64,000 bases of DNA from a virus, in the IMG/VR virus record IMGVR_UViG_3300033388_003553, positions 7,434 to 71,433 of that record, one strand, 5' to 3'. Position numbers and translations under genes: made by a program. Positions 1 through 64,000 of this stretch are shown piece after piece. The notes beneath the pieces are model-generated. The model did no database searches. It worked only from the letters and a program-made list of their open reading frames with translations, and was not told where the DNA came from. How positions within the stretch are numbered: position 1 is the first letter of the stretch; each line of letters begins with the position of its first letter.

Positions 1-4
1 AACG

Positions 5-253
5 GTGGGTGGTTTGAAGGAGTTTTTAAACAAACATAAGCTACCTGATACTGCAAAAGTTGTAGTGCAAAGAGTAGAAGATGTTTACTATGATAAACAC
101 AATTGGGGTGTTTATTTAAAGGAAGGTGAACACACATTTAAAGATGATGACGGAAATATTGTAAAAAGCAGTATGGAACAATACCACCCAGCGTGGTGCT
201 GTGTAAAATACAATGATGAAGATGATGTACTATTTATTGACTTACATTATTAG
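5..253 (+). CDS. Hypothetical cassette protein (probably 5'-truncated by the window)
   Basis: ORF track; stop lies just before the first attC-like site. Confidence 0.6.
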   Translation: MGGLKEFLNKHKLPDTAKVVVQRVEDVYYDKHNWGVYLKEGEHTFKDDDGNIVKSSMEQYHPAWCCVKYNDEDDVLFIDLHY

Positions 254-347
254 TGCGTTGGCAAATGTTTTATAACGGTTTGGCTAAACTGCGTTTTAAT
301 GCTGTTTAGGCGGTGTTATGTGTATTTAAAAATTAGAAACAAATAAA

Positions 348-683
348 ATGACAGTAGAAGAATTAAATAGCTCAGAATCTAAGTATATAGACTTTAAAAT
401 TATAAAAGCAGAGTCCAATATGTTTTACAATGAATCAGTAGAACAGTATAGATGGCTTAAGAACAATACAGATACAGGTGAAATAAGTGCAAACATAGAA
501 TCTCTATATCATTACGAAGGGAACCCTTGGTTTTATGCTGTTTTAAAATTACAAGGTGAAGATGTTATTATAGGCCTTAATAGATGTTTTAGCCTAAATA
601 TTCACAAAAATATAGAAGTTGTTTTATATAAACATAAAGGCCTAGAAGTTGTAAGAAGTATAACAAATATTGCTCACTACTAA
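348..683 (+). CDS. Hypothetical cassette protein
   Basis: ORF exactly fills the GTT(315)...AAC(694) segment; A-rich translation start. Confidence 0.7.
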   Translation: MTVEELNSSESKYIDFKIIKAESNMFYNESVEQYRWLKNNTDTGEISANIESLYHYEGNPWFYAVLKLQGEDVIIGLNRCFSLNIHKNIEVVLYKHKGLEVVRSITNIAHY

Positions 684-771
684 TTACACATAACGCTCAG
701 GCTAAACGGTCGTTTTAATGCCGTTTTAGCCATTGTTAGGCTTATGTACGAAACGGATAAATAGTAAAAAG

Positions 772-957
772 ATGGAATACGAATATAGAAATAGAGATTG
801 GGAAATGTGGCTTGAAGGTACAGCAGACAATGAACCCAACAAAAAAGAAATAATTGAACACGCAAAAGGCAAAGGATATAAACTAAATGATATTGAAATT
901 TGGTTTGATAATATGCAAGGCTTTTGGAGGTTTAGTGCTGACTTAGTGAAGTATTAA
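772..957 (+). CDS. Hypothetical cassette protein (MEYEYRNRDW...)
   Basis: Fills GTT(735)...AAC(964); ATG 772 preferred over TTG 733. Confidence 0.65.
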   Translation: MEYEYRNRDWEMWLEGTADNEPNKKEIIEHAKGKGYKLNDIEIWFDNMQGFWRFSADLVKY

Positions 958-1155
958 GCCTAACGTATGTTGCCGATAATTGACCTTTCAAAAGTAAACA
1001 GAGTTGAAGTGATTGATGAAAACGGTAGAAGCTATGTGAATTGGAAACCAACCAATAAAACTTCTATTAGTATGCAAGACGATGGTAAAACGCTCAAAGT
1101 TTTTATAAGCAATTAACCATAACGAATTAGAATATGAATTTTAAAAATTACGTTT

Positions 1156-1338
1156 ATGAGTGATATAAGAAAATTAACAAAGGAACAATTACAAACTGAA
1201 GGAAATGTAATAGGCAAACAACTTAAAGAATGGAATGATATATTTGACTTACTTAGTATGGTTAGAAAATACGAGTTATCTGAATTAGAAGCCTATTGCA
1301 TTTTAAGTAACCGATATAAAGTAGAAGAACGTAAGTAA
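1156..1338 (+). CDS. Hypothetical protein located entirely inside an attC-like hairpin loop
   Basis: Flanked by arm AATATGAATTTTAAAAATTAC (from 1131) and its complement GTAATTTTTATTATTTATATT (from 1335). Confidence 0.65.
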   Translation: MSDIRKLTKEQLQTEGNVIGKQLKEWNDIFDLLSMVRKYELSELEAYCILSNRYKVEERK

Positions 1339-1422
1339 TTTTTATTATTTATATTTTTTGTTACCATTAACGTAGTGGCGTTTTAATGAATGGTAACGTT
1401 GAGGCTAAACACAGTAAATATT

Positions 1423-1617
1423 ATGAGAGAAGAAATAATTGAAATACTTAGAGAAAATTGGCATCATAGCTATAATGATTGTGCAGACGATTTATTGGGT
1501 TTAGGTATTGTTAGCAAAAGTGTTGCGAAACAATACGCTGAATTTTGTGTAATGTGTGACCGAGAAGGATTACCACTACTTGAATTAGATGACTACATTA
1601 AGCAATATTGTTGCTAA
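1423..1617 (+). CDS. Hypothetical cassette protein spanning the GTT junction
   Basis: Starts in the hairpin loop, reads through the right arm (DLLGLGIVSK); stop TAA is part of TAAC 1615-1618. Confidence 0.65.
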   Translation: MREEIIEILRENWHHSYNDCADDLLGLGIVSKSVAKQYAEFCVMCDREGLPLLELDDYIKQYCC

Positions 1618-1687
1618 CGGTTTGAATATGGTGTGTAGCCACCCTAAAAGAGCTACGAAGAATTAAATAATGATTTAAAAATTGAAT

Positions 1688-2011
1688 ATGAATACATTAA
1701 AATTACCTAAATGGCTATACACTATATTTGGTGTTATGCCTCGTTCTTCATCAGAAAATAAAGAAGCAAAGAGAATTAAATCTATGTTCATGATTTATTT
1801 TGACGGGTGCTACATGATAGACCCTGTTGAAGATACCTCAAACACCTTTGCAATGGGTATATGTAAGCTTGAATACAAAAATAACGAACTAACTGTACAC
1901 CTTAGAAGACCAGGTCTTTTAATTGGCAAAGGTGGTCGCATAATTGATGCACTATCTGAACATTTAGAGTGCAAAATAAAAATTGTTGAAGTTAATTTAA
2001 ATGAGGCATAA
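1688..2011 (+). CDS. KH-domain (type II, S3-like) RNA-binding protein in a cassette
   Basis: VHLRRPGLLIGKGGRIIDAL is a GxxG KH motif. Confidence 0.7.
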   Translation: MNTLKLPKWLYTIFGVMPRSSSENKEAKRIKSMFMIYFDGCYMIDPVEDTSNTFAMGICKLEYKNNELTVHLRRPGLLIGKGGRIIDALSEHLECKIKIVEVNLNEA

Positions 2012-2343
2012 CGGAATTGTGTAAGATTAGTATTAACGGATTAAAAATAAAAAAAGTAAATAATTATGGATAAATGTAAATGGAATGTAAAAATATTAAA
2101 CCACTATTTTAGATTGACTGTAGAAAATAGATTTATAATACTTGGATATAGGGGTGAAAATTGGAAAGAGTTAGTTAATATTAATTTTACACTTTGTTAG
2201 CACATCGTTTTAATGTTTGCTAACGGGCTTTGTGTAAACCGTCGTTTTAATGCGGTTTAAACGTTGTTACCCTTAGTGAAATGAAAAAGGGCGTGCCTGC
2301 CCAAGAAAGGCAAATTAAGAGTATTAATATAAAAAAAAAGATT

Positions 2344-2829
2344 ATGCCAAATCACGTATATCAAAAAATAAGAATAGATAATTGGAGTGAAGATAAAGCA
2401 CTTGAAAATCTTAAAGGGAAAATATTTAACGACAAAGGAGAGTTAGATTTCAATAAAATTATACCACAGCCAGACAACATATTTAATGGTGATTTAGGAG
2501 AAGAAGAAAGGCAAATGTGTATTGATAAAGGTATACCAAATTGGTTTGATTGGAATAGAGAGAACTGGAACACAAAATGGAATGCTTACTCTTTTGAGTT
2601 AAATCAGGATGATTCAAATACATTATCCTTTAATTTTCTAACCGCTTGGAATATTCCTGTACCAATAATGAATAAAATATTTGAGTTAGTAAGAGGTTCA
2701 GAAATACAATACTTAGCTATTGATGAGGGATTTCGTTTTGCAGAGAGTGTAAGAGTAGATGAAAAAGGGAACGAAACTCAAAAGGATTTAAAAGAATATT
2801 GTGACGAACTATTATTTGCAATGCTTTAA
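2344..2829 (+). CDS. DUF1281/YubB ferredoxin-like domain protein
   Basis: MPNH start, LDFNKIIP, WFDWNRENWNTKWNA, FLTAW motifs. Confidence 0.7.
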   Translation: MPNHVYQKIRIDNWSEDKALENLKGKIFNDKGELDFNKIIPQPDNIFNGDLGEEERQMCIDKGIPNWFDWNRENWNTKWNAYSFELNQDDSNTLSFNFLTAWNIPVPIMNKIFELVRGSEIQYLAIDEGFRFAESVRVDEKGNETQKDLKEYCDELLFAML

Positions 2830-3281
2830 CCGTATGAGTGGTCGCCCTTTTTTATTTTATTAAGGGTAACGGTTTGAATAAGGGGCGTTTTTAAATGCCC
2901 TTTATTTGTTGTTATATGCTTTTATTTTTGAGCGTTTGAAAAATATTTTTAAAATTTCTTTGTATTTTGTTTGTATATCAAAAGTATTGTAGTATCTTTA
3001 CACCAGAAACAAAAACAAATAGATATGAAACTTACAAAAGAACAACAAGAATTATTTAATACTTTAGTTAGATTAGGAGATTCAAAAGAATTGGCTTTAA
3101 GCACAGTGTTAAGCACTAAAACAGATAAAAACACAGATATTTATCAAACAGCTTACTATTCTTAGTAGGTTGTTAAGTCGTGCCTAAAAGGTCGGGAGCA
3201 GTTATTGTTTCACACCGAATAACATGGTGAAATGCCTAGCGGTCTGCGAAGTGTTATTGCGACTTAATAAATTAAGATTTC

Positions 3282-3674
3282 ATGAAAACAAAGATAAGAA
3301 CAAGTATATTAAACATCCCAAGTATAAAATGGTTGATGATAAAAACAATGCAAATTGATGGTTGCATTTATGTAACTCCATTAGAATTGTATAATTTATT
3401 AGGTTGCCACGGTGGTATGTTCCTAACTGGTAAAGCTAATGATGAAGAAATGAATTTTATTAATGATTTCTATAATCTTAAATCAAATTGGAAAAAACAG
3501 TTGAAAGAAAGTATTGAAGCAGACTTTAAAAAGTTTAAAGAACAGTTAGAAGAAACAATAGTAAGCGAGTTTAAACCTAAAGACGTTGGGGTAGGTGTTA
3601 TTCATTGCATAAGCTGTACTGAACAAGTTGAGAGCCTAGCTCATAAAATTATAAACTTACATGAGAAACTATGA
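3282..3674 (+). CDS. Hypothetical protein
   Basis: ORF track; inside the large cassette 2911-3813. Confidence 0.55.
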   Translation: MKTKIRTSILNIPSIKWLMIKTMQIDGCIYVTPLELYNLLGCHGGMFLTGKANDEEMNFINDFYNLKSNWKKQLKESIEADFKKFKEQLEETIVSEFKPKDVGVGVIHCISCTEQVESLAHKIINLHEKL

Positions 3675-3802
3675 AAATACCCTACCAAATAAGAATTGAC
3701 AATGACCTTTTAGACAAGGTTAAGAAGTCTGCAAAGGATAATGAGAGAAGTGTAAACGCTGAAATACGTTACTTGATTAAGTGTGCGTTGGATAAAAAAT
3801 AA
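3671..3802 (+). CDS. Arc-like ribbon-helix-helix DNA-binding protein (43 aa; not in ORF track)
   Basis: MKIPYQIRIDNDLLDKVKKSAKDNERSVNAEIRYLIKCALDKK; RSxNxEI Arc signature. Confidence 0.75.
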   Translation: MKIPYQIRIDNDLLDKVKKSAKDNERSVNAEIRYLIKCALDKK

Positions 3803-3863
3803 TTGCATATAACTGTATTGTGTATGAAAAGTAACGGATAAATTAACAATAAACTTAATAGAT

Positions 3864-4061
3864 ATGACTAAAATAAAAGTAGAATTACCAAAAGGATTTA
3901 TGAATGTAGGCGTGAGTTTAAGTAATGACTTAATAGCAAATACAAATGATAGTGCAAGATGGGATACTTTAAGGTTTCCATTGCCCAAGCCGACTTATAA
4001 ATGGCAGATACATTCTTACGAAGACGACAATAAAATAGTGAACTTAATTGATAAGCAATAA
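3864..4061 (+). CDS. Hypothetical protein inside an attC-like hairpin loop
   Basis: Arms GTGTATGAAAAGTAAC (3820-3835) / GTTATTTTTTATACAC (4065-4080). Confidence 0.65.
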   Translation: MTKIKVELPKGFMNVGVSLSNDLIANTNDSARWDTLRFPLPKPTYKWQIHSYEDDNKIVNLIDKQ

Positions 4062-4151
4062 GTAGTTATTTTTTATACACGTTGTTGGCATCATTGTTTT
4101 AATATGTGCCAACGTTGCGTGTTTTAAAAACTAACCACAATAAATAAAACA

Positions 4152-4382
4152 ATGACTAAAGACGAAATTAAGCATATAAATTGGATGTACAACAGATTGA
4201 CAAGTGTACATAAAGAAAACCCAAACACTGACTATATGATACGTTTTAAAGAAATAATTGATAAGCAATTAACTTTATGCGGTGTTGTGAGTACGTTTTT
4301 TTGCAAAGATGAGGATTTACAATATTCTTCTAAAAAATGTAAAGAACAATGTAGTGGCTGTAAGTGGATTGAAAACCTTTAG
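4152..4382 (+). CDS. Hypothetical cassette protein spanning the GTT junction
   Basis: QLTLCGVVST encodes the right arm and GTT 4284. Confidence 0.6.
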   Translation: MTKDEIKHINWMYNRLTSVHKENPNTDYMIRFKEIIDKQLTLCGVVSTFFCKDEDLQYSSKKCKEQCSGCKWIENL

Positions 4383-4632
4383 CAAAATAATTACTTACAA
4401 CGTTTTGTGTATGGCACGTTGCACTCACAGAAATTAATTAATAATAAATAAATTAGAAATAATGACAGAAGAAAATAAGAATACGGGAAATGGCAGAAAG
4501 ATAACTGGAAAGATGTTTACTTGTATAGTGATGAGTTTATGATTAGTGAATTTAAAAAAGCTAATTGTGGCTAACGGTTTGTGTATGATTAGTAGCTTGA
4601 ATTAAAAATAAAATTAACGAATAAAATATAAA

Positions 4633-4848
4633 ATGGAAAGACCTAACAGAAAAGACTATATTAACAAAGCTACAAAAATACAATTGATAGCAGACCAAGA
4701 AAGGTACATTGACTTTATAGAAAAGAAATTAAAAGCTATTAATTACACACCTTGTTGTACGGAGTTAAATGCTGATGATAAAAACAAGTATTTTATAAGT
4801 GGGTACAGACAAGGATATGGCGATGCAATGAAAGATAATAAAAAGTAA
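4633..4848 (+). CDS. Hypothetical cassette protein spanning the GTT junction
   Basis: AINYTPCCT encodes the right arm and GTT 4754. Confidence 0.6.
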   Translation: MERPNRKDYINKATKIQLIADQERYIDFIEKKLKAINYTPCCTELNADDKNKYFISGYRQGYGDAMKDNKK

Positions 4849-5351
4849 CATTTTATTACGTACAACTATTATATATCAACCAGTTAATTTAAAATACTGA
4901 TTATGAGCATTAAAGGGAAGGCAACTGTCGATAAATATATTAAAATATTGACAGTTAAAAATTATTAAAGATAAAATTTGATTATAATGAAAACAACAAA
5001 GAAAATAATAATAAGTATAGATATTGAAACTGAACAAGATATAGAGAAAGTATCAGCAGCAGTAAAAAAGGGGTTGTACTACGGATTAGATGTTAAGTGT
5101 GTAGCTGCCCCTAAAGATGTAAAGATTAATTACTGCCAAGAAAGGTAGTATTACACACAACGTTTAATGTATGGGCCGTATGAGGAACGAATACGGCCCA
5201 TACATGGTGTTATAAACAGTTTTTAAAATTATTAAATAAAAAGATATGATAAAATATATACAACAACATATAAACCACATTAAAACGATGGTTTATATTA
5301 AACGTTGTATATATGAAAATAAATTAGTATATTTGTAATTGTTTATAACAA

Positions 5352-5630
5352 ATGATATTACGCAGTGGTAAATATAAGGGTAAAAGCAAAGATTGGGTTG
5401 AAGATAATGACCCATCTTATTTGATTTGGGTTGAAGAATTTAGGCCAGAAATGTTAAAAGATAGGAAATATAATACTACCTCTGATAGTGAGGTAATACC
5501 AAACTACAGACCTAAACCTTTAACACCTAATATGAATTTTGACAACGAGAAATCCGAATACGACTCAACAAAAAATAAATTAAATAATAATATAGATAAT
5601 GATGAATCAGAACCCGAGTGGAACTTCTAA
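5352..5630 (+). CDS. Hypothetical protein with GKYKGK motif
   Basis: ORF track; TATATTTG promoter element just upstream. Confidence 0.55.
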   Translation: MILRSGKYKGKSKDWVEDNDPSYLIWVEEFRPEMLKDRKYNTTSDSEVIPNYRPKPLTPNMNFDNEKSEYDSTKNKLNNNIDNDESEPEWNF

Positions 5631-5634
5631 AACA

Positions 5635-6399
5635 ATGTACGATTGGTGCATTAATAGGGAATTAAAAATAGTTGGCCTTGAAGAATATAAGGATGTTGAA
5701 TTTGATTTCTACACCAAATACATTAGTGAGGAAGAATTTAACACATCAATAAATAACCTTAGAAAAGAGAAGGTATTTGAAAGAATTGAGATTAAAGAAG
5801 GTGAATTACACCTTAAATCCGATAAGTACCTAGAGTTAAGGATGTACACATTAGTGCCATATAATCTACTTGGTATTCAGATGGGTATCCAACATGAACA
5901 TTCAGTTGTTCAAAATGTCGTTAACAATGTAATCGAAAAAATTATTTCTGGTGAAGAAATGGATGAAAAATTTAAGCTTTGGGCAACAGAATGGAAAACT
6001 TCTATTTTATTAAATGGTGGTACTTCAAATGAGGGACACATGGTTAGACATGGGTTTAAAGATATTTGGTATGTTGGGAGTATGCAGCAGTATTTAGAAA
6101 AATTAGTTAATGCAGGAATAAATATTTCCACATTTTATGAACCAGACTTAAATTCAATGCTTACTGGAATCTCATTCATTGTTGATGAAAGAGTTTTTAA
6201 TAGAAAACTTTATAAAGACTTTGTACCAACCCCTTACAATTTTTTAGTTGATGGGATTAATGAGGAAACAGTTAGGTGTTGGGAAGAAAATAATAATATG
6301 AATAAGGCTATTTGGCTCGACAACATTGGTGGAGAAAAAAATGAATTCTTAAGGGAGTTGTTAAACCCTAAAGGACCACTTAAATTAGCTAGGGGATAA
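5635..6399 (+). CDS. Phage peptidyl-tRNA hydrolase 2 (PTH2)-like protein
   Basis: MY..V..NL..IQ.GIQ..H, W...KT.ILLNGG and FYEPDLN...T motifs. Confidence 0.55.
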   Translation: MYDWCINRELKIVGLEEYKDVEFDFYTKYISEEEFNTSINNLRKEKVFERIEIKEGELHLKSDKYLELRMYTLVPYNLLGIQMGIQHEHSVVQNVVNNVIEKIISGEEMDEKFKLWATEWKTSILLNGGTSNEGHMVRHGFKDIWYVGSMQQYLEKLVNAGINISTFYEPDLNSMLTGISFIVDERVFNRKLYKDFVPTPYNFLVDGINEETVRCWEENNNMNKAIWLDNIGGEKNEFLRELLNPKGPLKLARG

Positions 6400-7033
6400 C
6401 GTTGTTTAATTAAAATACATTCATGATATGAAAACGATACTAGATGATTTAATTAATGAACAACAATTAATACTTAAGTATTTAGACTATAATTATGAAA
6501 TTGTGAGGTATTCTAATAGTTTCGAAATAAAAGAAAAAATAGTGATAAAACCACTTACGGTATTGATATATTTAATGACATAAAAGTTTATTATGGGTTA
6601 GGGGTTAGAATAATTGATATAGTTTTTGATGCTTGGTTAGAATCATACGACTCAAATAAAAACACAGTTAATTGGTTTAACACATCCGAAAGAAACTATT
6701 TTGGTGAACCAATTACTGAAATTCTAACAATACAGCGAAGAACAATTGATAGCCCAATGCGATTAGAAATAACATATAGTGCTAATACATTACATAGGTG
6801 TTATTATGAATTAACTTATCGAAGACAAATTATTAATTCATTAATACATCAAATAGTTGATACAATAGGTTACACTGCTGGGAGTAAACTTTATGGGTTA
6901 AATCCATTTAACGAGGTAACTTGTGTGATGCGTGGGCTTGGTTTTGAAACACAGGAAATTAGTACACCTAGTTTAGGTAAAAGATTCGTTTGGTACCACA
7001 CTAGAAATAGACAAACAAGACAACAAATAGGTT

Positions 7034-7639
7034 ATGAGCAACATGAATATCACAGAAATAATATCTCTGAAAGGTACAATATATTTTGACGTACCAGATA
7101 AAACAAACAAACATAAATACCAGACCTCTTGGAAAAAAATGGCTATGGTCATGTTTAATGATGATGTTACAGAATATTATGCTTGGTTTATTAAAAAAAG
7201 ATTTGGTGTGGAACTTTCTAATCCGTTAAGGGGTGGTCACATTTCATTTATAAACGACTCTATAGATGAAATGACCAAACATTGTGATACTAAGTCTGAG
7301 AGAAAAGCATTATGGGAAAAAGTTAAAAAGAAATATCATAAAAAAAACATTACGGTTACATTAAGTTTAAAGCCACACATAGAGACACCACACTGGTGGT
7401 TCATTGTACCACACTCTGATAGAGGTGAGTTACAAGCAATAAGAGAAGAGTTGGGTTTTGTCAATAAAAAGACTGGATTGAGTAAACCATATTTTGGTAT
7501 GCACATGACAATTGGTTATGCTGTTAATAAGAAATCAGAGTTGAAAGCTGAAATGAATGTTCAAACAGCAAAGAAAATGAATTTAGCGCAAACAGACTAC
7601 ATTAAACGTTTAGTAGATAATGGTTATATAATATTTTAA
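7034..7639 (+). CDS. 2H-phosphoesterase-like protein
   Basis: Two HxS/T motifs (GHISF, MHMTIG). Confidence 0.5.
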   Translation: MSNMNITEIISLKGTIYFDVPDKTNKHKYQTSWKKMAMVMFNDDVTEYYAWFIKKRFGVELSNPLRGGHISFINDSIDEMTKHCDTKSERKALWEKVKKKYHKKNITVTLSLKPHIETPHWWFIVPHSDRGELQAIREELGFVNKKTGLSKPYFGMHMTIGYAVNKKSELKAEMNVQTAKKMNLAQTDYIKRLVDNGYIIF

Positions 7640-8021
7640 AAAAAAATCATAAAATTATTTGGTAAAAAGTATTTTTTTATTTATATTTGTGACACATTAA
7701 ACTTATTAAATTAACGTTTGCTGGATTCCCAGTTGAATTTAAAGTTGAAGGCGATGAAGTACTAGTTACTTGTAAAGGTAAGACAAACATTTATACTAAG
7801 GAACATTTAGAAAATTTGAGTAGAATAAGTAAATAAAATTATTCTGGGGTAAATCACCCTAGATTTATTGAAATTAATAAAGAAGAATTAAAAAAGGTTT
7901 TAGAAGAAAATAGTCTAAGAAAGACAGCAAAACATTTCAATGTAAGTGTGGGTTGTATTCAAAATAAGATTAAACTTTTTAACCTTTAATTATAAATTTA
8001 ACAGAAAGGAGCAAAGAAGAT

Positions 8022-9071
8022 ATTGGTGGTAGGGCATTAAAAAATACAATTACGAGACGTTACTCACGAGATGAATTTGATATTGTTTCGACTGAACTTA
8101 TTAAAGTTCTTAAAAAAACATTCAAAAAAGTTGAGGTCCCATTGTTTTTTCATAGTAAAGAAACATTCGGTGATATTGATATTATTTTATCAACGGAAGG
8201 TCATGAATTTGTTTCAGATAGTGACTATAATTTCATTAGGACATACATAGAAGAAACATTTAAACCTAATGAAATTTTTCATAATAATAATACTTATTCG
8301 TTTGACTATAAAGAAGTACAAGTTGATTTGATTTTTTGTTCTCCAGAAAATTATGATTCAAATCGACATTATTTAAGTTACAATGACCTTGGGAACTTTA
8401 TCGGCAGAATCACCCAAAGAATGGGGTTGAAATATGGTCAAGAAGGGTTATGGTATAACCACAATTTTAAAGGTCAGAAAATAGGTAAGGTGATGATTTC
8501 CAAAGATTACCCAAAAATTTTTGAATTTCTTGGTTTCGATTATAATAAGTGGTTAGAGGGTTTCAATACGTTAGAAGACATATTTGAATACGTAATAAAC
8601 AACCCGAAGTTTGATTCAAATATGTTTGAATTAAAATATTTGAACAAAATTAATCGTGAGCGTAACGCAAAGCGTAAATCTTACATGTCATTTCTTAACT
8701 ACATTCATGATAATTACCCTAATAAGGTATTTTTATATGAGTCAGATAAAACATATCTTGATAAAGCAAATAAGTTTTTTCCAGAAGCTAGAATGACTGA
8801 AGCTATTAGGAAATTAGAATATGAACATTGTGAAAAACTTTATATTAAATCTAAGTTTAGTGGGGGTGTTATAATGAGGAGATATGGTTTACGAGGTAAA
8901 ACACTTGGGATAGCCCTAAACGGATTTAAAAAATGGGTAGAAGAGACCTACCTAATTGATGATTTAGGTGATAGTGTTGGTGATTACAATAGTTGGGTAT
9001 TAGAAACCACTACTGATAAAATTTATTGGACATTTGAAACTTACTTTAAATCAAAATACTTTCAACCTTAA
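8022..9071 (+). CDS. Pol-beta-type nucleotidyltransferase domain protein
   Basis: KETFGDIDII and VQVDLI; frame is open upstream of TTG 8142 to GGRALK, preceded by ATT at 8022. Confidence 0.6.
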   Translation: MGGRALKNTITRRYSRDEFDIVSTELIKVLKKTFKKVEVPLFFHSKETFGDIDIILSTEGHEFVSDSDYNFIRTYIEETFKPNEIFHNNNTYSFDYKEVQVDLIFCSPENYDSNRHYLSYNDLGNFIGRITQRMGLKYGQEGLWYNHNFKGQKIGKVMISKDYPKIFEFLGFDYNKWLEGFNTLEDIFEYVINNPKFDSNMFELKYLNKINRERNAKRKSYMSFLNYIHDNYPNKVFLYESDKTYLDKANKFFPEARMTEAIRKLEYEHCEKLYIKSKFSGGVIMRRYGLRGKTLGIALNGFKKWVEETYLIDDLGDSVGDYNSWVLETTTDKIYWTFETYFKSKYFQP

Positions 9072-9106
9072 AACAGTAAAAATTTATAAATAAAAAAACA
9101 AAAATT

Positions 9107-9601
9107 ATGTTAAAAAGAAAAACAATATTAATGGTAATAATAACAATATGTTATTTATTTTTACCACAGACTAGTCAAGCTAAAGGTAGTTTTTTCATAT
9201 GTGACAATATATCCGTAGTTGATAGTAATAATTACGAAAATATATCTACAACCAATAGATTTAAAAGACCATATACAACCTATAAGGTATTTACTGCTGA
9301 AGACCCAGAAAATGTGAGTAGTATAACCACAAAAAAAGAAAGGTTAGTGTTTAGGATGGCTACAGATAGTTCCCATATTAGATTGGTTATTTATGATACT
9401 AAAAATAATGTAATAGATGACCGTAACTGGGAATTACACAAAGTCAACACATCAGACCACAGATGGACCGTATGTAGTGTTAGTAATGATGAAATATATT
9501 TTGACATAATATTTTTCAGTCAATTAGATAGTGAACAACTCGTTATATTTGATTATTTAAATGGTGCACATACCGAGATAACTGGTTCATTAGATTATTA
9601 A
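9107..9601 (+). CDS. Hypothetical secreted protein
   Basis: N-terminal signal peptide-like sequence ending SQA. Confidence 0.55.
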   Translation: MLKRKTILMVIITICYLFLPQTSQAKGSFFICDNISVVDSNNYENISTTNRFKRPYTTYKVFTAEDPENVSSITTKKERLVFRMATDSSHIRLVIYDTKNNVIDDRNWELHKVNTSDHRWTVCSVSNDEIYFDIIFFSQLDSEQLVIFDYLNGAHTEITGSLDY

Positions 9602-9943
9602 ATAACACTCTGGGTATACTTAGATTTTTAACGAATAAATAAAGATTATAATACAGATTGAAAAACAACACTTATTTAATTTAACGATGGATATGTTTAT
9701 GGAAAGCCCACATTTATCAAACCCAGTCGTTGCATCTACATTATTACCAAACAGATAGAGCGACTAAAAAACTACTATACACCCGTTGTTATACCTAGTT
9801 TGGGAGATGCTAGGATGGCAAAGAAAAATATATGGGTAAGAAAAATATTAGCGGATTAAACACTCACTTAACAGGTGTAGGGAACCATTTTCAAGATGGT
9901 GTAAATTGGGTGTTAAATAAAATCAAAAAAAAAACTCAATTAG

Positions 9944-10001
9944 ACATAACACACATTGTATGTTGAGTGAGGAACGAGTTACATCATACAAATTGTTATT
10001 A
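9944..10001 (+). repeat. Isolated attC-like site
   Basis: TAAC-ACACAT-TGTATG...GAGGAACGA...CATACA-AATT-GTT; same layout as the array sites. Confidence 0.65.
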
Positions 10002-10020
10002 ACTGATTAAATTTTATACA

Positions 10021-10698
10021 ATGAAAAAGCCACATAAAATAGTAATGTTACCTACTGAGGATAGTAGTTGTTTATGTATTGCTGATGGTAGATTGTACTA
10101 TTACTCAAAGGATAAATGGTTTACTAAAGATTGTGACACACAACCACAACACCTCTACATACTCTCAGATGATGAGATAAGAAAAGGTGATTGGTTTTAT
10201 AATGGTGTTAATGTGGAAAAAACATTAAGAGTAGAATCTCAAATTCCATTTCATGGGTGTAAGAAAATCATAGCTACAACTGATTCTAAGCTCACAAATC
10301 TTATATATAAGAATGAGGAAGACTATTTTAATTATGATAATGGTGATAAACTTAACACTAATAAATTATTAGCTCAAATCCCTCAATTACTCATAGAATA
10401 CTATACTAAACATCAGCCTGAAGAGGTTGAGTTAGAGTATGAATGGATTGAAAGAAAAAGGAATCAGTCTAAAGAAGATAGAAACTATAAACTCAAACTC
10501 CAAAACAACGAGGTTATTATATCTTCTTTTTTATGTACTTATAGAACACCAAAGGATTCTTGGACAAAAGAAGAGTACCTCAGAGATATTAAACAGATAT
10601 TAGATGACCTTAATGCCCATGCAGAGGGTTTACCCACTGATGCAGATATAAAGAAGTATATCAACAATTGGGTAGATAAAAAGTATAACAAATTTTAA
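10021..10698 (+). CDS. Hypothetical phage protein, paralogue of 31358-32098
   Basis: Shared MLPT, QHLY..SDDEI..GDW, KI...TD..L and Q.PQ..IE.Y motifs. Confidence 0.65.
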   Translation: MKKPHKIVMLPTEDSSCLCIADGRLYYYSKDKWFTKDCDTQPQHLYILSDDEIRKGDWFYNGVNVEKTLRVESQIPFHGCKKIIATTDSKLTNLIYKNEEDYFNYDNGDKLNTNKLLAQIPQLLIEYYTKHQPEEVELEYEWIERKRNQSKEDRNYKLKLQNNEVIISSFLCTYRTPKDSWTKEEYLRDIKQILDDLNAHAEGLPTDADIKKYINNWVDKKYNKF

Positions 10699-10731
10699 AA
10701 CACTTATATTAGTAGGTGCAAAAATAAATTG

Positions 10732-11043
10732 TTAATTGAAGAAAGGGTTTTCTTCAATTAACAATTGTATTGTATCACTTATCTTTTGACAATCTGATTC
10801 AAACTGATTAATATCCCCCTCATCTAAGATAAACCACTCACCTTCAACACGTTTAGTGGTGTGTTTTTTATGTAACCACGCTTCAACCTTTCTGTAATAT
10901 TCACAATCAAAATTTTTAACCAAAATTATTTCATCTGGACACCCAGTTTGTAATTCACGCAACCTATCTTTAACATTACGCCTAGTAACACCAATTTTAT
11001 AATAATTGGTGTCAATCATATTTAGCAAATATATTGTCCCCAT
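10732..11043 (-). CDS. GIY-YIG nuclease, T5orf172/MUG113 family
   Basis: IYLL...YYKIGVT...RLRELQTG...E..LH...EGEWF. Confidence 0.8.
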   Translation of the reverse strand: MGTIYLLNMIDTNYYKIGVTRRNVKDRLRELQTGCPDEIILVKNFDCEYYRKVEAWLHKKHTTKRVEGEWFILDEGDINQFESDCQKISDTIQLLIEENPFFN

Positions 11044-11472
11044 AATAATAATTATACCCATCTTTATTGAATTAGTCAATATTTATATATAACTTTATTG
11101 GTATGGTAGAATTAAAACAATTACACGAAGAGATTGCATCATTATTAAAAAAAGAATTTGGTTTAGATAAACTTGATATGGGTGATGGAGATTGTATCAA
11201 AGAATTGAATTTTAAATTAAAATCAGGTTGTGATGGGACAAAAATAAAGCAAATACTCAAAACACATTTTGGTAGCTCTTTGATATTCCATGCGTGTGAG
11301 ATGGGTGGGGTATTAGGTATTTTAATTGAAAATAATTGCAAATAAATTAGGAATACCCTAACATATATATTATCTTTGACGTAACTAACAATTTTGGGCA
11401 CACACTAGTTACTAACGCTCCGTGTATCATACATGTGTAAATATGAATAAACATTAATTAAATAGTTGAACT

Positions 11473-11763
11473 ATGAAGAACACAGAAAAAACATCACAAC
11501 AATTAGGTGTAAGTAGATTTAAAACATTGACAGCTAAGGAAGCTAGGAAGCAATCTTTGTCTGTTGCGGAAAGATTGGAGATTAGAGTTTTTATGGATAT
11601 GATTAAGGATGCTATAGCTCACGGCAGAACTTATTGTTATTTTAGTAGACATATCTCGGAAAGACAATTAACATTACTTAATGCCCTAGGTTATAAGGTA
11701 ACTAATTCATATGATTTAACATTAACAAATAGTCAAAATTATAAAACAAAAATATTATGGTAG
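11473..11763 (+). CDS. Hypothetical protein with a cassette-derived 5' region
   Basis: 11413-11488 resembles 63259-63334. Confidence 0.55.
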   Translation: MKNTEKTSQQLGVSRFKTLTAKEARKQSLSVAERLEIRVFMDMIKDAIAHGRTYCYFSRHISERQLTLLNALGYKVTNSYDLTLTNSQNYKTKILW

Positions 11764-11802
11764 ATTTACAATCAATTTTTACAAAGTTAAAACACTTAAA
11801 CA

Positions 11803-12276
11803 ATGAGATTATACGCAACATTTGAAGGGGTAAAAGACATCGACCCAACGAAATACGATAAATTCTATGGAAATCTACAATTGATGTGGTCCAACGTTAA
11901 AGATGATACTGGTTCACCACTTAACGGTGTATTTCATTGTAATAGAGCCAAATTATTTGAATCACTAACACTTAGAAAAGGTAATCGATATGTTTTGGGT
12001 TGTAAGGAACTAAAAGGTCAAAAAATATACTTCCCATTATCGGTGATGAACACCAGAAAAAACCCAACATGTGATATCATGAGGAAAGCTTTTGGTGATT
12101 ACACATTTATTAAGGGTAAATTTAAAGGAAAGTGGTTAAAGAAGATGTCTCATTTGGAGAAAGATGAGCTTAAGAGATACTTATTATACCTAGGTAAAAA
12201 TACTAATAATGAAGCCACAGTGATAAACGTATTGAGTGTATTAAAAATATTAGATGATGAACAAAAACAATATTAA
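11803..12276 (+). CDS. Hypothetical protein
   Basis: ORF track. Confidence 0.55.
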   Translation: MRLYATFEGVKDIDPTKYDKFYGNLQLMWSNVKDDTGSPLNGVFHCNRAKLFESLTLRKGNRYVLGCKELKGQKIYFPLSVMNTRKNPTCDIMRKAFGDYTFIKGKFKGKWLKKMSHLEKDELKRYLLYLGKNTNNEATVINVLSVLKILDDEQKQY

Positions 12277-12362
12277 TATAAACATCTAAATGTAATTAAT
12301 TACAAACATAACTAATTAATAGTCAACACATTAAAAATTAAATTAAAAATAATTACAAAAAC

Positions 12363-12394
12363 ACTTGTTTTTTAATAAAACTTTTGTATATTTG
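12363..12394 (+). promoter_or_regulatory. Bacteroidota-type sigma70 promoter of tRNA operon 1
   Basis: ACTTG...TTTTG-TATATTTG (-7 TAnnTTTG); near-identical at 16143-16174 and 26394-26425. Confidence 0.7.
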
Positions 12395-12452
12395 TAGTAT
12401 ATTTAAAACAAAGGGGTAACTCTTAATACAAACAAAAACAAAAACATTTTCA

Positions 12453-12536
12453 ATGCAAACAATTGTAAACATATTAACACTTAACTTAGTCTTATGCCTA
12501 TCGGTATTAGACGGGTCGAGCTATGTGTTTACGTAA
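12453..12536 (+). CDS. Attenuator leader peptide of tRNA operon 1 (MQTIVNILTLNLVLCLSVLDGSSYVFT)
   Basis: 27 codons, Leu/Val/Cys-rich; 3' end overlaps the antiterminator segment 12515-12530. Confidence 0.75.
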   Translation: MQTIVNILTLNLVLCLSVLDGSSYVFT

Positions 12537-12559
12537 GTATAGAAAACTTAAACATATTC

Positions 12560-12593
12560 AAGCTCGATTCAGTTACTGAATCGAGCTTTTTTT
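12560..12593 (+). terminator. Intrinsic terminator (attenuator) of tRNA operon 1
   Basis: AAGCTCGATTCAG-TTA-CTGAATCGAGCTT followed by a T tract. Confidence 0.85.
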
Positions 12594-12641
12594 ATGTCTA
12601 ATATGTCTTGGTTTGTCGAAAAGGTAGGTCTTTGAAATAAT

Positions 12642-12731
12642 GTCTCAGTGCTCCGAGTGGTCGAAGGGGGTGGGTTGCAACCCCACCAAAGCGTAGTTGC
12701 TTCATCATAGGTTCGAATCCTATCTGGGACT
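12642..12731 (+). tRNA. tRNA-Cys(GCA) with long variable arm
   Basis: Acceptor GTCTCAG/CTGGGAC, anticodon GTGGG-TT GCA AC-CCCAC, TTCGAAT loop, U73. Confidence 0.8.
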
Positions 12732-12910
12732 CATGAATTGCAAAAAGTTTGTACAAAATGTGGGTAAGAAAATGAAGTGTAGGTGAGATTCTAACTCACC
12801 TACACTTCATACCGCTTCCGACTGGTCGGACTTTTGAATTTATAAACTTAAGGGGTGGATGAAGTCCCATAAGAACTAAAAAGATTAGGTAGACTGCAAG
12901 TCCACCAAAT

Positions 12911-12982
12911 GCTCTGTGGATGTGATGGTCAGCATACTTGTTTTACATACAAGGTGAGAAGGTTCGATTCCTTCACGGAGTA
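12911..12982 (+). tRNA. tRNA-Val(TAC)
   Basis: CTTGT-TT TAC AT-ACAAG; GGTTCGATTCC. Confidence 0.85.
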
Positions 12983-12992
12983 CAACACAAAT

Positions 12993-13066
12993 AGGGGTGT
13001 AGCCGAATTGGTATAGGCAACAAGCTTAGACCTTGAAATCTGTGGGTTCGAATCCCACCACCCCCA
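12993..13066 (+). tRNA. tRNA-Leu(TAG), short variable region
   Basis: CAAG-CT TAG AC-CTTG; GGGTTCGAATCCC. Confidence 0.75.
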
Positions 13067-13079
13067 CTGCCTAAACTTC

Positions 13080-13227
13080 GCTACGTGGAGCATTGGAGAG
13101 TCATGGCAAGGATTTAATTTTAGCGGGTAAGCAACCTAGGAACGTGAGACCCAAGTTTATTAAATTCGACTCAAAGCTCGCTGGGGGCATATCCCAGAGG
13201 CAACAGGTTCGATTCCTGTCGTAGCAA
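13080..13227 (+). ncRNA. tRNA-like RNA with a large insertion in place of the anticodon arm
   Basis: GCTACG/CGTAGC acceptor and ACAGG-TTCGATT-CCTGT T arm. Confidence 0.45.
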
Positions 13228-13238
13228 CAATAATATAT

Positions 13239-13312
13239 TGCGGGGTGGACTGGAGTGGCTCCAGCTGGGTCTCATAAGCCCAATCACGGGGGTTCGAATC
13301 CCCCTCCCGCTA
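13239..13312 (+). tRNA. tRNA-Met(CAT), initiator-like
   Basis: TGGGT-CT CAT AA-GCCCA; unpaired 1:72. Confidence 0.8.
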
Positions 13313-13321
13313 CTAACACAT

Positions 13322-13406
13322 GGCCTTGTGGTGAAATTGGTAAACACAGGGGACTTAAAATCCCCCGCCCATTTAGGGCTTGTCGGTTCGAATCCGACCA
13401 AGGCTA
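13322..13406 (+). tRNA. tRNA-Leu(TAA)
   Basis: GGGGA-CT TAA AA-TCCCC; long variable arm. Confidence 0.9.
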
Positions 13407-13430
13407 CAAAGCACAAGTACTTGTGCTGGA

Positions 13431-13521
13431 TTAGATATGATGGAATTGGTAGACATGACCCCTTAGTCGGGGTGGAGAAAACTTTTGTCACTCCGTGTAG
13501 GTTCGAGTCCTACTATTTAAC
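13431..13521 (+). tRNA. Degenerate Leu-type tRNA (TAG-like)
   Basis: Leu-type D arm GATGGAATTGGTAGACAT, long variable arm and T arm; irregular anticodon loop. Confidence 0.5.
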
Positions 13522-13523
13522 CC

Positions 13524-13607
13524 CCCCAAGTGGTGAAATTGGTAAACACACAACCTTGAGGTGGTTGTGTCCGAAAGGATGTGTGGGTTCGACTCCCACC
13601 TTGGGGA
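13524..13607 (+). tRNA. tRNA-Leu(GAG)
   Basis: CCCCAAG/CTTGGGG; CAACC-TT GAG GT-GGTTG. Confidence 0.9.
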
Positions 13608-14413
13608 CAAATAAAAGTAAATATTATTTGTTTGAATTAATAATTATTAGATAATATTTATTAATATGAATAGATTTATTTTAATAGTGGTAATATTAAT
13701 TTCACTCACAACATCATGTAGTTCATCACAACATATTTGTGATGCTTATGTATCAGATAACACAACAATAGATGACAATAAAATATGAAAAAATTTAATA
13801 GAGTATCATCGATAATCGTATTTATACTAGGATTAATTGGTAGTATAAGTTTTTGGGTATTTATTGTACAAGGAGATGTATTTGAGGATTGGTACCCACT
13901 AGTTTCGATGTTCGTATCAACACATTCGGCATTAATAGGTGTTATTTTTTATGAGATAATGAGGTACACAGGTAAGTCATTCAAAGAATTATTCAAAAAA
14001 AATAATTAAACTTTTGGTTAAATAGAATATTATCCTTATATTTGAATAAGAAAGTCGATTCAATTGATATTTATTGATGAGTTGGTTTAAGTTAAACTAA
14101 AACATAAAAAGTATGGGAATTATAACATTTATTTTATTAGTAATATTAATTATAATTAGGGTTATTGAGTGTTATTTGTTTATGAAAAAGGTGAGTAAAG
14201 CTTGTCGAGCATATGACATGAAACACATAGAAAATAATGAATTATTACTTTTGGAGATGTTAGAACGTGAAGATTACTATATTACTAGTGATTGGTCAGC
14301 ATACAATTTCTTATATTTAAAAGGACCAAACCCTTTGTGTTTGTTTTTCTCTGTAAAACCAATCACTATTGAAGCACAATATAATAAAAAAGTTGTTGAA
14401 AAACTAAACACAT

Positions 14414-15061
14414 ATGAAATTAACTGAAGCATACAACAAAGTCATTCTAGATGAATTTTGGAACGGATTAGAAGAAGAACTTCAATTAGATGAATCTGAG
14501 AGTGGATTAAAAAACCTAATCGGGCAAGCAAACGAAATTATATTCAAGAAATTTCAAATAAACCCAAAAGATAGAGAATACTGCATAGTTGGTTCAGCAA
14601 GATTATATTTATACCCACAACTTAGGGATGCCTTTGGGTTAGAAGGAACTATTGGTGATTTAGATATGGTAATACCAGACAAGAAACACTGGATACAAGC
14701 TGGTTTAGAAGAAAACTGGAATAAAGGTGGGGTTTATAGACCAACTGATGATGGTTCAATTGAAGCGTTTAATGTGTGGGACCCAGCAAAAGCTGGTGGG
14801 GAATACGCTGACGTTCAAGTAAGGTCAACCCAAGAAGTAATCAAAGATGGTACACTAATTAATGGTTATTACTTTATGTCATTACAAGATATTATAGATT
14901 ATAAAATGTCTATGAATAGAGAAAAAGAACAAGATATTGTTAACCTTATTTCAGCTTATCAAAAAAGTGGGTCATCAAACAGAATGGAACTACTTAGAAG
15001 AATGGCCAAAATAATTGGCTTGAATAAAACCAAAGAATTCTTAGGTAAAGTAGCTAAATAA
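14414..15061 (+). CDS. Nucleotidyltransferase-like protein
   Basis: IVGSA...GDLDMV...IEAF (GS...DxD...E). Confidence 0.5.
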   Translation: MKLTEAYNKVILDEFWNGLEEELQLDESESGLKNLIGQANEIIFKKFQINPKDREYCIVGSARLYLYPQLRDAFGLEGTIGDLDMVIPDKKHWIQAGLEENWNKGGVYRPTDDGSIEAFNVWDPAKAGGEYADVQVRSTQEVIKDGTLINGYYFMSLQDIIDYKMSMNREKEQDIVNLISAYQKSGSSNRMELLRRMAKIIGLNKTKEFLGKVAK

Positions 15062-15063
15062 AT

Positions 15064-15987
15064 ATGAAATCACTAATTAAAAAATTACTCAGAGAATCAT
15101 TATTAACTGAACTAAGGGTAATTAACCCTAAATCAATTTCTAAAGAAGAACCACTTAAAGACTCTGATACGATAAGGGTATATCATGGTTTTAATGATTA
15201 TGAAGATGCAATTATGGCAGTAAAGTTTGGATTTTCTGGTAAGGAAAAGGCTAAAAGAATTTATTCATATGAGTCTAACAATAACCCTAATGGACTATTT
15301 GTTACTTTAGATTTAGAAACAGCAAAAAAATTCACGAGTCCAAGAAGTAAAAGAGGTATCACAGTTATTATGGAACTTAGTGTTAAAGTATCAGAATTAG
15401 AGGCACCAGTATGGCCTAGTGGTTCTTATACAGTACAAGGTCAGATGTCTAAAAATTGGAGAAATGATAATGATAGATACGAAAATGGTACACTTAAAGC
15501 TAGGGAAAAAGCATCACAAAGTAAGTATGGGTTTATTAGTGGTGCCGATAGACCAGAGTTAGCTGCAACTTTAATGGGGTCAGAGAACCAAGCATTATAT
15601 ATGGGAGATATAAACCCCAATATGATTAAACGTGTATTTTTTGGTGAATCTGGTAAACATAACCTTATTGCTAAAAATCTAGATAGGATATCCCCTAAAG
15701 AATTCCTTAGTAAGTTTGAAACACATGAGCCAGAAAGGATAAAACATAGTAGAAGCGGTAAAGAAGTTGAAACATTGAGTAATAAAGGACAAGAGTATTA
15801 TAATAAGAAAAGAAAAATATTCCAACCCAATGACGATTTCTCAATGGATATCTTATCACAAAAATTAAAAGATATTGGATTTACTGATGGTAGTAAAAAA
15901 CAATCACTAGAATTTCTAAATAATGAATATTCAGTTGGTTATTTATGGCCTAAACAACTAAAACAACTGGAAGATAATAAAATATGA
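15064..15987 (+). CDS. Possible ADP-ribosyltransferase-fold protein with MKSLIKKLLRE leader
   Basis: VYHG...GLFVTLDLETAKKF resembles ART strand motifs. Confidence 0.4.
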   Translation: MKSLIKKLLRESLLTELRVINPKSISKEEPLKDSDTIRVYHGFNDYEDAIMAVKFGFSGKEKAKRIYSYESNNNPNGLFVTLDLETAKKFTSPRSKRGITVIMELSVKVSELEAPVWPSGSYTVQGQMSKNWRNDNDRYENGTLKAREKASQSKYGFISGADRPELAATLMGSENQALYMGDINPNMIKRVFFGESGKHNLIAKNLDRISPKEFLSKFETHEPERIKHSRSGKEVETLSNKGQEYYNKKRKIFQPNDDFSMDILSQKLKDIGFTDGSKKQSLEFLNNEYSVGYLWPKQLKQLEDNKI

Positions 15988-16225
15988 AATCACTAATCAA
16001 AAATTACCCATAGATATAGTTTTAATCATCAGAACAATAAGTATTAGAAACTTTCTTATAAAAAAATAAAAAATAAGTTACCCCTTTAAACCCCCATAAA
16101 AACTAGGAACTTAAAAAAAAGTATAAAAATATTTTCAAAAATACTTGCTATTTAAAATAACTTTTGTATCTTTGTACCATACTTATAAACAACGAGACTA
16201 ATTAAGTCTCACAAAAAATAAAAAA

Positions 16226-16315
16226 ATGAACACAGTATTTAACATATTTGATTTTAACTTTGAAGCAGCCGAGGCGGATTTTAGCCTAGGGTGGTCGAGT
16301 ATTGTCAAAAGTTAA
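16226..16315 (+). CDS. Attenuator leader peptide of tRNA operon 2 (MNTVFNIFDFNFEAAEADFSLGWSSIVKS)
   Basis: 29 codons, Phe/Asp/Glu/Ala-rich; contains the antiterminator GTGGTCG 16291-16297. Confidence 0.78.
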   Translation: MNTVFNIFDFNFEAAEADFSLGWSSIVKS

Positions 16316-16338
16316 GTATTTAAACATACAACATTTAC

Positions 16339-16370
16339 AAGCCGACCACGAAAGTGAGTTGGCTTTTTTT
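16339..16370 (+). terminator. Intrinsic terminator (attenuator) of tRNA operon 2
   Basis: AAGCCGACCAC-GAAA-GTGAGTTGGCTT followed by a T tract. Confidence 0.85.
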
Positions 16371-16380
16371 ATGTTAATAT

Positions 16381-16452
16381 GTAACCTTGGAAGTAGTGGT
16401 CCTTCGTCTGGTTGAAGCCCAGAAAAGCTCGGTTCGAATCCGAGAGGTTGCA
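16381..16452 (+). tRNA. tRNA-Phe(GAA)
   Basis: TCTGG-TT GAA GC-CCAGA; CTCGG-TTCGAAT-CCGAG. Confidence 0.75.
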
Positions 16453-16460
16453 CAAAACAT

Positions 16461-16532
16461 AGCCCCATCGACTAGCGGTTAGGTCGCCACCCTCTCAAGG
16501 TGGAAACATCGGTTCGAATCCGATTGGGGTCA
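16461..16532 (+). tRNA. tRNA-Glu(CTC)
   Basis: CCACC-CT CTC AA-GGTGG. Confidence 0.85.
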
Positions 16533-16568
16533 CTAAGATTTGGTTCTTTGACGTATTGAAATGATTAT

Positions 16569-16643
16569 GGTGTGGTAGCTCAGAGGTAGAGCAGTAGGTT
16601 GAAAACTTACGTGTCGCTGGTTCGATTCCAGCTCGCACCACCA
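16569..16643 (+). tRNA. tRNA-Phe(GAA)
   Basis: GTAGG-TT GAA AA-CTTAC; encoded CCA. Confidence 0.9.
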
Positions 16644-16646
16644 AAT

Positions 16647-16721
16647 GCTCGGTTGGTCTAACGGCTAGGACGTGTGGTTTTCAGCCATAAGCTAGGGGTT
16701 CGATTCCCCTACCGAGTACCA
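16647..16721 (+). tRNA. tRNA-Glu(TTC)
   Basis: TGTGG-TT TTC AG-CCATA; encoded CCA. Confidence 0.85.
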
Positions 16722-16768
16722 AGTGTCAGTTACTAGTGGTTCTGAACGAAATAAAATGCTACTAAATT

Positions 16769-16840
16769 CGCCCCATCGTCTAACGGTTAGGACGCTAGGT
16801 TTTCAACCTAGAAATAGGAGTTCGATTCTCCTTGGGGTGG
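16769..16840 (+). tRNA. tRNA-Glu(TTC)
   Basis: CTAGG-TT TTC AA-CCTAG. Confidence 0.85.
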
Positions 16841-16891
16841 CTGGACATACTTTCGTACTTTTTCTCTATATTTATATAGAAAAAATATATT

Positions 16892-17506
16892 ATGGCGAGA
16901 AAGGAAAAAAAGTATCACTTTATCTATAAGACAACTAATAAGTTATCGGGTAGATATTACATTGGAATGCATAGTACTAATAACTTGGACGATGGTTATA
17001 TGGGTTCTGGTAATCGATTAAGGTTAGCAATAAGGAAACATGGTAAAGAAAACTTTATTAGAGAGATTCTAGAGTATTGCAATACTAGAGATGAATTAAG
17101 AATACAAGAAGCAAAAGTAATTACTTTAGAAGAAGTTGCGAAGGAAGAGTGTATGAATCTAGCTGTGGGTGGTGAAGGTGGTTATACGAATTCTGGTGGA
17201 CCAGAAGCTTTCGCTAAGAAAGTAAAAGAAGATAAAGAGTTTGGTGATAGGGTAAAAAAGACTCTTTTAGGGAATGTAAAGAAAGCCCATAAGAATGGTA
17301 ATATACCTTATGATAATTTTCAAGGTAAAACACATTCTGACGAAACTAAAAATAAGATGAGTGAGTCTAGTAAAGGACAAGGTAAAGGTTCAGCAAACTC
17401 ACAATTCGGAACTTGCTGGATTACCAACGGTGAAGAAGTTAAGAAGATTAAAAAAGAAAACCTCGATTCTTATATCAGTGATGGTTGGAGACGAGGAAGA
17501 AAATAA
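16892..17506 (+). CDS. GIY-YIG homing endonuclease with NUMOD3 motif, inside the tRNA operon
   Basis: FIYKTTN...YYIGMHS...GYMGSG; GKTHSDETKNKMSES. Confidence 0.85.
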   Translation: MARKEKKYHFIYKTTNKLSGRYYIGMHSTNNLDDGYMGSGNRLRLAIRKHGKENFIREILEYCNTRDELRIQEAKVITLEEVAKEECMNLAVGGEGGYTNSGGPEAFAKKVKEDKEFGDRVKKTLLGNVKKAHKNGNIPYDNFQGKTHSDETKNKMSESSKGQGKGSANSQFGTCWITNGEEVKKIKKENLDSYISDGWRRGRK

Positions 17507-17581
17507 TAATATGGGGTCATAGTTTAAATGGCTAAAATAGGGGTTTTATGAGTATGACTGATAGGAAAGACTATCATTTAC

Positions 17582-17657
17582 GGTTACGTGGTCTAGTCTG
17601 GTCAAGGATGTCTGCCTGTCACGCAGAAGGTCGAGGGTTCGAATCCCTTCGTAACCG
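17582..17657 (+). tRNA. tRNA-Asp(GTC)
   Basis: TCTGC-CT GTC AC-GCAGA. Confidence 0.9.
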
Positions 17658-17790
17658 CTCGGTGTCACACAATGTCTCCAAGGACGCTTTGACGTTTAAA
17701 GAGCTTGGTAAGGTAACATAGGAAGTGTGTTGGATAAATTGAAAGTGACTTGTAGTGAAGTGTGATGACGCTACAAAATCCAACGAATAT

Positions 17791-17864
17791 GGGCCATTGG
17801 TGAAGCTGGCTATCACACCGCTCTTGCACAGCGGAGTCCTCGGTTCGAAGCCGTGATGTGTCCA
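17791..17864 (+). tRNA. tRNA-Ala(TGC)
   Basis: CCGCT-CT TGC AC-AGCGG; imperfect acceptor stem. Confidence 0.75.
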
Positions 17865-17927
17865 CATGTATGTAGTTCGATTTGACTTTTTTCCACTTTT
17901 TATTTTTTTTATATAAAAAGGAATATT

Positions 17928-18344
17928 ATGGGAAAATGTAAGAATTGTGGTGTTGAAATTTTAGTTAAAACTAGGAGAGTTCACTGTAGTGATGAATGTA
18001 GAAAAGAATATAGGAGAAAAGATATGGATGATTATTTAAAATATAAACGAGATGTCCAATTTAGCTTTGCTTTAAATGATTATCCAGATAAATTTGATTT
18101 TGACTTAATTAAAGAGTATGGGTGGTATTCACCATCAAACTCTAATAAACCAAATATTAATGGTGTTAGTAGAGACCATATGTTATCAGTCAGAGAAGGT
18201 TTTGAAAAAGGGGTTAACCCTAAATTATTATCGCATCCAGCAAACTGTGAGTTAATGGTTCATGGTGATAATATAAGTAAAAATAAAAAATCTTCAATAA
18301 CGGAAGATGAATTAATAAAACGAATTGAAGAATGGGAAAAATAA
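17928..18344 (+). CDS. HNH-type endonuclease with N-terminal zinc finger
   Basis: CKNC...CSDEC; SRDH...HPANCELM...N..K. Confidence 0.65.
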   Translation: MGKCKNCGVEILVKTRRVHCSDECRKEYRRKDMDDYLKYKRDVQFSFALNDYPDKFDFDLIKEYGWYSPSNSNKPNINGVSRDHMLSVREGFEKGVNPKLLSHPANCELMVHGDNISKNKKSSITEDELIKRIEEWEK

Positions 18345-18459
18345 GTACCACCAGAGTCACGAGTTCGATTCTCGGTGACTCCACAAATTATTTTTTATAA
18401 AAGTTTGGTATTTAAAAATATTAATTATATATTTGTGATGCATAAAAAAATAAATTAAT

Positions 18460-19389
18460 ATGAAAAAGACAAAAGTAAGTGACAACGCTTTAAATGAAAT
18501 TAAGTTAATTAAGTTAAAACGAATTTTAGAAGAATTTAGAGGTGATGATTCAACAGATGGTGTTTTTACCATTAACGGTGAAAAAATACGTGCAACACAT
18601 ATTGAATGTACCCCAGAATTAGCCCAATACATTTTAGATGAATTCAACGACAGTAATAGGCCCGCTAAAAAAGTTAATTTAAATTATTTAAAACGTGAGA
18701 TTTTAAATGGTAATTGGTTGACCAATGGTGACACCATTAAGTTTAATAATGATGGGTCAATGAATGATGGTCAACATAGATTAAAGTCTATCATTGAAAC
18801 CAATGTTACGTTACCATTGATTGTTATTAGTGGTCTTACAACCAAAAGTTTTAAAAGTTTAGATGTTGGTACTAAAAGAACTGGTTCGGATGTATTAGCA
18901 GTAAAGGGTGTTAAAAATTCAACAAACTCCGCTTCAGTAGTTAAATTTATTCATGCTTTTAGTAACAATAAATATAGTGAAAACACCATGGCAACTAGGA
19001 CATTAAGTAATACTAATATTGAAGATTATTATGATTTATTGATGCCAAACATTGAAACATCAGTTAAATTTATTAATAATTATTCTAGTACTTGTAAGGG
19101 ATTTATTAGACCAACATTAATTGGTGGTTTTCATTATTTACTTGGTGAAATTGACCCAGAACTTAGGGATGAGTTTTTAATTAAATTATGTACAGGTATT
19201 GGGTTAGAGGCTGACTCACCAATCACAGCACTAAGGTCAAAATTAATTAGGATTCAGTATGATAAAAATAGTCGTTTAACCAACTTAGATATGTTAAAAA
19301 ATATTGTTTATACTTGGAACAAGTGTAGAAAAGGTCAAACAGCAAAAAATATCAAAATACCGTCAGATTTTAAAATTAAATTATTATAA
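18460..19389 (+). CDS. ParB-like N-terminal domain protein (paralogue of 22645-23496)
   Basis: NR...GNW..NG..I......DGQHRL. Confidence 0.65.
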   Translation: MKKTKVSDNALNEIKLIKLKRILEEFRGDDSTDGVFTINGEKIRATHIECTPELAQYILDEFNDSNRPAKKVNLNYLKREILNGNWLTNGDTIKFNNDGSMNDGQHRLKSIIETNVTLPLIVISGLTTKSFKSLDVGTKRTGSDVLAVKGVKNSTNSASVVKFIHAFSNNKYSENTMATRTLSNTNIEDYYDLLMPNIETSVKFINNYSSTCKGFIRPTLIGGFHYLLGEIDPELRDEFLIKLCTGIGLEADSPITALRSKLIRIQYDKNSRLTNLDMLKNIVYTWNKCRKGQTAKNIKIPSDFKIKLL

Positions 19390-19461
19390 GACGTAATTTT
19401 AATTAAAAATGTCTCAAAATATATTTTGAGACATTTTTTTTTTTAATTAATATTTATTAGT

Positions 19462-19971
19462 ATGAAAACATTAATCAAAAAATTACTTAGAGAAGCACTA
19501 ACTAATGAATATAATATACCTACTTTAAGTTTAACAAAAGATATTAAAATATCTAATGAAGAAAAAGCGAAAGTCATGGGATTAAATTGGTCTGATATAA
19601 TTATTGACCAGAAAACTGAGTCATCACCCATACAGTTGAGTGTTAATGTACCTTGGGATTCAAACATATCGGAAGGTATTGCTGTAGATTTACAAATAAT
19701 TAATGATACATTATTTCAAATACACATATCATTAAGTGATGATTTACAAGGATTAGGTTTAGGGTACAAAATATATAAAGCATTAATTATGACTTATGGT
19801 CATTTATATTCTGGTAAAGGTAGGAGACAGAACACCACCCAAGTACCTAAGATATGGTCAAAATTAAATTCTGACTCAGAAATTACGTGTGCATCTAACG
19901 ATAATGGTGATATTTGTGTTTTGAATGCAAATCCAGATAGGGACACATTATTAGGTTATTTTAATAATTAA
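19462..19971 (+). CDS. GNAT-like acetyltransferase with MKTLIKKLLRE leader
   Basis: LQGLGLGYKIY (Q/RxxGxG motif A). Confidence 0.5.
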   Translation: MKTLIKKLLREALTNEYNIPTLSLTKDIKISNEEKAKVMGLNWSDIIIDQKTESSPIQLSVNVPWDSNISEGIAVDLQIINDTLFQIHISLSDDLQGLGLGYKIYKALIMTYGHLYSGKGRRQNTTQVPKIWSKLNSDSEITCASNDNGDICVLNANPDRDTLLGYFNN

Positions 19972-20021
19972 AAACTTTACTATTAATTATTTTAATAGTA
20001 TTTTTATAAAAAGTTATAAAT

Positions 20022-20978
20022 ATGGGAAATATTGAATTTCACCCGAATAGAGTTTCAAAAGAAGATAAAAATGAAAAACAAAATCATAAATCACCAGTAG
20101 TTTGGTTAACAGGACTCTCTGGGTCTGGTAAATCAACTATTGGTAATAGCTTAGAGCAAGCACTATTTGATAGAGGGATAAAAACACAAGTATTAGATGG
20201 GGATAACATCAGACTTGGACTAAACAAAGATTTAGGTTTTAATGATGAAGACCGTAAAGAAAACATGAGGAGAATATCAGAAGTGGCAAAATTATTCTCT
20301 GATTCTGGAACACTAACAATCGCTGCATTCATATCACCATTTAGAGAACAACGAGAAGAATGTAGAAAGATTATAGGTGAGAATGATTTCATAGAGGTAC
20401 ATATTAATACTGATTTAGATACTTGCGAACAACGAGACCCAAAAGGGTTATATAAAAAAGCTAGGGCTGGTGAAATTCCAAGGTTCACAGGTATTGACTC
20501 ACCATATGAAGAACCTTTAAATCCAGATTTAGTGATTGATAGTTCAAAAACACCATTAAATTTTTGTGTAGCTAAAATAATAATTTTATTGCAAGATAGG
20601 GGATTAATACCCATGGATATTGATGAATTGGATAAGTTAGATATAAGAAAAACAATTAGTGTTGATTTTGATGGTGTAATTCATGAGTATTCTAAAGGCT
20701 TTAAAGGGTTAGATAACGCATATGACCCACCAATGAAAGGTGCTAAAAAAGCCCTACAAGAATTATCTGATGGTGGTTATAATATTAAAATATTATCCAG
20801 CAGACCAAAAGAAATTATATATCCTTGGTTAAGAAAATATGGTATGGACCATTTAATTACAGAGGTTTCAAACCATAAATTTCCTGCAACGATATACATT
20901 GATGATAGAGGTTTTCATTTTAAAGATTGGAAAACTACGATGAAGGAATTATACAAACACCCAAAAATGAATAAGTAA
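20022..20978 (+). CDS. cysC: Adenylyl-sulfate kinase fused to a C-terminal HAD-like domain
   Basis: WLTGLSGSGKST, LDGDNIR, RDPKGLYKKARAGEI, FTGIDSPYE; C-terminal DFDGVI...YIDDR. Confidence 0.9.
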   Translation: MGNIEFHPNRVSKEDKNEKQNHKSPVVWLTGLSGSGKSTIGNSLEQALFDRGIKTQVLDGDNIRLGLNKDLGFNDEDRKENMRRISEVAKLFSDSGTLTIAAFISPFREQREECRKIIGENDFIEVHINTDLDTCEQRDPKGLYKKARAGEIPRFTGIDSPYEEPLNPDLVIDSSKTPLNFCVAKIIILLQDRGLIPMDIDELDKLDIRKTISVDFDGVIHEYSKGFKGLDNAYDPPMKGAKKALQELSDGGYNIKILSSRPKEIIYPWLRKYGMDHLITEVSNHKFPATIYIDDRGFHFKDWKTTMKELYKHPKMNK

Positions 20979-21442
20979 TGAGTTGGAAAAAGAAAAACCA
21001 TGGGGGGAATCCTACATCTAATAAGGATGTAAAAAGAGCAATATTCATAGGTAGGTTTCAACCTTACCATCAAGGTCACATATCATTAGTTCAACAAAAA
21101 CTAGATGAAGGTATCCCAGCACTTATATTAGTGAGGGATATTGAACCAGACGAAAAAAACCCATTTGAAACAAGTCAAACAGCACATATGATTCAAAAAT
21201 ACCATAAAGCTAAGGGTGATGATGTTAAGGTATTAATAATACCAGATATTGAATCCGTTAATTTTGGTAGAGGTGTTGGTTATGAAATAAATGAATTTAT
21301 CCCACCAGAAGACATATCATTTATATCTGCAACTAAAATAAGGGAATCTATTAAAGATAACAATGATGATTGGAGAGATTTGGTTGACGAATCTATACAA
21401 GGTGATGTTATCAAATATTTGAGTAAAAATGATAAATTATAA
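20978..21442 (+). CDS. Cytidylyltransferase-like (HxGH) nucleotidyltransferase
   Basis: GRFQPYHQGH; ISATKIR. Confidence 0.8.
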   Translation: MSWKKKNHGGNPTSNKDVKRAIFIGRFQPYHQGHISLVQQKLDEGIPALILVRDIEPDEKNPFETSQTAHMIQKYHKAKGDDVKVLIIPDIESVNFGRGVGYEINEFIPPEDISFISATKIRESIKDNNDDWRDLVDESIQGDVIKYLSKNDKL

Positions 21443-21480
21443 TCACACAAATATAAAGTTAAATTCATTTTATATAATAT

Positions 21481-21735
21481 ATGAAACCTAAGATAGATAA
21501 AAAAAGGCATTTACTCAAGGCAATTACTTGGAGAATTATCGCTAGTATTACTAGTTTTTTACTTGTGTGGATTGTAACTGGTAATATTAATGCAGGTTTA
21601 TCAATTGGGTTTGCCGATGTTGTTATTAAATTTATACTTTATTATCTACATGAGCGGGCTTGGTATAACTATGATTTTGGTATTCACCGTAAAAATATGA
21701 AAAAAAAACATAATATATTTGGTGAACACAAATAA
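21481..21735 (+). CDS. DUF2061 membrane protein
   Basis: RHLLKAITWR...YYLHERAW. Confidence 0.8.
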   Translation: MKPKIDKKRHLLKAITWRIIASITSFLLVWIVTGNINAGLSIGFADVVIKFILYYLHERAWYNYDFGIHRKNMKKKHNIFGEHK

Positions 21736-22644
21736 ATTATCTATATTTGCGTTAAACAAATAAAATATATTATGAGTAAATTTGCAAATAAGTTATCTGC
21801 ATCTAATAAAGATATTAGAGAAGACAGAGCAGAAATGTTATCACAAGAGGTGGCATTAGAGGTTTCAACTTTAGTTACTAAGTTAGAAAAAGAAAAATTA
21901 CAATTAAGAAATAAGATTAGTCGTTTAACGGATTTAGCACCAGATTCTAAGGATTCTTTGAGGCCAACATCTAACGATTTTTGTCCAGCTACTTGGGTAT
22001 CTGAATTACATAAAACCAATTTAGACCTTAAACTTAAAACTATTGAGTTAGATATTGCTAAAGATATTAATAAAGAATGGTTTAGTGAAGAAAATTAATA
22101 ATTATGAAGAAAATTTATTTAGCTAAATCAAACCAGACAAACCCAGACGAACTATTAGCTGTTAGAGCAAAACTAAAAGAATATAATTGTGAAATTGTTG
22201 AATATACTGGTGGTAGGTTTTCACACACACCTATGTTAGAATCAGATATACTACTGGTACTACCCAACCTTAAAAAATTTAACGACACTAATATTATAGG
22301 TAAGGGTTTATTTTCACAAATAGAAACATTTGATGACAACACCCAAAAACCAATGTTTGTTATTTTTAATATTGATACTGATGATGATTTAATTGAGATT
22401 GGTACTGTTGAGGAAATGGAAGTCCACGATTGCCTTGACTATATTGAATATGGTTCAGTATATATCGACCCATGTGGTCCAATGACTGATACTATTGAAG
22501 AGCTATTAGGTTTAGAGGTTGCAAACCACAAACCAGTTAGTACTAGTAAGTTAAACAAATATTTGTTAATTGGAAAATAATTTACAAAAAAGCTTGTAGG
22601 TTTAGAATATAAATTATAAGTTTGCTGTAAGAAAAAAAATAAAT

Positions 22645-23496
22645 ATGAATACAGAAATTAAAACGGAGTTACAGAAATCAACATTCGAGATTAACGGATT
22701 AAAAGTTAAGATTGCATTGGTAGATATAACACCAGAGGTGGCTGAGAGCTTACTATCAAAAAATTCAAACAACAGAACATTATCACCTAGTAATGTTAAA
22801 TTTTTAACTAACGAGATTTTAAATGGTAATTGGCAATTTGATGGTCAACCAATTAGAATTGATTATAATGGTAATTTATTAGATGGTCAACATCGGTTAA
22901 ATAGTATTATCAAGAGTGGTGAAATTATTAAGTGTTTTGTTATTTTTGGTTTAAGACCAGAAACATTTAAAGTAATGGATACTGGTAAAATTAGGACTGC
23001 ATCAGATGTTTTATCAATTGAGAAGATTAGTAACTCAAGTTATGTTGCTACTTCATTGAAATTACTAGATGCAATTAAAGCTGGTATTTATTCTGGTCAT
23101 AAGAGAAGAACATTATCGAACACTGAGGTCTTAGAGTATTATGAGAATAATATGGGGATTTCAAATAGTGTGAATTATGTTAAATCTGTTAGTCGTAATT
23201 TTAAATCGATTGTATCAGTTTCAATTTTAAGTACATTACATTATTTGTTTTCTGAGATTTCAGAATCAGATGCTAATGAATTCATTGGTAAGTTATGTAG
23301 TGGTTCTGGATTGAATGAGAATTCACCAATCTTAGTATTGAGAAACAAATTGATTAAAGCTAATTCTAGTGATAAGAATAAGTTGACTAAAAAAGACATT
23401 ATTGGGAATATCATTTTAGGTTGGAACAAGTACCGTGAAGGTGAAGAAATTAAAATGTTATCTTTGAAAAAAGATTTCGATTTTATTGCAAAATAA
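22645..23496 (+). CDS. ParB-like N-terminal domain protein
   Basis: ITPEVA...NNR...DGQHRL...DTGKIRT. Confidence 0.65.
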   Translation: MNTEIKTELQKSTFEINGLKVKIALVDITPEVAESLLSKNSNNRTLSPSNVKFLTNEILNGNWQFDGQPIRIDYNGNLLDGQHRLNSIIKSGEIIKCFVIFGLRPETFKVMDTGKIRTASDVLSIEKISNSSYVATSLKLLDAIKAGIYSGHKRRTLSNTEVLEYYENNMGISNSVNYVKSVSRNFKSIVSVSILSTLHYLFSEISESDANEFIGKLCSGSGLNENSPILVLRNKLIKANSSDKNKLTKKDIIGNIILGWNKYREGEEIKMLSLKKDFDFIAK

Positions 23497-23552
23497 GAAT
23501 TAATTTCGTAACTTTGCATTGTTAGAAATAACAAAACGTTTTTTGAAATATT

Positions 23553-23865
23553 GGAGAAATTAAATAAAATTGGTTGTACAAGGATAGAGTGGTGCTCGGT
23601 AGGTACAGTAACGAGGAAGGGACCAATATATGTGTTAGTCGATAGACTGGCGTAATATCTATTCATCCGTTATAGTTAACGGCAATACGGAAGGAAAGTT
23701 TTCGCAAACCTACTTAGCTTTTGTAATGTAAAAGCAACACGGAGAAAATCCAGAAGTAACTGGTAAATCGGGCAGCGTTAATCGCACGGAATTGCCCCGT
23801 AATTAAGGTGAACAAAAATCCGTTATACCTTAAGATTGTGAGTGAAAATCTTACTTTCTCCACTA
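23553..23865 (+). ncRNA. About 313-nt structured RNA with tRNA-like ends
   Basis: GGAGAAA/TTTCTCC-ACTA, T-arm-like GTGAG-TGAAAAT-CTTAC, own TAACTTTG promoter, no sense ORF. Confidence 0.5.
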
Positions 23866-23891
23866 AATAACGCAAACAAAAATTAATTAAT

Positions 23892-24500
23892 ATGGGTAGT
23901 TTAGGTTCATGGGATGCATCAGTATCCCTAAATATGAGGGTTGACCTTAAGAAAAGTAAGGAAAACAGTTTAGAGGATATTCAAAAGTTTATTAAAAAGA
24001 ATAAGCAACTTTTGGAAACCACTAAATCAATTGATAAATTAGTAAAAACCGATGTTTTGGTTGCTATTGAATTTTATGACGAAGATGATGATGAATTAGA
24101 TTACATTGAATTATCAAGCTTAGGTCTTAAAGATGTTTTAGCTAAACCATTTATTGAGGATAAAGAATACTCTAAACACGAGGAACTAGCAGAATTCGAT
24201 GGTGATTATTCTTCACCAGAAAATTGGTTGTATAAGGTTTTGGTTGATAGGTCACGATTAGAAACTAAACTTAAGTTTGTTAACTTAAAGAAATTAAAAG
24301 ACCACATATATGGTTGGGATGTTAATTCACCATATATTGTATTTGATAGTATGGAGTTAGCATCATGTGGTGATTATATTTATTGTGGAAACGATAATTC
24401 TAGTTCCGATACATTTAAGGTGACTAAAAAATTCATCGATAGTTTAAGCGTTGGTGATATTATTGTGTTAGAAGGGAATGGTGATGGAGAACATTGCTAA
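23892..24500 (+). CDS. Hypothetical acidic protein
   Basis: ORF track. Confidence 0.55.
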   Translation: MGSLGSWDASVSLNMRVDLKKSKENSLEDIQKFIKKNKQLLETTKSIDKLVKTDVLVAIEFYDEDDDELDYIELSSLGLKDVLAKPFIEDKEYSKHEELAEFDGDYSSPENWLYKVLVDRSRLETKLKFVNLKKLKDHIYGWDVNSPYIVFDSMELASCGDYIYCGNDNSSSDTFKVTKKFIDSLSVGDIIVLEGNGDGEHC

Positions 24501-24723
24501 ATAAAATATGGGGTGTAGTCAAATGTGGGCTATTGATGGAGCAATACCATCCACTTCCACTAGCAGTTGCTTGACTCCGTATAGTACAGCAACAACCATT
24601 GGGGTGTCGGAAGCTCATGAATGGTGGCAAAGGGTAAGGCTAAACCTTTAAGTTAGAGTGCCTAAAACAAAGGAAACGAAGTAGTATGGTGACATATTAT
24701 TGGTGCCGAATCTCTAACAACAC

Positions 24724-24888
24724 GGGGTTATCACACCTTCGGGGTCACATTGGAAAGTTACAACCAATACCCTTGGGTAATAACGGTAAGTCGGAAACAT
24801 ATTATAAGGTGTACGTTAAATGTACTAGTTACACGCTACTTGTAATGTAAGAATGATAATGTTAGTTCGAGTCTAACTAACCCCACTA
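24724..24888 (+). ncRNA. tRNA-like-ended multi-hairpin RNA
   Basis: GGGGTTA/TAACCCC-ACTA; GTTAG-TTCGAGT-CTAAC. Confidence 0.45.
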
Positions 24889-25800
24889 GTGGTAGTTTGA
24901 TTGGATGCTTGGGTCGCTCCTAATACACAATACCTTTATTGATTTTAGGTTTTGTTATGTATCTATTTTAATTACATTATAAATAATACTTAATATGGGG
25001 ATGGGGTTTACTTAAGTAAACCCCATTTATTTAAATATAAATTTTTTGTAGTTTTTTATTATCTAATATATTTATATATATATATGGAAATGAGTAACTT
25101 AATAACTAACACTGATGAAGAAGGTAGTAAACAGAAAGAAGATATCGACTTTAGTCCTAATGATAGCGATGTTTCTAAATCCACTAGGGTACGATGCACT
25201 GTTTTACATGGTGATGAAAGTTACGGGAAATTCTTATGGTCTTACCACAGGTATTTTTTACCTAGCATCTGCTTCATTATTTGGTCTATATTGTTACTTA
25301 CTTGAAATTACCCCATTTACTTGGGTCAACAAACAATTGGTTACATTAAAAAACAAATTTAAGAAATAAACCATCATAAGCTTGATTTATAAGGATAAAA
25401 TTTGTATATTATAAATTAGATTATGAAATTTGACTTTGATAAATATAAAAAACGTAGATTTCACGATAACGATGATATTGATAAAAAAATAAAGGTATTA
25501 TTTTTATACTATGATTATCAAGTAATCGATAAAAAACTAGGTTTAACACAACAATTAAGATTGTTAGATATTTGGGTGATTAAATTAATTCAATATGAGT
25601 TATATGAAGTAATACCAATGTTCAAACTAAGGCGTTCAGTTTTAATTAAACAAATTAATCGACTTAACCAAAGGGGAACACCAATATTAGGTAGTTTTTT
25701 AAGTAAATTAAAAAATATATGGGTTAGGTTTAAAAAAATAGTAAAAAAACCTATTAAAATAAAATAAAGCTGTATATTTGCACTAATAAAAACAATAATT

Positions 25801-26307
25801 ATGAGTAATAACTTTGACAATTTATCCGATGACTTCTTAAATGAAGGTGATAACAATAAAGGTGAAACAAATAAACCTAAAGACGAACCAACCAATAATA
25901 ATCCTAACTTTGAAGCTATATTTGATTTGGAAAATCTATCGGATGATTTATCTCCAGAAATATTAGATATTATCAAGGCAATTTCTGATATTAAAGAAAC
26001 TAACATTGATATTTCAGATAAATTAAACCTTGGTGAACCAGACGAACATGAAACCACCGATGAAGACGGTAATACAATTGATAGGAGTGTTTGGTATACG
26101 GATTTTGGTTCAGTTACAAGAATTTCATCAATGGATGAATTTCCAGAAATGGACCCAGAATTATTTATAGATTTTCTAGGAAATAAATTTGGTGGAACAC
26201 CAATTAACCAAAATATAACATTAGAAGAAAAATTAAAAATTGCAGAAGATAAGGAAGATTACTTAGAATGTGCAAGATTAAGGGATGAAATCTTAAAAAA
26301 AAAATAA
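25801..26307 (+). CDS. Acidic protein with C-terminal UVR (UvrB/C) motif
   Basis: LEEKLKIAEDKEDYLECARLRDEI. Confidence 0.6.
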   Translation: MSNNFDNLSDDFLNEGDNNKGETNKPKDEPTNNNPNFEAIFDLENLSDDLSPEILDIIKAISDIKETNIDISDKLNLGEPDEHETTDEDGNTIDRSVWYTDFGSVTRISSMDEFPEMDPELFIDFLGNKFGGTPINQNITLEEKLKIAEDKEDYLECARLRDEILKKK

Positions 26308-26470
26308 AACACCCTCAAACACAGACAATACGGGGGATTCATAAGTAAATTTTTAAAACAAAATAAAATAAATTAAAAAAAAATACAAAAAAAACTTGCT
26401 AATTGTAAATCTTTTTGTATATTTGTACTAGTTATTAAAAACAAGAGATTATTTCTCTAATAAAAAAAAA

Positions 26471-26572
26471 ATGAATTTAATAGGAATGACATATCAACCG
26501 AAAACGAAACAGCAAGGCGGGAAGCCTAGTAGAACGGGTATGTTATATCTAAAAAGTACTAATTGGGATTAA
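26471..26572 (+). CDS. Attenuator leader peptide of tRNA operon 3 (MNLIGMTYQPKTKQQGGKPSRTGMLYLKSTNWD)
   Basis: 33 codons; codons 7-19 are all T/Y/Q/P/K/G; antiterminator CGGGTATGTTA 26535-26545. Confidence 0.78.
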   Translation: MNLIGMTYQPKTKQQGGKPSRTGMLYLKSTNWD

Positions 26573-26594
26573 CCAATACGATACTTAAAATAAC

Positions 26595-26624
26595 AAACCC
26601 GACCACACTAGTCGGGTTTTTTTT
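26595..26624 (+). terminator. Intrinsic terminator (attenuator) of tRNA operon 3
   Basis: AAACCCGAC-CACACTA-GTCGGGTTT followed by a T tract. Confidence 0.85.
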
Positions 26625-26692
26625 GTGTCCATATTTTTTTAAACGGGACCTAAAATAAAGTTTAAAAGTTCTTTGACATCGTGGTGATAAAT

Positions 26693-26765
26693 AGCGCAGT
26701 AGCTTAATGGCTAGAGCACCTAGTTTGGGACTAGGGAAGTGTCAGTTCGAATCTGACTTGTGCTA
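26693..26765 (+). tRNA. tRNA-Pro(TGG)
   Basis: CCTAG-TT TGG GA-CTAGG. Confidence 0.85.
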
Positions 26766-26919
26766 CTATAAATACTAAGTGTTCTAACTAAGGTGAGTAT
26801 TAGTATTAATAACAAGTAACTGGGAAGTACAACCAATGAAAAGTATTATGAAAGTATAAACAGAATGAAGATATCGGGAGAGCCGAGGATATATGGTGCA
26901 AGCCCTATCTTAGTAAATT

Positions 26920-26993
26920 CGAGAAGTGACTAAGGATTTAAGCACGGGGGGTCTGGAGCCTTCTGTTAGTCGGTTCGATTCCGACCTTCTCGA
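26920..26993 (+). tRNA. Atypical tRNA-Pro(TGG)-like
   Basis: CGAGAAG/CTTCTCG-A, loop TC TGG AG, good T arm, poor D arm. Confidence 0.5.
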
Positions 26994-26999
26994 CTAAAT

Positions 27000-27099
27000 G
27001 CGGAAATAGTGTAATGATAGCACGGGGCTAGTTTAGGTCCAAGTGGGATTAGTCAAATAGTACTCAATGTGACTAATGGTTTGATTCCCCCTTTCCGCT
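27000..27099 (+). pseudogene. Degenerate Gly-type tRNA
   Basis: GCGGAAA/TTTCCGC-T with Gly-like D arm; anticodon and T arms disrupted. Confidence 0.4.
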
Positions 27100-27133
27100 C
27101 AATAATAACTAAGTAATATAAATTTAATAAATT

Positions 27134-27211
27134 CGGGATGTTATGCAGATGGCTATACAACGGTACCTTGGACGTATCGGTTCGCTGGTTCGAATCCAGC
27201 CATCCCGACCA
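27134..27211 (+). tRNA. tRNA-Pro(TGG)
   Basis: CGGGATG/CATCCCG-ACCA; CT TGG AC. Confidence 0.85.
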
Positions 27212-27271
27212 TAATATTATTACTAATATATAGATATGTTGATTATATTAATGTGTGTATAATTAGATTAT

Positions 27272-27358
27272 TTTGGGATATGCAAATTGGCGAAGCAGCT
27301 AGACTTTGAATCTAGTCAGATAAAGTTCACATTGTAGGTTCGAACCCTACTCCCAAAA
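27272..27358 (+). tRNA. tRNA-Gln(TTG), long variable region
   Basis: CTAGA-CT TTG AA-TCTAG. Confidence 0.8.
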
Positions 27359-27365
27359 CAAATAT

Positions 27366-27441
27366 TGCCTTGTCGTCTACGTGCTGGTTAGGACGCAAGT
27401 TTTTGACACTTGAAAAGAAGGTTCGACCCCTTCTGAGGCAA
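27366..27441 (+). tRNA. tRNA-Gln(TTG)
   Basis: CAAGT-TT TTG AC-ACTTG. Confidence 0.8.
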
Positions 27442-27806
27442 CAAAATTAAATTAATAAAACACTTGCTTTATTGGTTTATAGTAGTAATTTTGCAAAAAA
27501 AAAGAAAATGTTAAAAAAAGAAATAAAAGTATATGATACAACAACAACACCATTAGAAATAACACAACATGCGTTGGTTAACTTTCTGTATGGTTTTTTA
27601 AATGGTTTGGTTATTATAACAATGATAATTGGAAATCCATGGTTAATACTCACAGCATACTATGTATTAAAGCAAGTGGAGAGTAAAGTATTAAATAGAA
27701 ATAAATACACTAGTAAATTTGGGAAGAGGTTCTTATTTCCAATACCTAGTACGTTAGGATTCTTATTAGGTTGGTATTTAGGAACTTTCTTTAAATAAAG
27801 AAACGA

Positions 27807-27878
27807 TTGTGATGAAGTGTAATGGTTGCACGGGTGGCGTTGGGCTGCCAAGATTTGGTTCGAATCCAAACTCACAAC
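27807..27878 (+). tRNA. Atypical tRNA-Gln(TTG)-like
   Basis: GGTGG-CG TTG GG-CTGCC; TTTGG-TTCGAAT-CCAAA. Confidence 0.5.
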
Positions 27879-27961
27879 TAGATAATAATTTAAAGAATGG
27901 TTACAGCAAAGTTAAAAAAGTTCAATTTTTGTTTGAAAACAACCACACCATTCTGTTATTT

Positions 27962-28043
27962 GGGTGTATTGAGCAATTGGCTGCTCAACAGACTGTAAAT
28001 CTGTCGTCTTCGGACATTGGGGGTTCGAACCCCTCTACACCCA
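27962..28043 (+). tRNA. tRNA-Tyr(GTA)
   Basis: ACAGA-CT GTA AA-TCTGT; long variable arm. Confidence 0.9.
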
Positions 28044-28048
28044 CACAA

Positions 28049-28224
28049 TTTGGTTAGCACTATACAAAATGAACTAGGAAGTGCAACTGGGGATGTTGTA
28101 GATACGGTAGGCTACACCAGACTGTAAATCTGGACCTTTAATTAGGCGTTGTGGGTTCGAATCCCTCCAGCCCCACATTTGACATTTTTGGTTAGCACTA
28201 GACAAAATGAACTAGGAAGTGCAA
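28049..28224 (+). repeat. 38-nt direct repeat (28049-28086 and 28187-28224) following each tRNA-Tyr
   Basis: TTTGGTTAGCACTA(T/G)ACAAAATGAACTAGGAAGTGCAA, one mismatch. Confidence 0.85.
28089..28175 (+). tRNA. tRNA-Tyr(GTA)
   Basis: CCAGA-CT GTA AA-TCTGG. Confidence 0.85.
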
Positions 28225-28227
28225 TTT

Positions 28228-28301
28228 GGCTCCATAGTTTAATTGGCTTAAAACACTAGACTTGTAATCTTGAGACCTCAGTTCGATTCTGAGTGGAGCC
28301 T
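28228..28301 (+). tRNA. tRNA-Thr(TGT)
   Basis: GGCTCCA/TGGAGCC; CT TGT AA. Confidence 0.85.
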
Positions 28302-28428
28302 CAACAAAAATATACTGGGTTTTGACACCATTTTACCGTTAGGAAACGGGACATAAAGGGATTTAAAAAGTCCTGTCCCCGAAACAGAATAATAAATAGG
28401 TGTGACGGATGCCGAGAGAGGCATATTT

Positions 28429-28499
28429 GCATCATAAGTGTTACGATAGCATATGGGCTTTCCACGTCCAAGGCGAGGGTTTGACTCCCTCATGGTGCA
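28429..28499 (+). tRNA. tRNA-Gly(TCC)
   Basis: TGGGC-TT TCC AC-GTCCA. Confidence 0.75.
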
Positions 28500-28538
28500 C
28501 AACTTAGTTTATCAGTTCTAAAATTAAAAACTGATAAT

Positions 28539-28611
28539 GCGACAGTAGCTCAAAGGTTAGAGCACCATATTACCAATATGGGGGTTGAGATTTCGAAATT
28601 CTTCTGTCGCT
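28539..28611 (+). tRNA. tRNA-Gly(ACC), rare A34 anticodon
   Basis: GCGACAG/CTGTCGC-T; CCATA-TT ACC AA-TATGG. Confidence 0.7.
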
Positions 28612-29011
28612 CAAATATGAGTATGCTTACTCTTGTAGTGAAAGGGTAGCCCCACGTAAGGGGTGTGCTAAAAAAGCTAAGGACTGAAAAACAAAAATCT
28701 ACTGAGTACGTATTAAGTAGTTTGGAGTGAAATAGGTGACGGTTCCGATGTAAATCGGGTCTTGAGGTGCGAATCCCCACATACTCACTAAATATCCATA
28801 ACAAGTCGGTTAATGTGTGACACTAGGTTGGTAAATAAATCTAGTGTTACAGGATTTAATACTATGGGGTTCGACTCCCCGAATGAACACGAAAATAAAA
28901 TCATAAATAATTAAAAATAAAAACGATGAAAAATTTATTGAAACTTAAACACAAAAGTAAACAGTAAAGCATTCGGCTCAAAAGAGTTACGGGTGCTAAT
29001 AATAAAATTAT

Positions 29012-29086
29012 TCCCCCATAGCTCAGAGGCAGAGCACTCGACTTTTAATCGAGGGGTCGTGATATCGTAATTCACTGGGGGGACCA
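29012..29086 (+). tRNA. tRNA-Lys(TTT)
   Basis: CTCGA-CT TTT AA-TCGAG; encoded CCA; atypical T loop. Confidence 0.8.
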
Positions 29087-29179
29087 AATATAACACCATA
29101 AAAAAAATAACCATATTTTTATTTGGTAAACTAATATATATATTTCGTATTTTTGTGTGAAAAATTAAAACAATATATT

Positions 29180-29530
29180 ATGAAGAGTAAAAAAATGATA
29201 GAGCAAATAGCGAAAACAGCTCACGCAATACATAGAGCGTACTGTGTGGAAATGGGTATACCTACACAACCAAAATGGGAAGATGTAGAAAACGAACATA
29301 AAGATGTAATTTATAATTCAATAAGACATATACTTAGTGGAGACGTAAAAAGCGTAGAGGAATCTCACAATAAATTTGTAGAGTCTAAACACAAAAGAGG
29401 ATGGAGATTTGGGGAATATTACAGTCTCGAAAAAAAGTTAAATCCAAGAATGGTTAATTTTAGTAGATTAACAAAAGAGCAAAGAGTTAAAGAAAGATTA
29501 TTTTTTGAATGTGTTAGTAGTTTTAATTAA
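29180..29530 (+). CDS. RyR-domain-like phage protein
   Basis: H..HRAYC...W...SH......K...GW.FG.....K..P.MV.F..L...Q..K. Confidence 0.6.
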   Translation: MKSKKMIEQIAKTAHAIHRAYCVEMGIPTQPKWEDVENEHKDVIYNSIRHILSGDVKSVEESHNKFVESKHKRGWRFGEYYSLEKKLNPRMVNFSRLTKEQRVKERLFFECVSSFN

Positions 29531-30835
29531 TGCTAATGGTAGGGCTATGTGTAGTGTCGATATTAAAAACTACATACTTAAATAAAGAATTATGAAAACT
29601 AATATAGTAGGAACACCAAAAGGAATAGGAAAAGAGGCATTACATATAGCTGATGTTAGCCAACGTATATTGTCTGATTATACTGATTGGTTAAATGAGC
29701 AAGACCTAACAGTAAATAAAATAAAAACACACGGAGGTTTCAGAAAGTGGTTTGGGCTAGGGTGGTTAAATAAAAAAGTAAGCTCAGAAGATTTAGTAAA
29801 AAAGTTTTTATCTGAATATGGTGGCTAACGATTAGTATATGAAATGTGGAGCAAAGCGGAATTTTTTATATACCGTGTTATGCTCTTTTAAATTTAGAAA
29901 CTATGGGATTTTACATAAATGAAGAAATAGAAACAAAACTTCACTACAAAGATATTACACTAATTACTGTTGCTTTTGGTGACTATATTGAAAAATATGG
30001 TGACAAAATGGATGAAGAACAGAAAACAAGAATGAATAAACTTGTTAATAGGCTTGGGAATGAAATGTATGACCATCCCGACAATGATAAACTGAACAGT
30101 CATTAATTGAGCATAACGGTTTGGGTATGTTTAGTGCCGAATTAATAACACAAAACTTTGAATATTATGACAAACTTTGAAATAGAACTATATGACAATT
30201 ATACAAGATGCTCGGCATTAAATATACCTGATGTTAGCACTCGTTTGTATTACCCGATAATGCACTTAGAAACATTTAAATGGGGTGAATTGATTGAAAT
30301 AGACGATAAAAACATATTAGCAAACATTAATGGTGTTGGAAGATTTAAAGATAAGATTGAAAACTTTTGGACTAAAAATGAGTGCTAACGGTTTGGCTAT
30401 GTGCTGAACGAGGAACGAGTATGGCATATAGCTAGTGTTAGGCATAGTAATATTATTAACAGATAAAATATATAAAAATGGGAATGTATACAGAATTTAT
30501 TATAGATGTGAAATTGAAAGACAGTACACCGAAAGATATTGTTGATTGCGTTAATTGTATGATGGGGGATATAGACAATAATTTATTTACCTATGGAAGA
30601 AACCCTTTAATTAATTATTGTGGGAGCGAAACATTTGAGAAGAGTTTTGAAGACCTACACTTAAAAGCACATGGAGAAATAAAGAACTATTGGAGCGACA
30701 TTGAGAGGTTTGTAGATTTCTTAAAACCATATATTGAAATAGGCTTTGTTGAAGAGGGTGCTTTTGCAAAGTCATTATATAAAGAATGTGAAGAGTGGCA
30801 GCTTTATTATGCCTAACTATTATATATCAACCAGT
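29531..30835 (+). mobile_element. Integron-like cassette array 2 (four cassette ORFs: 29592-29828, 29903-30106, 30167-30388, 30478-30816)
   Basis: GTTAGCCA 29655 / TGGCTAAC 29822; GTTATGCTC 29877 / GAGCATAAC 30109; GTTAGCACTC 30233 / GAGTGCTAAC 30380; GTTAGGCATAGTAA 30437 / TTATTATGCCTAAC 30804. Confidence 0.85.
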
Positions 30836-31357
30836 CCAATAAAATCAATAGATGTAGAATGAATTTATACATAATTAGTAAACAAAATCTGTACATTAAT
30901 TTAATTTGGATTAATGGAATAACTTTACTATCTTTGACTTAAATATAAAGAATTATGAAAAAGATAACAATAGAAGTACCAGAAGGTCATGAAGTAATAG
31001 TACAACCAATTAAAAATAAAGAAAAACAATTAGCTACTAGTTGGGAAGAATACAAAGGCCAGTTGGGGGAAGGTATTTTTGTTGGTGCACTACCTGATTA
31101 TTACCTATCATTAAGAAAACTAGAGCTATTAGTTGAACATTATAATGATGGTTGGAAGCCTGATTATACTGATGACAATTATAAGTATCAATTATACTTT
31201 TATAAAGAAAAACCGACCACCGCAACATTCCAGGGGACGCGGGAAGTCTTAACCTTTAGAACAGGAGAACTAAGAGCTAAATTCTTAGAAAACTTCAAGG
31301 ATTTAATAGAAGAAGCTAAGCCTTTATTATAGAATACTAACAATTAAAGCTAAACAA

Positions 31358-32098
31358 ATGGAAGCGAATAAGAAAAGAATGCAAGTACATATGCTACCTA
31401 CTAAAGGAGTAAGTAGACTTGCTGCAGGAAAATCAACAGGTGAATTACGTTATCTTAGTGTAGGGATGAAGAGTAAATCAACCTTTGATGCCCAACACCT
31501 ATACTACACAAGTGATGATGAGATTAAAGAAGGTGATTGGTGTATTATTAACGCACCAACAACATTACATCATAACAACCCACAGAAATGTATAAAAGTA
31601 GATTGGGTATGGGATGGTAAGAAGCGCAATCCTAGGTATCATTTTGATAAGGTCACAAAGACTACATCAGGATTAGCAACTACATTTAAGCCAAGAAAAA
31701 TAGAAGTCTCAACAGACCCTGAACTTACTATAGAAACCTCCTGCACAGGTGTAACTGATGGAGGCAGAACTAGAACTTTTTATGAAAAGAAAAGATTACC
31801 ACAACCATCACAAGCAACCATTGAAGCTTATTGTAAGAATCCTTTTGATGAGTGTGATGTTGAAATGATAGAAATAATAAAAGGTAAGAAACCTTTTGAT
31901 ATACATCAAGGGTGGAGTATTAAAGTAGACCCAAACCACAACACAGTGACCACTCTTAAAGTAGTTGAGAAAACTTATAGTAAGGAGGATATGCACAGAC
32001 ACGCAAAAGATTTTGCATGCTGGTATTCAGGGATGCATTCAGACAAAGTATATGCTGCATATAGAAGATGGCTTAAAGAGGGAATTAATAATTTATAA
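31358..32098 (+). CDS. Hypothetical phage protein, paralogue of 10021-10698
   Basis: HMLPT...QHLYYTSDDEIKEGDW. Confidence 0.65.
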   Translation: MEANKKRMQVHMLPTKGVSRLAAGKSTGELRYLSVGMKSKSTFDAQHLYYTSDDEIKEGDWCIINAPTTLHHNNPQKCIKVDWVWDGKKRNPRYHFDKVTKTTSGLATTFKPRKIEVSTDPELTIETSCTGVTDGGRTRTFYEKKRLPQPSQATIEAYCKNPFDECDVEMIEIIKGKKPFDIHQGWSIKVDPNHNTVTTLKVVEKTYSKEDMHRHAKDFACWYSGMHSDKVYAAYRRWLKEGINNL

Positions 32099-32625
32099 AC
32101 ATTATGGAAATTATATTAAGACTTTTAGGGTTTTGTACTTTTGTATCTTTTACTAATATGCTAGGGTTATATCCTGCTATTGAAGATTCTAAAAAATGGG
32201 TAGAAGAAGCACACATAATACAGAAAATAGTAGCTATTGTTTACGTAATAGTAATTTCATTAGGTTATTTAAATTTAATAGGTTATATAATGTATCTATT
32301 TCTAACGTTTTAACTAAAAACGATACACTTAAATAATGGAGATGGGGTGAAACTCTCTATTAAAACACACTTGGAAAATGTGGATAAGTTTGTTATATAC
32401 TGTTTAATTGGTTCATAGGTAGGATTAAATGCTGATGATTGATTAAAACAAAGATTAACGTTTAAATTGTATATAACGTGAATAAATAAAAGAATTACTC
32501 TAGTGGTTAAGTCAATGAAAGACCTCAGTATAAATACTGGGAATGTGTGAATGAAAGGTAGCACACCACTAGATTAAGTAAAGGTTAAACCTATGTCCTT
32601 GTGGTTAATATAAAATAAAAATAGT

Positions 32626-33012
32626 ATGGGAGAAATTTGGAAAGATATTAAAGGTTGGGAAGGATTTTATCAAATAAGTAATTTTGGAAATGTTAAGTCA
32701 TTAAAAAGAAAATCTTCTATAGGTAGACTATTAAAAGAAAGGTTATTAAAACCAACCCCTGATACTAAAGGGTACTTAAGAGTAGCTTTTCATATAAAAA
32801 GTAAAGCTACACATTACTCAGTACACAGGCTTGTAGGTCTAATGTTTCTAGAAAATCCTTTAAATAAAGAACAAATAAACCATAAAGATGGGAACAAAGA
32901 AAACAATAATGTTTCTAACCTTGAATGGTGTACAAATAAAGAAAATTCAGACCATGCTTACAATACAGGATTAAAAGATAGAATGATAGTATTAAAAAGA
33001 TGGAATAAATAA
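32626..33012 (+). CDS. NUMOD4-HNH homing endonuclease
   Basis: EIWKDIKGWEGFYQISNFGNVKS; VHRLV...INHKDGNKENNNVSNLEW. Confidence 0.9.
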   Translation: MGEIWKDIKGWEGFYQISNFGNVKSLKRKSSIGRLLKERLLKPTPDTKGYLRVAFHIKSKATHYSVHRLVGLMFLENPLNKEQINHKDGNKENNNVSNLEWCTNKENSDHAYNTGLKDRMIVLKRWNK

Positions 33013-33924
33013 AACCATTTATAGTAGTTCTTATGTTCAAGATAGATTGAATGTGTTCAAGAGTATCACAGCTACTATAGATGGTGCTAATTAAAAAATA
33101 ACTAGAAAAATAAAACTCTTTGCTTGAAGAAGATAAACAGTAATATAAGCGGACTATAGTAACGCACATTGTAGACTAGGTGGCAGGTATTTAGTGAGTT
33201 CTACTAAGCTAAATTTATATTACAAACTACATTTCAGAGTAGTTGTTGTTTATTAGTATCAGATGGAAGTAGTATTGTTATGGTGAATTAACACCCGATA
33301 GAGGCGATATATTCCAAGCAGGATAATATATCAATACGAAAACATTCCACATAAAACTGAATGGTGTGGAGCAAATGAGTTTTTAATTTAAAATAAATAT
33401 TTATTATGTTAAACATATTACCAACAAATAGAAAATCTACTCTTTTAAAAAGAGGGATAAAAAATTTAAACTTAACAAAACCAGGAGAACTTTTTGTATT
33501 TAAATGTATATTAAATCATCATTTAAGAGACTACATAATTAATGAAATTGAAAAGATTAAGTTAGAAAGTGGGTTAATTAGAGTTGTAATGAGAACTTCA
33601 AAAGCTAGTAATAATTTCAGTGTTTCTGACATAGATAGCAAAGGCTGGAGCAAAAGTATGACTCAATATGAAAAAGAATCTTATGTAAGAAAAGACATAG
33701 AGCATAAAACAGCTTATAGGTAGTGGAGCAAAGAGTTTTTAAAATACAAAGTAATTATGGAAATATTAATAGGAATATGTGTCTTGATTGGGTTTATGTA
33801 TGTTATGGGTTATGCATTCCAAAAAGACTTAAAAGATATGGAAAAAACACACCCTAAATTTAGAAAGCATTTAAAAGATAAGTACGACTTGTAAATGCTT
33901 TAATTGGAGTAAATGAGTTTTCAA

Positions 33925-34045
33925 AGGGAGTTGGCGGAAAGGGAGACGCTAGTAGGTTTTATAGAGTAACTGGATTATTACATTAAGTTGGAAAGTTAAG
34001 AAGATTTAAACGTTGCTCATACAGGTTCGAGTCCTGTACTCTCTA
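33925..34045 (+). ncRNA. tRNA-like RNA with an insertion replacing the anticodon arm
   Basis: AGGGAGT/ACTCTCT-A; D-like GGCGGAAAGGGAGACGC; ACAGG-TTCGAGT-CCTGT. Confidence 0.5.
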
Positions 34046-34108
34046 CTAATATTAAATAATAAACAAAACTTATTTGGTCAGGTAAATTATATTAATTATA
34101 TTTGTTTT

Positions 34109-34873
34109 ATGAATAATGAACTAATAAATAAATTATTTGAGTTGTCTAAAAAACACTCAAGTCAGTTGAATTTAATCAAACAATATTATGAATTATCACT
34201 GGTTAAAAGAAAATCATTAAAATCTAAATACAGTGAGGTTATTGGTTACAAACTTTTTGATAATCTTATTCGTCCATGTATTAGTGAATTAATCTCAAAT
34301 AATAATTTACAATATAATAATAGTCGTATACCTCAAACAAAAAATCTTAAAGGGTTTAGATATAATGTAAATCATTACTATCGATTACCTCTAAATTCTA
34401 ATACTACTATTGTTCAATTCAAATTCATGTACCCGAATATAATACTTAATTTATACGATAGTAATCTTATTAAATTTAATAATGAATCTTATGGTAGTGT
34501 GGTTACTGAATTAATTAGAAACATACCTAAGATTAAAGATATGGTATCTAAAGAAATTATTTATACTTCTATAGAAGGTTATTTATTTGATAGGTTTAAA
34601 TCAAATAAAGTTTGGTATTTAACTAAAATATTAGTTAATTCACTATATAGTGAATTAAAAAATACTTCTACCTCTACATTTAACATCACAAACCTTGAGT
34701 TAGTACCAAGATATTGTGATAATGTATTTGAAGAATTGATTAAAGAGTTAGGGGGTAGCATTCAAGTTATTGATATTAATAGAATTTATATTTCTGATTA
34801 CGATAATATTGATATTAAATTACATAATATTTTGGATAAACTTGATTTACCATATGAAATTGTTTTAAAATAA
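34109..34873 (+). CDS. Hypothetical protein with degenerate family-B polymerase-like motifs
   Basis: FKFMYPNII and KILVNSLYS. Confidence 0.4.
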   Translation: MNNELINKLFELSKKHSSQLNLIKQYYELSLVKRKSLKSKYSEVIGYKLFDNLIRPCISELISNNNLQYNNSRIPQTKNLKGFRYNVNHYYRLPLNSNTTIVQFKFMYPNIILNLYDSNLIKFNNESYGSVVTELIRNIPKIKDMVSKEIIYTSIEGYLFDRFKSNKVWYLTKILVNSLYSELKNTSTSTFNITNLELVPRYCDNVFEELIKELGGSIQVIDINRIYISDYDNIDIKLHNILDKLDLPYEIVLK

Positions 34874-35898
34874 TGCTTAATAAATTAGGAATAAAGTATT
34901 TAATTTTGTATTTTTGTTATACACAATAAAGGGATTAATATATAAGATAAAACAAATATGGGTTTAACAGGTAAAATTAACACACAATTTTATAATTGGT
35001 ATTACACACAATACAAAAGATATAAGTTTCATAAATTTATGTGTGAAAATGATGAGGAATCATTAGATGCTAAGATATTTAAAAACAGAATGAAATTATC
35101 ATTTTTAACAAAATCAATATCTGAACAATGGGGTATTTTACAAGATTTTGCTGACCATATAAATTTTGAAATTAGTGTAGATAGAGATACTGATGAAGAT
35201 TTGAACCCTATTAACACATTTTCATGGGTAGTTTATGATATTTTATCTAATAATAATTTTAATGGTGGTGGTCTTACAGAAACTAGGGATGAAGCTAGGG
35301 TTGAATGCATAAAGGCTTTTAATATTGAAGTAAATAAGATACTAATATAAATGATTATAATATGGATTATAGAACGATAACACGCGAACAATTAATTGAT
35401 GAATTGATTGATATTAAGGGAGAGTTAGAAATTTACGAAAATAGATTATCAAACGCAGAATCTGAAGCTACCTACTGGGAAAATAAGTATGATGAAATGG
35501 AAACTAAATATGATGATGCTGAAGAAGAATTTGAAACTAATTGTGATGCTGTAGCAGAACTTGATTGTATTAATGAAATTTTCGGTAGTAACAATTTATA
35601 CATTAGTACTTTATCATTGTATGAGCGTATGAAGTTGGAAACATTATTTGAAATTTACCACAAATCATCTTTAGATGAATTAAATGAAATTAATAAAAAC
35701 AAATAAAAAATGAAAAAACACATTAATTACCCAAAGATTGTTCAATTCAGAAATATAGTGTGAGTATCGTGATGCGGTTGAAAGAGAAGCTAAGTACCAA
35801 AAAAGGCTTGAGAAAAAAAAAGCAAGACTTAATAAGAATAATGAGTCTTAAAGGTATATTTTATCATTTTTATGAATATTTATTATTAAAACGATAGT

Positions 35899-37053
35899 AT
35901 GTCTATAAAAAATTTATTAAACGAATCATTAGTTAGTATTTACAATGTAAGTCTAATAAATGAAGTTGATTGGGACGATAAGTTCTCTGACACTAAAGCT
36001 TCTTGTGTTACACCAGATACGTTAGCTAAAGAAATGAATGCGGAGTTATCTAGAATTAACACCCCAGCAAAGAGTAGGGAAAAACGTGGTGTAGGTAAGG
36101 TAATACACACAAGGGGTAATATCGAAAAATCAATGACTAATGGTGAGTTGGATGTTGAGAAATTCAAAAAGTTAATAACAACTAAACCCAAGACAATTTT
36201 TGACCAGAACCCAAAGATGGAAAAAACAGATGGTGGTGGTGCACAAATTACAGTAAATACTGGACTACCAGCAATACTAGGTATCATTTATGACGAGAAA
36301 AAAGATGAGTTTTTTAAAATTAATACTTGCCCAGGTGCTGGTTCTTGTAAATTAGTTTGTTATGCTAGAAAAGGTTTTTACGGAATGAATGATGGTAAAT
36401 CGATGAAACTAATTCAAAGACTTAATCTATTAATGAACAATCCAGATGAGTATTACCATATGATTATGGATGAGTTGGAACCCGCAGCTGTATTAGCCAA
36501 AAGAAAGGGTAGGAGAGAAGGTCACCCAATTCAATTAGTTATTAGGTGGAATGATGCTGGTGATTTCTTTTCAGATACGTACTATAATATAGCTCAAAAA
36601 GTCACAGCCGATTTGTTAGCTGATGGATATAACGTTAAGTCATATGCATACACTAAACAAGGTAAATATATGGATTTAACTAATAGTGATTTTATTATGA
36701 ATTTCTCAAGGGGTGCTAACAAAAGAGAAATGGATAAAGTAGATATTGATAAGGTCAAACAATCGGTTATTGTCCCTAGAGAAGCATTTTCTGATATTTT
36801 TATTAAGAAAGGACCACATTATGAAAAAGACGAAAAAGGACTACCTAAATTTGTTGAAGGTGGGGCAGATGAACTTAAAAGAAGATTATCAAAAGAATAT
36901 AAGATTCCTTTGGAAACACTAAAATATTTAAATGAGTTACCACCACAACAAGTGGACCCATTAAGTATTAATGCAATAGTTCTACCAAGTGGTGATGGTG
37001 ATATAGCAGCACAGAGGGAAGATGTTAAAATCACATTTTTATTAATACATTAA
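35899..37053 (+). CDS. GP88-like (radical-SAM-related) protein
   Basis: TCPGAGSCKLVCYA; RWNDAGDF; YAYTK. Confidence 0.65.
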   Translation: MSIKNLLNESLVSIYNVSLINEVDWDDKFSDTKASCVTPDTLAKEMNAELSRINTPAKSREKRGVGKVIHTRGNIEKSMTNGELDVEKFKKLITTKPKTIFDQNPKMEKTDGGGAQITVNTGLPAILGIIYDEKKDEFFKINTCPGAGSCKLVCYARKGFYGMNDGKSMKLIQRLNLLMNNPDEYYHMIMDELEPAAVLAKRKGRREGHPIQLVIRWNDAGDFFSDTYYNIAQKVTADLLADGYNVKSYAYTKQGKYMDLTNSDFIMNFSRGANKREMDKVDIDKVKQSVIVPREAFSDIFIKKGPHYEKDEKGLPKFVEGGADELKRRLSKEYKIPLETLKYLNELPPQQVDPLSINAIVLPSGDGDIAAQREDVKITFLLIH

Positions 37054-37834
37054 TAAAAAAGATTATAATCTTTTTTATTGTAAGTTAAAAAAAAAAGTAT
37101 ATCTTTGTGATATGAAAAATATCATAATAGTAGATGTGGACACTGAAAGAACACCAGCAGTCCAAATAGGAAAGATGGAGGGTAGTGAACTACCTAAAAA
37201 CCATGAAGAAGCAAAAGACGTTATAATTAGAGATATGGCATGTCTAACAGAAGCCCTATGTACACTAATTAATGCTGCTGACCAAAGTAATATTAAGACC
37301 ATAGAAGAATCATTACAAGATGTTAAAACACATCTTGAACGTGGTACGAGTGATGGTGAAATTAAAACGGTTACCCCTGTTGATAATGTAAACAAATAAA
37401 GTGTTATGTATTATAATATAGTATCACTTAGAAATCGTTGGGCACATTCTGGAATATTAAAGGGACTACAGACAATCAAACAAGAGGTTGAATTATCTAG
37501 ATATTTAGAATCAGCTTCTAATACATTATTGGAATTAGACAATGAATATGGGTTACCAGAAAAAACACCTGACCTAGTTATTTTATCTATTGTTAGATTA
37601 TATAAAATGGTTTTTGATACTGAATTCTCACATGATAGTAATTTAACCCGAATAATGTCTAATAACCTTAGAATGGATGAACATAAAATTAACGTTCAAG
37701 ATGTTATAGATATAACTATGAATAATGATATGATAAATATAACCCATGGTGACTATATTATGCAAGAACAGTTGGAGTTTGAAATTAGGACAGATATAGT
37801 ATTAGAGTATTTAAAAAAAAATAATTAATAAGGT

Positions 37835-38395
37835 ATGAAAATAGGTGATAAGTTTAAAGAAGTAATTAACGAATCAGTAGGTTATAAATACGGTTGTGTA
37901 ATGTTGTATTTAGAAACACCAAAAAGTTGGTGGGATAAGAGGTTAGATGTAATTGATGATGAAGATGTATATACCCCAGAAGGTGAAAGGGGTTATGGTA
38001 AACAACCCGCATCTAAATCACACGTAACAATTATATATGGTCTACATTCAGACATTACAGATGAAGAAATTGAGTTATTAATTGATAATATGGTGGCTCC
38101 AGAAGTTATATTAAAGAACATCACTATATTTGATAATGCTGATAAGGGTTTTGATGTTGTTAAGTTTGATGTTGAAGGTAAGGAATTATTTGATATGAAT
38201 AAAGTATTCGCTGAGAAACCACATACGACAGATTATCCAGATTATTCCCCACACTGTACTTTGGCTTATGTTAAGGCTGGTACTGGTAAGAAATATACTC
38301 AAACCCTATCTGATGAAGACAGTTTAACTTTAAAACCAACGAAAGTGGTTTACTCAAAGGCAAACGGAGACAAAAAAGAGTATAAGTTTAAGTAA
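37835..38395 (+). CDS. Acb1/T4 57B-like 2H phosphoesterase (candidate anti-CBASS)
   Basis: HVTIIYGLH and YPDYSPHCTLAY. Confidence 0.65.
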   Translation: MKIGDKFKEVINESVGYKYGCVMLYLETPKSWWDKRLDVIDDEDVYTPEGERGYGKQPASKSHVTIIYGLHSDITDEEIELLIDNMVAPEVILKNITIFDNADKGFDVVKFDVEGKELFDMNKVFAEKPHTTDYPDYSPHCTLAYVKAGTGKKYTQTLSDEDSLTLKPTKVVYSKANGDKKEYKFK

Positions 38396-38444
38396 TTATC
38401 TCGTTTTACCTACAACTAATAAATTGTGGTAATATTTATATAAT

Positions 38445-39206
38445 ATGGAATTGAACATTATATTATTATCATTATTACCTGCAATTATTTATATTATGTT
38501 GCTTTATGGAACCGTACCCTACAATAAAATTAACCTAGGGACTGCATTTATTCATTTAATTATTGGGTTTTTATCAGTTGCGTTATTAAAGTTAATTTGG
38601 TTGGTTTTCCCTAGTGTCACACATTTTGCTAGTAGTATGATTTCCGAAAGTAGAGACCAACTAAAATATTTTCATTACTTATATTTTGGTCAAGTAGCCT
38701 TTATGGAAGAAATATCTAAACTAATAATATTCTTAATAATTAGTCTATATAGAGTAAAGAAAAAAAAGGTAATTGACCACCCAATAGCAACAATGTTTTA
38801 TATGGGTATGGTGTCATTAGGTTTTGCTGTTATAGAAAACATCAATTATGGTCAAAATTACGGGGAATCGGTGTTATATTGGAGAGCAATAACCTCAGTA
38901 ATTGGACATATGGTTTTTGGGTTATTTGGTGGATATTGGATAGCATTAGGTAGAACTAGTGGTAGTTTATACGATAGGAATTTATTTAATTTACTTATTA
39001 ATAATAATAATAAAGTTAGGTTATTTTTATTCACAATAATTGGGTTATTAGCATCAACACTACTACATGGTATTTATAACTTACATTTACAACTTAATGC
39101 TAGGGGTGGTATATCTGGGGTTTATATATTATTATTATTTTCAGTTATACGTGTTTATTGGTGTTTTAATAATTTAATGAAAAACCACAAAAAACAAATA
39201 AAATAA
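38445..39206 (+). CDS. PrsW-family intramembrane protease
   Basis: EEISK, GFAVIENINY, GHMVF, HGIYN; multiple transmembrane segments. Confidence 0.8.
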   Translation: MELNIILLSLLPAIIYIMLLYGTVPYNKINLGTAFIHLIIGFLSVALLKLIWLVFPSVTHFASSMISESRDQLKYFHYLYFGQVAFMEEISKLIIFLIISLYRVKKKKVIDHPIATMFYMGMVSLGFAVIENINYGQNYGESVLYWRAITSVIGHMVFGLFGGYWIALGRTSGSLYDRNLFNLLINNNNKVRLFLFTIIGLLASTLLHGIYNLHLQLNARGGISGVYILLLFSVIRVYWCFNNLMKNHKKQIK

Positions 39207-39292
39207 TTCATATGAATTATTTGTATTTTTGTTGTACATATTAAATTTATTTTGTAAGTTTGTGATAAATAAATATATAAAATAAACTTAAT

Positions 39293-39778
39293 ATGGGTGA
39301 ATTCAAAACAATAATATTTACAGTGATAATTACTTGGGGTATCATTAGATTATATGATACTTTATCTATTATAGTACTTAATATTTGGAAAATGCGTAAG
39401 CTAAAAAATGATAAGATTAAAAAAGTTTTTCTTATTGATATTGACGGTACGGTATCAGATGACATTAAAAACGAAGACTCACACTTATATGCTGATGCAC
39501 ACGCTTATATTGATGCTAGAAGAGTGTTGAATAGGTGGTATGATTGTGGTCACACAATAACTTTTTTTACAGCTAGAGAATCTAAAGACAGAAAAGTCAC
39601 TGAAATGTGGTTAAATAAGAATGGCTTTAAGTACCATAGTCTATTAATGGACAAACCTAGAATAAAAGATGGTGAAGTTTATCACTGGATAGATAACAGA
39701 CCAACTAAAGCCACTACGTATAAAGGTACTTGGTCCGATTTAACTAGGGTAGAATCAGAAATAGAAGTATTTGTATAA
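39293..39778 (+). CDS. HAD-family phosphatase
   Basis: IDIDGT...FTAR...KP...WIDN. Confidence 0.75.
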   Translation: MGEFKTIIFTVIITWGIIRLYDTLSIIVLNIWKMRKLKNDKIKKVFLIDIDGTVSDDIKNEDSHLYADAHAYIDARRVLNRWYDCGHTITFFTARESKDRKVTEMWLNKNGFKYHSLLMDKPRIKDGEVYHWIDNRPTKATTYKGTWSDLTRVESEIEVFV

Positions 39779-40298
39779 TATGGGATTAGAATTAGGAAAT
39801 ATCATTATAATAGTAGCTGCTTCAAGTAACAATGTGATTGGGGATAAAAATAAATTAATCTGGAATTTACCATCAGATTTAAAGATGTTCAAAAAAGTAA
39901 CATCTGGTCATGTGGTAATAATGGGTAGGAGAACGTGGGAATCAATTCCAGACAAACATAGACCATTACCCAACAGGACTAACGTGGTTTTAAGTAGGAA
40001 TCCAGATTATATAGTTAATGGGGCCTATGTTAGACCTAACTTAGTTGAGTCTTTAGAGGAATTTACACACCAAGGTAAGGATGTATTTGTAATTGGTGGT
40101 GGTGAAATATATAAGGAAGCATTTAAATATGCTAATAAATTATATATGACAAGAGTAGTTGCAAATGTTGTTGGTGACACACACTTAGAAGGTTTAGTTA
40201 ATTCTGATTGGGATTTAGTTGAATTTGAAGGACCATTCAAAGAGGATGGACTAGATTTTAGATTTGAAAAATACAGAAAAAATGGAGAAAATAGTTAG
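39771..40298 (+). CDS. folA: Dihydrofolate reductase
   Basis: VIMGRRTWESI...PLPNRTNVVLS...VIGGGEIY. Confidence 0.95.
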   Translation: MYNMGLELGNIIIIVAASSNNVIGDKNKLIWNLPSDLKMFKKVTSGHVVIMGRRTWESIPDKHRPLPNRTNVVLSRNPDYIVNGAYVRPNLVESLEEFTHQGKDVFVIGGGEIYKEAFKYANKLYMTRVVANVVGDTHLEGLVNSDWDLVEFEGPFKEDGLDFRFEKYRKNGENS

Positions 40299-40471
40299 AC
40301 AAATACTAGCTAAGGATAAAGCTAGTGCAATTATTCAATCATGTGAAAATTGCACCCACTATGATGTGGCTGAACAATATATTAAAAACTACAAAAAACT
40401 TTTCGGAGATATGGTTGGTACTACTGAATTGTTGCGTAATTTACAGGGTGTTAAATTAAAAAACTTAAATA

Positions 40472-41038
40472 ATGGCTGAAAAGAAAACTATTATTGTGAA
40501 TTTATTTGGTGGACCAGGCAGTGGGAAATCAACACAAGCTTTAGGTGTCACTTATAAACTTAAATTAAATGGTGTAAATTGTGAATATGCATCTGAAATT
40601 GCAAAAGACCTTATGTGGCGTGAAGATTATGGGTCACTTAAAGACCAAATCAAGATATTTGGTAAACAGAACGGTAAAATATTTGACCTTAAGAATAAGG
40701 TAGATGTCATAATAACTGATAGTCCAGCGGTAATTGGTTTATTATATTGTGATAATACAGAAGTATCTGTAAAAGAGTTAAAGTCCTTGGCATTAGCTGA
40801 ATTTAATAGAGATGATATCATTAATCTCAATATCATGCTTAAGAGAGACACAAATAGACCATACGACCCAAACGGTCGTGAGCAGACTGAGGAAGAAGCA
40901 AAACAGAAGGATAAGGATGTTCTTGAATTACTTTCTGAACTTAATATTAATGTACAACACTTTGTTGGTCAAGAGGCGACTGTAGATTACATTTACACAG
41001 ATATAATGAAAAAATTAGACAAAATTTTGGTAGATTAA
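40472..41038 (+). CDS. P-loop nucleotide kinase / NadR-Ttd14-like AAA protein
   Basis: NLFGGPGSGKST; ITDSP. Confidence 0.7.
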   Translation: MAEKKTIIVNLFGGPGSGKSTQALGVTYKLKLNGVNCEYASEIAKDLMWREDYGSLKDQIKIFGKQNGKIFDLKNKVDVIITDSPAVIGLLYCDNTEVSVKELKSLALAEFNRDDIINLNIMLKRDTNRPYDPNGREQTEEEAKQKDKDVLELLSELNINVQHFVGQEATVDYIYTDIMKKLDKILVD

Positions 41039-41098
41039 TACATTATTCTTATATTTGTAGAGTCTTGACATTTACGTAGTTTTCACTACATTTATATC

Positions 41099-41581
41099 AT
41101 GACAAAAAAAGCTACTACAAAAAAAACAACTACTAGAAAAACAACAACAAAAAAGGTACCAAAAAAAACACCACAAAAAAAAACACCACAAAAAAAAACA
41201 ACTACTAGAAAAACAACCACAAAAAAAGCACCACCAAAAGCACCACCAAAAGCTACCACAAAAAAAACTACCACAAAAAAAACAACTACTAGAAAAACAA
41301 CTACTAGAAAAACAAAAACAGAACCTAAGAAACCAACACCAACGAATAGGGCACCAAGTAAAAAGGGTCTAATCACTAAGGGTATACCTAAACCAACAAC
41401 AACTAGACGTAAACCACTTAGGAGCAAAAAATCTGAAAATAAGTTTATTAGGTTGAGGTCTGATGCTGGAATTGAAAAATACAATGAAATGGGGCAAAAG
41501 ATTCAAAAGGGTGAGGTAATTTGGTCTTATTACGCACTTGATGGTAATTTCCATTACCATTATTATTTGATAAAAAAATAA
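41099..41581 (+). CDS. Histone H1-like K/T-rich basic protein
   Basis: Repeated KKTTTRK motifs. Confidence 0.55.
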   Translation: MTKKATTKKTTTRKTTTKKVPKKTPQKKTPQKKTTTRKTTTKKAPPKAPPKATTKKTTTKKTTTRKTTTRKTKTEPKKPTPTNRAPSKKGLITKGIPKPTTTRRKPLRSKKSENKFIRLRSDAGIEKYNEMGQKIQKGEVIWSYYALDGNFHYHYYLIKK

Positions 41582-42096
41582 TTGATGATAAATAAAATAA
41601 AAAAATTAATAAAATCAGAACAATTTAAGGTTTGGTTATCTAACCCACAATTATGGGAATCATTAAATATCGATTACCATCCACCAAGAGTTGAGCGAGT
41701 TTGGATGCCATTTAATGATATGCGAGTATCATTACATGTGATACACCCATCAGGTAAATACGACACACAAATACACTCATACCCTTGGGAGTTAGCATCA
41801 TATGTTCTACCAATAGGTGGAAAATATGAGCAAGGTATTGGTTACAGAGGTTTTGATAAGTTGGGTTTAGAAAATAAAATAGTTTGTACTCAAGAATTGG
41901 GGGGTGACATGTATTATGAGATACTCGACCCAAACGCATTACACTATGTTAGACCTTATGTGTTACCAGTATTTATGGTTACCATTACAGGACCAAAAAT
42001 ATGGGGTAACAATGGGGTTATTCTTGACAAGAAATTAGAGCCATTAAGTGAAGAAAGGAAAAAAGAAATATTACAAACATTTAAACACTATTTCGA

Positions 42097-42507
42097 ATGA
42101 AATTAATTAAAAAAATAAATGCAGATTTTATTACTGCATTCAAATCTAGTAAAGGAAATGAAACCAAAAAAATGGAAAAAGATTTTCTTGGGTTATTAAA
42201 AAGTGAATTTACTAAAGAGTCTAAAGAACCAGAAGACGCCTTTGTAATTAGTAAAATTAAGGCAATGATTAAGAACGCTGCCGCAACTAACAGTCTTAAT
42301 GAAGTTGAGTTGAAAATTCTTAACAGTTATTTGCCAAAACAATTAACTGAAGCTGAATTATTAAAAATTATTAATGAAGAAGTCAAAACACACGGTTATG
42401 AACTAATGTCTAACATGGGTAAAATAATGTCGTTCCTTAAGAACAATTACGGTGGTCAATATGATGGTAAAATGGCTTCCACACTTGTAAGAACATTACT
42501 TAAATAA
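42097..42507 (+). CDS. YqeY/GatB-domain protein
   Basis: YLPKQLTEAEL...MGKIM...DGK. Confidence 0.8.
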   Translation: MKLIKKINADFITAFKSSKGNETKKMEKDFLGLLKSEFTKESKEPEDAFVISKIKAMIKNAAATNSLNEVELKILNSYLPKQLTEAELLKIINEEVKTHGYELMSNMGKIMSFLKNNYGGQYDGKMASTLVRTLLK

Positions 42508-42527
42508 ATGTAAAATACATACACAAC

Positions 42528-43016
42528 ATGAAAGTAATTTTTACAGATATAGATGGGGTATTAGCAGTCGGTAGGATTGTTAGGAAAGAAACCAAATGGG
42601 GTAATCTTTATCGATTTGATAGTAAGGCTGTCAAATTATTTAATGAAGTTCTTGATACAACTGGTGCTGAGATTGTACTATCATCAGACTGGAAAAAACA
42701 TCACACATTAGAAGATATGAGAGAAATATTTCAATGGAACGGTGTTAATAAATTACCAATTAGTTTTACGGTCAATTCCCCAAAATATGAAGAAGGTAAT
42801 TCAAATAAAGAGTGGGCATATGGTAGAGCTTGGGAAATTAAAGAGTATGTTGAGAGGCATGGTTTAACTAATTGGGTGGCTATAGATGATTTAAAACTAC
42901 ATGAGTCTGACTATTCAGAATTCTTAGAAGAACACTTTGTATATTGTGGTAGAAAAATGGAAGGGGTTAAACAAACTAGCCTTAAAGATAAGGTAATTAA
43001 AATATTAAATAAGTGA
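42528..43016 (+). CDS. HAD domain protein (Swiss Army Knife RNA-repair type)
   Basis: FTDIDGVL...IVLSSDWK...WVAIDD. Confidence 0.75.
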   Translation: MKVIFTDIDGVLAVGRIVRKETKWGNLYRFDSKAVKLFNEVLDTTGAEIVLSSDWKKHHTLEDMREIFQWNGVNKLPISFTVNSPKYEEGNSNKEWAYGRAWEIKEYVERHGLTNWVAIDDLKLHESDYSEFLEEHFVYCGRKMEGVKQTSLKDKVIKILNK

Positions 43017-43095
43017 TTAAAGTATTAAATAATATTGGTATAGTAAATCAGATAAGTAAAATAACGATTAGTTGTTAGATATAAAAGAATTGTAA

Positions 43096-43545
43096 ATGAG
43101 TGAAAATAAAAATTTGGATGGAGAATTTATGGGTATTGCTAGGGCATTAAGCATCTTAACAGATGACACCAATACTGGTGTGGGTTGCCTAATAGTTAAA
43201 GATAATAAAATAATATTACATGGTGTTAACCAATTACCAAACGGGGTCAAAAAAACAAATGAAAGGTGTGAGAAACCATTAAAAGACAAATGGATGCTTC
43301 ATTCAGAAAGAAATGTAATATACAAAGCAGCTAAAGAGGGAATAATGACCAATGGTTGTAAGATGTATGTTACCTATTTCCCTTGCCATGAATGTTCTAG
43401 AGCAATAATACAAGCGGGGATTAAAGAAGTTGTGGCACCAAAACCAGACTTAACGCACCAAAAATGGGGTGAGTCTTGGGCAACATCAATTGAAATGTTA
43501 AATGAATGTAATGTAAAAGTAAATTTTTATGAATATGAGGAGTAA
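43096..43545 (+). CDS. dCMP deaminase family protein
   Basis: HSERN...PCHEC. Confidence 0.85.
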   Translation: MSENKNLDGEFMGIARALSILTDDTNTGVGCLIVKDNKIILHGVNQLPNGVKKTNERCEKPLKDKWMLHSERNVIYKAAKEGIMTNGCKMYVTYFPCHECSRAIIQAGIKEVVAPKPDLTHQKWGESWATSIEMLNECNVKVNFYEYEE

Positions 43546-44082
43546 TTATATGTATTTTGAACTGAAATATGTTCGAGTTGAAGGTGAAGAACCTAAAAAA
43601 GTAATTAATAACGCTAATTGGTTGATTAATCAACCACATACTAATAGTGATGGTGTGTGGGGTTATCTTAACATGACTGAACGACACGGTTTTAGTAAAA
43701 AACAACACACAATTGTTGACCAATACTGGGTGGATTTTACAAAATATAAACCACAAGACAATGAAATGGGTAAATTCATTGAAATGGCATTTTCAAAACT
43801 TAATTAAATGGGTAAATTAGAGAGAGTTACGATATGTATTGCTAATCAGAAACCAAAAAGATTAACAGTAGAAGAGGTCTCAAAATGGGAACCAAAGAAT
43901 ATTAGTCGAATGGGTGGTGACGTTTATTTTAAAGTTGATAATGATTATGTGTCGATGAAAGTCAATGATTATAATAAAATTTTCGAATAATTGGGGAACT
44001 AATTAATTTTTAAGTGGGAAAAAAATATAATACAATAACTTGTATAAGGTATAAATAAACAAAGTGTAAAACAAAAATTAAA

Positions 44083-44364
44083 ATGAAATATATAAATTTA
44101 TTAATATTATTATTATTATTGGTTGGATGTGCTGATGTATCACATGTGCAAGAATGTTTACCAGAAGCGGAACACACTTATGGGTTCTGGGGTGGAACAT
44201 GGCACGGGATGATTACATTCCCTTCATTCATAGGTAGTATAATCTGGGACGATGTGGCAGTATATGCTGTTAACAACAATGGTGCTTGGTATAATTTTGG
44301 GTTCGTTGGTGGATTCTTCTTTATATTGAAACTAATTGGACTATTGTTAAAAAACAACGATTAA
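44083..44364 (+). CDS. Putative lipoprotein
   Basis: LLVGC lipobox; GFWGG.WHG...NNG.WYNFGF. Confidence 0.6.
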   Translation: MKYINLLILLLLLVGCADVSHVQECLPEAEHTYGFWGGTWHGMITFPSFIGSIIWDDVAVYAVNNNGAWYNFGFVGGFFFILKLIGLLLKNND

Positions 44365-44365
44365 G

Positions 44366-45103
44366 GTGAAAAAGAAAATTACAATATTCACGGGGGCTGG
44401 AGTCAGCGAAGAAAGTGGGATTCCAACATTCCGTTATGGTGCAAATGCATTATGGGCTGGCGTACCAGTTGGTGATGTAGCAACACCATCGGGTTGGAAG
44501 AAAGACCGTGAAAACGTATTGGATTTCTACAATGCACGTAGAAAACAATTAAGTGAGGTTTTACCGAATGCAGCACATGAGGCGTTGGCTAAACTAGAGG
44601 AAAAATATGACGTAACAATAGTTACTCAAAACGTAGATGACTTACATGAAAAAGCTGGGTCAACTAACGTATTACACTTACACGGTGAATTGACGAAAGC
44701 TAGAGGTTGTGTGTATTACCATAAGGCTGCACCAGTTGATAATGTATATAATATTGGGTATGATGACATTAATATTGGTGATAAGTGTGAGAACACTGGC
44801 TCACAATTACGCCCACACATTGTTTGGTTTGGTGAGATGCCATTTAATGTTGAAGAGTCAATGTCTGCAATTAAAGATTCTGACATATTATTGGTGATTG
44901 GGACTAGTTTACAAATTTCATATACAATACCACTACTTGGTGATGGGGGACAGGCTGTTGGTGAAGTTTATTACATTGACCCAAACCCAGTAAATTACTT
45001 AGACACATACAATTTACCAATAACATACATTAAAGAAAAAGCTATTAAAGGTGTAACAGATTTAGTTGAAATTTTAATGGTTAGGGAAGATAATAAAAAA
45101 TAA
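44366..45103 (+). CDS. cobB: NAD-dependent deacylase (sirtuin)
   Basis: TGAGVSEESGIPTFR, TQNVDDLHE, HLHG, RPHIVWFGE, IGTSL. Confidence 0.9.
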   Translation: MKKKITIFTGAGVSEESGIPTFRYGANALWAGVPVGDVATPSGWKKDRENVLDFYNARRKQLSEVLPNAAHEALAKLEEKYDVTIVTQNVDDLHEKAGSTNVLHLHGELTKARGCVYYHKAAPVDNVYNIGYDDINIGDKCENTGSQLRPHIVWFGEMPFNVEESMSAIKDSDILLVIGTSLQISYTIPLLGDGGQAVGEVYYIDPNPVNYLDTYNLPITYIKEKAIKGVTDLVEILMVREDNKK

Positions 45104-45526
45104 AAACAATAAATATGAGTGTAATTAAATTCGAATTAACTGAGCAACATATAGCACTAGTTAAGAACCTAAATTATGAAGCTTTGTTTTCATTAGCTAA
45201 TGACGATAAAGTATCTCATGAGGGTAACCTATTTGGTTATTCTGATGACACATTTGATGACGTAGGTATTATTATTTATGGTATGCCAGAGGGTGACTTT
45301 GACCCACTAAGTTCAGGTACGATTAAATATACTGAAGAACAAAAGAATGAAATGGGTAAGTTAATTAGTGAACTACCAAAAGCATTACAAATAATGTTGC
45401 AAACTGGTAGATTTGAGATTGGACAATATAAGACGAGACACCATTTGGTAGATTGGAAAAAATATGTGTAAATTTTGGGAATATTAAATAATATTATTAT
45501 ATTTGTGTAAAACAATTAAAAGTTAG

Positions 45527-46018
45527 ATGATGGATAAAAAATGTAATGATGACCCATTTATGAGTGATTACAGAGCTATTGAGAGGTTAGTTTTAGATTA
45601 TGTTAAATATGGTAAGTTGATTATTGCTTACGATTATGACAGTACAGTGTTTGATTTCCACAGAAGAGGTGACACATTTACTAAGGTTATAGGGTTATTA
45701 AGGGAATGTAGACCATACGCTAAATTAATTGTTTACACACATTCTGATGACGTTAGGCACGGTGAAATTATTGAGTATTTGGACAAGCACGATATCCCTT
45801 GGGATACTATTAATGAAGGTATTGTCTGGGTAAATAGTAAAAGAGAAGGTAAATTATTTTACAGCCATTTTTTAGATGATAGAGCTGGTTTAAGGAGTGC
45901 TTATTTAATATTAGATAAAGCAATTGATATTATTAAACAAAAACCCACTAATTCGGAAGAAGCATATGGGATGCTAAAAGAACGTGGATATACATTTACA
46001 TATGATGGAAATAAGTAA
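45527..46018 (+). CDS. HAD-like protein
   Basis: AYDYDSTV...FLDDRAG. Confidence 0.6.
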   Translation: MMDKKCNDDPFMSDYRAIERLVLDYVKYGKLIIAYDYDSTVFDFHRRGDTFTKVIGLLRECRPYAKLIVYTHSDDVRHGEIIEYLDKHDIPWDTINEGIVWVNSKREGKLFYSHFLDDRAGLRSAYLILDKAIDIIKQKPTNSEEAYGMLKERGYTFTYDGNK

Positions 46019-46601
46019 AATTATAGAAGGTTGTAAGCTTGGTAAACGTAAAGCACAAAAAGCTTTATTTAAGACCCAGTATGGTAAATTAAAAAGTGTT
46101 TGCATTAGGTACTCTAAAGAAAATGCTGAAGATATGGTGCAAGAAGCTTTTTTACAAGCTTTTCAGCGTTTTAATAAATTTGAAGGGGATAGTGAAGCCC
46201 AATTATTTGCTTGGTTAAAAACCTTAGCAATTAATAATTTTGTGTGGGAAGCACACAAAACTGGTAGATTTAAAGAAAAAGCAACAGATTTTGTTGAAGA
46301 AACGTTTAAACACCCAATAACCAATGAGGAACTTATAGAAGTTAGTGATGAATATATAAGTAAGCGAGACCTTCAAACAAATGACATTATGTGGGCGATT
46401 GATATGTTGGATGATGATAAGAGAGCTGTATTCAATATGATGAGTATTGATGGGTTAAACGCCACTCAAACAGCTAAGAAGTTGGGCATCTCTTATCCTT
46501 GTTGTCAATACAGATACAATAAAGCTAAGAGAAAAGTTAAGATGTATATTACGAACAAAGAATTATTTAAAGGATTAAACAAAATTGCAAACGTAGAATA
46601 A
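46002..46601 (+). CDS. ECF-type RNA polymerase sigma factor
   Basis: AEDMVQEAF...WL..LAIN; region 4 HTH; Bacteroidota-like IIEGC...AQKAL. Confidence 0.8.
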   Translation: MMEISKIIEGCKLGKRKAQKALFKTQYGKLKSVCIRYSKENAEDMVQEAFLQAFQRFNKFEGDSEAQLFAWLKTLAINNFVWEAHKTGRFKEKATDFVEETFKHPITNEELIEVSDEYISKRDLQTNDIMWAIDMLDDDKRAVFNMMSIDGLNATQTAKKLGISYPCCQYRYNKAKRKVKMYITNKELFKGLNKIANVE

Positions 46602-47289
46602 ACTAAAAGGTAAATATAAATTTTAGTTTTAATTAAATTTACATAATGTTAGGTGTAGTTACTAATTAACAATAATATGGTGTTTTTAGATGTAATTAGA
46701 GTATCAAGTAATAAATACTTAAAAAGATATTGGGATTACCAAGGTGGTAAAAAAGAAATGATTGAAATAAGTTGTTCACGATTTGAGTATGAAAAATATA
46801 TAAAAAATAGATAATGATACCAGATAGATTAGAATTAAAAAATGGTAATATAGTGGAGGTTGATACTATTGAAATACAGATAAATAATAATGACCACAAC
46901 AAATACCTTACTGCAACTATTGATTATGCTGAATATGATAATAATCAAGAATTAAGTGATAAAGATTATGATGAGTTAAATGGGTATCATGATTTAATTA
47001 TAGATTTAATTGACCATTTAGAATTATAGAAATTACATCTAATGGTTGATTTAAGAACATGTGATAAGGGGGATATTTTAATTTCAAGACATGGTAAGAT
47101 GTTAAGATATTTAAGACCAACATATTGTGGTGAATATTTAGACCATATTGTTCAGTATATAGATAAAGAAGGGTATAAGGGTTTAGGAAGTAGAACACAC
47201 GATGGTTATGTGTTTTTAAAAAACAGAAAGCCTGAAACAGACCACGATATAATTAATATTATTAAAATTAGTAAAATATTTCAAGAAGT

Positions 47290-48072
47290 ATGAAAAAATT
47301 AAGTTCACGTATGAAACACTACGAAGCGTGTTATAGTACAATGATTCCACCACGCACATATACAATCGTAAGGGTTGATGGTAGAGGGTTTTCTAAGTTC
47401 ACTAAAAAAATGAACAAACCATTTGATGAACAATTCTCAGAAGCAATGAACTTTGCTGCGATTGAGATGTGTAAGAAGTTTAACCCAGCATTTGCGTATA
47501 CTCAATCAGATGAAATTACACTTGTTTTCACTGATTTTGGTGAGAACCAAGAGGCAATATTTAAAGGTAAGGTTCAGAAGATATGTAGTCTTACTGCGGC
47601 TAGAGCTACCGCTTCATTCAACAAGAAGATGTTGATGTCTTCAGCTTTGAAGACATTGACTTTAAACGATATTGATAATTTCTTTAATGGTATTGGTAAT
47701 GGTGAAGGTATTTATGATGTTGAGTTTGATTCTAGGGTTTATGTGATTCCAGATATTAAGGAAGTTGCAAACTGTCTTGTTTGGAGGCAACAAGATGCTA
47801 CTAGGAACTCTATTAGTATGGCTGCTGATGCATTATACTCACACAAAGAGTTAATGGGTAGGTCTTCTAGTGTTAAACAAGAGATGATGTTTGATAAAGG
47901 TGTCAACTGGAATAATTATGCTGTAAAATATAAACGTGGTGTTGTTATTAAGAAGATTGAATTTGAGGGACCAAACGGTGCTATTAGGAAAAAGTGGGAA
48001 GTCGATAATGGAACACCAATCTTCACACAGGATTGGGTCTACCTATATGATTTAATCCCTAGTGTCTGCTAA
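47290..48072 (+). CDS. tRNA(His) guanylyltransferase Thg1-like
   Basis: RVDGRGFSKF, YTQSDEI, FDSRV, WRQQDATRNSI. Confidence 0.9.
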   Translation: MKKLSSRMKHYEACYSTMIPPRTYTIVRVDGRGFSKFTKKMNKPFDEQFSEAMNFAAIEMCKKFNPAFAYTQSDEITLVFTDFGENQEAIFKGKVQKICSLTAARATASFNKKMLMSSALKTLTLNDIDNFFNGIGNGEGIYDVEFDSRVYVIPDIKEVANCLVWRQQDATRNSISMAADALYSHKELMGRSSSVKQEMMFDKGVNWNNYAVKYKRGVVIKKIEFEGPNGAIRKKWEVDNGTPIFTQDWVYLYDLIPSVC

Positions 48073-48167
48073 TATTTTTTTTTTAAAAAAAAACCAATTT
48101 ACCTTGTGAGTTACCATTCTTTTATATAAATTTGTTTTATCATAATAAAAGTGTAAAATTAAAAAAA

Positions 48168-49763
48168 ATGAAGTTTAAAAAATTAACTGATACTCAAAAA
48201 GCTAAGATAGCAGAAATTTACACAAGTAAAAAAATATCTTGGGATGACAAAGAGGAAGCACTAGCCAAATATACAGGTAAATCTGCCAGAACAGCTAGAG
48301 ATTGGTGTGCTAAGTTAGGGTTAACCAAACCAAAAGAATCAGATTCACCTCAGTATGATGCAGCAAAAAATAAAAAGGTTGATGGGGATAAGAGGGTGTA
48401 TTTAATCACTTCAGCACAGTCTAACACAGCGATAAATAATAAAATGTTAGATAGTATGGAGTTGTATGCTAAAAAACATAATGCTGAAATTTTAATTATA
48501 CCATTAAAATATAATGTTGACCAAACATGGTTCAGTCAACATAAGAACCACACTTGGGCTAAGAGGGCCTTACCCTACCTCAATGCAAGTAATTATGATT
48601 TATGTAAGACATTAACCTACAGAGGTGACATAAAGATTAGACCAACAGTAAAATGGCCCTTATCATCTAAATCACCATTAAGTGGTTTAAATTCAGCAAT
48701 TTATGGTTCACCAAAAATACATCAAGAATCACAACCAACACTACAAGGTGATTCATCAAAATTATTATTAACAACGGGTTCGTTAACTAAGAAAAATTAT
48801 ACCGATACAGATACTGGAAAACATGGTGAACACTATCACCAGTATGGTTTTGTAGTTGTTGAAATACAAGACGAAAATATATTTCACGTAAGGCAAGTTG
48901 AAGTCAACAAAAATGGTTCATTTGATGATTTGTTCTATCATGTTGAGAATGGTGAGGTCACTAGAAACACTGATATTGAGGGTATCGTATTGGGTGATGT
49001 ACACTTTGCGACTGTTGATGAACAAGCTTTAAACACAACATTTGATTTGATGGATAAGTTGAAACCAAAGCACGTTATCTTAGAAGACGTATTTGACGGA
49101 CAATCATGTAATCCACACAACTTAGATGACCCAGACTACCAAACAATGTTAGAATTCCAAGGAGGCAATGACCTTGAGGAAGAACTAAAAGACTTGAAAG
49201 AGAAGTTGGGTAGGTTTGATAAATTCGATAATGTTGTTGTTGTTAGGAGTAATCATGATTTATTCTTGGAACGTTTCTTAAAAAGAGATTGGCGTAAACT
49301 ACCAACAATGAAGAATGGGTTGATTTACATGGAGCTTAAAACTAAGATGTTTAGGGCTTTCAAATCTGGTAAACTATGGAAAGGGGTAATCCCAACATTG
49401 GTTAATGAATGGTATCCAAAGTACAAAGCATTAGGATATGACGAACTTTATTATATCAAACACTTTGCTGTCTTCAATCATGGTGAGAAGGGTTCAAATG
49501 GTTCTAGAGGTGGTGGAGCTAAAAATTGGGCTAAATTTACTAGTGGTGTTGACGGACACAGAGAAAGGGGTGTAATTACTGCACATACACACGCACCATC
49601 TAGATATGGTAATTCAATTTGTGTTGGTCACTTATTATTACCACAAGATTACACATTTGGGTCACCATCAAGTTGGATGCAGAGTAATGCTATCGTACAT
49701 AAGAGTGGTAAAGCCCAACAAATACATATCATTGATGGGTTACATTATACCACTTTTAAGTAA
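48168..49763 (+). CDS. Calcineurin-like metallophosphoesterase with N-terminal extension
   Basis: GDVH, EDVFDG, SNHD, HG, AHTH. Confidence 0.7.
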   Translation: MKFKKLTDTQKAKIAEIYTSKKISWDDKEEALAKYTGKSARTARDWCAKLGLTKPKESDSPQYDAAKNKKVDGDKRVYLITSAQSNTAINNKMLDSMELYAKKHNAEILIIPLKYNVDQTWFSQHKNHTWAKRALPYLNASNYDLCKTLTYRGDIKIRPTVKWPLSSKSPLSGLNSAIYGSPKIHQESQPTLQGDSSKLLLTTGSLTKKNYTDTDTGKHGEHYHQYGFVVVEIQDENIFHVRQVEVNKNGSFDDLFYHVENGEVTRNTDIEGIVLGDVHFATVDEQALNTTFDLMDKLKPKHVILEDVFDGQSCNPHNLDDPDYQTMLEFQGGNDLEEELKDLKEKLGRFDKFDNVVVVRSNHDLFLERFLKRDWRKLPTMKNGLIYMELKTKMFRAFKSGKLWKGVIPTLVNEWYPKYKALGYDELYYIKHFAVFNHGEKGSNGSRGGGAKNWAKFTSGVDGHRERGVITAHTHAPSRYGNSICVGHLLLPQDYTFGSPSSWMQSNAIVHKSGKAQQIHIIDGLHYTTFK

Positions 49764-49842
49764 AAGTACTTTACAGTTAAAAAAAAAATCAGTAAGTTAA
49801 TAATAATAATAATAATAATAAATCATTTAAAGGATAATAATA

Positions 49843-51804
49843 ATGGGAGTTTTAGACAAAATAAAGAAATCGTATAATGAGAAACCTAATACATTCACAC
49901 TAGATGAGTACTTAACTAAATGTAAGAAAGATAAAAAATTTTACTTAAGTGCAGCAGAAAGAATGTTGCTTGCCATAGGTGAGCCAGAGATTTTCGACAC
50001 ATCAAAGGATGAGAAATTAAGTAGAATATTTGGGAATAGAATTATTAAAAGGTATCCAGCCTTTTCTGAATTCTATGGGATGGAAAATACAATCGAGAAG
50101 ATTGTTAATTACTTCAACTATTCAGCACAAGGTTTAGAAGCTAAGAAGCAAATTTTATATTTGATGGGGCCAGTTGGTGGTGGTAAATCTTCATTAGCTG
50201 AAAGACTTAAAGAGTTAATGCATAAGAACCCAGTTTACGTACTTAGTGTTAATTACACTAATGAATTAGGTGAAGATATTGTAGAGTTAAGTCCAGTACA
50301 TGAGAGTCCATTAGGTTTACTTTCTGAGTACAAGAATGACGCATCAAAAGAATACAACATCCCCAAAAGATATTTTCCAGCATGCCCATCACCTTGGGCA
50401 GTTAAAAGGTTAGAAGAGTTTGGTGGTGATTTCAGTAAATTCGAAGTAGTTGAATTATACCCAAGTGCCCAGAAACAAATTGGTATTTCTAGTACAGAGC
50501 CAGGTGATGATAACAATCAAGATACGACAGCACTTATTGGTTCAACCAATATTGCTAAATTAGGTGAGTACGAAGAATCAGATACCGATGCTTACTCATA
50601 TGATGGTGGCCTATGTAGGGGTAATCGTGGGTTCATGGAATTCATTGAAATGTTTAAAGCGAATATTAAGGTATTAAACCCATTACTTACTGCAACTCAA
50701 GAAGGTAGGTTTGAAGCCTCAAAACCAATTGGGGCAGTACCATTCGATGGTATTATATTAGCCCACTCAAATGAATCTGAGTGGGAGAAATTCCAAAACG
50801 ATAGGAAAAACGAAGCGTTCTTAGATAGAATCTATCAAGTTAAAGTACCTTACTGCCTTAGAAGAAGTCAAGAAATTAAAATATACGAAAAGATGTTGGC
50901 TGATTCTGAACTTGGTTCAATGCCTTGTGCACCTAAGACACTAGAAGTATTAGCTGAGTTTGCTGTCATGTCTAGACTTAAAGAACCAGAGAACACTAGG
51001 GACTTATATTCTAAGATGTTAGTTTATGATGGTAAAACACTTAAGGGTGAAGGTGGTACAGCTAAATCCATTTCTGAATATCGAAACTACGCTGGAATTA
51101 GAGAAGGTATGAAAGGTATTTCAACCCGTATGATGTTTAAAGTTCTTTCTGAGACGTTCAACAAGGACCAATCTGGTGAGATTGCGGCTAACCCAGTTCA
51201 TTTATTATCGGTACTTAGAGACACCATTAAAAATAATGAATACGATAAAGATACTGAATCTCACTACATTGATACTATAATTAGTAAGATTACTGATAAG
51301 TACAAAGATTTTATTGGTGACGAAATTAACAAGGCTTATGTTGATAGTTATTCAAGCTATGGGCAAAATATATTTGATAATTACATAACATATGCAATTC
51401 ATTATTTGGACGATAAAGATTATAGGGACCCAGATACTGGTGCTTTATGGGATATCTACATGTTAGATGATGCTTTAAGTAAAATTGAGAAACCAGCCCA
51501 CATTACAAACACGCAAGACTTCCGTAATGAAGTTGTTAGGTTCGCATTAATGGCACAAGGTAAAAATGGGGGTAAGAATCCTAATTGGACCGATTATGAA
51601 CCATTCAGAAGAATAATTGAGAAAGAATTATTTGCTAAGACTGAGGACTTATTACCAGTTATCTCATTCTCTGTAGCTAAGAAAAATGATGAAGATACGG
51701 CTAAACATACTGCTTTCGTTAAGAAGATGAAAGATAACGGTTACACTGAGAGACAGATTAGAATCTTAGTTGATTGGTATATGATGTGTAGACGTAATGC
51801 ATAA
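49843..51804 (+). CDS. prkA: PrkA/YeaG family AAA+ serine protein kinase
   Basis: GPVGGGKSSLAE, GGLCRGNRG, EMFKA, LAHSNESEW, EAFLDRI. Confidence 0.95.
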   Translation: MGVLDKIKKSYNEKPNTFTLDEYLTKCKKDKKFYLSAAERMLLAIGEPEIFDTSKDEKLSRIFGNRIIKRYPAFSEFYGMENTIEKIVNYFNYSAQGLEAKKQILYLMGPVGGGKSSLAERLKELMHKNPVYVLSVNYTNELGEDIVELSPVHESPLGLLSEYKNDASKEYNIPKRYFPACPSPWAVKRLEEFGGDFSKFEVVELYPSAQKQIGISSTEPGDDNNQDTTALIGSTNIAKLGEYEESDTDAYSYDGGLCRGNRGFMEFIEMFKANIKVLNPLLTATQEGRFEASKPIGAVPFDGIILAHSNESEWEKFQNDRKNEAFLDRIYQVKVPYCLRRSQEIKIYEKMLADSELGSMPCAPKTLEVLAEFAVMSRLKEPENTRDLYSKMLVYDGKTLKGEGGTAKSISEYRNYAGIREGMKGISTRMMFKVLSETFNKDQSGEIAANPVHLLSVLRDTIKNNEYDKDTESHYIDTIISKITDKYKDFIGDEINKAYVDSYSSYGQNIFDNYITYAIHYLDDKDYRDPDTGALWDIYMLDDALSKIEKPAHITNTQDFRNEVVRFALMAQGKNGGKNPNWTDYEPFRRIIEKELFAKTEDLLPVISFSVAKKNDEDTAKHTAFVKKMKDNGYTERQIRILVDWYMMCRRNA

Positions 51805-51970
51805 AACTGAATCTCCAAAGTCCTATGGTCAAACCTATATAGATGATATGGCACTTGGTTATCCATTAATAGATAATGAAGTTGATAGACCATTTGTTGA
51901 TTGTGGATTGAAATAATGTTAGAAGAGCGTGGTGTATTACCACCAATAACAATTGATATAACTAACACAT

Positions 51971-53254
51971 ATGAGTAATACTATAATTAATGACAGACGT
52001 AAAAACCCACCTAATAAATCTGGAGGTAACCGCCAAAGATTTATCAAAAGAGTTGAAGGTCAAATAAAAAAGGCTTTACCTAACGTTATTGATAAGAATG
52101 ATATAAAAGGTATGACATCTAAAAACGGTAAGGTTAAAGTCCCAATTAAGGGGATTAAAGAACCTAGTTTTGGTCACGATAATGATACTGGTGATAAGGG
52201 ATATGTTAGGCCAGGTAATGACCACTTTCAAAAAGGGGATAAAATTAAAAAACCAAAAAAAAGTGGTGGTAAGGGTAGTGGTAAGGGTGCTGGAGATGGG
52301 GAAGACTTTGAAGATGATTTTGTTGTTGAATTAACAAAGGATGAGTTTTTACAATACTTTTTTGAGGATTTGGAATTACCAGATATGTATAAGAAATTTA
52401 TTGAGTCAGTTTCTGATTACAAAATGAAGCGTTCTGGTTTTAGTCCAGTTGGAATTCCAGCTAGATTGAATAAGGAACAATCACTTAAGAAATCCTTAGC
52501 ACGTAAGATTGGAATGGAAGCCTCTTTAAAAAGAAAGTTGAATAAGTTAAAGGATTTATTTGATAATGCTAAAGATGTACATAAAGATGTGATTCAAAGG
52601 CAAATTTATGAGGTTGAAAAGAAACTTAAATCAATCCCATTTATCGATAAGATTGACCTTAGATTTAACAATTTTGTTAAAGAACCAACACCAACAACAT
52701 CAGCCGTTATGTTTTGTCTTATGGATGTTTCGGCATCAATGGGCAAAGAAGAGAAAGATATTGCAAAGAGATTTTTCACACTATTGTATTTGTTCTTAGG
52801 TAAGGAATATGAGAATATTGATTTGGTGTTTATTAGACATACAACTTCTGCGGAAGAAGTATCTGAAGAGGAATTCTTCACAGGTAGAAAAACAGGTGGA
52901 ACTAGGGTTGCTAGTGCACTTGAGTTGATGGATAAGATTATTGATGAACGTTACAGTAATGGTAAATGGAATATATATGGGTGTCAAGCATCCGATGGTG
53001 ATATCTTTGAGGGTGAAGATGATATAAAATCACAATCAATGATGAGTGAAATATTACCTAAGTGTCAGTTTTACGCCTATGTGGAAATTGACAGAAGAGG
53101 TTACTATGGTACTGATATGGGTGGTGGCTTATCTGCCGCTTACGAACCTTTAGTCAGTAGACACCAAAATTTTGTTTCAACAGGTATAAAAGAAATTAAC
53201 GAAATATGGCCAGTATTCCGCAGTCTATTTACTAAATCTGAAAATAAAAAATAA
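51971..53254 (+). CDS. yeaH: YeaH/YhbH (DUF444, vWA) protein
   Basis: NRQRF, PGND.F, MFCLMDVSASM, GGT, QASDGD. Confidence 0.9.
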   Translation: MSNTIINDRRKNPPNKSGGNRQRFIKRVEGQIKKALPNVIDKNDIKGMTSKNGKVKVPIKGIKEPSFGHDNDTGDKGYVRPGNDHFQKGDKIKKPKKSGGKGSGKGAGDGEDFEDDFVVELTKDEFLQYFFEDLELPDMYKKFIESVSDYKMKRSGFSPVGIPARLNKEQSLKKSLARKIGMEASLKRKLNKLKDLFDNAKDVHKDVIQRQIYEVEKKLKSIPFIDKIDLRFNNFVKEPTPTTSAVMFCLMDVSASMGKEEKDIAKRFFTLLYLFLGKEYENIDLVFIRHTTSAEEVSEEEFFTGRKTGGTRVASALELMDKIIDERYSNGKWNIYGCQASDGDIFEGEDDIKSQSMMSEILPKCQFYAYVEIDRRGYYGTDMGGGLSAAYEPLVSRHQNFVSTGIKEINEIWPVFRSLFTKSENKK

Positions 53255-53263
53255 TATAATACT

Positions 53264-53677
53264 ATGGAAGATATTTTAAAAATTGAAATAGACTTGAATA
53301 ATAAATTTAAAAATATGTTAACTAGTCGTAAAAAAGTCAGTAATATATGTAATGTTTTAAGTGGGACACATAGTACTTCTGACACACTCATGTTAACTGG
53401 TGTTAATATTAAGTATGATGATGAGACTGGTTTGATGATTATTAATAATTTAGTAATTAGTAAAATAATATCAAATATTGGTGATATTGCAATTAGGTCT
53501 GGTTTAAACAAAACAAAAAAACTTACAGGAAAAATAATTGTTTCTAAATTATCACTATCACCAAAACAATATTCACTAACTTATGAACCATTTAGGAGTG
53601 TTATGTGTCATTATCGTTATAAATTTGATGAGTGTACACCTAAAAATAATAGAATTAACCCATTAGATAGATATTAA
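53264..53677 (+). CDS. Hypothetical protein inserted in the operon
   Basis: ORF track. Confidence 0.5.
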   Translation: MEDILKIEIDLNNKFKNMLTSRKKVSNICNVLSGTHSTSDTLMLTGVNIKYDDETGLMIINNLVISKIISNIGDIAIRSGLNKTKKLTGKIIVSKLSLSPKQYSLTYEPFRSVMCHYRYKFDECTPKNNRINPLDRY

Positions 53678-53678
53678 T

Positions 53679-55196
53679 ATGAGTAAGAAAAAAAGATACA
53701 TAACTGAGAGTTCTGATTGGACTATTGATACATTAAAAAAATTTGATGAGGTTATTCAAAAGTACGCAAAAGAATATCTAAAACTAGATTGGTACCCAAA
53801 CCAATTCGAAATAGTATCTAGTGAACAGATGTTAGATGCTTACTCTTTAATAGGTTTACCTATCTCTTATCCACATTGGAAATTTGGTAAAGATTTTATG
53901 TCTAATTCGGTTAACTATGAAAAGGGTAGGCAAGGTCTAGCTTATGAGTTAGTGATTAATTCAAACCCGTGTATATCACACAATATGGAAGACAACACCA
54001 CTTGTATGATGGCACTGGTAATTGCTCACGCAGCTTATGGTCACAACTCATTCTTCAAGAACAATTATATGTTTAAAGAATGGACTGATGCTGATAATAT
54101 AATTGAGGATATGGTATATGCTAGAGATTTCATTATTAAATGTGAGGATAAATATGGTATTGAAGTTGTTGAAGAAGTTTTAGACACCTGCCATTCATTA
54201 CAAAGGTTTGGAGTTGATAAAATTAAGCGGCGTAAGAAGAGAACAAAAGTTGATGAAATTGCTAGACGTAAGTTAGTTGCTAAGTTGGAAGATGAAAACT
54301 ACAATATACTTTGGGATACATTACCAAAACATGTTAAAAATAATATTGAATGGTCTAAGATACCAAGTAATAAGGTAGTTGATTTAAAGGAAGATAATAT
54401 ATTGTATTTCTTAGAAAACAACACACCTAATCTACCATTATGGAAAAAAGAAATCATTAGTATTGTTAGGAATATAGGTCAATATTTTTACCCACAGTCA
54501 CAAACAAAAGTGATTAATGAGGGTTGGGCCACATTTACACATTATGCACTTATGAATAAATTGTATGATGAAGGTTATATTAATGAAGGTTTTATGATTG
54601 AGTTTATTAAAAACCATTCTGCTGTTATTTACCAACCCCCTTATGATTCGAAATATTTTTCTGGGATAAATCCATACACAATTGGTTTCAATATTTTTAT
54701 GGACATTAAGCGCATTTGTGAAGAACCAACGGAAGAAGATAAGAGATGGTTTCCAAATTTAATTGGCAAGGATTGGTTAGAAGAGATTACATATGCTATG
54801 GAAAATTTTAGAGATGATAGTTTTATATTACAATACTTATCACCAAAAGTTATTAGGGATATGAAGTTATTTCTAACTGTAGATTTAGAAGAGGATGATG
54901 AAAATTACCATATTGATGCCATACATAATGATAAAGGGTATAAAATTGTTCGAGAGGCATTATACAAACAATATCAACGTAACAACTATACCCCAACAAT
55001 TAGAGTAACTGATGTGGTAACATCCGAAAACAACAAATTAGTGTTAACACACCATGTCGAGGACGGAAAATTGTTAGATGAAGAATCAACACTAGATGTT
55101 TTAGAATTGATGCAAAATATATGGTCATTCCCTATAGAGATAAATTCAAAATTTGAATCTGGTGAAGAAATTAATATTGTAGAACTAGATTACTAA
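53679..55196 (+). CDS. spoVR: SpoVR/YcgB family protein
   Basis: GLP..YPHW.FGK, LAYELVINSNPC, AH..YGHNSFFKNN, QTKVINEGWATF. Confidence 0.95.
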   Translation: MSKKKRYITESSDWTIDTLKKFDEVIQKYAKEYLKLDWYPNQFEIVSSEQMLDAYSLIGLPISYPHWKFGKDFMSNSVNYEKGRQGLAYELVINSNPCISHNMEDNTTCMMALVIAHAAYGHNSFFKNNYMFKEWTDADNIIEDMVYARDFIIKCEDKYGIEVVEEVLDTCHSLQRFGVDKIKRRKKRTKVDEIARRKLVAKLEDENYNILWDTLPKHVKNNIEWSKIPSNKVVDLKEDNILYFLENNTPNLPLWKKEIISIVRNIGQYFYPQSQTKVINEGWATFTHYALMNKLYDEGYINEGFMIEFIKNHSAVIYQPPYDSKYFSGINPYTIGFNIFMDIKRICEEPTEEDKRWFPNLIGKDWLEEITYAMENFRDDSFILQYLSPKVIRDMKLFLTVDLEEDDENYHIDAIHNDKGYKIVREALYKQYQRNNYTPTIRVTDVVTSENNKLVLTHHVEDGKLLDEESTLDVLELMQNIWSFPIEINSKFESGEEINIVELDY

Positions 55197-56809
55197 TAAA
55201 AAATAATTAATAAATATGATGACAGATGGTAAAAAAACTAGTCTGGGGATATTACTTAAGTTATGTCACATAAGGTCATCTAATATATTTAACTTCCCAC
55301 AAAGTGGTTACACCCACAAATCAGGGTGTTTTATAAATAAACCAAAAGTTGGTTGCTCATTTATTATGGTTACTGAAAATGGCCCCTTTGCAACATCTTT
55401 TGTTGTGAAAATTATTGAGGAAGATAAAAATAAAATATTATTTAACACACGTAATTCCACGTACCAATTAAGTATTAATTTATTTGAGGACATTGACTAA
55501 TAAAATTTTAATATAAATTAGGTTTAATGAAAAATATATCATATATTTGTATTAACTTATTAAAATAAATATTTGAAAAATTGAAGACTAGAAGAGATAA
55601 ATTAAAATATAAAATAAAAATAGAGTTGGGTAAACAATTACCTGAGTACGATAATATTATATCAGCAGTTGATATGTATGAAAAAAACAATATAGATGCT
55701 ATTCAAAAATTGAAAAAATCCAAGAAAGTATTTATGAATAACATAAATGGTGCATTGAAACAAACCATCAACGCTCACGGACCTATTACTAAACAACTGA
55801 TTGGTAGCTGTTCTAAGCGTATATACGGAGCTTTAATCATCAACCCCAACCAAGAGCAAAACAATAAAAATAAGACTAAGATTTCAATAAAAAGTGTGGT
55901 AATTGGTATAGTTATAGGTATTACAATCACATTATTGTTGGGTTTAATGTCGTGTGCCTCATTATAAACATTAAACTAAGATTATGAAAAAGACACATAA
56001 AAATGTAAGATTAGATACTAACAACATGGCTGCATGTATGGTTTCTATTCTAGACAGTTTAAAACTGTACGATAAAGGACAATTAGTACTTGAAAACGAG
56101 ACTTTATCTGAGATGATGTTCCGAAAGATGAAAGGATATAATGTTGACCTTAACAAGGAGTTAGGGGTAGACCATTTAAAACCAATCACTAAAAAATGAA
56201 AAGACTACTAGAAATGCTCTTAATTGAGTTAGAAGCTGGCAACATGAATAAAGATTTATGTTCTACTGTTAGAAATATGCATGTATTTCATGGTTTATTT
56301 ACATCACAAGAAGAAGAAGACTTAAGAGTCTATATAAAAGATAACAGACCTGAACCGATTGGTGATGAAAATAATTACGGTTGGTATTGGCCCCCTTATT
56401 TACTAGAACCTAGAATTGAATTTATTAAAAAACACATTAAATTAAATTATGGTACATAAAGATGCAATAGGTAGACCAATAGATGTTAGATTTTACTTAG
56501 GAGGCTTCAACGATAATGTTACTTGTTGTGGGATTTACAGACAAAGAAGTTTCTTTGGTATAAAGTATTTTACTAAAGTTTATTGGGAGGCTTCTGGTTA
56601 TGATTTACATACCGTATCTAAGTGGTTGCAATCTGATTGGGATAAGTTTAAATATAAAACAATAGACGAATATAACCGAACTAAAATACTATATGATATA
56701 GTTTCACATAAAATAATAAAACAGAATGGAAATAATATTTAATCAATATATTGTGGATACTGATGTATTACTATAATAAATAATAGATATTAACTAAAAA
56801 CTCAAGAAA

Positions 56810-57124
56810 ATTAAGTCAATAAACCAAATATTTGATACTAATCCAGACCTAAAGTGGGAACCAGAAGTTAAGGAATTAATTGAGTACACAAAAGAACTTG
56901 AAAGTCAATTAATTGAAATCCACCAAACAAAACAATGGTCTTTTGAAGATAAATTAACAGAACTTACCAGAGATATATTCAGAGGTATTGAAGATATTAG
57001 TAAACAAGAGTATGAACATAAACGTTGGGGTGATGAATTTTCTAAACCAGACTATGAAGAATTAGTTAAAAATTTAAAAGAATATTTATTAAAATTTGCA
57101 ATAGATAATAAATTTAGATTATAG
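56810..57124 (+). CDS. Hypothetical protein lacking a standard start codon (not in ORF track)
   Basis: 104-codon open frame beginning ATT-AAG-TCA. Confidence 0.45.
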   Translation: MKSINQIFDTNPDLKWEPEVKELIEYTKELESQLIEIHQTKQWSFEDKLTELTRDIFRGIEDISKQEYEHKRWGDEFSKPDYEELVKNLKEYLLKFAIDNKFRL

Positions 57125-57183
57125 AATTTGTTTTATTAAAATAAGTTTCTTACATTTGTATAAAAACTTTAAATATATAATAT

Positions 57184-58086
57184 ATGAATTTAGGATATGC
57201 TTGCATTAATATGACACTTACTAACAGAAAAGGTGATAAAAAAGTTACAACTAATCGTTCAATGATTAAAAGAACCTTCTTAGCTAAAGGTTCTGATTAT
57301 GCTAGTGAGTTGGCATTACTTAATTGTAAAGACTTAATGAAAATCCTAAGATGGAATAACTTAAACAATATAAAAGTGTTCAGATTATCATCTGATTTAT
57401 TTCCATGGGCATCCGAATACAATATTGAAGACTTAAAACACTTCAACCAAATATCTATAGAACTTAAGAGATGTGGTGATTATGCTAAAGATAAAGGTAT
57501 TAGAATAACATCACACCCAGGACCATTCAATGTATTAGTGTCACCTAGAGAAAATGTTGTTAACAATACAATAAAAGACTTAGAAATACATGGTAAAATA
57601 TTTGACTTAATGGGTTTATCAAGAACACCATATAATAAGTTAAACATTCATTGTAATGGTGTTTATGGAGATAAACTAGCAGCTATGGATAGATTCTGTA
57701 GTAATTTCGAAAGATTATCTGATTCAGTTAAAAGTAGGTTGACCGTTGAGAACGATGATAAGGCTAGTATGTATAACGTTAAAGACTTAATGTACATACA
57801 TGAAAGAATAGGAACACCAATCGTATTTGATTATCACCACCATAAGTTTAATACTGGTGATTTGAGTGAAGAAGATGCACTTAATTTAGCCTTAAGCACT
57901 TGGAAAGATGATATTAGACCAATTGTACATTATTCAGAGTCTAAACGATTACATGAGAATGATGATAAGATAAAACCTCAAGCACACTCAGACTATATCA
58001 ATGAATTACCTAACTTATATGGTAATGATGTAGATGTAATGGTGGAAGCAAAAGCTAAAGAATTGTCAATATTAAAATTTATATAA
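57184..58086 (+). CDS. uvsE: UV DNA damage repair endonuclease
   Basis: LGYACIN, FRLSS, HPG.F, RLTVENDDK, FDYHHH, HYSES, AHSD, MVEAKAKE. Confidence 0.95.
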   Translation: MNLGYACINMTLTNRKGDKKVTTNRSMIKRTFLAKGSDYASELALLNCKDLMKILRWNNLNNIKVFRLSSDLFPWASEYNIEDLKHFNQISIELKRCGDYAKDKGIRITSHPGPFNVLVSPRENVVNNTIKDLEIHGKIFDLMGLSRTPYNKLNIHCNGVYGDKLAAMDRFCSNFERLSDSVKSRLTVENDDKASMYNVKDLMYIHERIGTPIVFDYHHHKFNTGDLSEEDALNLALSTWKDDIRPIVHYSESKRLHENDDKIKPQAHSDYINELPNLYGNDVDVMVEAKAKELSILKFI

Positions 58087-60379
58087 TGAAAATAATTGCT
58101 TATATTTGTTGTTATAAAACGTTTAAATAATATAATTATGTGGGAACTTAAAAATAATAAAGAATATGGTGTTATGCACCGTTAATTAATAACTAAAAAA
58201 TGAGTTGGAATCACAGAATATTAGCACACAAAGAAGGAAACGAAATATATTTTCAAATACACGAAGTTTATTATGACAAAGAAGGTAAACCAGATAAATA
58301 TACTGCCAATGGTGTAAGTGTAAGTGCTGAAAGTTTAGACGGGATAAAATGGGTATTAGACAAAATGAAAGAGTGTGCTAATAAGCCAATTCTTTCAGTT
58401 GATGATTTCCCGAATGAGTACAATGGTGCATAACGGTTTGGCTATGCACCGTTTTAATGGTGTATAGGTATTGTTGTAAACTGTACTGGGTTTAAAAAAC
58501 AAAATTATGAAAGAAACACAAAAACAATTAGAGTATATCAGATTTATAGAAGAAGAAACTGGTATTGAGTACAAAGGAAATACAAAAGCAGAAGCAAGTA
58601 AGTATATCTCTGAAAATAAAGATAAAATACCTTACTCTTCTACTATAAATATGTGGGCATTAGTAAAAGGATATTAGTATTGTTTACAACGCCTGAGTAT
58701 GCTCTGTATTGAGCAAAGCGGAATATGGAGTATAATCCATGTTATGATTAGTATGGATTAAATAAAGAGATTATGAAAAGCCCCCTGACAGGAAAACCAA
58801 TGACTCAAATAAGGTCGCTAAAAAAGATTAAAGGAGTTAGGTTTATGTACGTATGCTACTTTTGTAGAGATATGAGAGAAAGATTCACTACCACAGAATT
58901 AGATGAGGCTAATATGTCTCGATATGAAGAACAAAAGAAAAAACAGCAAAAGTAGTATTAATCATAACGGTTTGGCTATGATTAGTAAAATTGAAACACG
59001 AACTATTTAATTATTAACCAACATCGGCTTTTATTAATTATAGCCTTTGTTATAAATTTTATAAAATGGATATACAGAAAGCAATACACTACAAAAAAGA
59101 GCTTGAACAGGATATTAAAAAACTGTTGCAAAATTATTGTGAAGAAACTGGCTTGAAATTTGGTAAAATAGAGATTAGCTCTTTTTATGATATAGAAACC
59201 ATTAAAGGAAAGTATAATATTCAATTAAATGTGAAGAATCCATTTTAATTGTTTATAACGCTCTGTGTATGGTGCGTATGCCGATAGGCTATGCAATATA
59301 CACGTTGTTATGGTTAGTTTAATTAAAAAAAAATAAGATATGCTACAAAAAATAGAAATATATTTAAACATAATTTCTTTTATAGGATGCTTTGCGTTTC
59401 TATTTGGATATTGTTCTTATTTAGGGTTAAAAATGATTTACGTAATGTTTAAGAATTAACCATAACGTTTTGGCTATGCACCGTAAAGCGATAGCGTATG
59501 GTGTATAGGTGGTGTTATAAACTTTAATAATAATTATGGAAATATTAATAAAACCGATGCCTAGTAAAGTACAATGTTTTGAGTACTGGCATAGTAAAAA
59601 ACCTAGTGTGATACTGGTAGAGACAGAAGAAGTAAAAGAAAAGCTATTTAATGCTTTAGTAGAACAAGACGATTACTGGATGTCTTTAAATAAGAAACAT
59701 TTGATAAAAATAGCACCAAAAGAAATAAAAGACTTGAGGGATTTGGATGATATGTGTGAATATGGAGGAAAGACAGATATTTACGATATAGATGTTTTGA
59801 AAGAAAAGTTTGATTTCATAATATATCAAAATCTTAGAGAGCCTTATTGTTTATAACGGTTTGGGTATGGTGACGTTGCACCTTACAGCACGAAATTAAT
59901 TAGTAAATCAAAACTTTAAATTATGAATACAGATGGCAATAAAGACGGAATAAAGCAATGCACTATACCTCTTGTTGTATGTTGTACGGATTAACCTATA
60001 AATTTAATTAAAATGAAAATAGAGATAATTGACAAAGTATTATCCATAACTTATGGTGATAAAAATGTTAAATTTCGATATGATTCTAAATCTTCTGGAA
60101 CATACTTATATTGGGTCAAGGCTAATTATGGGAAGTATAAAAGCGATGAATATAGATTATGGTCGCAGTCCACTCTTACCGCTTTTTTCTTGTCTGATTT
60201 CGAGGAAAGTGTTGATATAATATCGTGGTTTAATAACACACATTAGCCATATTAAATAGAAAAGTTGTGTAGTATTACTTACAACGGTTTGGCTATGCGC
60301 CTGTACTTGTATGGCGTATAGGTGGTGTTACCTGCTGTACGGATTAATAAAAACAAAACTTAAATTAAAAATAGAAATT

Positions 60380-60772
60380 ATGGGAATGTACACAGAACTA
60401 ATATTTGGTGCTGACTTAAAAAAAGACACGCCTAAAAACGTAATTGAAGCCTTAAAATATATGATAGGCGATACCGAAGAAAAGCCTAATGATTTTCCTT
60501 TACCCATTGGTAGATGCGAATGGTTGTTTAGGGGTGCTAGCTACTACTTTGGTGTAAATAGACCTGTTAGTAAAATGTGGTTTGATGACATTAGTGAAAA
60601 TTGGACATTAAGTACCCGAAGTAATATAAAAAACTATGGAAGCGAAATTGAGACTTTTCTAGAGTGGATAAAACCACACATTGATAGTGGTAGTGGTGCA
60701 AAAGATATGTACGCTATTGTGACTTACGAAGAAGCAGAAGCACCAAATATTTATTACCTGCACGAAGATTAG
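60380..60772 (+). CDS. Cassette protein, paralogue of 30478-30816
   Basis: MGMYTE...LK..TPK....IKNY...IE.F...(I/L)KP.I. Confidence 0.7.
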   Translation: MGMYTELIFGADLKKDTPKNVIEALKYMIGDTEEKPNDFPLPIGRCEWLFRGASYYFGVNRPVSKMWFDDISENWTLSTRSNIKNYGSEIETFLEWIKPHIDSGSGAKDMYAIVTYEEAEAPNIYYLHED

Positions 60773-61513
60773 TATTGTAGGTAACGGACGAGTATATGGC
60801 AAGTAGCCAAGACAGAATTAAGTAAATAAACAACAAAATTAATAACAGCAAATAGTACAAAAACAAGCCTAACAGCTATTTGCTATATACCGTGTTATAT
60901 ATCTGGTGGCGTTCTATGAGCTTTCGGTCACAGGAATTAATCACTTGGTGCAACCGCTTAACAAATAAGCGTGGACGGGATTAAGCCACTTGTATATAAC
61001 GCTGTGGGTATGGAAAGTAATTTTACGAATTTGAAAAACTAAACAAGATGAATATACAAAAGATTGAAATAGTGATAAACCAACTTGAAAGAGTTCATAG
61101 AGACATGAATGATTGTGTTAACAGGAGAATTAGTATCTAAAGAGGCATTACATATAGCTGATGTTATACCCTGTTTTTTAGCGTTGGAAAAATAATTTAC
61201 ATAAAAGTGTATTTTTATTTGGTAGTTAATACATAATACTGTATATTTGTAGTATAATAATTAAAACAGTAGAAATAATGACTAAGCAAGAAATTAAATT
61301 AGATTTAGAACAAGCAACATATTCTTATAACCAAAACGACCAATGGGCTTTAGATTTTTGGGAAGAGGCAGTAGAAAAATGCCCAAAATTAGTTGAGAAA
61401 GACTTTAAAGAATTAAATGAATATGTTAAAAACGATAAGGATTTTGGTGATGAGAATGGTTTTGAATTAAACGAAACTTATAAAGAGATTTTCAAGAACC
61501 TAAACCTAAACTA

Positions 61514-61672
61514 ATGAGTAAAGACTTAATAAAATGGAGTGAACTGAGCCGTAAATTAAGTGGTTCAGATAACTCGATAAGACCAAATAAAGTACCTAAA
61601 AAGTACCTAAGAAAAGTAAATCGTTTGCTGTGGATTATCGATTTATGGGAGCGTTGGGCTAATAGGGTATAA
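61514..61672 (+). CDS. Small basic protein, second gene of a self-promoted cassette (not in ORF track)
   Basis: MSKDLIKWSELSRKLSG...; overlaps the stop of 61278-61514; its own stop is part of TAAC. Confidence 0.55.
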   Translation: MSKDLIKWSELSRKLSGSDNSIRPNKVPKKYLRKVNRLLWIIDLWERWANRV

Positions 61673-64000
61673 CGTTAAATATAAAAACTGAAAATATGAA
61701 ATATTTATTGTTTTTATATAGTGTTATAAATTCCGTTTTTGAAAAACCAGAAACAGAGTTTGAACGCTATATGATAGAAGAGCCAAAAGAAGATGTACAT
61801 TCATTTATGATTAATAAATTTCAAAAATGATTTATAACGTTTTAAATATGATTTGTGAGGCACGAATAAAATATATTTAGTGTTATAAGTTTTTATTTTT
61901 AGTGCGTTGGGAAAATAAGTGTAATAGTAAAACAAAAAAAGATTATGAAAAAATTTAATTTAACTGTAACTGATGTAACTAACATCATAGAAGATAGAAA
62001 TAAGGGTGTATATGTTAATGATTTAGCTATAAAATATAACACAACTAACGCAATGGCTACAACTCTGTATAAAGCCTATAACGGTAATACAATTTATTAT
62101 GAAAAATTAGGTGTAGAAGCAAAAAAGGTTTTAGATGAATGTTTAAAATTAAAAAGGAAAAATATAACTAAGCCACAAAAGTATAAGGTTAAAATACTAT
62201 TTGGATTGATTACGCTAAAAATAAACCCAGTAGACGGGTAGGGTAAAAATAATTACTTATAACACCCCTTGTATGGTGGTGTATGGAATGCAATGGAATA
62301 TGCACTATACAAATTGTTGTAGTGCGTTTAATTTAACTATAAAATTATGTACGGATATTTGAAAATAGGAATCTCGGATAAGAAAATGGCTAAACTTATG
62401 TATGCCATACTAATAACCAAAAGTAAGTTAGTAAACTGCCATCACTTAGGGTTAGAAAAATACACAAGAAAGCAGAACTCTGGAAACTGTGTTGATTTGG
62501 TTATTGAATTAAAAGCAGACCAAGTACAAAAATTTGAGGAATTAGCAGAAGTAAAATTGAAAACAAGTGAAGAGTTTCAAGGTAAGATGGTGCTGAACTA
62601 ATGCACTACAACGCTCCTTGTATGGTGCGTTGAACACTAAAGTAAATTGATAACTAAAACTTGGTAATAATGACAGAAGAAAACAAAGAGAAAGAACAAT
62701 GCACTATACAAAATGTTATATGGAGGTGCAATGAGGATATAACAGACTTGTACGGAAATGTTATGTTTACAAAAGGTCTAATATACGAGCAAATTAAAAT
62801 AGACCAATACCCAATGATGCTTATAGATAACAACGTTGAGGAAAGTGAGGTTTACAATCTAAAAGATAGTTTCACTTCCATATAACGGTAAAGAATATGA
62901 GTAGTGGCGGGAATAAGGGTTAACAGTACCGCATACAAACGAGTAACCCCGAAAGACCCGTAGGTTCAGCTCTTAGGTATGTTTTAGCCATTACTTATAT
63001 TTATTGTTAGCTTTTCGTTTTGTGCGAAGGCTATAAAACTTAATTATTATGAAAAGATATGGATTAAAAAATGACCGTCGGGACGATGGTGATAAGTTAA
63101 GCAATACTAATAATGCTGTTAAAAGTAGCATTGCTAGACCTGACGGTAAGGGAGCATTAAGAAGTAGTAAGTTAAAAAGGAGACTTAGGACTGTAATGAA
63201 CAAAAGAAAAAGAACCTTACTAAAAAGAGAATTGAATAGGGCGTTGGCTAATGAAAGCTAACGCTCGGTGTATCATACGTGCGTAAATAACAGGAAATGT
63301 TAATTAAAGGATTGAACTATGAAAAACACAGAAATACCTAAACAAGATAAACACAGTATGGATGATGACACATTGTTAGGCACTGTCATTTGTCCTCATT
63401 GTGGAGAAGAGCATAATTATAGAGAGGTTGTGACTGATAAAATAGACTACATCATCACAGAAAAGGACAGAATTTGTAACAACTGTAATGAATTAATGGA
63501 TTGTTGGGCTTATGGGTACTGGGAAAGTAAAACAGATTGTGCCTAACGGATTACGGCTATGAATTGAAGCCGTATAACAAATGTTCAATTCAAAGAAATA
63601 ACCTTAACAAAGGTTTTTATTTATAGCCATTGTTATAAAACGTTTTATTATGACTTCAAAATTAATTAAAGAACTAAACAGTAGCAGACAATTAATGTCT
63701 GATGTAAGTAGAAAGTTAAACAACCTATCAGAAGAAAATAAAGACCTTCGGGTTATGCTTTGGAGAATGATAGAAAAGCATGGAACGGAAATGAAAGGTG
63801 GTAAAATAGATGATGAAACTTTTGACAAGATATTGTCTGCGAATATTTATGTAGATGATGATTTAAACATACGTTTCTCAAATGTTTTATAACTAAAAAG
63901 TATATGAAAAGTAGGGGTGTGGCTAAAATAATGTTTCAAAATAATAATAGCTGTGTCTTACAGGATAGAATCGGTTTGAACGACATTAGCCCCTATTTTT

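What the first reader, a model, noticed from the sequence alone, without database searches (positions are those of the whole stretch)
263..64000. A phage genome carrying three integron-like cassette arrays without a local integrase
Seen: about 37 junctions of the form YAAC, ~6 nt (often GGTTTG), arm, loop, complementary arm, 3-4 nt, GTT. The 7-28 nt after a GTT are complementary to the bases before the next AAC, not to those before its own AAC. The longest pair is 2266-2293 with 2843-2870. Established: this offset complementarity is the signature of integrated integron cassettes (attC R'/R'' boxes), which recombine as folded single strands via IntI tyrosine recombinases. Inference: the phage builds its accessory small-gene regions from excisable cassettes, using an integrase elsewhere in its genome or from the host. 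The arms are too variable for ordinary repeat finders.
Basis: partly seen in the sequence, partly recalled or inferred. Interest (0 to 1): 0.9.

Follow-up and report, generated by a model that had tools for sequence, protein, structure and literature searches.

The report
Integron-like cassette arrays in a phage
About a fifth of this marine phage fragment consists of small genes packaged as integron-style cassettes, and the same recombination-site family sits next to a short tyrosine recombinase in the chromosomes of likely host bacteria, which suggests that phages and hosts share a gene-shuffling system.

Summary
Three regions (window 1-4884, 29531-30835, 58104-63893) are chains of small genes separated by structured junctions of the form YAAC, 6 nt (often GGTTTG), stem-loop, 3-4 nt, GTT. 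The 9-10 nt after a GTT pair with the bases before the next AAC (19 of 24 model-defined sites, against 2 of 24 in the wrong-direction control and 0 of 24 for a site's own AAC).

The site family is widespread in viral contigs and Bacteroidota genomes. One window site is 94% identical to a site in the published CALIN of Polaribacter phage P12002L. One of that CALIN's two tested sites was recombined by IntI1.

In four Flavobacteriaceae genomes, arrays of the same sites start next to a roughly 300-aa Xer/IntI-like tyrosine recombinase that lacks the IntI-specific insertion. The 71-kb phage record encodes no recombinase, and only 2 of 41 related viral records do.

Two 99%-identical contigs differ by a replacement bounded exactly at the AAC cores. 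This places the crossover at AAC|G, so the mobile unit is a hairpin plus the gene downstream of it.

Phage cargo genes point the opposite way to host cargo relative to the site. Excision itself is not shown.

Verdict: a real, integron-like system, and a new variant of a known kind.

The parts
1..4884 (+). Array 1 (window part). It continues upstream to base 1 of the record. About 13-14 junctions, with one small + strand ORF per unit.
   Evidence: Model hits at 270-321, 688-741, 2218-2272 and 2864-2917, and 10 more in the 7.4 kb upstream (L007).
29531..30835 (+). Array 2: four junctions plus a terminal AAC. The first junction has AAT in place of AAC.
   Evidence: Model hits at 29823-29883 and 30383-30443.
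58104..63893 (+). Array 3: 16-17 consecutive junctions, starting right after the UvdE gene (57184-58086) and running to the end of the record.
   Evidence: read by eye.. Nine model hits at E<0.02.
58428..58479 (+). Best-scoring junction: YAAC, GGTTTG, stem GCTATGCACC/GGTGTATAGGT, loop GTTTTAAT, ATT, GTTG.
   Evidence: 67.3 bits, E 5e-14. It is a training sequence of the model.
688..741 (+). Junction 94% identical over 51 nt to the site between two methyltransferase genes of Polaribacter phage P12002L.
   Evidence: 46.1 bits. Not a training sequence.
2266..2870 (+). Cassette with the longest terminal pairing (28 nt: 25 Watson-Crick pairs plus 3 G.T) around a 182-aa ORF (2281-2829).
   Evidence: Pfam and PHROG hits to families of unknown function.
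61163..61673 (+). Cassette GTTATACCCT...AGGGTATAAC. Its ends are shared with four other viral contigs, and homology stops at TGTT and at AACG.
30118..30232 (+). Long junction whose loop holds the start of an ORF (30167-30388) that reads through the 3' arm and the GTT. Similar cases are 29534-29654 and 62613-62714.
1124..1359 (+). Junction whose loop holds a whole 60-aa ORF (1156-1338). It is followed by an 'empty cassette' hairpin GTTACCATT...AATGGTAAC (1360-1397). Other empty hairpins are at 2196-2224 and 4084-4113.
   Evidence: read by eye. Homology to L019 runs over 1112-1346.
4864..4884 (+). Terminal AAC of array 1 followed by TATTATATATCAACCAGT. The identical 21-mer ends array 2. It is a candidate primary (attI-like) site.
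   Evidence: 2 matches, 0 expected in 100 shuffles. It occurs in none of the fetched loci except one 3-mismatch chance-like hit.
30815..30835 (+). Second copy of the array-terminal 21-mer.
5155..5349 (.). Outlying pair of sites beyond the array-1 terminus: 5155-5215 (+) and the only - strand site, 5258-5310, inside a 141-nt GTTATAAACA...TGTTTATAAC unit.

Best explanation
The three regions are integron-type gene-cassette arrays without an integrase (a CALIN in integron terms). They are built from a site family specific to Bacteroidota and their phages. Each site is a folded strand: outer boxes ...YAAC and GTTR..., a 6-nt/3-4-nt unpaired spacer, and an inner covarying stem. Shown here: the structure, the offset pairing, the wide distribution of the family, its position next to a short Xer/IntI-like tyrosine recombinase in host chromosomes, and one cassette-precise replacement bounded at AAC|G. 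Inferred: this recombinase, supplied by the infected host or in a few phages by the phage itself, exchanges units at the AAC next to GGTTTG on the folded + strand. That strand carries conserved G.T pairs and folds better than its complement. The mobile unit would then be the hairpin plus the gene downstream of it. Arrays would grow at the end marked by the shared 21-mer AAC|TATTATATATCAACCAGT. The phage would use this to collect and reshuffle small accessory genes of unknown function.
For: Structure: AAC and GTT are invariant in 36 of 36 aligned sites, and 7 of 16 predicted pairs carry compensatory changes. Offset pairing: 19 of 24 and 16 of 24 against controls of 2 of 24, with 0 of 24 for a site's own AAC. 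With sites defined by a motif only, the own record gives 10 and 11 of 17 against 2 and 1; viral loci give 57 and 40 of 97 against 2 and 2; bacterial loci give 17 and 13 of 62 against 0 and 2. Strand asymmetry: the first mismatch is G.T with pairing resumed in 13 of 33 own and 84 of 210 viral cassettes, while A.C or C.A with pairing resumed occurs 0 times. The + strand is the more stable in 22 of 24 sites with DNA parameters and 23 of 24 with RNA parameters. Host platform: L180/G042 has 27 model hits (24 at E<0.001) in 90.8 kb, scoring 50-62 bits, as high as the phage's own sites. There is one ORF per unit, and two 92%-identical 293-aa recombinases lie at array borders, one of them 46 nt from the first GTT box. 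The same layout appears in G096, G123 and G073. Recombinase: Pfam PF13495 plus PF00589; NF040815 204.5 bits and TIGR02249 200.7 bits are the best matches, both below cut-off. Exchange: L062 and L068 are 99% identical on both flanks and differ by 2034 against 306 nt between AACG| and the next AAC|G, with each last box matching its own partner. Thirteen of 81 homology ends lie within 3 nt of a core, against 2.2 expected (maximum 8 in 2000 trials). Two informative cassette pairs are linked to the upstream hairpin (0.93, 0.97) and not to the downstream one (0.20, 0.35). Published work: Qi et al. 2023 (PMC9892861, section 3.4 read in full) detected a CALIN in P12002L and showed IntI1 recombination of one of its two tested sites. 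Window 688-741 matches a site in that CALIN.
Against: No excised circle, no read evidence and no assay exist for these sites or this recombinase. Only one clean replacement was found among the two collinear pairs with an indel in 120 sequences, and the other is bounded at start codons rather than at cores. Homology also breaks at GTT (60326; 61162 in two contigs; 4114 against Olleya phage Harreka_1; 29658; -1368). Hairpin and cassette therefore also assort independently, which a single crossover point does not predict. ORFs lie inside hairpin loops or straddle the GTT, which is unusual for attC sites. The recombinase lacks the insertion that a paper passage calls essential for integron function (PMC8138268). 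Homologues at E<=1e-40 occur in 77 of 101 sampled Flavobacteriaceae genomes and may include housekeeping Xer proteins. In G103 and G069, adjacency to a site was not seen. Of 22 near-complete viral records with such sites, 21 have no tyrosine recombinase. The record is a fragment (CheckV estimate 20), so a phage recombinase elsewhere is not excluded. I cannot tell whether the P12002L site that matches is the one that recombined; supplements were closed.
Confidence: 0.62

Rival explanations
1. The junctions are RNA elements only: intercistronic hairpins that stabilise, process or terminate the phage transcripts. The gene-spanning pairing closes each message. No site-specific recombination is involved.
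For: In the phage, the better-folding strand with conserved G.U-type pairs is the sense strand. Hairpins follow stop codons, and in 11 of 33 cassettes the ORF runs into the TAA of TAAC.
Against: In host chromosomes the same elements are antisense to the cassette ORFs, so their messages carry the weaker strand. The elements cluster next to a tyrosine recombinase. Breakpoints fall on the cores. Only 1-2 of about 16 junctions in array 3 look like intrinsic terminators (4 found, 1.8 expected). There is no Rfam family. A related site recombined with IntI1.
Confidence: 0.1
2. The conserved hairpin modules act as short homology patches for general (phage or host) homologous recombination, as proposed for the promoter-stem-loop cassettes of T4-type phages (recalled, no call). 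No dedicated recombinase is needed.
For: Identical modules recur in many contigs with different flanks. Both hairpins and cassettes are exchanged. Most phages with the sites lack a recombinase.
Against: Homologous exchange does not explain why unique 9-10-nt boxes pair across each gene. It does not explain why homology stops at AACG when the following modules are unrelated (cassette 61163-61673). It does not explain why host arrays start at a recombinase gene.
Confidence: 0.12
3. A different, still unrecognised phage enzyme (for example one of the many ORFs of unknown function, or a homing-type nuclease) moves the units, and the host recombinase is unrelated to the phage arrays.
For: The record encodes GIY-YIG, HNH and T5orf172 nucleases. 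Phage cargo polarity is opposite to that of host arrays. GTT-side breakpoints exist.
Against: The nucleases lie outside the arrays. Phage and host sites are the same family by score. Two phages carry a homologue of the host recombinase close to such sites.
Confidence: 0.1
4. The hairpins are selfish miniature elements (REP/RAYT or IS200/IS605-derived) inserted between genes.
For: They are short structured repeats, spread through many genomes, that follow a fixed tetranucleotide (TAAC).
Against: No Y1 transposase is present in the record. The flanks of one element do not pair with each other (0 of 24), whereas flanks across genes do. The elements form ordered arrays next to a tyrosine recombinase.
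Confidence: 0.03

Closest known systems
CALINs (clusters of attC sites lacking an integrase) in virulent phages, notably Polaribacter phage P12002L (Qi et al. 2023, PMC9892861; abstract, passages and section 3.4 read)
   Same: Integrase-less attC-type sites between co-oriented genes of a virulent phage of marine Flavobacteriia. One window site is 94% identical to a P12002L site, and my model finds 3 sites there.
   Different: The paper reports 2 sites in that phage and 17 CALINs in 10,705 phage genomes. Here there are about 35 sites in 64 kb and at least 25 model hits in 71.5 kb. I add the offset-pairing statistics, the host recombinase, the AAC-side exchange and the reversed cargo polarity. 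The paper reads its sites as bacterial integron components carried by phages. Here the cargo is phage-type: 10 of 37 ORFs hit PHROG families.
Sedentary chromosomal integrons with sequence-conserved attC sites (Vibrio-type; recalled, plus passages of PMC8618304 and PMC9024848)
   Same: Long arrays, one gene per unit, sites similar in sequence within a lineage, and a tyrosine recombinase at one end of host arrays.
   Different: The recombinase is about 300 aa without the IntI insertion. It is co-directional with the cassette genes rather than divergent. IntegronFinder surveys report almost no integrons in Bacteroidetes (PMC9024848 passage). ORFs also sit inside hairpin loops.
Promoter-stem-loop (PeSL) mobile cassettes of T4-type phages (recalled, not looked up)
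   Same: Small accessory genes of large virulent phages, flanked by repeated structured intergenic modules in plastic regions.
   Different: Sigma-70-like promoters are not enriched here (26 found, 32.6 expected). Unique boxes pair across each gene, and a site-specific recombinase is linked to the family in hosts.
Xer-dependent dif modules of Acinetobacter plasmids (recalled, not looked up)
   Same: Modules bounded by inverted recombinase sites and exchanged between replicons. The recombinase is Xer-like.
   Different: dif-type sites are fixed 28-bp duplex sequences. Here the boxes vary in sequence but keep their pairing, which points to recognition of structure.

Membership tests
attC site / integron gene cassette | Outer inverted core boxes RYYYAAC ... 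GTTRRRY | tested here: met
   AAC and GTT are invariant in 36 of 36 aligned sites. Y precedes AAC and R follows GTT.
attC site / integron gene cassette | Inner imperfect palindrome conserved as structure, with an unpaired central spacer | tested here: met
   Of 16 predicted pairs, 7 carry compensatory changes. The spacer is 6 nt against 3-4 nt. Unlike most attC sites, the sequence is also partly conserved (GGTTTGGCTATG).
attC site / integron gene cassette | In an array, the box after the crossover belongs to the next cassette (offset complementarity) | tested here: met
   19 of 24 and 16 of 24 against 2 of 24 in the controls, and 0 of 24 for a site's own AAC. Also seen in viral and bacterial loci.
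attC site / integron gene cassette | The hairpin travels with the gene upstream of it, with a single crossover at G|TT of the downstream box | tested here: not met
   The replacement is bounded at AAC|G. Linkage is to the upstream hairpin in 2 of 2 informative pairs. Breaks at GTT also exist. The feature is met only if the strand opposite to the phage genes is taken as the top strand, as in host arrays.
attC site / integron gene cassette | Recombined as a folded single strand by an integron integrase | not testable with these tools
   Published for one of two P12002L sites with IntI1. I could not tell which of the two matches the window site.
attC site / integron gene cassette | Detected by the IntegronFinder or HattCI attC models | not tested
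   These programs are not on hand. Qi et al. detected two P12002L sites with them.
Complete integron | An intI gene next to the array | tested here: not met
   No PF00589 in the 71-kb record. Found in 2 of 41 related viral records.
Integron integrase (IntI) | IntI-specific insertion in the catalytic domain; score above the TIGR02249 cut-off | tested here: not met
   The host array-adjacent recombinase scores 200.7 bits against a cut-off of 265, in two stretches. It has 31 residues where VchIntIA (2a3v) has 74.
REP/RAYT or IS200/IS605-derived elements | A linked Y1 (HUH) transposase | tested here: not met
   PF01797 is absent from the record. Host genomes were not tested.
Intrinsic terminators | A G+C-rich hairpin followed by a T run | tested here: not met
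   4 found against 1.8 expected in array 3, and only 1-2 coincide with the ~16 junctions.

The most novel reading that the evidence does not exclude
Bacteroidota and their phages share a so far undescribed class of integron-like platform with four features. (1) A short Xer/IntI-like recombinase without the IntI insertion acts on a conserved, strand-asymmetric site family. (2) Virulent phages run large integrase-less arrays of these sites, with cargo in the orientation opposite to host cargo, so the recombining strand is the coding strand. (3) Both kinds of stem, the hairpin and the gene-spanning one, can hold genes. (4) Some genes straddle the crossover, so the system could also shuffle N- and C-terminal protein parts.
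Probability: 0.4. Interest if true: 0.9.

Novelty: new variant of a known kind. Interest (0 to 1): 0.8.

Why it matters
Integrons are thought to be nearly absent from Bacteroidota, and phage-borne attC clusters are thought to be rare, small by-products. If the reading here is right, a common marine bacterial phylum and its virulent phages share a cassette-exchange system that standard integron finders miss, because the recombinase lacks the IntI signature. That would explain how these phages build their large blocks of small accessory genes, which are likely early or counter-defence genes. It would also open a direct route of gene flow between phage and host arrays. Finally, it offers a second, simpler recombinase for testing how structure-specific recombination of folded DNA works.

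Tried and rejected
Rfam: no family matched at the junctions (gathering threshold on the window; E<=1 on the upstream 7.5 kb).

Phage database: megablast of 48000-56000 gave nothing. Only short hits were found for 1-8000.

Relatives through UvdE: 80 loci with 68-78% protein identity but no shared neighbours (first 30 of 80 loci inspected) and 1 model hit in 1.36 Mb. These were useless for synteny but useful as a specificity control.

Relatives through the gene after array 2: apart from two very short local segments (53% over 30 residues, 78% over 18), the best full-length match was 35% identical, so there is no syntenic comparison of array content.

Chaining of 7-nt inverted repeats was too noisy, so I used pairs of at least 9 nt and the model instead.

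A second indel pair (L088/L123) is bounded at start codons, not at cores.

Inversion system: I considered this because cassettes are flanked by inverted repeats. I rejected it because all cassette genes in an array point the same way.

Mapping of extrahelical bases onto the canonical bottom strand: left open, because it rests on recall only.

Literature searches listed no paper describing integron-like arrays with such a recombinase in Bacteroidota. The library misses most subscription journals, and supplements were closed.
Full report
WHAT THE WINDOW IS. The window is bases 7434-71433 of a 71,433-nt linear IMG/VR virus record with a CheckV completeness estimate of 20. Nearly all genes are on the + strand. 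Pfam on 90 ORFs of at least 80 aa and ARAGORN show a large virulent-phage-like gene set. It includes 23 tRNA genes, PrkA/DUF444/SpoVR, DHFR, dCMP deaminase, Thg1, an ECF-type sigma factor, an Acb1-like protein, UvdE, and GIY-YIG, HNH and T5orf172 nucleases. Short DNA matches to Polaribacter, Olleya and Cellulophaga phages point to marine Flavobacteriia as hosts.

Reading the sequence shows chains of units of the form: GTTRNNNNNN, small ORF, NNNNNNYAAC, then a 6-nt spacer (often GGTTTG), a stem-loop, 3-4 nt, and the next GTT. I count about 34-36 such junctions in three regions (1-4884, 29531-30835, 58104-63893). The first region continues to base 1 of the record.

Three independent measures show this is not chance.
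- Maximal exact inverted repeats of at least 9 nt, 100-800 nt apart, whose outer end is GTT number 39, against a mean of 8.5 (maximum 15) in 20 Markov shuffles.
- A covariance model built from 36 short-loop sites finds 25 sites at E<0.01 in 71.5 kb. Of these, 24 are on the + strand, 8 are training sequences, and all lie in the three regions. The model gave 1 hit in 1.36 Mb of unrelated viral loci.
- For the 24 + strand sites, the bases from GTT onward have an exact complement of at least 9 nt ending in AAC within 1.5 kb downstream in 19 cases. The upstream control gives 2 and the site's own AAC gives 0. The reciprocal test gives 16 against 2.

ANATOMY. The inner stem covaries: 7 of 16 predicted pairs carry compensatory changes.

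Several non-Watson-Crick positions are conserved as G.T on the + strand. These are the G after AAC with the T before GTT, the G of TATG with a T of TATAG, and position 11 of the cassette ends. The left end reads GTT-R-N6-G-TTA and the right end reads TAA-T-N6-Y-AAC. The first mismatch is G.T with pairing resumed in 13 of 33 own and 84 of 210 viral cassettes, and A.C with pairing resumed never occurs. Accordingly the + strand folds better than its complement in 22 of 24 sites with DNA parameters and 23 of 24 with RNA parameters.

In 11 of 33 cassettes the ORF runs into the TAA of the terminal TAAC.

Some units depart from the simple scheme.
- Some hairpin loops are long and hold the start of an ORF that reads through the 3' arm and the GTT (29534-29654, 30118-30232, 62613-62714).
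- One loop holds a whole ORF (1156-1338).
- Some 'cassettes' are empty hairpins (1360-1397, 2196-2224, 4084-4113).
So both kinds of stem can enclose either a gene or a short loop, which often reads GTTTTAAT.

Arrays 1 and 2 end with the same 21-mer, AAC followed by TATTATATATCAACCAGT. The window has 2 copies against 0 expected, and none of the fetched loci carries a close copy.

Cargo: 10 of 37 array ORFs hit PHROG families. All are of unknown function except a ribbon-helix-helix-like ORF, and one family occurs in arrays 2 and 3.

THE FAMILY IS WIDESPREAD AND PARTLY PUBLISHED. It also occurs in at least 120 stretches of bacterial genomes, mostly Bacteroidota. With sites defined by motif alone, offset pairing holds as follows.
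- Viral loci: 57 and 40 of 97, against controls of 2 and 2.
- Bacterial loci: 17 and 13 of 62, against controls of 0 and 2.

Window 691-741 is 94% identical to a site between two methyltransferase genes of Polaribacter phage P12002L, and my model finds three sites in that region. Qi et al. 2023 (PMC9892861; abstract, passages and section 3.4 read; supplements closed) reported a CALIN with two methyltransferases in this phage. They showed that one of its two tested sites is recombined into attI1 by IntI1, and they counted 17 CALINs in 10,705 phage genomes. I cannot tell which of their two sites is the one matched.

WHO COULD RECOMBINE THE SITES. The record has no tyrosine recombinase, serine recombinase or Y1 transposase. 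Of 41 viral records carrying the 16-mer, 2 have a tyrosine recombinase, and among the 22 rated at least 90% complete the figure is 1.

In the genome behind L180 (record title Tenacibaculum sp. SG-28; handle G042) the model finds arrays at several contig ends. There is one ORF of about 130-400 aa per unit. Two 92%-identical 293-aa recombinases (PF13495 plus PF00589) lie at array borders. In L332 the first GTT box lies 46 nt after the recombinase stop codon, and its partner box closes the first cassette.

The recombinase matches NF040815 (204.5 bits, cut-off 220) and the integron-integrase model TIGR02249 (200.7 bits, cut-off 265, in two stretches) better than it matches XerC or XerD. Against solved structures it equals a XerA-like protein and VchIntIA in score. 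However, it has 31 residues where the integron integrase has 74, so the IntI-specific insertion is missing.

Homologues at E<=1e-40 occur in 77 of 101 sampled genomes of the family, many at contig ends. Public names are generic, such as 'tyrosine-type recombinase/integrase' or 'XerD'.

Of five further genomes tested, three (G096, G123, G073) have model hits 6-34 kb from the recombinase in the matching orientation. Closer reading shows chains of GTT...AAC-flanked single-ORF units starting at the recombinase gene. In G103 and G069 this was not seen.

The two phage-encoded recombinases are 42% and 47% identical to the host one and lie near sites.

IntegronFinder surveys report almost no integrons in Bacteroidetes (passage of PMC9024848). 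A classification paper notes an 'integron-like' recombinase subgroup in which the insertion is not fully conserved (passage of PMC8138268).

WHERE EXCHANGE HAPPENS. Between the record and 119 viral loci, 13 of 81 distinct ends of homology blocks of at least 100 nt lie within 3 nt of a core, against 2.2 expected (maximum 8 in 2000 trials).

The clearest case is L062 against L068. Both flanks are 99% identical, and a 2034-nt segment of seven to eight units replaces a 306-nt segment of one unit. The difference starts right after a shared AACG and ends at the AAC of the last unit, whose box differs so as to match its own partner. The exchanged unit is therefore AAC to AAC, meaning the hairpin plus the gene downstream of it.

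Consistent with this, two informative cassette pairs share the upstream hairpin (0.93, 0.97) but not the downstream one (0.20, 0.35). Several window blocks also run from AAC to AAC or end at AAC (2009-2225; 1112-1346; ends at 1124, 4401 and 61674).

Against a single crossover point, other blocks start or end at GTT: 60326; 61162 in two contigs; 4114 against Olleya phage Harreka_1; 29658; -1368.

ORIENTATION. In host arrays the cassette genes lie on the strand opposite to the element as I write it. In the phage they lie on the same strand. Taking the host layout as the classical one, the AAC next to GGTTTG is the counterpart of the classical G|TT crossover, and the better-folding + strand is the counterpart of the recombining bottom strand. 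The phage arrays then carry their cargo in reverse, and the shared 21-mer at their downstream ends sits where a primary site would be. This mapping is inference, and I could not check the position of extrahelical bases against the classical site.

RIVALS.
- An RNA-only role is weakened by the antisense position in hosts, the recombinase link and the breakpoints. Classical terminators are not enriched.
- Exchange by general homologous recombination does not explain the pairing of unique boxes across genes.
- Selfish miniature elements do not fit the lack of own-flank pairing or the absence of a Y1 transposase.
- An unknown phage enzyme remains possible.

VERDICT. The finding is real and its integron-like reading is supported. 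The kind (integrase-less attC clusters in virulent phages) is in print. New here are the scale, the shared host platform with a non-canonical recombinase, the AAC-side unit, the reversed cargo and the genes inside hairpin loops. Excision has not been shown.

Noticed in passing
window 12642-13608, 16381-16841, 17582-17863, 26693-29086: 23 tRNA genes in four clusters. They include three tRNA-Pro(tgg), three tRNA-Glu, and one call with a two-base anticodon (13431-13523). A GIY-YIG/NUMOD3 homing endonuclease (16892-17506) sits between clusters.
   Followed up: no
window 49843-55196: A PrkA kinase, DUF444 and SpoVR gene trio, normally a bacterial stress or sporulation-linked operon, is carried by the phage.
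   Followed up: no
window 37835-38395: An ORF with a weak but above-cut-off match to the anti-CBASS protein Acb1 and the 2'-5' RNA ligase fold.
   Followed up: no
window 60897-61000 and 62886-63005; also 3166-3281: A 104-nt cassette without an ORF, a G+C-rich structured stretch inside a hairpin loop, and a G+C-rich intergenic stretch inside cassette 2911-3813. These are possible small RNAs, with no Rfam match at gathering scores.
   Followed up: no
window 30478-30813 and 60380-60769: Two cassette ORFs of the same PHROG family (phrog_4334) in different arrays, so paralogous cargo occurs in arrays 2 and 3.
   Followed up: partly
L329-L333 (G042): Host cassettes carry typical integron-type cargo by Pfam name: two beta-lactamase-family ORFs, an erythromycin-esterase-like ORF, SMI1/KNR4 immunity-like, NERD, an AAA_15/DUF4435 protein, SpoU methylase and DUF7674. 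The assembly breaks inside the arrays (arrays at contig ends).
   Followed up: no
L126 1779-1930 and many IMG/VR loci: A recurrent hairpin class with the loop motif GTGAGG(A/C/T)ACGA, and in bacterial genomes a class with loop GTCCCGAAGGGCAT. Loop families are shared across many contigs with different outer boxes.
   Followed up: no
P0001-P0120: Most public contigs that hold close homologues of the array-adjacent recombinase are only 1-5 kb long. This fits assemblies breaking at the repeated sites next to the gene.
   Followed up: no

What the first reader, a model, noticed from the sequence alone, without database searches (positions are those of the whole stretch)
12363..29086. Phage tRNA operons controlled by leader-peptide attenuators tuned to their own tRNAs
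Seen: all three tRNA clusters start with the same layout: a near-identical promoter, a small hairpin, an A-rich start, a 27-33 aa ORF, a segment in the ORF's 3' part complementary to the 5' arm of a downstream intrinsic terminator, then the tRNAs. The codon block ending at codon 19 matches the downstream tRNAs in each case. Operon 1: LTLNLVLCLSVL (9/12 L/V/C) ahead of Cys, Val and 3-4 Leu. Operon 2: FDFNFEAAEADF (11/12 F/D/E/A) ahead of 2 Phe, 3 Glu, Asp, Ala. Operon 3: TYQPKTKQQGGKP (13/13) ahead of Pro, Gln, Tyr, Thr, Gly, Lys. Established: this is the geometry of trp/his/ilv/pheST attenuators, which control biosynthesis or synthetase genes. Inference: ribosome stalling caused by shortage of a tRNA (starvation, or cleavage by host anticodon nucleases such as PrrC, RloC, VapC or PARIS) switches on the phage operon holding the replacement tRNAs, and the tRNAs are partitioned into separately sensed modules. 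I do not know of a description of attenuator-controlled tRNA genes.
Basis: partly seen in the sequence, partly recalled or inferred. Interest (0 to 1): 0.95.

Follow-up and report, generated by a model that had tools for sequence, protein, structure and literature searches.

The report
Leader-peptide attenuators ahead of phage tRNAs
Each tRNA gene cluster of this large phage is preceded by a tiny coding sequence written in the very codons those tRNAs read, followed by an either/or RNA switch, which looks like a sensor that lets the phage make tRNAs only when those codons become slow to translate.

Summary
All three tRNA clusters of the window start with a Bacteroidota-type promoter, a 27-33 codon ATG ORF, a segment in the ORF's 3' part that pairs with the 5' arm of an intrinsic terminator, and then the tRNAs. 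The codon blocks match the downstream tRNA sets 9/12, 11/12 and 13/13.

The same layout recurs on at least 25 other phage contigs. Their tRNA groupings differ, and the leader follows the grouping every time. With 9 leader families against 9 tRNA sets, only the true assignment out of 362,880 reaches the observed match. Of the amino acids that have a tRNA in the operon, 50 of 52 appear in the leader. The match is specific to the reading frame and lies upstream of the antiterminator. The antiterminator co-varies with the terminator (own pairs -16.4 kcal/mol, swapped pairs -8.4 kcal/mol).

Best reading: a classical ribosome-mediated transcription attenuator applied to tRNA genes, giving demand-driven, self-limiting tRNA supply. 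The polarity (stalling switches the operon on) and the natural trigger (defence nucleases, host tRNA decay or codon demand) are inferred, not shown. Eight literature searches and an Rfam scan found no description. It is a new variant of a known mechanism and of high interest.

The parts
12365..12394 (+). Operon 1 promoter: TTG element, spacer and TATATTTG box (Bacteroidota type)
   Evidence: It is near-identical to the other two promoters. The consensus itself is recalled from memory.
12411..12424 (+). Small 5'-UTR hairpin of leader 1
   Evidence: It is kept in the G001 homologue with a perfect stem and is absent from leaders of other phage lineages.
12453..12536 (+). Leader ORF 1, 27 codons, MQTIVNILTLNLVLCLSVLDGSSYVFT. 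Codons 8-19 match Cys, Val and Leu tRNAs 9/12, and the codons TTA, CTT, CTA, GTA and TGC fit the anticodons taa, gag, tag, tac and gca.
12513..12531 (+). Antiterminator segment (region 2) of leader 1, codons 21-26. It pairs with 12549-12570.
   Evidence: the nascent-RNA fold pairs it with the spacer plus 5' arm; duplex -16.1 kcal/mol, 0/200 shuffles as good.
12560..12594 (+). Intrinsic terminator of leader 1 (13-bp stem, 3-nt loop, T run)
   Evidence: (-17.2 kcal/mol)
12627..12638 (+). boxA-like motif between terminator 1 and tRNA-Cys
   Evidence: The likeness to rRNA-operon boxA is recalled and was not tested.
12642..13608 (+). tRNA operon 1: Cys-gca, Val-tac, Leu-tag, CAT (Met or Ile2), Leu-taa, one odd tRNA-like gene, Leu-gag
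16145..16174 (+). Operon 2 promoter
16194..16210 (+). Small 5'-UTR hairpin of leader 2
16226..16315 (+). Leader ORF 2, 29 codons, MNTVFNIFDFNFEAAEADFSLGWSSIVKS. Codons 8-19 match Phe, Asp, Glu and Ala 11/12. Both GAA and GAG are used, and the operon has Glu-ttc and Glu-ctc.
16290..16299 (+). Antiterminator segment of leader 2 (codons 22-25). It pairs with the terminator 5' arm 16339-16349.
   Evidence: (-13.0 kcal/mol, 3/200 shuffles as good). In the G001 homologue both the stem and this segment are different yet still complementary.
16339..16371 (+). Intrinsic terminator of leader 2
   Evidence: (-14.9 kcal/mol)
16381..17863 (+). tRNA operon 2: Phe, Glu-ctc, Phe, Glu-ttc x2, then a GIY-YIG homing endonuclease ORF (16892-17506), then Asp and Ala
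26396..26425 (+). Operon 3 promoter
26444..26458 (+). Small 5'-UTR hairpin of leader 3
26471..26572 (+). Leader ORF 3, 33 codons, MNLIGMTYQPKTKQQGGKPSRTGMLYLKSTNWD. Codons 7-19 match Thr, Tyr, Gln, Pro, Lys and Gly 13/13.
26535..26546 (+). Antiterminator segment of leader 3 (codons 22-26). It pairs with 26590-26601 (spacer plus 5' arm), 5+6 bp with one mismatch by eye.
   Evidence: One search tested the 5' arm alone: -8.7 kcal/mol, 11/200 shuffles as good, the weakest of the three. One search tested with the spacer: -14.4 kcal/mol for its own terminator. In the ribosome-free fold this segment pairs with codons 5-9 instead.
26596..26625 (+). Intrinsic terminator of leader 3
   Evidence: (-11.5 kcal/mol)
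26668..26679 (+). boxA-like motif GTTCTTTGACAT between terminator 3 and the first tRNA-Pro
   Evidence: The same motif is found in 15 of 33 non-redundant loci.
26693..29086 (+). tRNA operon 3: Pro x3, Gln x2, Tyr x2, Thr, Gly-tcc, Gly-acc, Lys. It is interrupted by an ORF with its own promoter (promoter at 27464, ORF 27472-27798).

Best explanation
Each tRNA operon is controlled by a ribosome-mediated transcription attenuator of the classical leader-peptide kind.

Proposed mechanism. RNA polymerase starts at a strong Bacteroidota-type promoter, and a ribosome loads on the A-rich leader and translates the short ORF. Codons about 3-20 are mostly codons read by the tRNAs encoded downstream.
- If these codons are decoded quickly, the ribosome runs over the segment at codons about 20-27 (region 2) and on to the stop codon. 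Region 2 then cannot pair with the 5' arm of the terminator (region 3). The terminator hairpin (3:4) forms and transcription ends before the tRNAs.
- If any of these codons is decoded slowly because its charged tRNA is scarce, the ribosome stalls upstream and region 2 stays free. It pairs with region 3 as that arm emerges, the terminator cannot form, and the tRNA genes are transcribed.

Consequences. The new tRNAs decode the leader itself, so each operon is a negative-feedback module that supplies its tRNAs on demand. A leader with several amino acids acts as an OR gate over all tRNA species in its operon.

What is shown and what is inferred. Shown by sequence and comparison: the parts, their order, the frame-specific codon/tRNA match and the co-varying 2:3 and 3:4 pairings. 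Inferred: that the ORF is translated, the polarity (stalling switches the operon on), and the physiological trigger.
For: (1) All parts are present in all three window operons.

(2) The layout recurs. Of 108 oriented promoter-pattern hits in IMG/VR, 22 have tRNAs starting 220-400 nt downstream, and all 22 carry an ATG ORF of 22-33 codons. A structure-only rule (the terminator nearest the first tRNA, then the ORF ending nearest upstream of it) gave 33 non-redundant leaders on at least 25 contigs.

(3) The leader tracks the tRNA set.
- With 9 families against 9 sets, the summed match on the diagonal is reached by 1 of 362,880 permutations, the identity, at both amino-acid and codon level. The mean own match is 0.56 against 0.26 for swapped pairs. 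For 9 of 9 tRNA sets the best leader is the set's own.
- 50 of 52 amino acids with a tRNA in the operon occur in the control region, Fisher p 1.6e-15.
- G006: 12 amino-acid identities among the tRNAs, and the leader's 23 control residues use exactly those 12, each at least once.
- L169: the Ile codons ATA and ATT go with Ile-tat and Ile-gat tRNAs, and the Ser codons TCG and AGT go with Ser-tga and Ser-gct.
- G007: AGA codons go with Arg-tct.
- G008: the leader has two extra Met codons and its operon alone has a CAT tRNA.

(4) The match is frame-specific: 121/184 in frame against 49/184 and 42/184 in the other two frames.

(5) The match sits where the model needs it: 376/661 (57%) before region 2 against 78/273 (29%) after it.

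(6) In 33 of 33 leaders the best partner of the terminator 5' arm lies in the last 13 or so codons of the ORF. In one leader it lies just past an in-frame TAG. 21 of 33 beat at least 195 of 200 shuffles.

(7) Covariation. Region 2 against its own spacer plus 5' arm averages -16.4 kcal/mol, against -8.4 for swapped pairs. None of 100,000 reassignments is as good. Compensatory changes are visible in the family alignment, which also has an in-frame 3-nt indel.

(8) No promoter consensus lies between the terminator and the tRNAs in the three window operons, so the tRNAs depend on read-through.
Against: - There is no expression or translation data. No RNA run holds the locus.
- In the complete relative G001, two of four large operons (His/Trp/Ser... 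and Pro/Gln/Tyr...) keep the terminator and antiterminator but have lost the 5' half of the leader, including the ATG. The control is therefore dispensable or works otherwise there.
- 8 of 33 loci, none in the window, have a -7-box consensus between the terminator and the first tRNA, so a second, unattenuated promoter may exist.
- A 1:2 protector pairing as in trp is significant in only 5 of 16 leaders: window operons 1 and 2 yes, operon 3 36/300 shuffles as good. The ribosome-free default state is therefore unclear.
- 45 amino-acid-by-leader cells are in the leader but not in the tRNA set. A conserved N-terminal pattern (Met, x, Thr, x, x, Asn, Ile) is not explained by the tRNAs.
- The number of codons per amino acid does not follow tRNA gene copy number (rho 0.09, n=52).
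- Control codons run right up to region 2, so stalls at the last few of them would mask region 2 rather than free it.
- The tRNA arrays of a crAss-like phage and of a 735-kb phage lack the layout.
Confidence: 0.8

Rival explanations
1. The same parts work with opposite polarity. Stalling at the control codons, which run up to the edge of region 2, masks region 2 and favours termination, while fast translation and early release leave region 2 free and give read-through. The operon would then be feed-forward, making more tRNA when decoding is already good, or would act as a timer.
For: Control codons extend to codon 19, directly abutting region 2, which starts at codon 20-22. The 1:2 protector helix is not general (5 of 16).
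Against: Most control codons lie at least 5 codons upstream of region 2, out of reach of a stalled ribosome's footprint. The stop codon lies 3-10 codons after region 2, and 14-44 nt before the terminator, the spacing at which a terminating ribosome shields region 2 as in trp or his. A feed-forward loop gives no obvious reason for matching the leader to the operon's own tRNAs.
Confidence: 0.08
2. The promoter, short ORF and terminator form a separate small gene (a small protein or an sRNA), and the tRNAs are transcribed from elsewhere. The codon match would reflect co-adaptation of a neighbouring gene to the tRNAs, or shared ancestry of duplicated cassettes.
For: 8 of 33 loci have a promoter-like -7 box after the terminator. 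G001 has operons whose leader ORF is truncated. Leaders 1 and 2 share an N-terminal pattern, which suggests duplication.
Against: The peptides are not conserved as proteins. Their composition changes with the tRNA set. This reading does not explain why a segment of the ORF always pairs with the terminator's 5' arm and co-varies with it. In the window no promoter consensus separates the terminator from the tRNAs. The permutation test controls for shared ancestry and base composition.
Confidence: 0.05
3. A translation-independent RNA switch. Uncharged or charged tRNAs bind the codon-like triplets of the leader directly, as at the specifier of a T-box, and shift the terminator/antiterminator balance.
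For: The codon-level match to the anticodons is as good as the amino-acid-level match.
Against: All 33 leaders have an ATG, an open frame and a stop codon at a fixed distance from the terminator. Indels are in whole codons. The match is confined to one frame that begins at the ATG. No Rfam family, T-box included, was reported on the leaders at E<=1. 10-20 different triplets in tandem do not resemble any known tRNA-binding RNA.
Confidence: 0.04

Closest known systems
Leader-peptide attenuators of amino-acid biosynthetic operons (trp, his, thr, leu, pheA, ilvGMEDA of enterobacteria). The names are recalled. The general mechanism is as in the abstract of PMC1183508, seen in the search listings.
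   Same: A short translated ORF with regulatory codons, an intrinsic terminator before the structural genes, and an alternative antiterminator whose upstream strand lies at the 3' end of the ORF. Multi-amino-acid leaders exist, for example ilv and thr (recalled).
   Different: The regulated genes are tRNAs, not enzymes. The output therefore feeds back on the sensor directly, through decoding and not through amino-acid supply. Up to 12 amino acids are sampled in one leader, usually 1-6 codons each rather than long runs of one codon. The host range is phages with Bacteroidota-type promoters and no Shine-Dalgarno. The 1:2 protector helix is not general.
pheST (phenylalanyl-tRNA synthetase) attenuator of E. 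coli (recalled; pheL-type leaders as in the abstract of PMC3082878, seen in the listing)
   Same: Attenuation controls a component of the translation apparatus that serves the sensed codon.
   Different: It regulates a synthetase for a single amino acid, in a cellular gene.
T-box riboswitches (recalled)
   Same: A terminator/antiterminator decision that reports on the state of a specific tRNA.
   Different: T-boxes bind the tRNA directly without a ribosome, have one specifier codon and a conserved T-box sequence, and control synthetase, biosynthesis or transport genes. No T-box match was reported on the window's leaders.
Phage tRNA arrays as codon-usage compensation or as replacements for host tRNAs lost to defence nucleases or host shut-off (recalled from the literature; no paper was read here)
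   Same: Large phages carry near-complete tRNA sets. G001 has 60 tRNA genes and a tmRNA.
   Different: To my knowledge those descriptions treat the arrays as constitutively or temporally expressed. No sensing leader is described.

Membership tests
Ribosome-mediated (leader-peptide) transcription attenuator | A short ORF with start and stop codons in the 5' leader of the operon | tested here: met
   ATG ORFs of 27, 29 and 33 codons. All 22 promoter-linked tRNA loci have one.
Ribosome-mediated (leader-peptide) transcription attenuator | Regulatory codons in the ORF that are cognate to what the operon supplies | tested here: met
   9/12, 11/12 and 13/13 in the window. 1 of 362,880 permutations reaches the observed match. 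50/52 amino acids represented. Frame-specific.
Ribosome-mediated (leader-peptide) transcription attenuator | An intrinsic terminator between the leader ORF and the structural genes | tested here: met
   Stems of -11.5 to -17.2 kcal/mol followed by 7-8 T. The distance from stop codon to terminator is 14-44 nt in 33 loci.
Ribosome-mediated (leader-peptide) transcription attenuator | An alternative antiterminator that shares a strand with the terminator and lies within reach of the translating ribosome | tested here: met
   The partner lies in the ORF's 3' part in 33/33 leaders. Own against swapped pairing -16.4 against -8.4 kcal/mol, 0 of 100,000 reassignments as good. Nascent folds of operons 1 and 2.
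Ribosome-mediated (leader-peptide) transcription attenuator | A 1:2 protector or pause hairpin that gives termination when the leader is not translated | tested here: inconclusive
   Significant in 5 of 16 leaders. Window operon 1: 0/300 shuffles as good; operon 2: 6/300; operon 3: 36/300.
Ribosome-mediated (leader-peptide) transcription attenuator | The leader is translated, and stalling raises read-through | not testable with these tools
   No RNA run holds the locus. This needs Ribo-seq, Term-seq or reporters.
T-box riboswitch | Conserved T-box sequence, specifier loop and stem I architecture | tested here: not met
   Rfam scan of 11500-30000 at E<=1: no match of any family on the leader regions, only tRNAs and chance hits elsewhere.
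boxA-type processive antitermination leader (as in rRNA operons) | A boxA RNA motif downstream of the promoter that recruits NusB/S10 | not tested
   The motif [GT]TCTTTGA[ACT] lies between terminator and first tRNA in 15 of 33 loci, including window operons 1 and 3. The likeness to boxA is recalled only.

The most novel reading that the evidence does not exclude
Large phages run their tRNA genes as a set of codon-addressed, self-limiting sensor modules. Each leader is a barcode that reads the cell's momentary decoding capacity for exactly the codons its operon can rescue. Loss of particular host tRNAs, whether to anticodon nucleases and other tRNA-depleting defences or to the phage's own host shut-off, then triggers within one transcription cycle the synthesis of just the matching replacement tRNAs. 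This would be an inducible counter-defence and translational-homeostasis circuit that needs no protein regulator. It would also be a natural, portable, programmable sensor of single-tRNA availability.
Probability: 0.3. Interest if true: 0.95.

Novelty: new variant of a known kind. Interest (0 to 1): 0.9.

Why it matters
Attenuation is a textbook mechanism, but as far as the searches here reach it has only been tied to amino-acid supply, synthetases and a few other protein genes. Bacterial and phage tRNA genes are thought to be controlled at promoters and by processing.

Here the sensor (decoding speed at given codons) and the output (tRNAs for those codons) form a direct closed loop. That would explain three things:
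- how phages with 20-60 tRNA genes avoid making them needlessly;
- why the genes are split into operons of particular composition;
- how a phage could answer tRNA-targeting defences quickly.

The leaders are short, modular and rewritten in nature for many amino-acid combinations, so they give testable design rules. The idea can be tested directly with reporters and defined tRNA depletion. It also gives annotators a rule: a short ORF followed by a terminator in front of a phage tRNA array is a regulatory leader, not noise.

Tried and rejected
- DNA similarity to 50,697 GenBank phages found only tRNA-level and homing-endonuclease matches and no homologous leader.
- Two GenBank tRNA arrays reached this way, a crAss-like phage (cr111_1) and a 735-kb uncultured phage, have no leader/terminator layout.
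- I scanned one genome per prokaryote species with the promoter pattern and got 120 loci, mostly Bacteroidota. Two have a same-strand tRNA within 600 nt. Only L401, an 8.3-kb contig of a MAG with a leader of the His/Asn/Ile family, has the layout, and it is most likely a phage fragment. This is not a test of whether bacterial tRNA operons have such leaders.
- Rfam reported no family on the leaders at E<=1.
- Rfam did not confirm my by-eye idea that the 131-nt gap after the G007 His-operon terminator holds an undetected tRNA-Ser. I dropped it.
- I suspected a Pnkp-like tRNA-repair enzyme at 20022-20978. Pfam says APS kinase plus an HAD-like part. I rejected it as context for tRNA damage.
- No RNA holder was listed for the locus, so I did not use read laying.
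- The objective leader rule mis-called some loci, and these were dropped before the counts.
  - ORFs longer than 45 codons: G008/L213, where the frame is open upstream of the true ATG; L165 at 10379; G005 at 60011; L167 and L186.
  - ORFs shorter than 20 codons: G001 at 187713 (also held as L009 and L015), where an overlapping 15-codon ORF ends nearer the terminator than the true 29-codon leader; L169 at 3577.
- For the permutation tests I chose 9 leaders, one per distinct kind of tRNA set with a complete operon in G000, G006 or G007. I left out L116, because a tRNA set covering all 20 amino acids is uninformative, and all further members of the same families.
- Several loci are cut by contig ends (L147 at 13869, L166, L173 at 377, L184, L224, L237, L125 at 1140), which lowers their match.
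- L045 (4/24) and L245 (5/23) fit poorly and may be false calls or incomplete operons.
- I did not read the supplementary files of any paper. The literature claim rests on search listings only.

Full report
WHAT IS THERE.

The window is bases 7434-71433 of a 71.4-kb IMG/VR virus record estimated 20% complete. That implies a phage of about 350 kb. It has about 30% G+C and all its genes are on one strand.

ARAGORN finds 23 tRNA genes in three clusters. Rfam adds two more, which ARAGORN at a relaxed threshold calls Gln and Gly-tcc.

Upstream of each cluster the sequence shows the following, in order:
- a promoter of the TTG ... TAnnTTTG type (consensus recalled), near-identical in the three copies;
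- a 5-6 bp hairpin;
- an A-rich stretch;
- an ATG ORF of 27, 29 or 33 codons (12453-12536, 16226-16315, 26471-26572);
- 23 nt of spacer;
- a G+C-rich hairpin followed by 7-8 T (12560-12594, 16339-16371, 26596-26625);
- 17-76 nt further on, the first tRNA.

Promoters of this type are frequent in the window: 23 on the + strand and 3 on the - strand. None lies between the terminators and the tRNAs.

IS THE CODON/tRNA MATCH MORE THAN CHANCE?

The blocks ending at codon 19 match the downstream tRNA amino acids 9/12, 11/12 and 13/13. Against the other operons' sets they match 1-3. Random segments of the same length from the window's 59 long ORFs reach these values in 0, 0 and 632 of 200,000 draws.

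The codons also fit the anticodons.
- Leader 1 uses TTA, CTT and CTA, and the operon has Leu-taa, Leu-gag and Leu-tag.
- Leader 2 uses GAA and GAG, and the operon has Glu-ttc and Glu-ctc.
- Leader 3 uses GGC and GGG, and the operon has Gly-acc and Gly-tcc.

THE COMPARATIVE TEST.

Scans of IMG/VR with the promoter pattern brought in 245 loci.
- Of the 108 oriented hits of the most specific pattern, 22 have tRNAs beginning 220-400 nt downstream. All 22 have an ATG ORF of 22-33 codons in between.
- Of the 113 hits of the looser pattern, 7 have tRNAs within 1.5 kb. Two carry leaders, two are the truncated G001 leaders, and three are other arrangements.

I then fetched a complete 353-kb relative (G001), a 152-kb relative (G005) and the tRNA regions of four other large phages. 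To every tRNA cluster I applied a rule that ignores composition: take the terminator nearest the first tRNA, then the ATG ORF that ends nearest upstream of it. After dropping mis-called ORFs (listed under Tried and rejected) this gave 33 non-redundant leaders on at least 25 contigs.

The tRNAs are grouped differently in different phages, and the leader follows the grouping.

| Phage / locus | tRNAs in the operon | Leader (or its control part) |
|---|---|---|
| G006 | F I Q K V Y C H R W L N | MKLVNKQIVKHVIQFCQNWYLRVF... All 23 control residues are in the set and all 12 identities are used. |
| G007 | Q F T V L | MKTLTNILFVMTLTVLFQFTQT... |
| G007 | H N I W S R | MKNWHNISSIHSNRINSS... |
| G007 | E R | ...THREERERY... 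|
| G007 | Y P G A C K | ...YTYQPSTPKAGKVADKGC... |
| L066 | N H S I T M R | MRTINIHMISISNWRRNSIH... |
| L116 | 26 tRNAs covering all 20 amino acids | A mixed leader with 14 different amino acids in 24 control residues |

The formal tests used 9 leader families.
- Only the true assignment among 362,880 permutations reaches the observed summed match, at amino-acid and at codon level. The mean own match is 0.56, swapped 0.26. For each of the 9 tRNA sets its own leader is the best.
- 50 of 52 amino acids with a tRNA in the operon are present in the control region, Fisher p 1.6e-15. The two misses are both CAT tRNAs.
- The match holds only in the ORF's frame: 121/184 against 49/184 and 42/184.
- The match is concentrated before the antiterminator: 57% against 29% after it.

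THE RNA SWITCH.

- In all 33 leaders the best partner of the terminator's 5' arm, anywhere between the ATG and the terminator, lies in the last 13 or so codons of the ORF. In one case it lies just past an in-frame TAG, in a phage that carries two CUA suppressor tRNAs. 21 of 33 beat at least 195 of 200 shuffles.
- The terminators differ between families, and the ORF segment changes with them. Own pairs average -16.4 kcal/mol and swapped pairs -8.4. None of 100,000 random reassignments is as good.
- In the His/Asn/Ile family the alignment shows GAGATG opposite CATCTC in two members and GAGGTG opposite CACCTC in two others, plus a 3-nt in-frame indel.
- The window's operon 2 and its G001 homologue have unrelated stems, each matched by its own ORF segment.
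- Folding the nascent RNA without the 3' arm pairs the 5' arm with codons 21-25 in operons 1 and 2. In operon 3 the same segment is instead held by codons 5-9, a 1:2 pairing that a ribosome stalled in the control block would open.
- Such a 1:2 pairing is significant in only 5 of 16 leaders.

HOW IT MOST LIKELY WORKS.

The geometry is that of classical attenuation. Control codons lie upstream. Region 2 sits inside the ORF, 3-10 codons before the stop. The stop lies 14-44 nt before the terminator.
- A ribosome that is not delayed covers region 2 while the terminator is being made, and transcription ends.
- A ribosome delayed at a control codon leaves region 2 free to capture the 5' arm, and the tRNAs are transcribed.

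Because the products decode the sensor, each operon would be a self-limiting, demand-driven supply module. I put this at 0.8. The polarity, the translation of the ORF and the trigger are inferred.

Nothing here speaks for or against anticodon nucleases specifically. Host tRNA decay after infection, or simply the phage's own A+T-rich codon demand, would serve equally well.

RESULTS THAT CUT THE OTHER WAY.

- G001 keeps the terminator and antiterminator before its His/Trp/Ser and Pro/Gln/Tyr operons. An identical 42-nt promoter cassette now abuts the middle of the former leader, so the ATG and the first control codons are gone. G005 and L066 show the intact forms.
- 8 of 33 loci have a -7-box consensus after the terminator.
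- 45 amino-acid-by-leader cells are in the leader without a tRNA in the operon.
- Codon counts do not follow tRNA copy number.
- Single tRNAs and some clusters have no leader.
- Two unrelated phage tRNA arrays lack the layout.

IS IT KNOWN?

Eight full-text searches combined phage or viral tRNA, tRNA operon, leader peptide, attenuation and ribosome stalling. I saw only the listings and the abstract starts. They returned papers on amino-acid operon, synthetase and other attenuators, and none on tRNA genes under leader-peptide control. Rfam 15 has no family matching the leaders. Subscription journals and supplementary files were not searched.

I therefore file this as a new variant of a known kind. 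The mechanism is classical. What is new is the regulated genes, the closed sensor-output loop, the multi-amino-acid barcode leaders and the phage setting.

VERDICT.

- Observation: confirmed.
- Interpretation: supported in its core; the trigger is untested.
- Interest: 0.9.

Noticed in passing
window 26668-26679 and 12627-12638; 15 of 33 related loci: A conserved motif, GTTCTTTGACAT-like, sits between the leader terminator and the first tRNA. It also precedes a tRNA-Cys in the 735-kb phage LR756501. It recalls the boxA antitermination element of rRNA operons (recalled, not tested). If so, read-through complexes may be made termination-resistant for the passage through the tRNA array.
   Followed up: partly
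G001 154279-154645 (L024) and 205706-205941 (L026): Two operons of the complete relative have leaders truncated at the 5' side by an identical promoter cassette. The remaining frame still reads INWRRNSYQNSQG... and QYTQGVKPS..., but there is no ATG. The terminator and antiterminator are intact. These look like natural regulatory mutants.
   Followed up: partly
G001 142532-142968 (L022) and 145806-146642 (L023); L124: The same promoter family drives a phage tmRNA directly, without a leader. It also drives a stretch of about 700 nt of unknown RNA that ends in a tRNA-Met. Rfam finds only a weak 98-nt tRNA-like hit inside that stretch.
   Followed up: partly
G005 91186 leader (L199): The Phe/Glu/Asp/Ala leader of G005 has an in-frame TAG before its antiterminator segment, and G005 carries two tRNAs with a CUA anticodon. 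This suggests amber read-through or recoding in that phage.
   Followed up: no
window 16892-17506: A GIY-YIG Seg-like homing endonuclease ORF is inserted inside tRNA operon 2, between Glu and Asp, as segB is in the T4 tRNA region.
   Followed up: partly
window 27464-27798: A further Bacteroidota-type promoter and a 108-aa ORF lie inside tRNA operon 3, between the Gln and Tyr tRNAs. Its function is unknown.
   Followed up: no
window 49843-55196: A cluster resembling PrkA/YeaG serine kinase, with neighbours that hit a PHROG named sporulation protein. It is 57% identical to proteins of uncultured phages of more than 600 kb.
   Followed up: partly
window 20022-21442: An APS (adenylylsulfate) kinase fused to an HAD-like domain, followed by a cytidylyltransferase-like ORF. 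This is a possible auxiliary sulfur or nucleotide-sugar metabolism pair.
   Followed up: no
window 13431-13523, 12642-12732, 26920-26994, 27134-27211: Several odd tRNA calls: one with a two-base 'anticodon', a 91-nt tRNA-Cys, and two tRNA-Pro genes that Rfam's tRNA model did not report. They may be intron-bearing, degenerate or non-canonical tRNAs.
   Followed up: no
8 of 33 related loci (e.g. G007 2410, G006 13065, G008 18155, L245): A second promoter-like -7 box lies between the leader terminator and the tRNAs. This suggests tandem promoters, one attenuated and one not. None of the window's three operons has it.
   Followed up: partly

What the first reader, a model, noticed from the sequence alone, without database searches (positions are those of the whole stretch)
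12453..13607. Operon 1 leader uses Leu codons read by each encoded Leu isoacceptor
The leader Leu codons are TTA x4, CTT and CTA; the operon encodes Leu anticodons TAA, GAG and TAG. GTA x2 matches Val(TAC) and TGC matches Cys(GCA). The antiterminator TCGAGCT-ATGTGTTT (12516-12530) pairs with AAACATAT...AGCTCGA (12550-12567), which excludes the terminator 12560-12593. This suggests sensing at the isoacceptor level rather than the amino-acid level.
Basis: partly seen in the sequence, partly recalled or inferred. Interest (0 to 1): 0.75.

Follow-up and report, generated by a model that had tools for sequence, protein, structure and literature searches.

The report
Leader-peptide attenuator gating phage tRNA genes
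A large uncultured phage puts a tiny translated test gene, rich in leucine, valine and cysteine codons, and a switchable transcription stop in front of its Cys/Val/Leu tRNA genes, so it probably makes these tRNAs when ribosomes read those codons slowly; sensing of individual leucine tRNA species is not shown.

Summary
A 27-codon ORF (12453-12536) has Leu codons TTA x4, CTT and CTA. It is followed by a 13-bp intrinsic terminator (12560-12593) and by tRNA genes Cys(GCA), Val(TAC), Leu(TAG), Leu(TAA) and Leu(GAG).

It is one of three paralogous units in the window. Each has a Bacteroidetes-type promoter, a leader ORF, an antiterminator/terminator pair and a tRNA operon. Each leader is enriched only in the amino acids of its own operon: 11/26, 12/28 and 19/32, against 1-6 for the other two window sets. 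I found 18 intact units of four types in related phage and metagenome contigs, including a fourth type for His/Trp/Ser/Asn/Ile/Met/Arg.

Best reading: ribosome-mediated attenuation that feeds decoding capacity back onto tRNA transcription.

The isoacceptor claim is not supported beyond chance. The Leu pattern has P = 0.33 under genome codon usage. Codon diversity loses significance after correcting for GC3. Relatives give counter-examples.

Six literature searches listed no report for tRNA genes. This scan has noted the same kind of unit before on other phage DNA.

The parts
12364..12396 (+). Promoter of tRNA operon 1 (Bacteroidetes type: TTG at 12365-12367, TAnnTTTG at 12387-12394, 19-nt spacer)
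   Evidence: Regex hit. The same 33-nt extended pattern heads all three tRNA operons of the window and those of relatives. No other hit to this promoter regex lies between here and the tRNAs.
12411..12424 (+). Small 5' hairpin just after the predicted transcription start
   Evidence: Read from the sequence. The relative G001 has a perfect version. Analogous hairpins occur in leaders 2 and 3. Its function is inferred.
12453..12536 (+). Leader ORF, 27 codons plus TAA, with an A-rich upstream region and no Shine-Dalgarno sequence
   Evidence: Of the 26 residues after the start, 6 are Leu, 4 Val and 1 Cys. Homologous ORFs occur in 7 other contigs.
12456..12503 (+). Sensing zone (codons 2-17): a ribosome stalled here leaves region 2 free
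   Evidence: Folding with a ribosome mask. Occupancy of the terminator's 5' arm by the antiterminator is about 0.8 with the A site at codons 2-16 (0.7 at 17). It is 0.3-0.5 from codon 18 to the stop. The zone holds 8 of its 16 codons as Leu/Val/Cys (read).
12465..12487 (+). Region 1: pairs with region 2 in the untranslated minimum-energy fold
   Evidence: 12465-12474 pairs with 12523-12532, 12480-12482 with 12518-12520, and 12484-12487 with 12513-12516.
12512..12535 (+). Region 2: 5' strand of the antiterminator, lying in the last 8 codons of the ORF
   Evidence: Covariation with region 3: 93% of cells paired, 4 of 10 pairs changed on both sides, slid controls 18-47%.
12545..12571 (+). Region 3: 3' strand of the antiterminator, including the terminator's 5' arm
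12560..12593 (+). Intrinsic terminator: 13-bp stem 12560-12588, 3-nt loop, run of 7 T
   Evidence: -18.7 kcal/mol. Covariation. It starts 23 nt after the stop codon, as in 6 of the 12 leaders measured.
12642..13608 (+). tRNA operon 1: Cys(GCA) 12642-12732; Val(TAC) 12911-12983; Leu(TAG) 12993-13067; doubtful tRNA-like gene 13079-13228; Met(CAT) 13239-13313; Leu(TAA) 13322-13407; Leu-like gene with 6-nt anticodon loop 13431-13523; Leu(GAG) 13524-13608
   Evidence: ARAGORN and Rfam.
16144..16370 (+). Paralogous attenuator of operon 2: promoter, leader ORF 16226-16315, terminator 16339-16370. It precedes Phe, Glu, Phe, Glu, Glu, Asp and Ala tRNAs (16381-17863).
26395..26624 (+). Paralogous attenuator of operon 3: promoter, leader ORF 26471-26572, terminator 26596-26624. 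It precedes Pro x3, Gln x2, Tyr x2, Thr, Gly x2 and Lys tRNAs (26693-29086).

Best explanation
The stretch is a ribosome-mediated (leader-peptide) transcription attenuator that gates a phage tRNA operon. It is one of a family of paralogous units, each written in the amino acids of the tRNAs behind it.

Proposed sequence of events:
1. Transcription starts at a Bacteroidetes-type promoter, and a ribosome loads on the 27-codon leader.
2. If the Leu, Val and Cys codons of codons 2-17 are decoded quickly, the ribosome reaches the last codons and the stop. There it covers region 2 (12512-12535). The 13-bp terminator then forms and the transcript ends before the tRNA genes.
3. If the ribosome stalls in the zone because the charged tRNAs are scarce, it melts the region 1:2 pairing but leaves region 2 free. 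Region 2 pairs with the terminator's 5' arm and the polymerase runs into the Cys/Val/Leu tRNA genes.

The product of the operon, once charged, relieves the stall, so the loop is homeostatic.

Shown here: the anatomy, the mutually exclusive helices and their covariation, and the operon-specific amino-acid bias in four leader types.

Inferred: that the ORF is translated, the direction of the switch, and that tRNA supply rather than amino-acid supply is the usual signal. Resolution is shown at the amino-acid level only.
For: Anatomy in the window. All three tRNA operons share the order promoter, A-rich leader, 27-33-codon ORF, antiterminator, terminator, tRNAs. No further hit to the promoter regex lies before the tRNAs.

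Operon-specific composition.
- Leader 1 against set C/V/L/M: 11/26.
- Leader 2 against F/E/D/A: 12/28.
- Leader 3 against P/Q/Y/T/G/K: 19/32.
- Binomial P = 2.6e-3, 1.2e-2 and 1.1e-3. Every off-diagonal comparison has P > 0.3.
- Among 134 other short ORFs of the genome, 11, 0 and 0 reach the observed fractions.

A fourth type passes the same test.
- L041: 22/26 against H/W/S/N/I/M/R (P = 2e-8; 0 of 135 short ORFs; set taken from the homologous operon of G001).
- With the tRNAs on the same contig: L012 23/31 and L064 26/34.
- Other same-contig cases: L120 14/23, L086 12/28, L066 20/32.

Position. Matched residues sit in codons 2-17.
- Window: 30/48 in the zone against 12/38 elsewhere, Fisher P = 0.005.
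- Four further loci: 45/64 against 27/53, P = 0.037.

Structure.
- An antiterminator duplex is found in 12 of 12 leaders (-12.3 to -24.4 kcal/mol, z -0.4 to -6.7) and in 4 of 4 further ones.
- Region 2 pairs best with its own terminator arm in 9 of 14 leaders. Own arms average -13.0 kcal/mol and foreign arms -8.7.
- Both helices covary.
- The two operon-2 leaders differ by compensating changes in region 2 and both terminator arms.
- Ribosome-mask folding gives the expected switch near codon 17.
Against: - No expression data. No RNA run holds the stretch, so translation of the ORF and regulated read-through are untested.
- Operon 1 alone is the weakest case. Leu/Val-rich short ORFs are common in this AT-rich genome: 11 of 134 score as high.
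- In the thermodynamic model the antiterminator also forms with no ribosome (occupancy 0.84). In the operon 3 and 4 types it re-forms with the ribosome at the stop codon. The model therefore needs kinetics or steric exclusion that I did not compute.
- Antiterminator z-scores are weak for three leaders: -1.4, -1.3 and -0.4.
- In the close relative G001, two of four leaders lack the start codon and the sensing codons, so the ORF is dispensable there.
- A more distant relative (L003) shows tRNAs with no such leader in the stretch held.
- The relatives are homologous, so their P values are not independent.
Confidence: 0.8

Rival explanations
1. One reading: the leader is tuned codon by codon. Each Leu isoacceptor encoded in the operon (TAA, GAG, TAG) has its own reporter codon, so loss of one single isoacceptor opens the operon.
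For: - In the window each of the three ARAGORN-called Leu isoacceptors has a cognate codon. The same holds in L034 and L022.
- All 8 op1-type leaders seen keep one CTT, at least one CTR and at least two TTR codons.
- Pooled matched codons of the three window leaders use 28 distinct codons against 23.1 expected (P = 0.013). Unmatched codons do not (31 against 32).
Against: - P = 0.33 for the Leu pattern under genome usage.
- For operon 1 alone, distinct codons are 7 against 6.2 expected (P = 0.37). The pooled excess falls to P = 0.12 after correction for GC3.
- G001 encodes Leu(CAA) with no TTG in its leader. L120 has CTT x2 and TTG but only Leu(TAA) and Leu(TAG) are called. GTT, GTC, GCC, GCT, CCT and ACT codons occur where only a U34 tRNA is encoded.
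- The invariant CTT pairs with region 2 in the untranslated fold.
- The relatives are not independent samples.
Confidence: 0.2
2. Same attenuator, but the physiological signal is amino-acid supply (charging), as in biosynthetic operons, rather than tRNA abundance or tRNA damage.
For: The mechanism senses charged tRNA and cannot tell the two apart. No call separates them.
Against: Making more tRNA does not relieve an amino-acid shortage, so such a loop would have no corrective effect (inference). The leader types track the tRNA content of each operon, up to seven amino acids with no shared biosynthetic pathway.
Confidence: 0.2
3. The terminator is a constitutive, leaky stop, or the end of a separate small transcript. 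The short ORF is either untranslated or encodes a small hydrophobic peptide with a function of its own. The codon match is coincidence.
For: Leader 1 is hydrophobic, and 11 of 134 random short ORFs are as rich in C/V/L/M. G001 does without the ORF in two operons.
Against: - Four leader types with unlike chemistry each match only their own operon.
- Amino-acid composition is kept while the peptide sequence drifts.
- Region 2 covaries with the terminator arm.
- The stop-to-terminator spacing is conserved.
Confidence: 0.07
4. A ribosome-independent RNA switch, T-box-like or bound by a protein or a tRNA, selects between terminator and antiterminator.
For: The alternative helices alone would also serve such a switch.
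Against: - No T-box or other leader family is listed in Rfam, even at E <= 10. The best leader-type matches are far below threshold: Trp_leader 14.9 bits against 41, L10_leader 19.7 against 44.
- Such a switch would not explain the intact ORFs with operon-matched composition, nor the concentration of matched codons upstream of region 2.
Confidence: 0.04

Closest known systems
Multivalent leader-peptide attenuators of enterobacterial amino-acid operons (ilvGMEDA leader for Ile/Leu/Val, thr leader for Thr/Ile); recalled, not taken from a call
   Same: A promoter and short leader ORF with several kinds of regulatory codons. The antiterminator and intrinsic terminator exclude each other. The position of the ribosome decides between them.
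   Different: - The controlled genes are tRNA genes, not biosynthetic enzymes.
- The unit is on a phage.
- The promoter is of Bacteroidetes type and there is no Shine-Dalgarno sequence.
- Up to seven amino acids are covered by one leader.
- A family of paralogous units shares a 3' module but carries different sensing codons.
leu operon leader with its run of rare CUA codons; recalled
   Same: A Leu-codon leader in which codon choice, and hence the isoacceptor, is thought to set sensitivity.
   Different: Here the Leu codons are scattered and follow genome usage. No bias in codon choice is shown.
pheST attenuator (pheM leader), which controls an aminoacyl-tRNA synthetase; recalled
   Same: Leader-peptide attenuation of a component of the translation machinery.
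   Different: The product is a protein enzyme, and only one amino acid is sensed.
T-box riboswitch (Rfam RF00230)
   Same: Reads tRNA status and chooses between terminator and antiterminator.
   Different: It acts by direct RNA-tRNA contact without a ribosome. No T-box match appears here, and the leader here is an ORF.
Units noted earlier by this scan on other phage DNA (e1-2978539, e1-6154969, e1-5985818, e1-5870437, e1-6011797, e1-5375044)
   Same: Leader ORFs matched to the tRNA block behind them, wired to a terminator. Those agents also found no published account.
   Different: They lie on other genomes, and no look-alike of this stretch is in the index. I did not test their claims on their DNA.

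Membership tests
Ribosome-mediated leader-peptide transcription attenuator | Promoter followed by a short ORF inside the leader transcript | tested here: met
   The promoter pattern at 12364-12396 and the ORF at 12453-12536. The same layout occurs at 16144 and 26395.
Ribosome-mediated leader-peptide transcription attenuator | Intrinsic terminator between the ORF and the controlled genes | tested here: met
   A 13-bp stem and 7 T at 12560-12593. It covaries in relatives.
Ribosome-mediated leader-peptide transcription attenuator | Antiterminator that shares a strand with the terminator | tested here: met
   12512-12535 pairs with 12545-12571: -23.8 kcal/mol, z -5.8. Covariation: 93% of cells paired, 4 pairs changed on both sides. 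Own terminator arms pair better than foreign ones.
Ribosome-mediated leader-peptide transcription attenuator | Ribosome position decides: a stall upstream frees the antiterminator, and a ribosome at the end of the ORF blocks it | tested here: inconclusive
   Mask folding gives the expected switch for operon types 1 and 2. In types 3 and 4 the pairing returns with the ribosome at the stop codon. With no ribosome the antiterminator also forms. This is an equilibrium model only.
Ribosome-mediated leader-peptide transcription attenuator | Leader enriched in codons of the amino acids relevant to the controlled genes | tested here: met
   The leader-by-operon matrix is diagonal. Same-contig cases are, and the concentration in the zone. 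Operon 1 is the weakest (11 of 134 short ORFs as high).
Ribosome-mediated leader-peptide transcription attenuator | Leader is translated and termination responds to charged-tRNA supply | not testable with these tools
   No RNA run is listed. This needs a bench test.
Ribosome-mediated leader-peptide transcription attenuator | Controlled genes are amino-acid biosynthesis or synthetase genes (all described members, as recalled) | tested here: not met
   The genes downstream are tRNA genes only. I therefore file this as a variant, not an ordinary member.
T-box riboswitch | Stem I with a specifier loop, and the conserved T-box sequence in the antiterminator | tested here: not met
   No RF00230 match at the gathering score in the window, nor at E <= 10 in 12350-12650.
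Rfam amino-acid operon leader families (Leu, His, Thr, Trp leaders) | Match to the family's covariance model | tested here: not met
   The only one listed is Trp_leader at 14.9 bits against a gathering score of 41.
   True for TAA, TAG and GAG in the window, but P = 0.33 by chance. Two further Leu-like genes have unclear anticodons.
   Operon 1: P = 0.37. Pooled: P = 0.013, falling to 0.12 after GC3 correction.
   G001 has Leu(CAA) but no TTG in its leader. L120 has CTT x2 and TTG without a called G34/A34 or CAA tRNA. Some of the contigs are truncated.

The most novel reading that the evidence does not exclude
The phage family carries a modular tRNA-supply sensor. One 3' switch module (region 2, a fixed spacer, the terminator) has been copied in front of each tRNA operon, and its 5' coding part has been rewritten to the amino acids of that operon. 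Loss of those tRNAs, for example through host anticodon nucleases or infection-induced tRNA decay, then stalls the leader ribosome and triggers resupply of exactly that tRNA block.
Probability: 0.45. Interest if true: 0.85.

Novelty: new variant of a known kind. Interest (0 to 1): 0.74.

Why it matters
How phages control their tRNA genes is largely unknown. Current work treats phage tRNAs as codon supplements or as replacements for tRNAs destroyed by host defences.

A leader-peptide attenuator in front of tRNA genes would be direct feedback from decoding capacity to tRNA transcription. It extends a classic amino-acid control logic to the translation machinery itself. It would also make phage tRNA expression conditional, switched on when those codons are read slowly.

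The four leader types, each spelled in a different amino-acid set, are a natural experiment. Swapping leaders, codons or tRNAs in a reporter would test the idea directly.

The units could also serve as compact sensors of the availability of specific tRNAs.

Tried and rejected
- Cultured-phage collection: a blastn search with 11000-14500 matched only tRNA genes, with no relative of the leader.
- L003, a 59%-identity relative of a neighbouring protein: its tRNAs and a tmRNA have no leader or terminator unit in the stretch held.
- Public sequencing runs: no RNA holder listed. I did not lay reads.
- Known RNA families: none near threshold.
- My recollection that E. coli pheV has a Phe-rich leader: the K-12 sequence upstream of pheV shows no such ORF. 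Passages of PMC7049720 describe a 3-4-nt leader. Recollection dropped.
- Literature: six searches listed no report of leader-peptide control of tRNA genes. PMC2965389 has no occurrence of the tRNA terms searched. The one 'tRNA operon' passage of PMC3082878 is unrelated. I saw listings and passages only. Paywalled papers and supplements were not seen.
- Alternative genetic codes: reading TGA or TAG as sense adds little ORF coverage, and TAA is the main stop, ending 50 of 61 long ORFs.
- ARAGORN with introns: it calls a Leu(CAA) with a 59-nt intron at 13079-13228. The D and anticodon arms are poor and there is no Rfam match at gathering, so I did not count it.
- MAFFT put L120 out of register in the terminator. 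L120 was left out of the covariation counts (6 of 7 op1-type sequences used).
That comparison therefore covers only 7 leaders, from counts already printed.
Full report
**What is there**

The window is about 30% G+C phage DNA. It belongs to a 71,433-bp virus record. It carries 23 ARAGORN tRNA genes in three clusters, plus two more found only by Rfam.

The finding covers the first cluster and its leader.
- a 27-codon ORF at 12453-12536;
- Leu codons TTA x4, CTT and CTA;
- Cys codon TGC.

Next comes a 13-bp hairpin with a run of seven T at 12560-12593. The tRNA genes follow: Cys(GCA), Val(TAC), Leu(TAG), Met(CAT), Leu(TAA), a Leu-like gene with a 6-nt anticodon loop, and Leu(GAG).

That duplex spans 12512-12535 with 12545-12571, at -23.8 kcal/mol and z = -5.8. 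It consumes the terminator's 5' arm. In the untranslated minimum-energy fold, region 2 is instead held by codons 5-12 of the ORF, and the terminator forms (-48.1 kcal/mol, z = -6.45).

**Surroundings**

A Bacteroidetes-type promoter (TTG, 19 nt, TAnnTTTG) lies at 12364-12396. No further hit to this promoter regex lies before the tRNAs, so on that criterion the tRNAs depend on reading through the terminator.

The other two tRNA clusters have the same layout:
- promoter at 16144, ORF 16226-16315, terminator 16339-16370, then Phe, Glu, Asp and Ala tRNAs;
- promoter at 26395, ORF 26471-26572, terminator 26596-26624, then Pro, Gln, Tyr, Thr, Gly and Lys tRNAs.

In all three window units the terminator starts 23 nt after the stop codon. 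The three leaders look alike only in their 3' parts: region 2, the stop codon and what follows it (read). They appear to be paralogues with different coding fronts.

**The leaders match their own operons**

I counted residues after the start codon that belong to the amino acids of each operon's tRNAs.
- Leader 1: 11/26.
- Leader 2: 12/28.
- Leader 3: 19/32.
- Against the other two window sets the counts are 2 and 6, 3 and 3, and 5 and 1.
- Binomial P on the diagonal is 2.6e-3, 1.2e-2 and 1.1e-3. Every off-diagonal P is above 0.3.
- Against the 134 other short ORFs (24-36 codons) of the genome, 11, 0 and 0 reach the observed fraction.

Operon 1, the subject of this finding, is therefore the weakest single case. 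The pattern across operons carries the argument.

Matched residues are concentrated in codons 2-17: 30/48 against 12/38 elsewhere, Fisher P = 0.005. Ribosome-mask folding identifies codons 2-17 as the zone in which a stalled ribosome leaves the antiterminator free.

**Relatives**

A neighbouring protein led to a 353-kb phage contig with terminal repeats (G001) and 65 tRNA matches.
- Its leader 1 differs at two residues.
- Its leader 2 differs at nine residues. Four of them involve members of the Phe/Glu/Asp/Ala set: two stay inside it and two leave it.
- Its leader 2 has different sequences in region 2 and in both terminator arms, and these still pair.

Scanning for the shared promoter pattern gave 13 stretches in viral contigs and 24 in metagenome contigs. 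A looser pattern gave 118 stretches, of which 80 were listed. I examined 84 promoter hits; 5 were followed by a tRNA within 700 nt, and 4 of those had a leader and terminator.

In all I saw 18 intact units, one partial unit and two truncated ones:
- 7 of type 1: window, G001, L021, L022, L034, L038, L120, plus L035 cut by its contig end;
- 3 of type 2: window, G001, L086;
- 5 of type 3: window, L025 (the same as L037), L026, L033, L066;
- 3 of a fourth type: L041, L012, L064.

The fourth type is an independent test of the idea. Its operon encodes His, Trp, Ser, Asn, Ile, Met and Arg tRNAs, and its leaders are written in just those residues.
- L041: 22/26 (P = 2e-8; set taken from G001).
- L012: 23/31, with the tRNAs on the same contig.
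- L064: 26/34.
- Other same-contig cases: L120 14/23, L086 12/28, L066 20/32.

**Structure in relatives**

- An antiterminator duplex is found in 12 of 12 leaders and in 4 of 4 further ones.
- In a cross-matrix, region 2 pairs best with its own terminator arm in 9 of 14 leaders. Own arms average -13.0 kcal/mol and foreign arms -8.7.
- On an alignment of 6 type-1 sequences, the antiterminator helix has 93% of cells paired and 4 of 10 pairs changed on both sides. Slid controls give 18-47%.
- The terminator helix has 91% of cells paired, with 4 of 11 pairs changed on both sides.
- L120 was left out because MAFFT placed it out of register.

**Evidence against, told in full**

- There is no expression evidence.
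- In the equilibrium model the antiterminator forms even with no ribosome. In types 3 and 4 it returns with the ribosome at the stop codon. The model needs kinetic or steric arguments that I did not compute.
- Three antiterminator z-scores are weak.
- In G001 the leaders of types 3 and 4 have lost their start codon and sensing codons to a promoter cassette, but keep region 2 and the terminator. The classical model would make these constitutively open. It also shows that the ORF is not indispensable.
- The same promoter class drives a tmRNA-like gene and other RNAs without any leader.

**The isoacceptor claim**

The three Leu tRNAs together read all six Leu codons, so 'read by an encoded isoacceptor' cannot fail.

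- The sharper claim is that each isoacceptor is represented. This has P = 0.33 under genome usage (TTA 0.59, CTT 0.14, TTG 0.12, CTA 0.12).
- Operon 1's matched codons use 7 distinct codons against 6.2 expected (P = 0.37).
- Pooled over the three leaders the figure is 28 against 23.1 (P = 0.013).
- The leaders are richer in G/C-ending codons in matched and unmatched positions alike. With that allowed for, P = 0.12.
- Relatives give counter-examples. G001 has Leu(CAA) without TTG in its leader. L120 has CTT x2 and TTG with only Leu(TAA) and Leu(TAG) called. NNY codons occur where only a U34 tRNA is encoded.
- The CTT kept in all type-1 leaders pairs with region 2.

Two earlier notes of this scan on other phages reached the same view on synonymous codons.

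**Comparison and novelty**

The unit works like the multivalent leader-peptide attenuators of enterobacterial amino-acid operons (recalled). It meets the sequence-level features I could test: the leader ORF, the terminator, the exclusive antiterminator and the regulatory codons.

It differs in what it controls. No Rfam leader family or T-box matches. Six literature searches listed no account of such control for tRNA genes. My one recalled candidate, E. coli pheV, did not hold up.

This scan has noted the same kind of unit on other phage genomes. None of those is a look-alike of this stretch.

**Verdict**

- The attenuator reading is well supported (0.8).
- Isoacceptor-level tuning is not shown (0.2).
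- I class it as a new variant of a known kind.

Noticed in passing
window 12642-12732, 12993-13067, 13079-13228, 13431-13523, 28539-28612: Unusual tRNA genes: a 91-nt tRNA-Cys with a long variable arm; a 75-nt short-arm tRNA with the Leu anticodon TAG; a tRNA-like gene with good acceptor and T arms but an insertion of about 60 nt; a Leu-like gene with a 6-nt anticodon loop; and a Gly tRNA with anticodon ACC.
   Followed up: partly
window 27366-27441, 28429-28499; also about 26999-27099 and 28700-28890: Two tRNAs found by Rfam but not by ARAGORN. By eye they read as Gln(TTG) and Gly(TCC). There are further tRNA-like stretches that no tool called.
   Followed up: no
window 16892-17506: A GIY-YIG/NUMOD3 homing-endonuclease-like ORF sits inside tRNA operon 2, between the Glu and Asp tRNAs. 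The 353-kb relative has no such ORF there.
   Followed up: partly
L007:2706-2876 and L004:11279-11449 (G001): Two leaders of the close relative are truncated at the 5' end. An identical promoter cassette abuts mid-leader. Region 2 and the terminator are kept. These may be constitutively open variants.
   Followed up: partly
L002:11498-11570 (G001): A tRNA with anticodon TTA, which would read the TAA stop codon, lies inside operon 2 of the relative. The window's own genome fits the standard code.
   Followed up: partly
L031, L004:2806 onward, L039, L054: The same extended promoter class precedes a tmRNA-like gene and other long structured RNAs, with no leader ORF or terminator.
   Followed up: no
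L004:11468-11641, L012 (minus strand; reverse-complement coordinates 6225-6413), L041 after 794: A conserved 57-62-residue ORF lies between the type-4 terminator and the first tRNA.
   Followed up: no
window 12411-12424, about 16193-16212, about 26442-26458: Each leader transcript begins with a small hairpin just after the predicted start site. It may stabilise the 5' end.
   Followed up: no
window 27464-27797: An ORF of 96 codons with its own promoter-like site interrupts tRNA operon 3, between the Gln and Tyr tRNAs.
   Followed up: no
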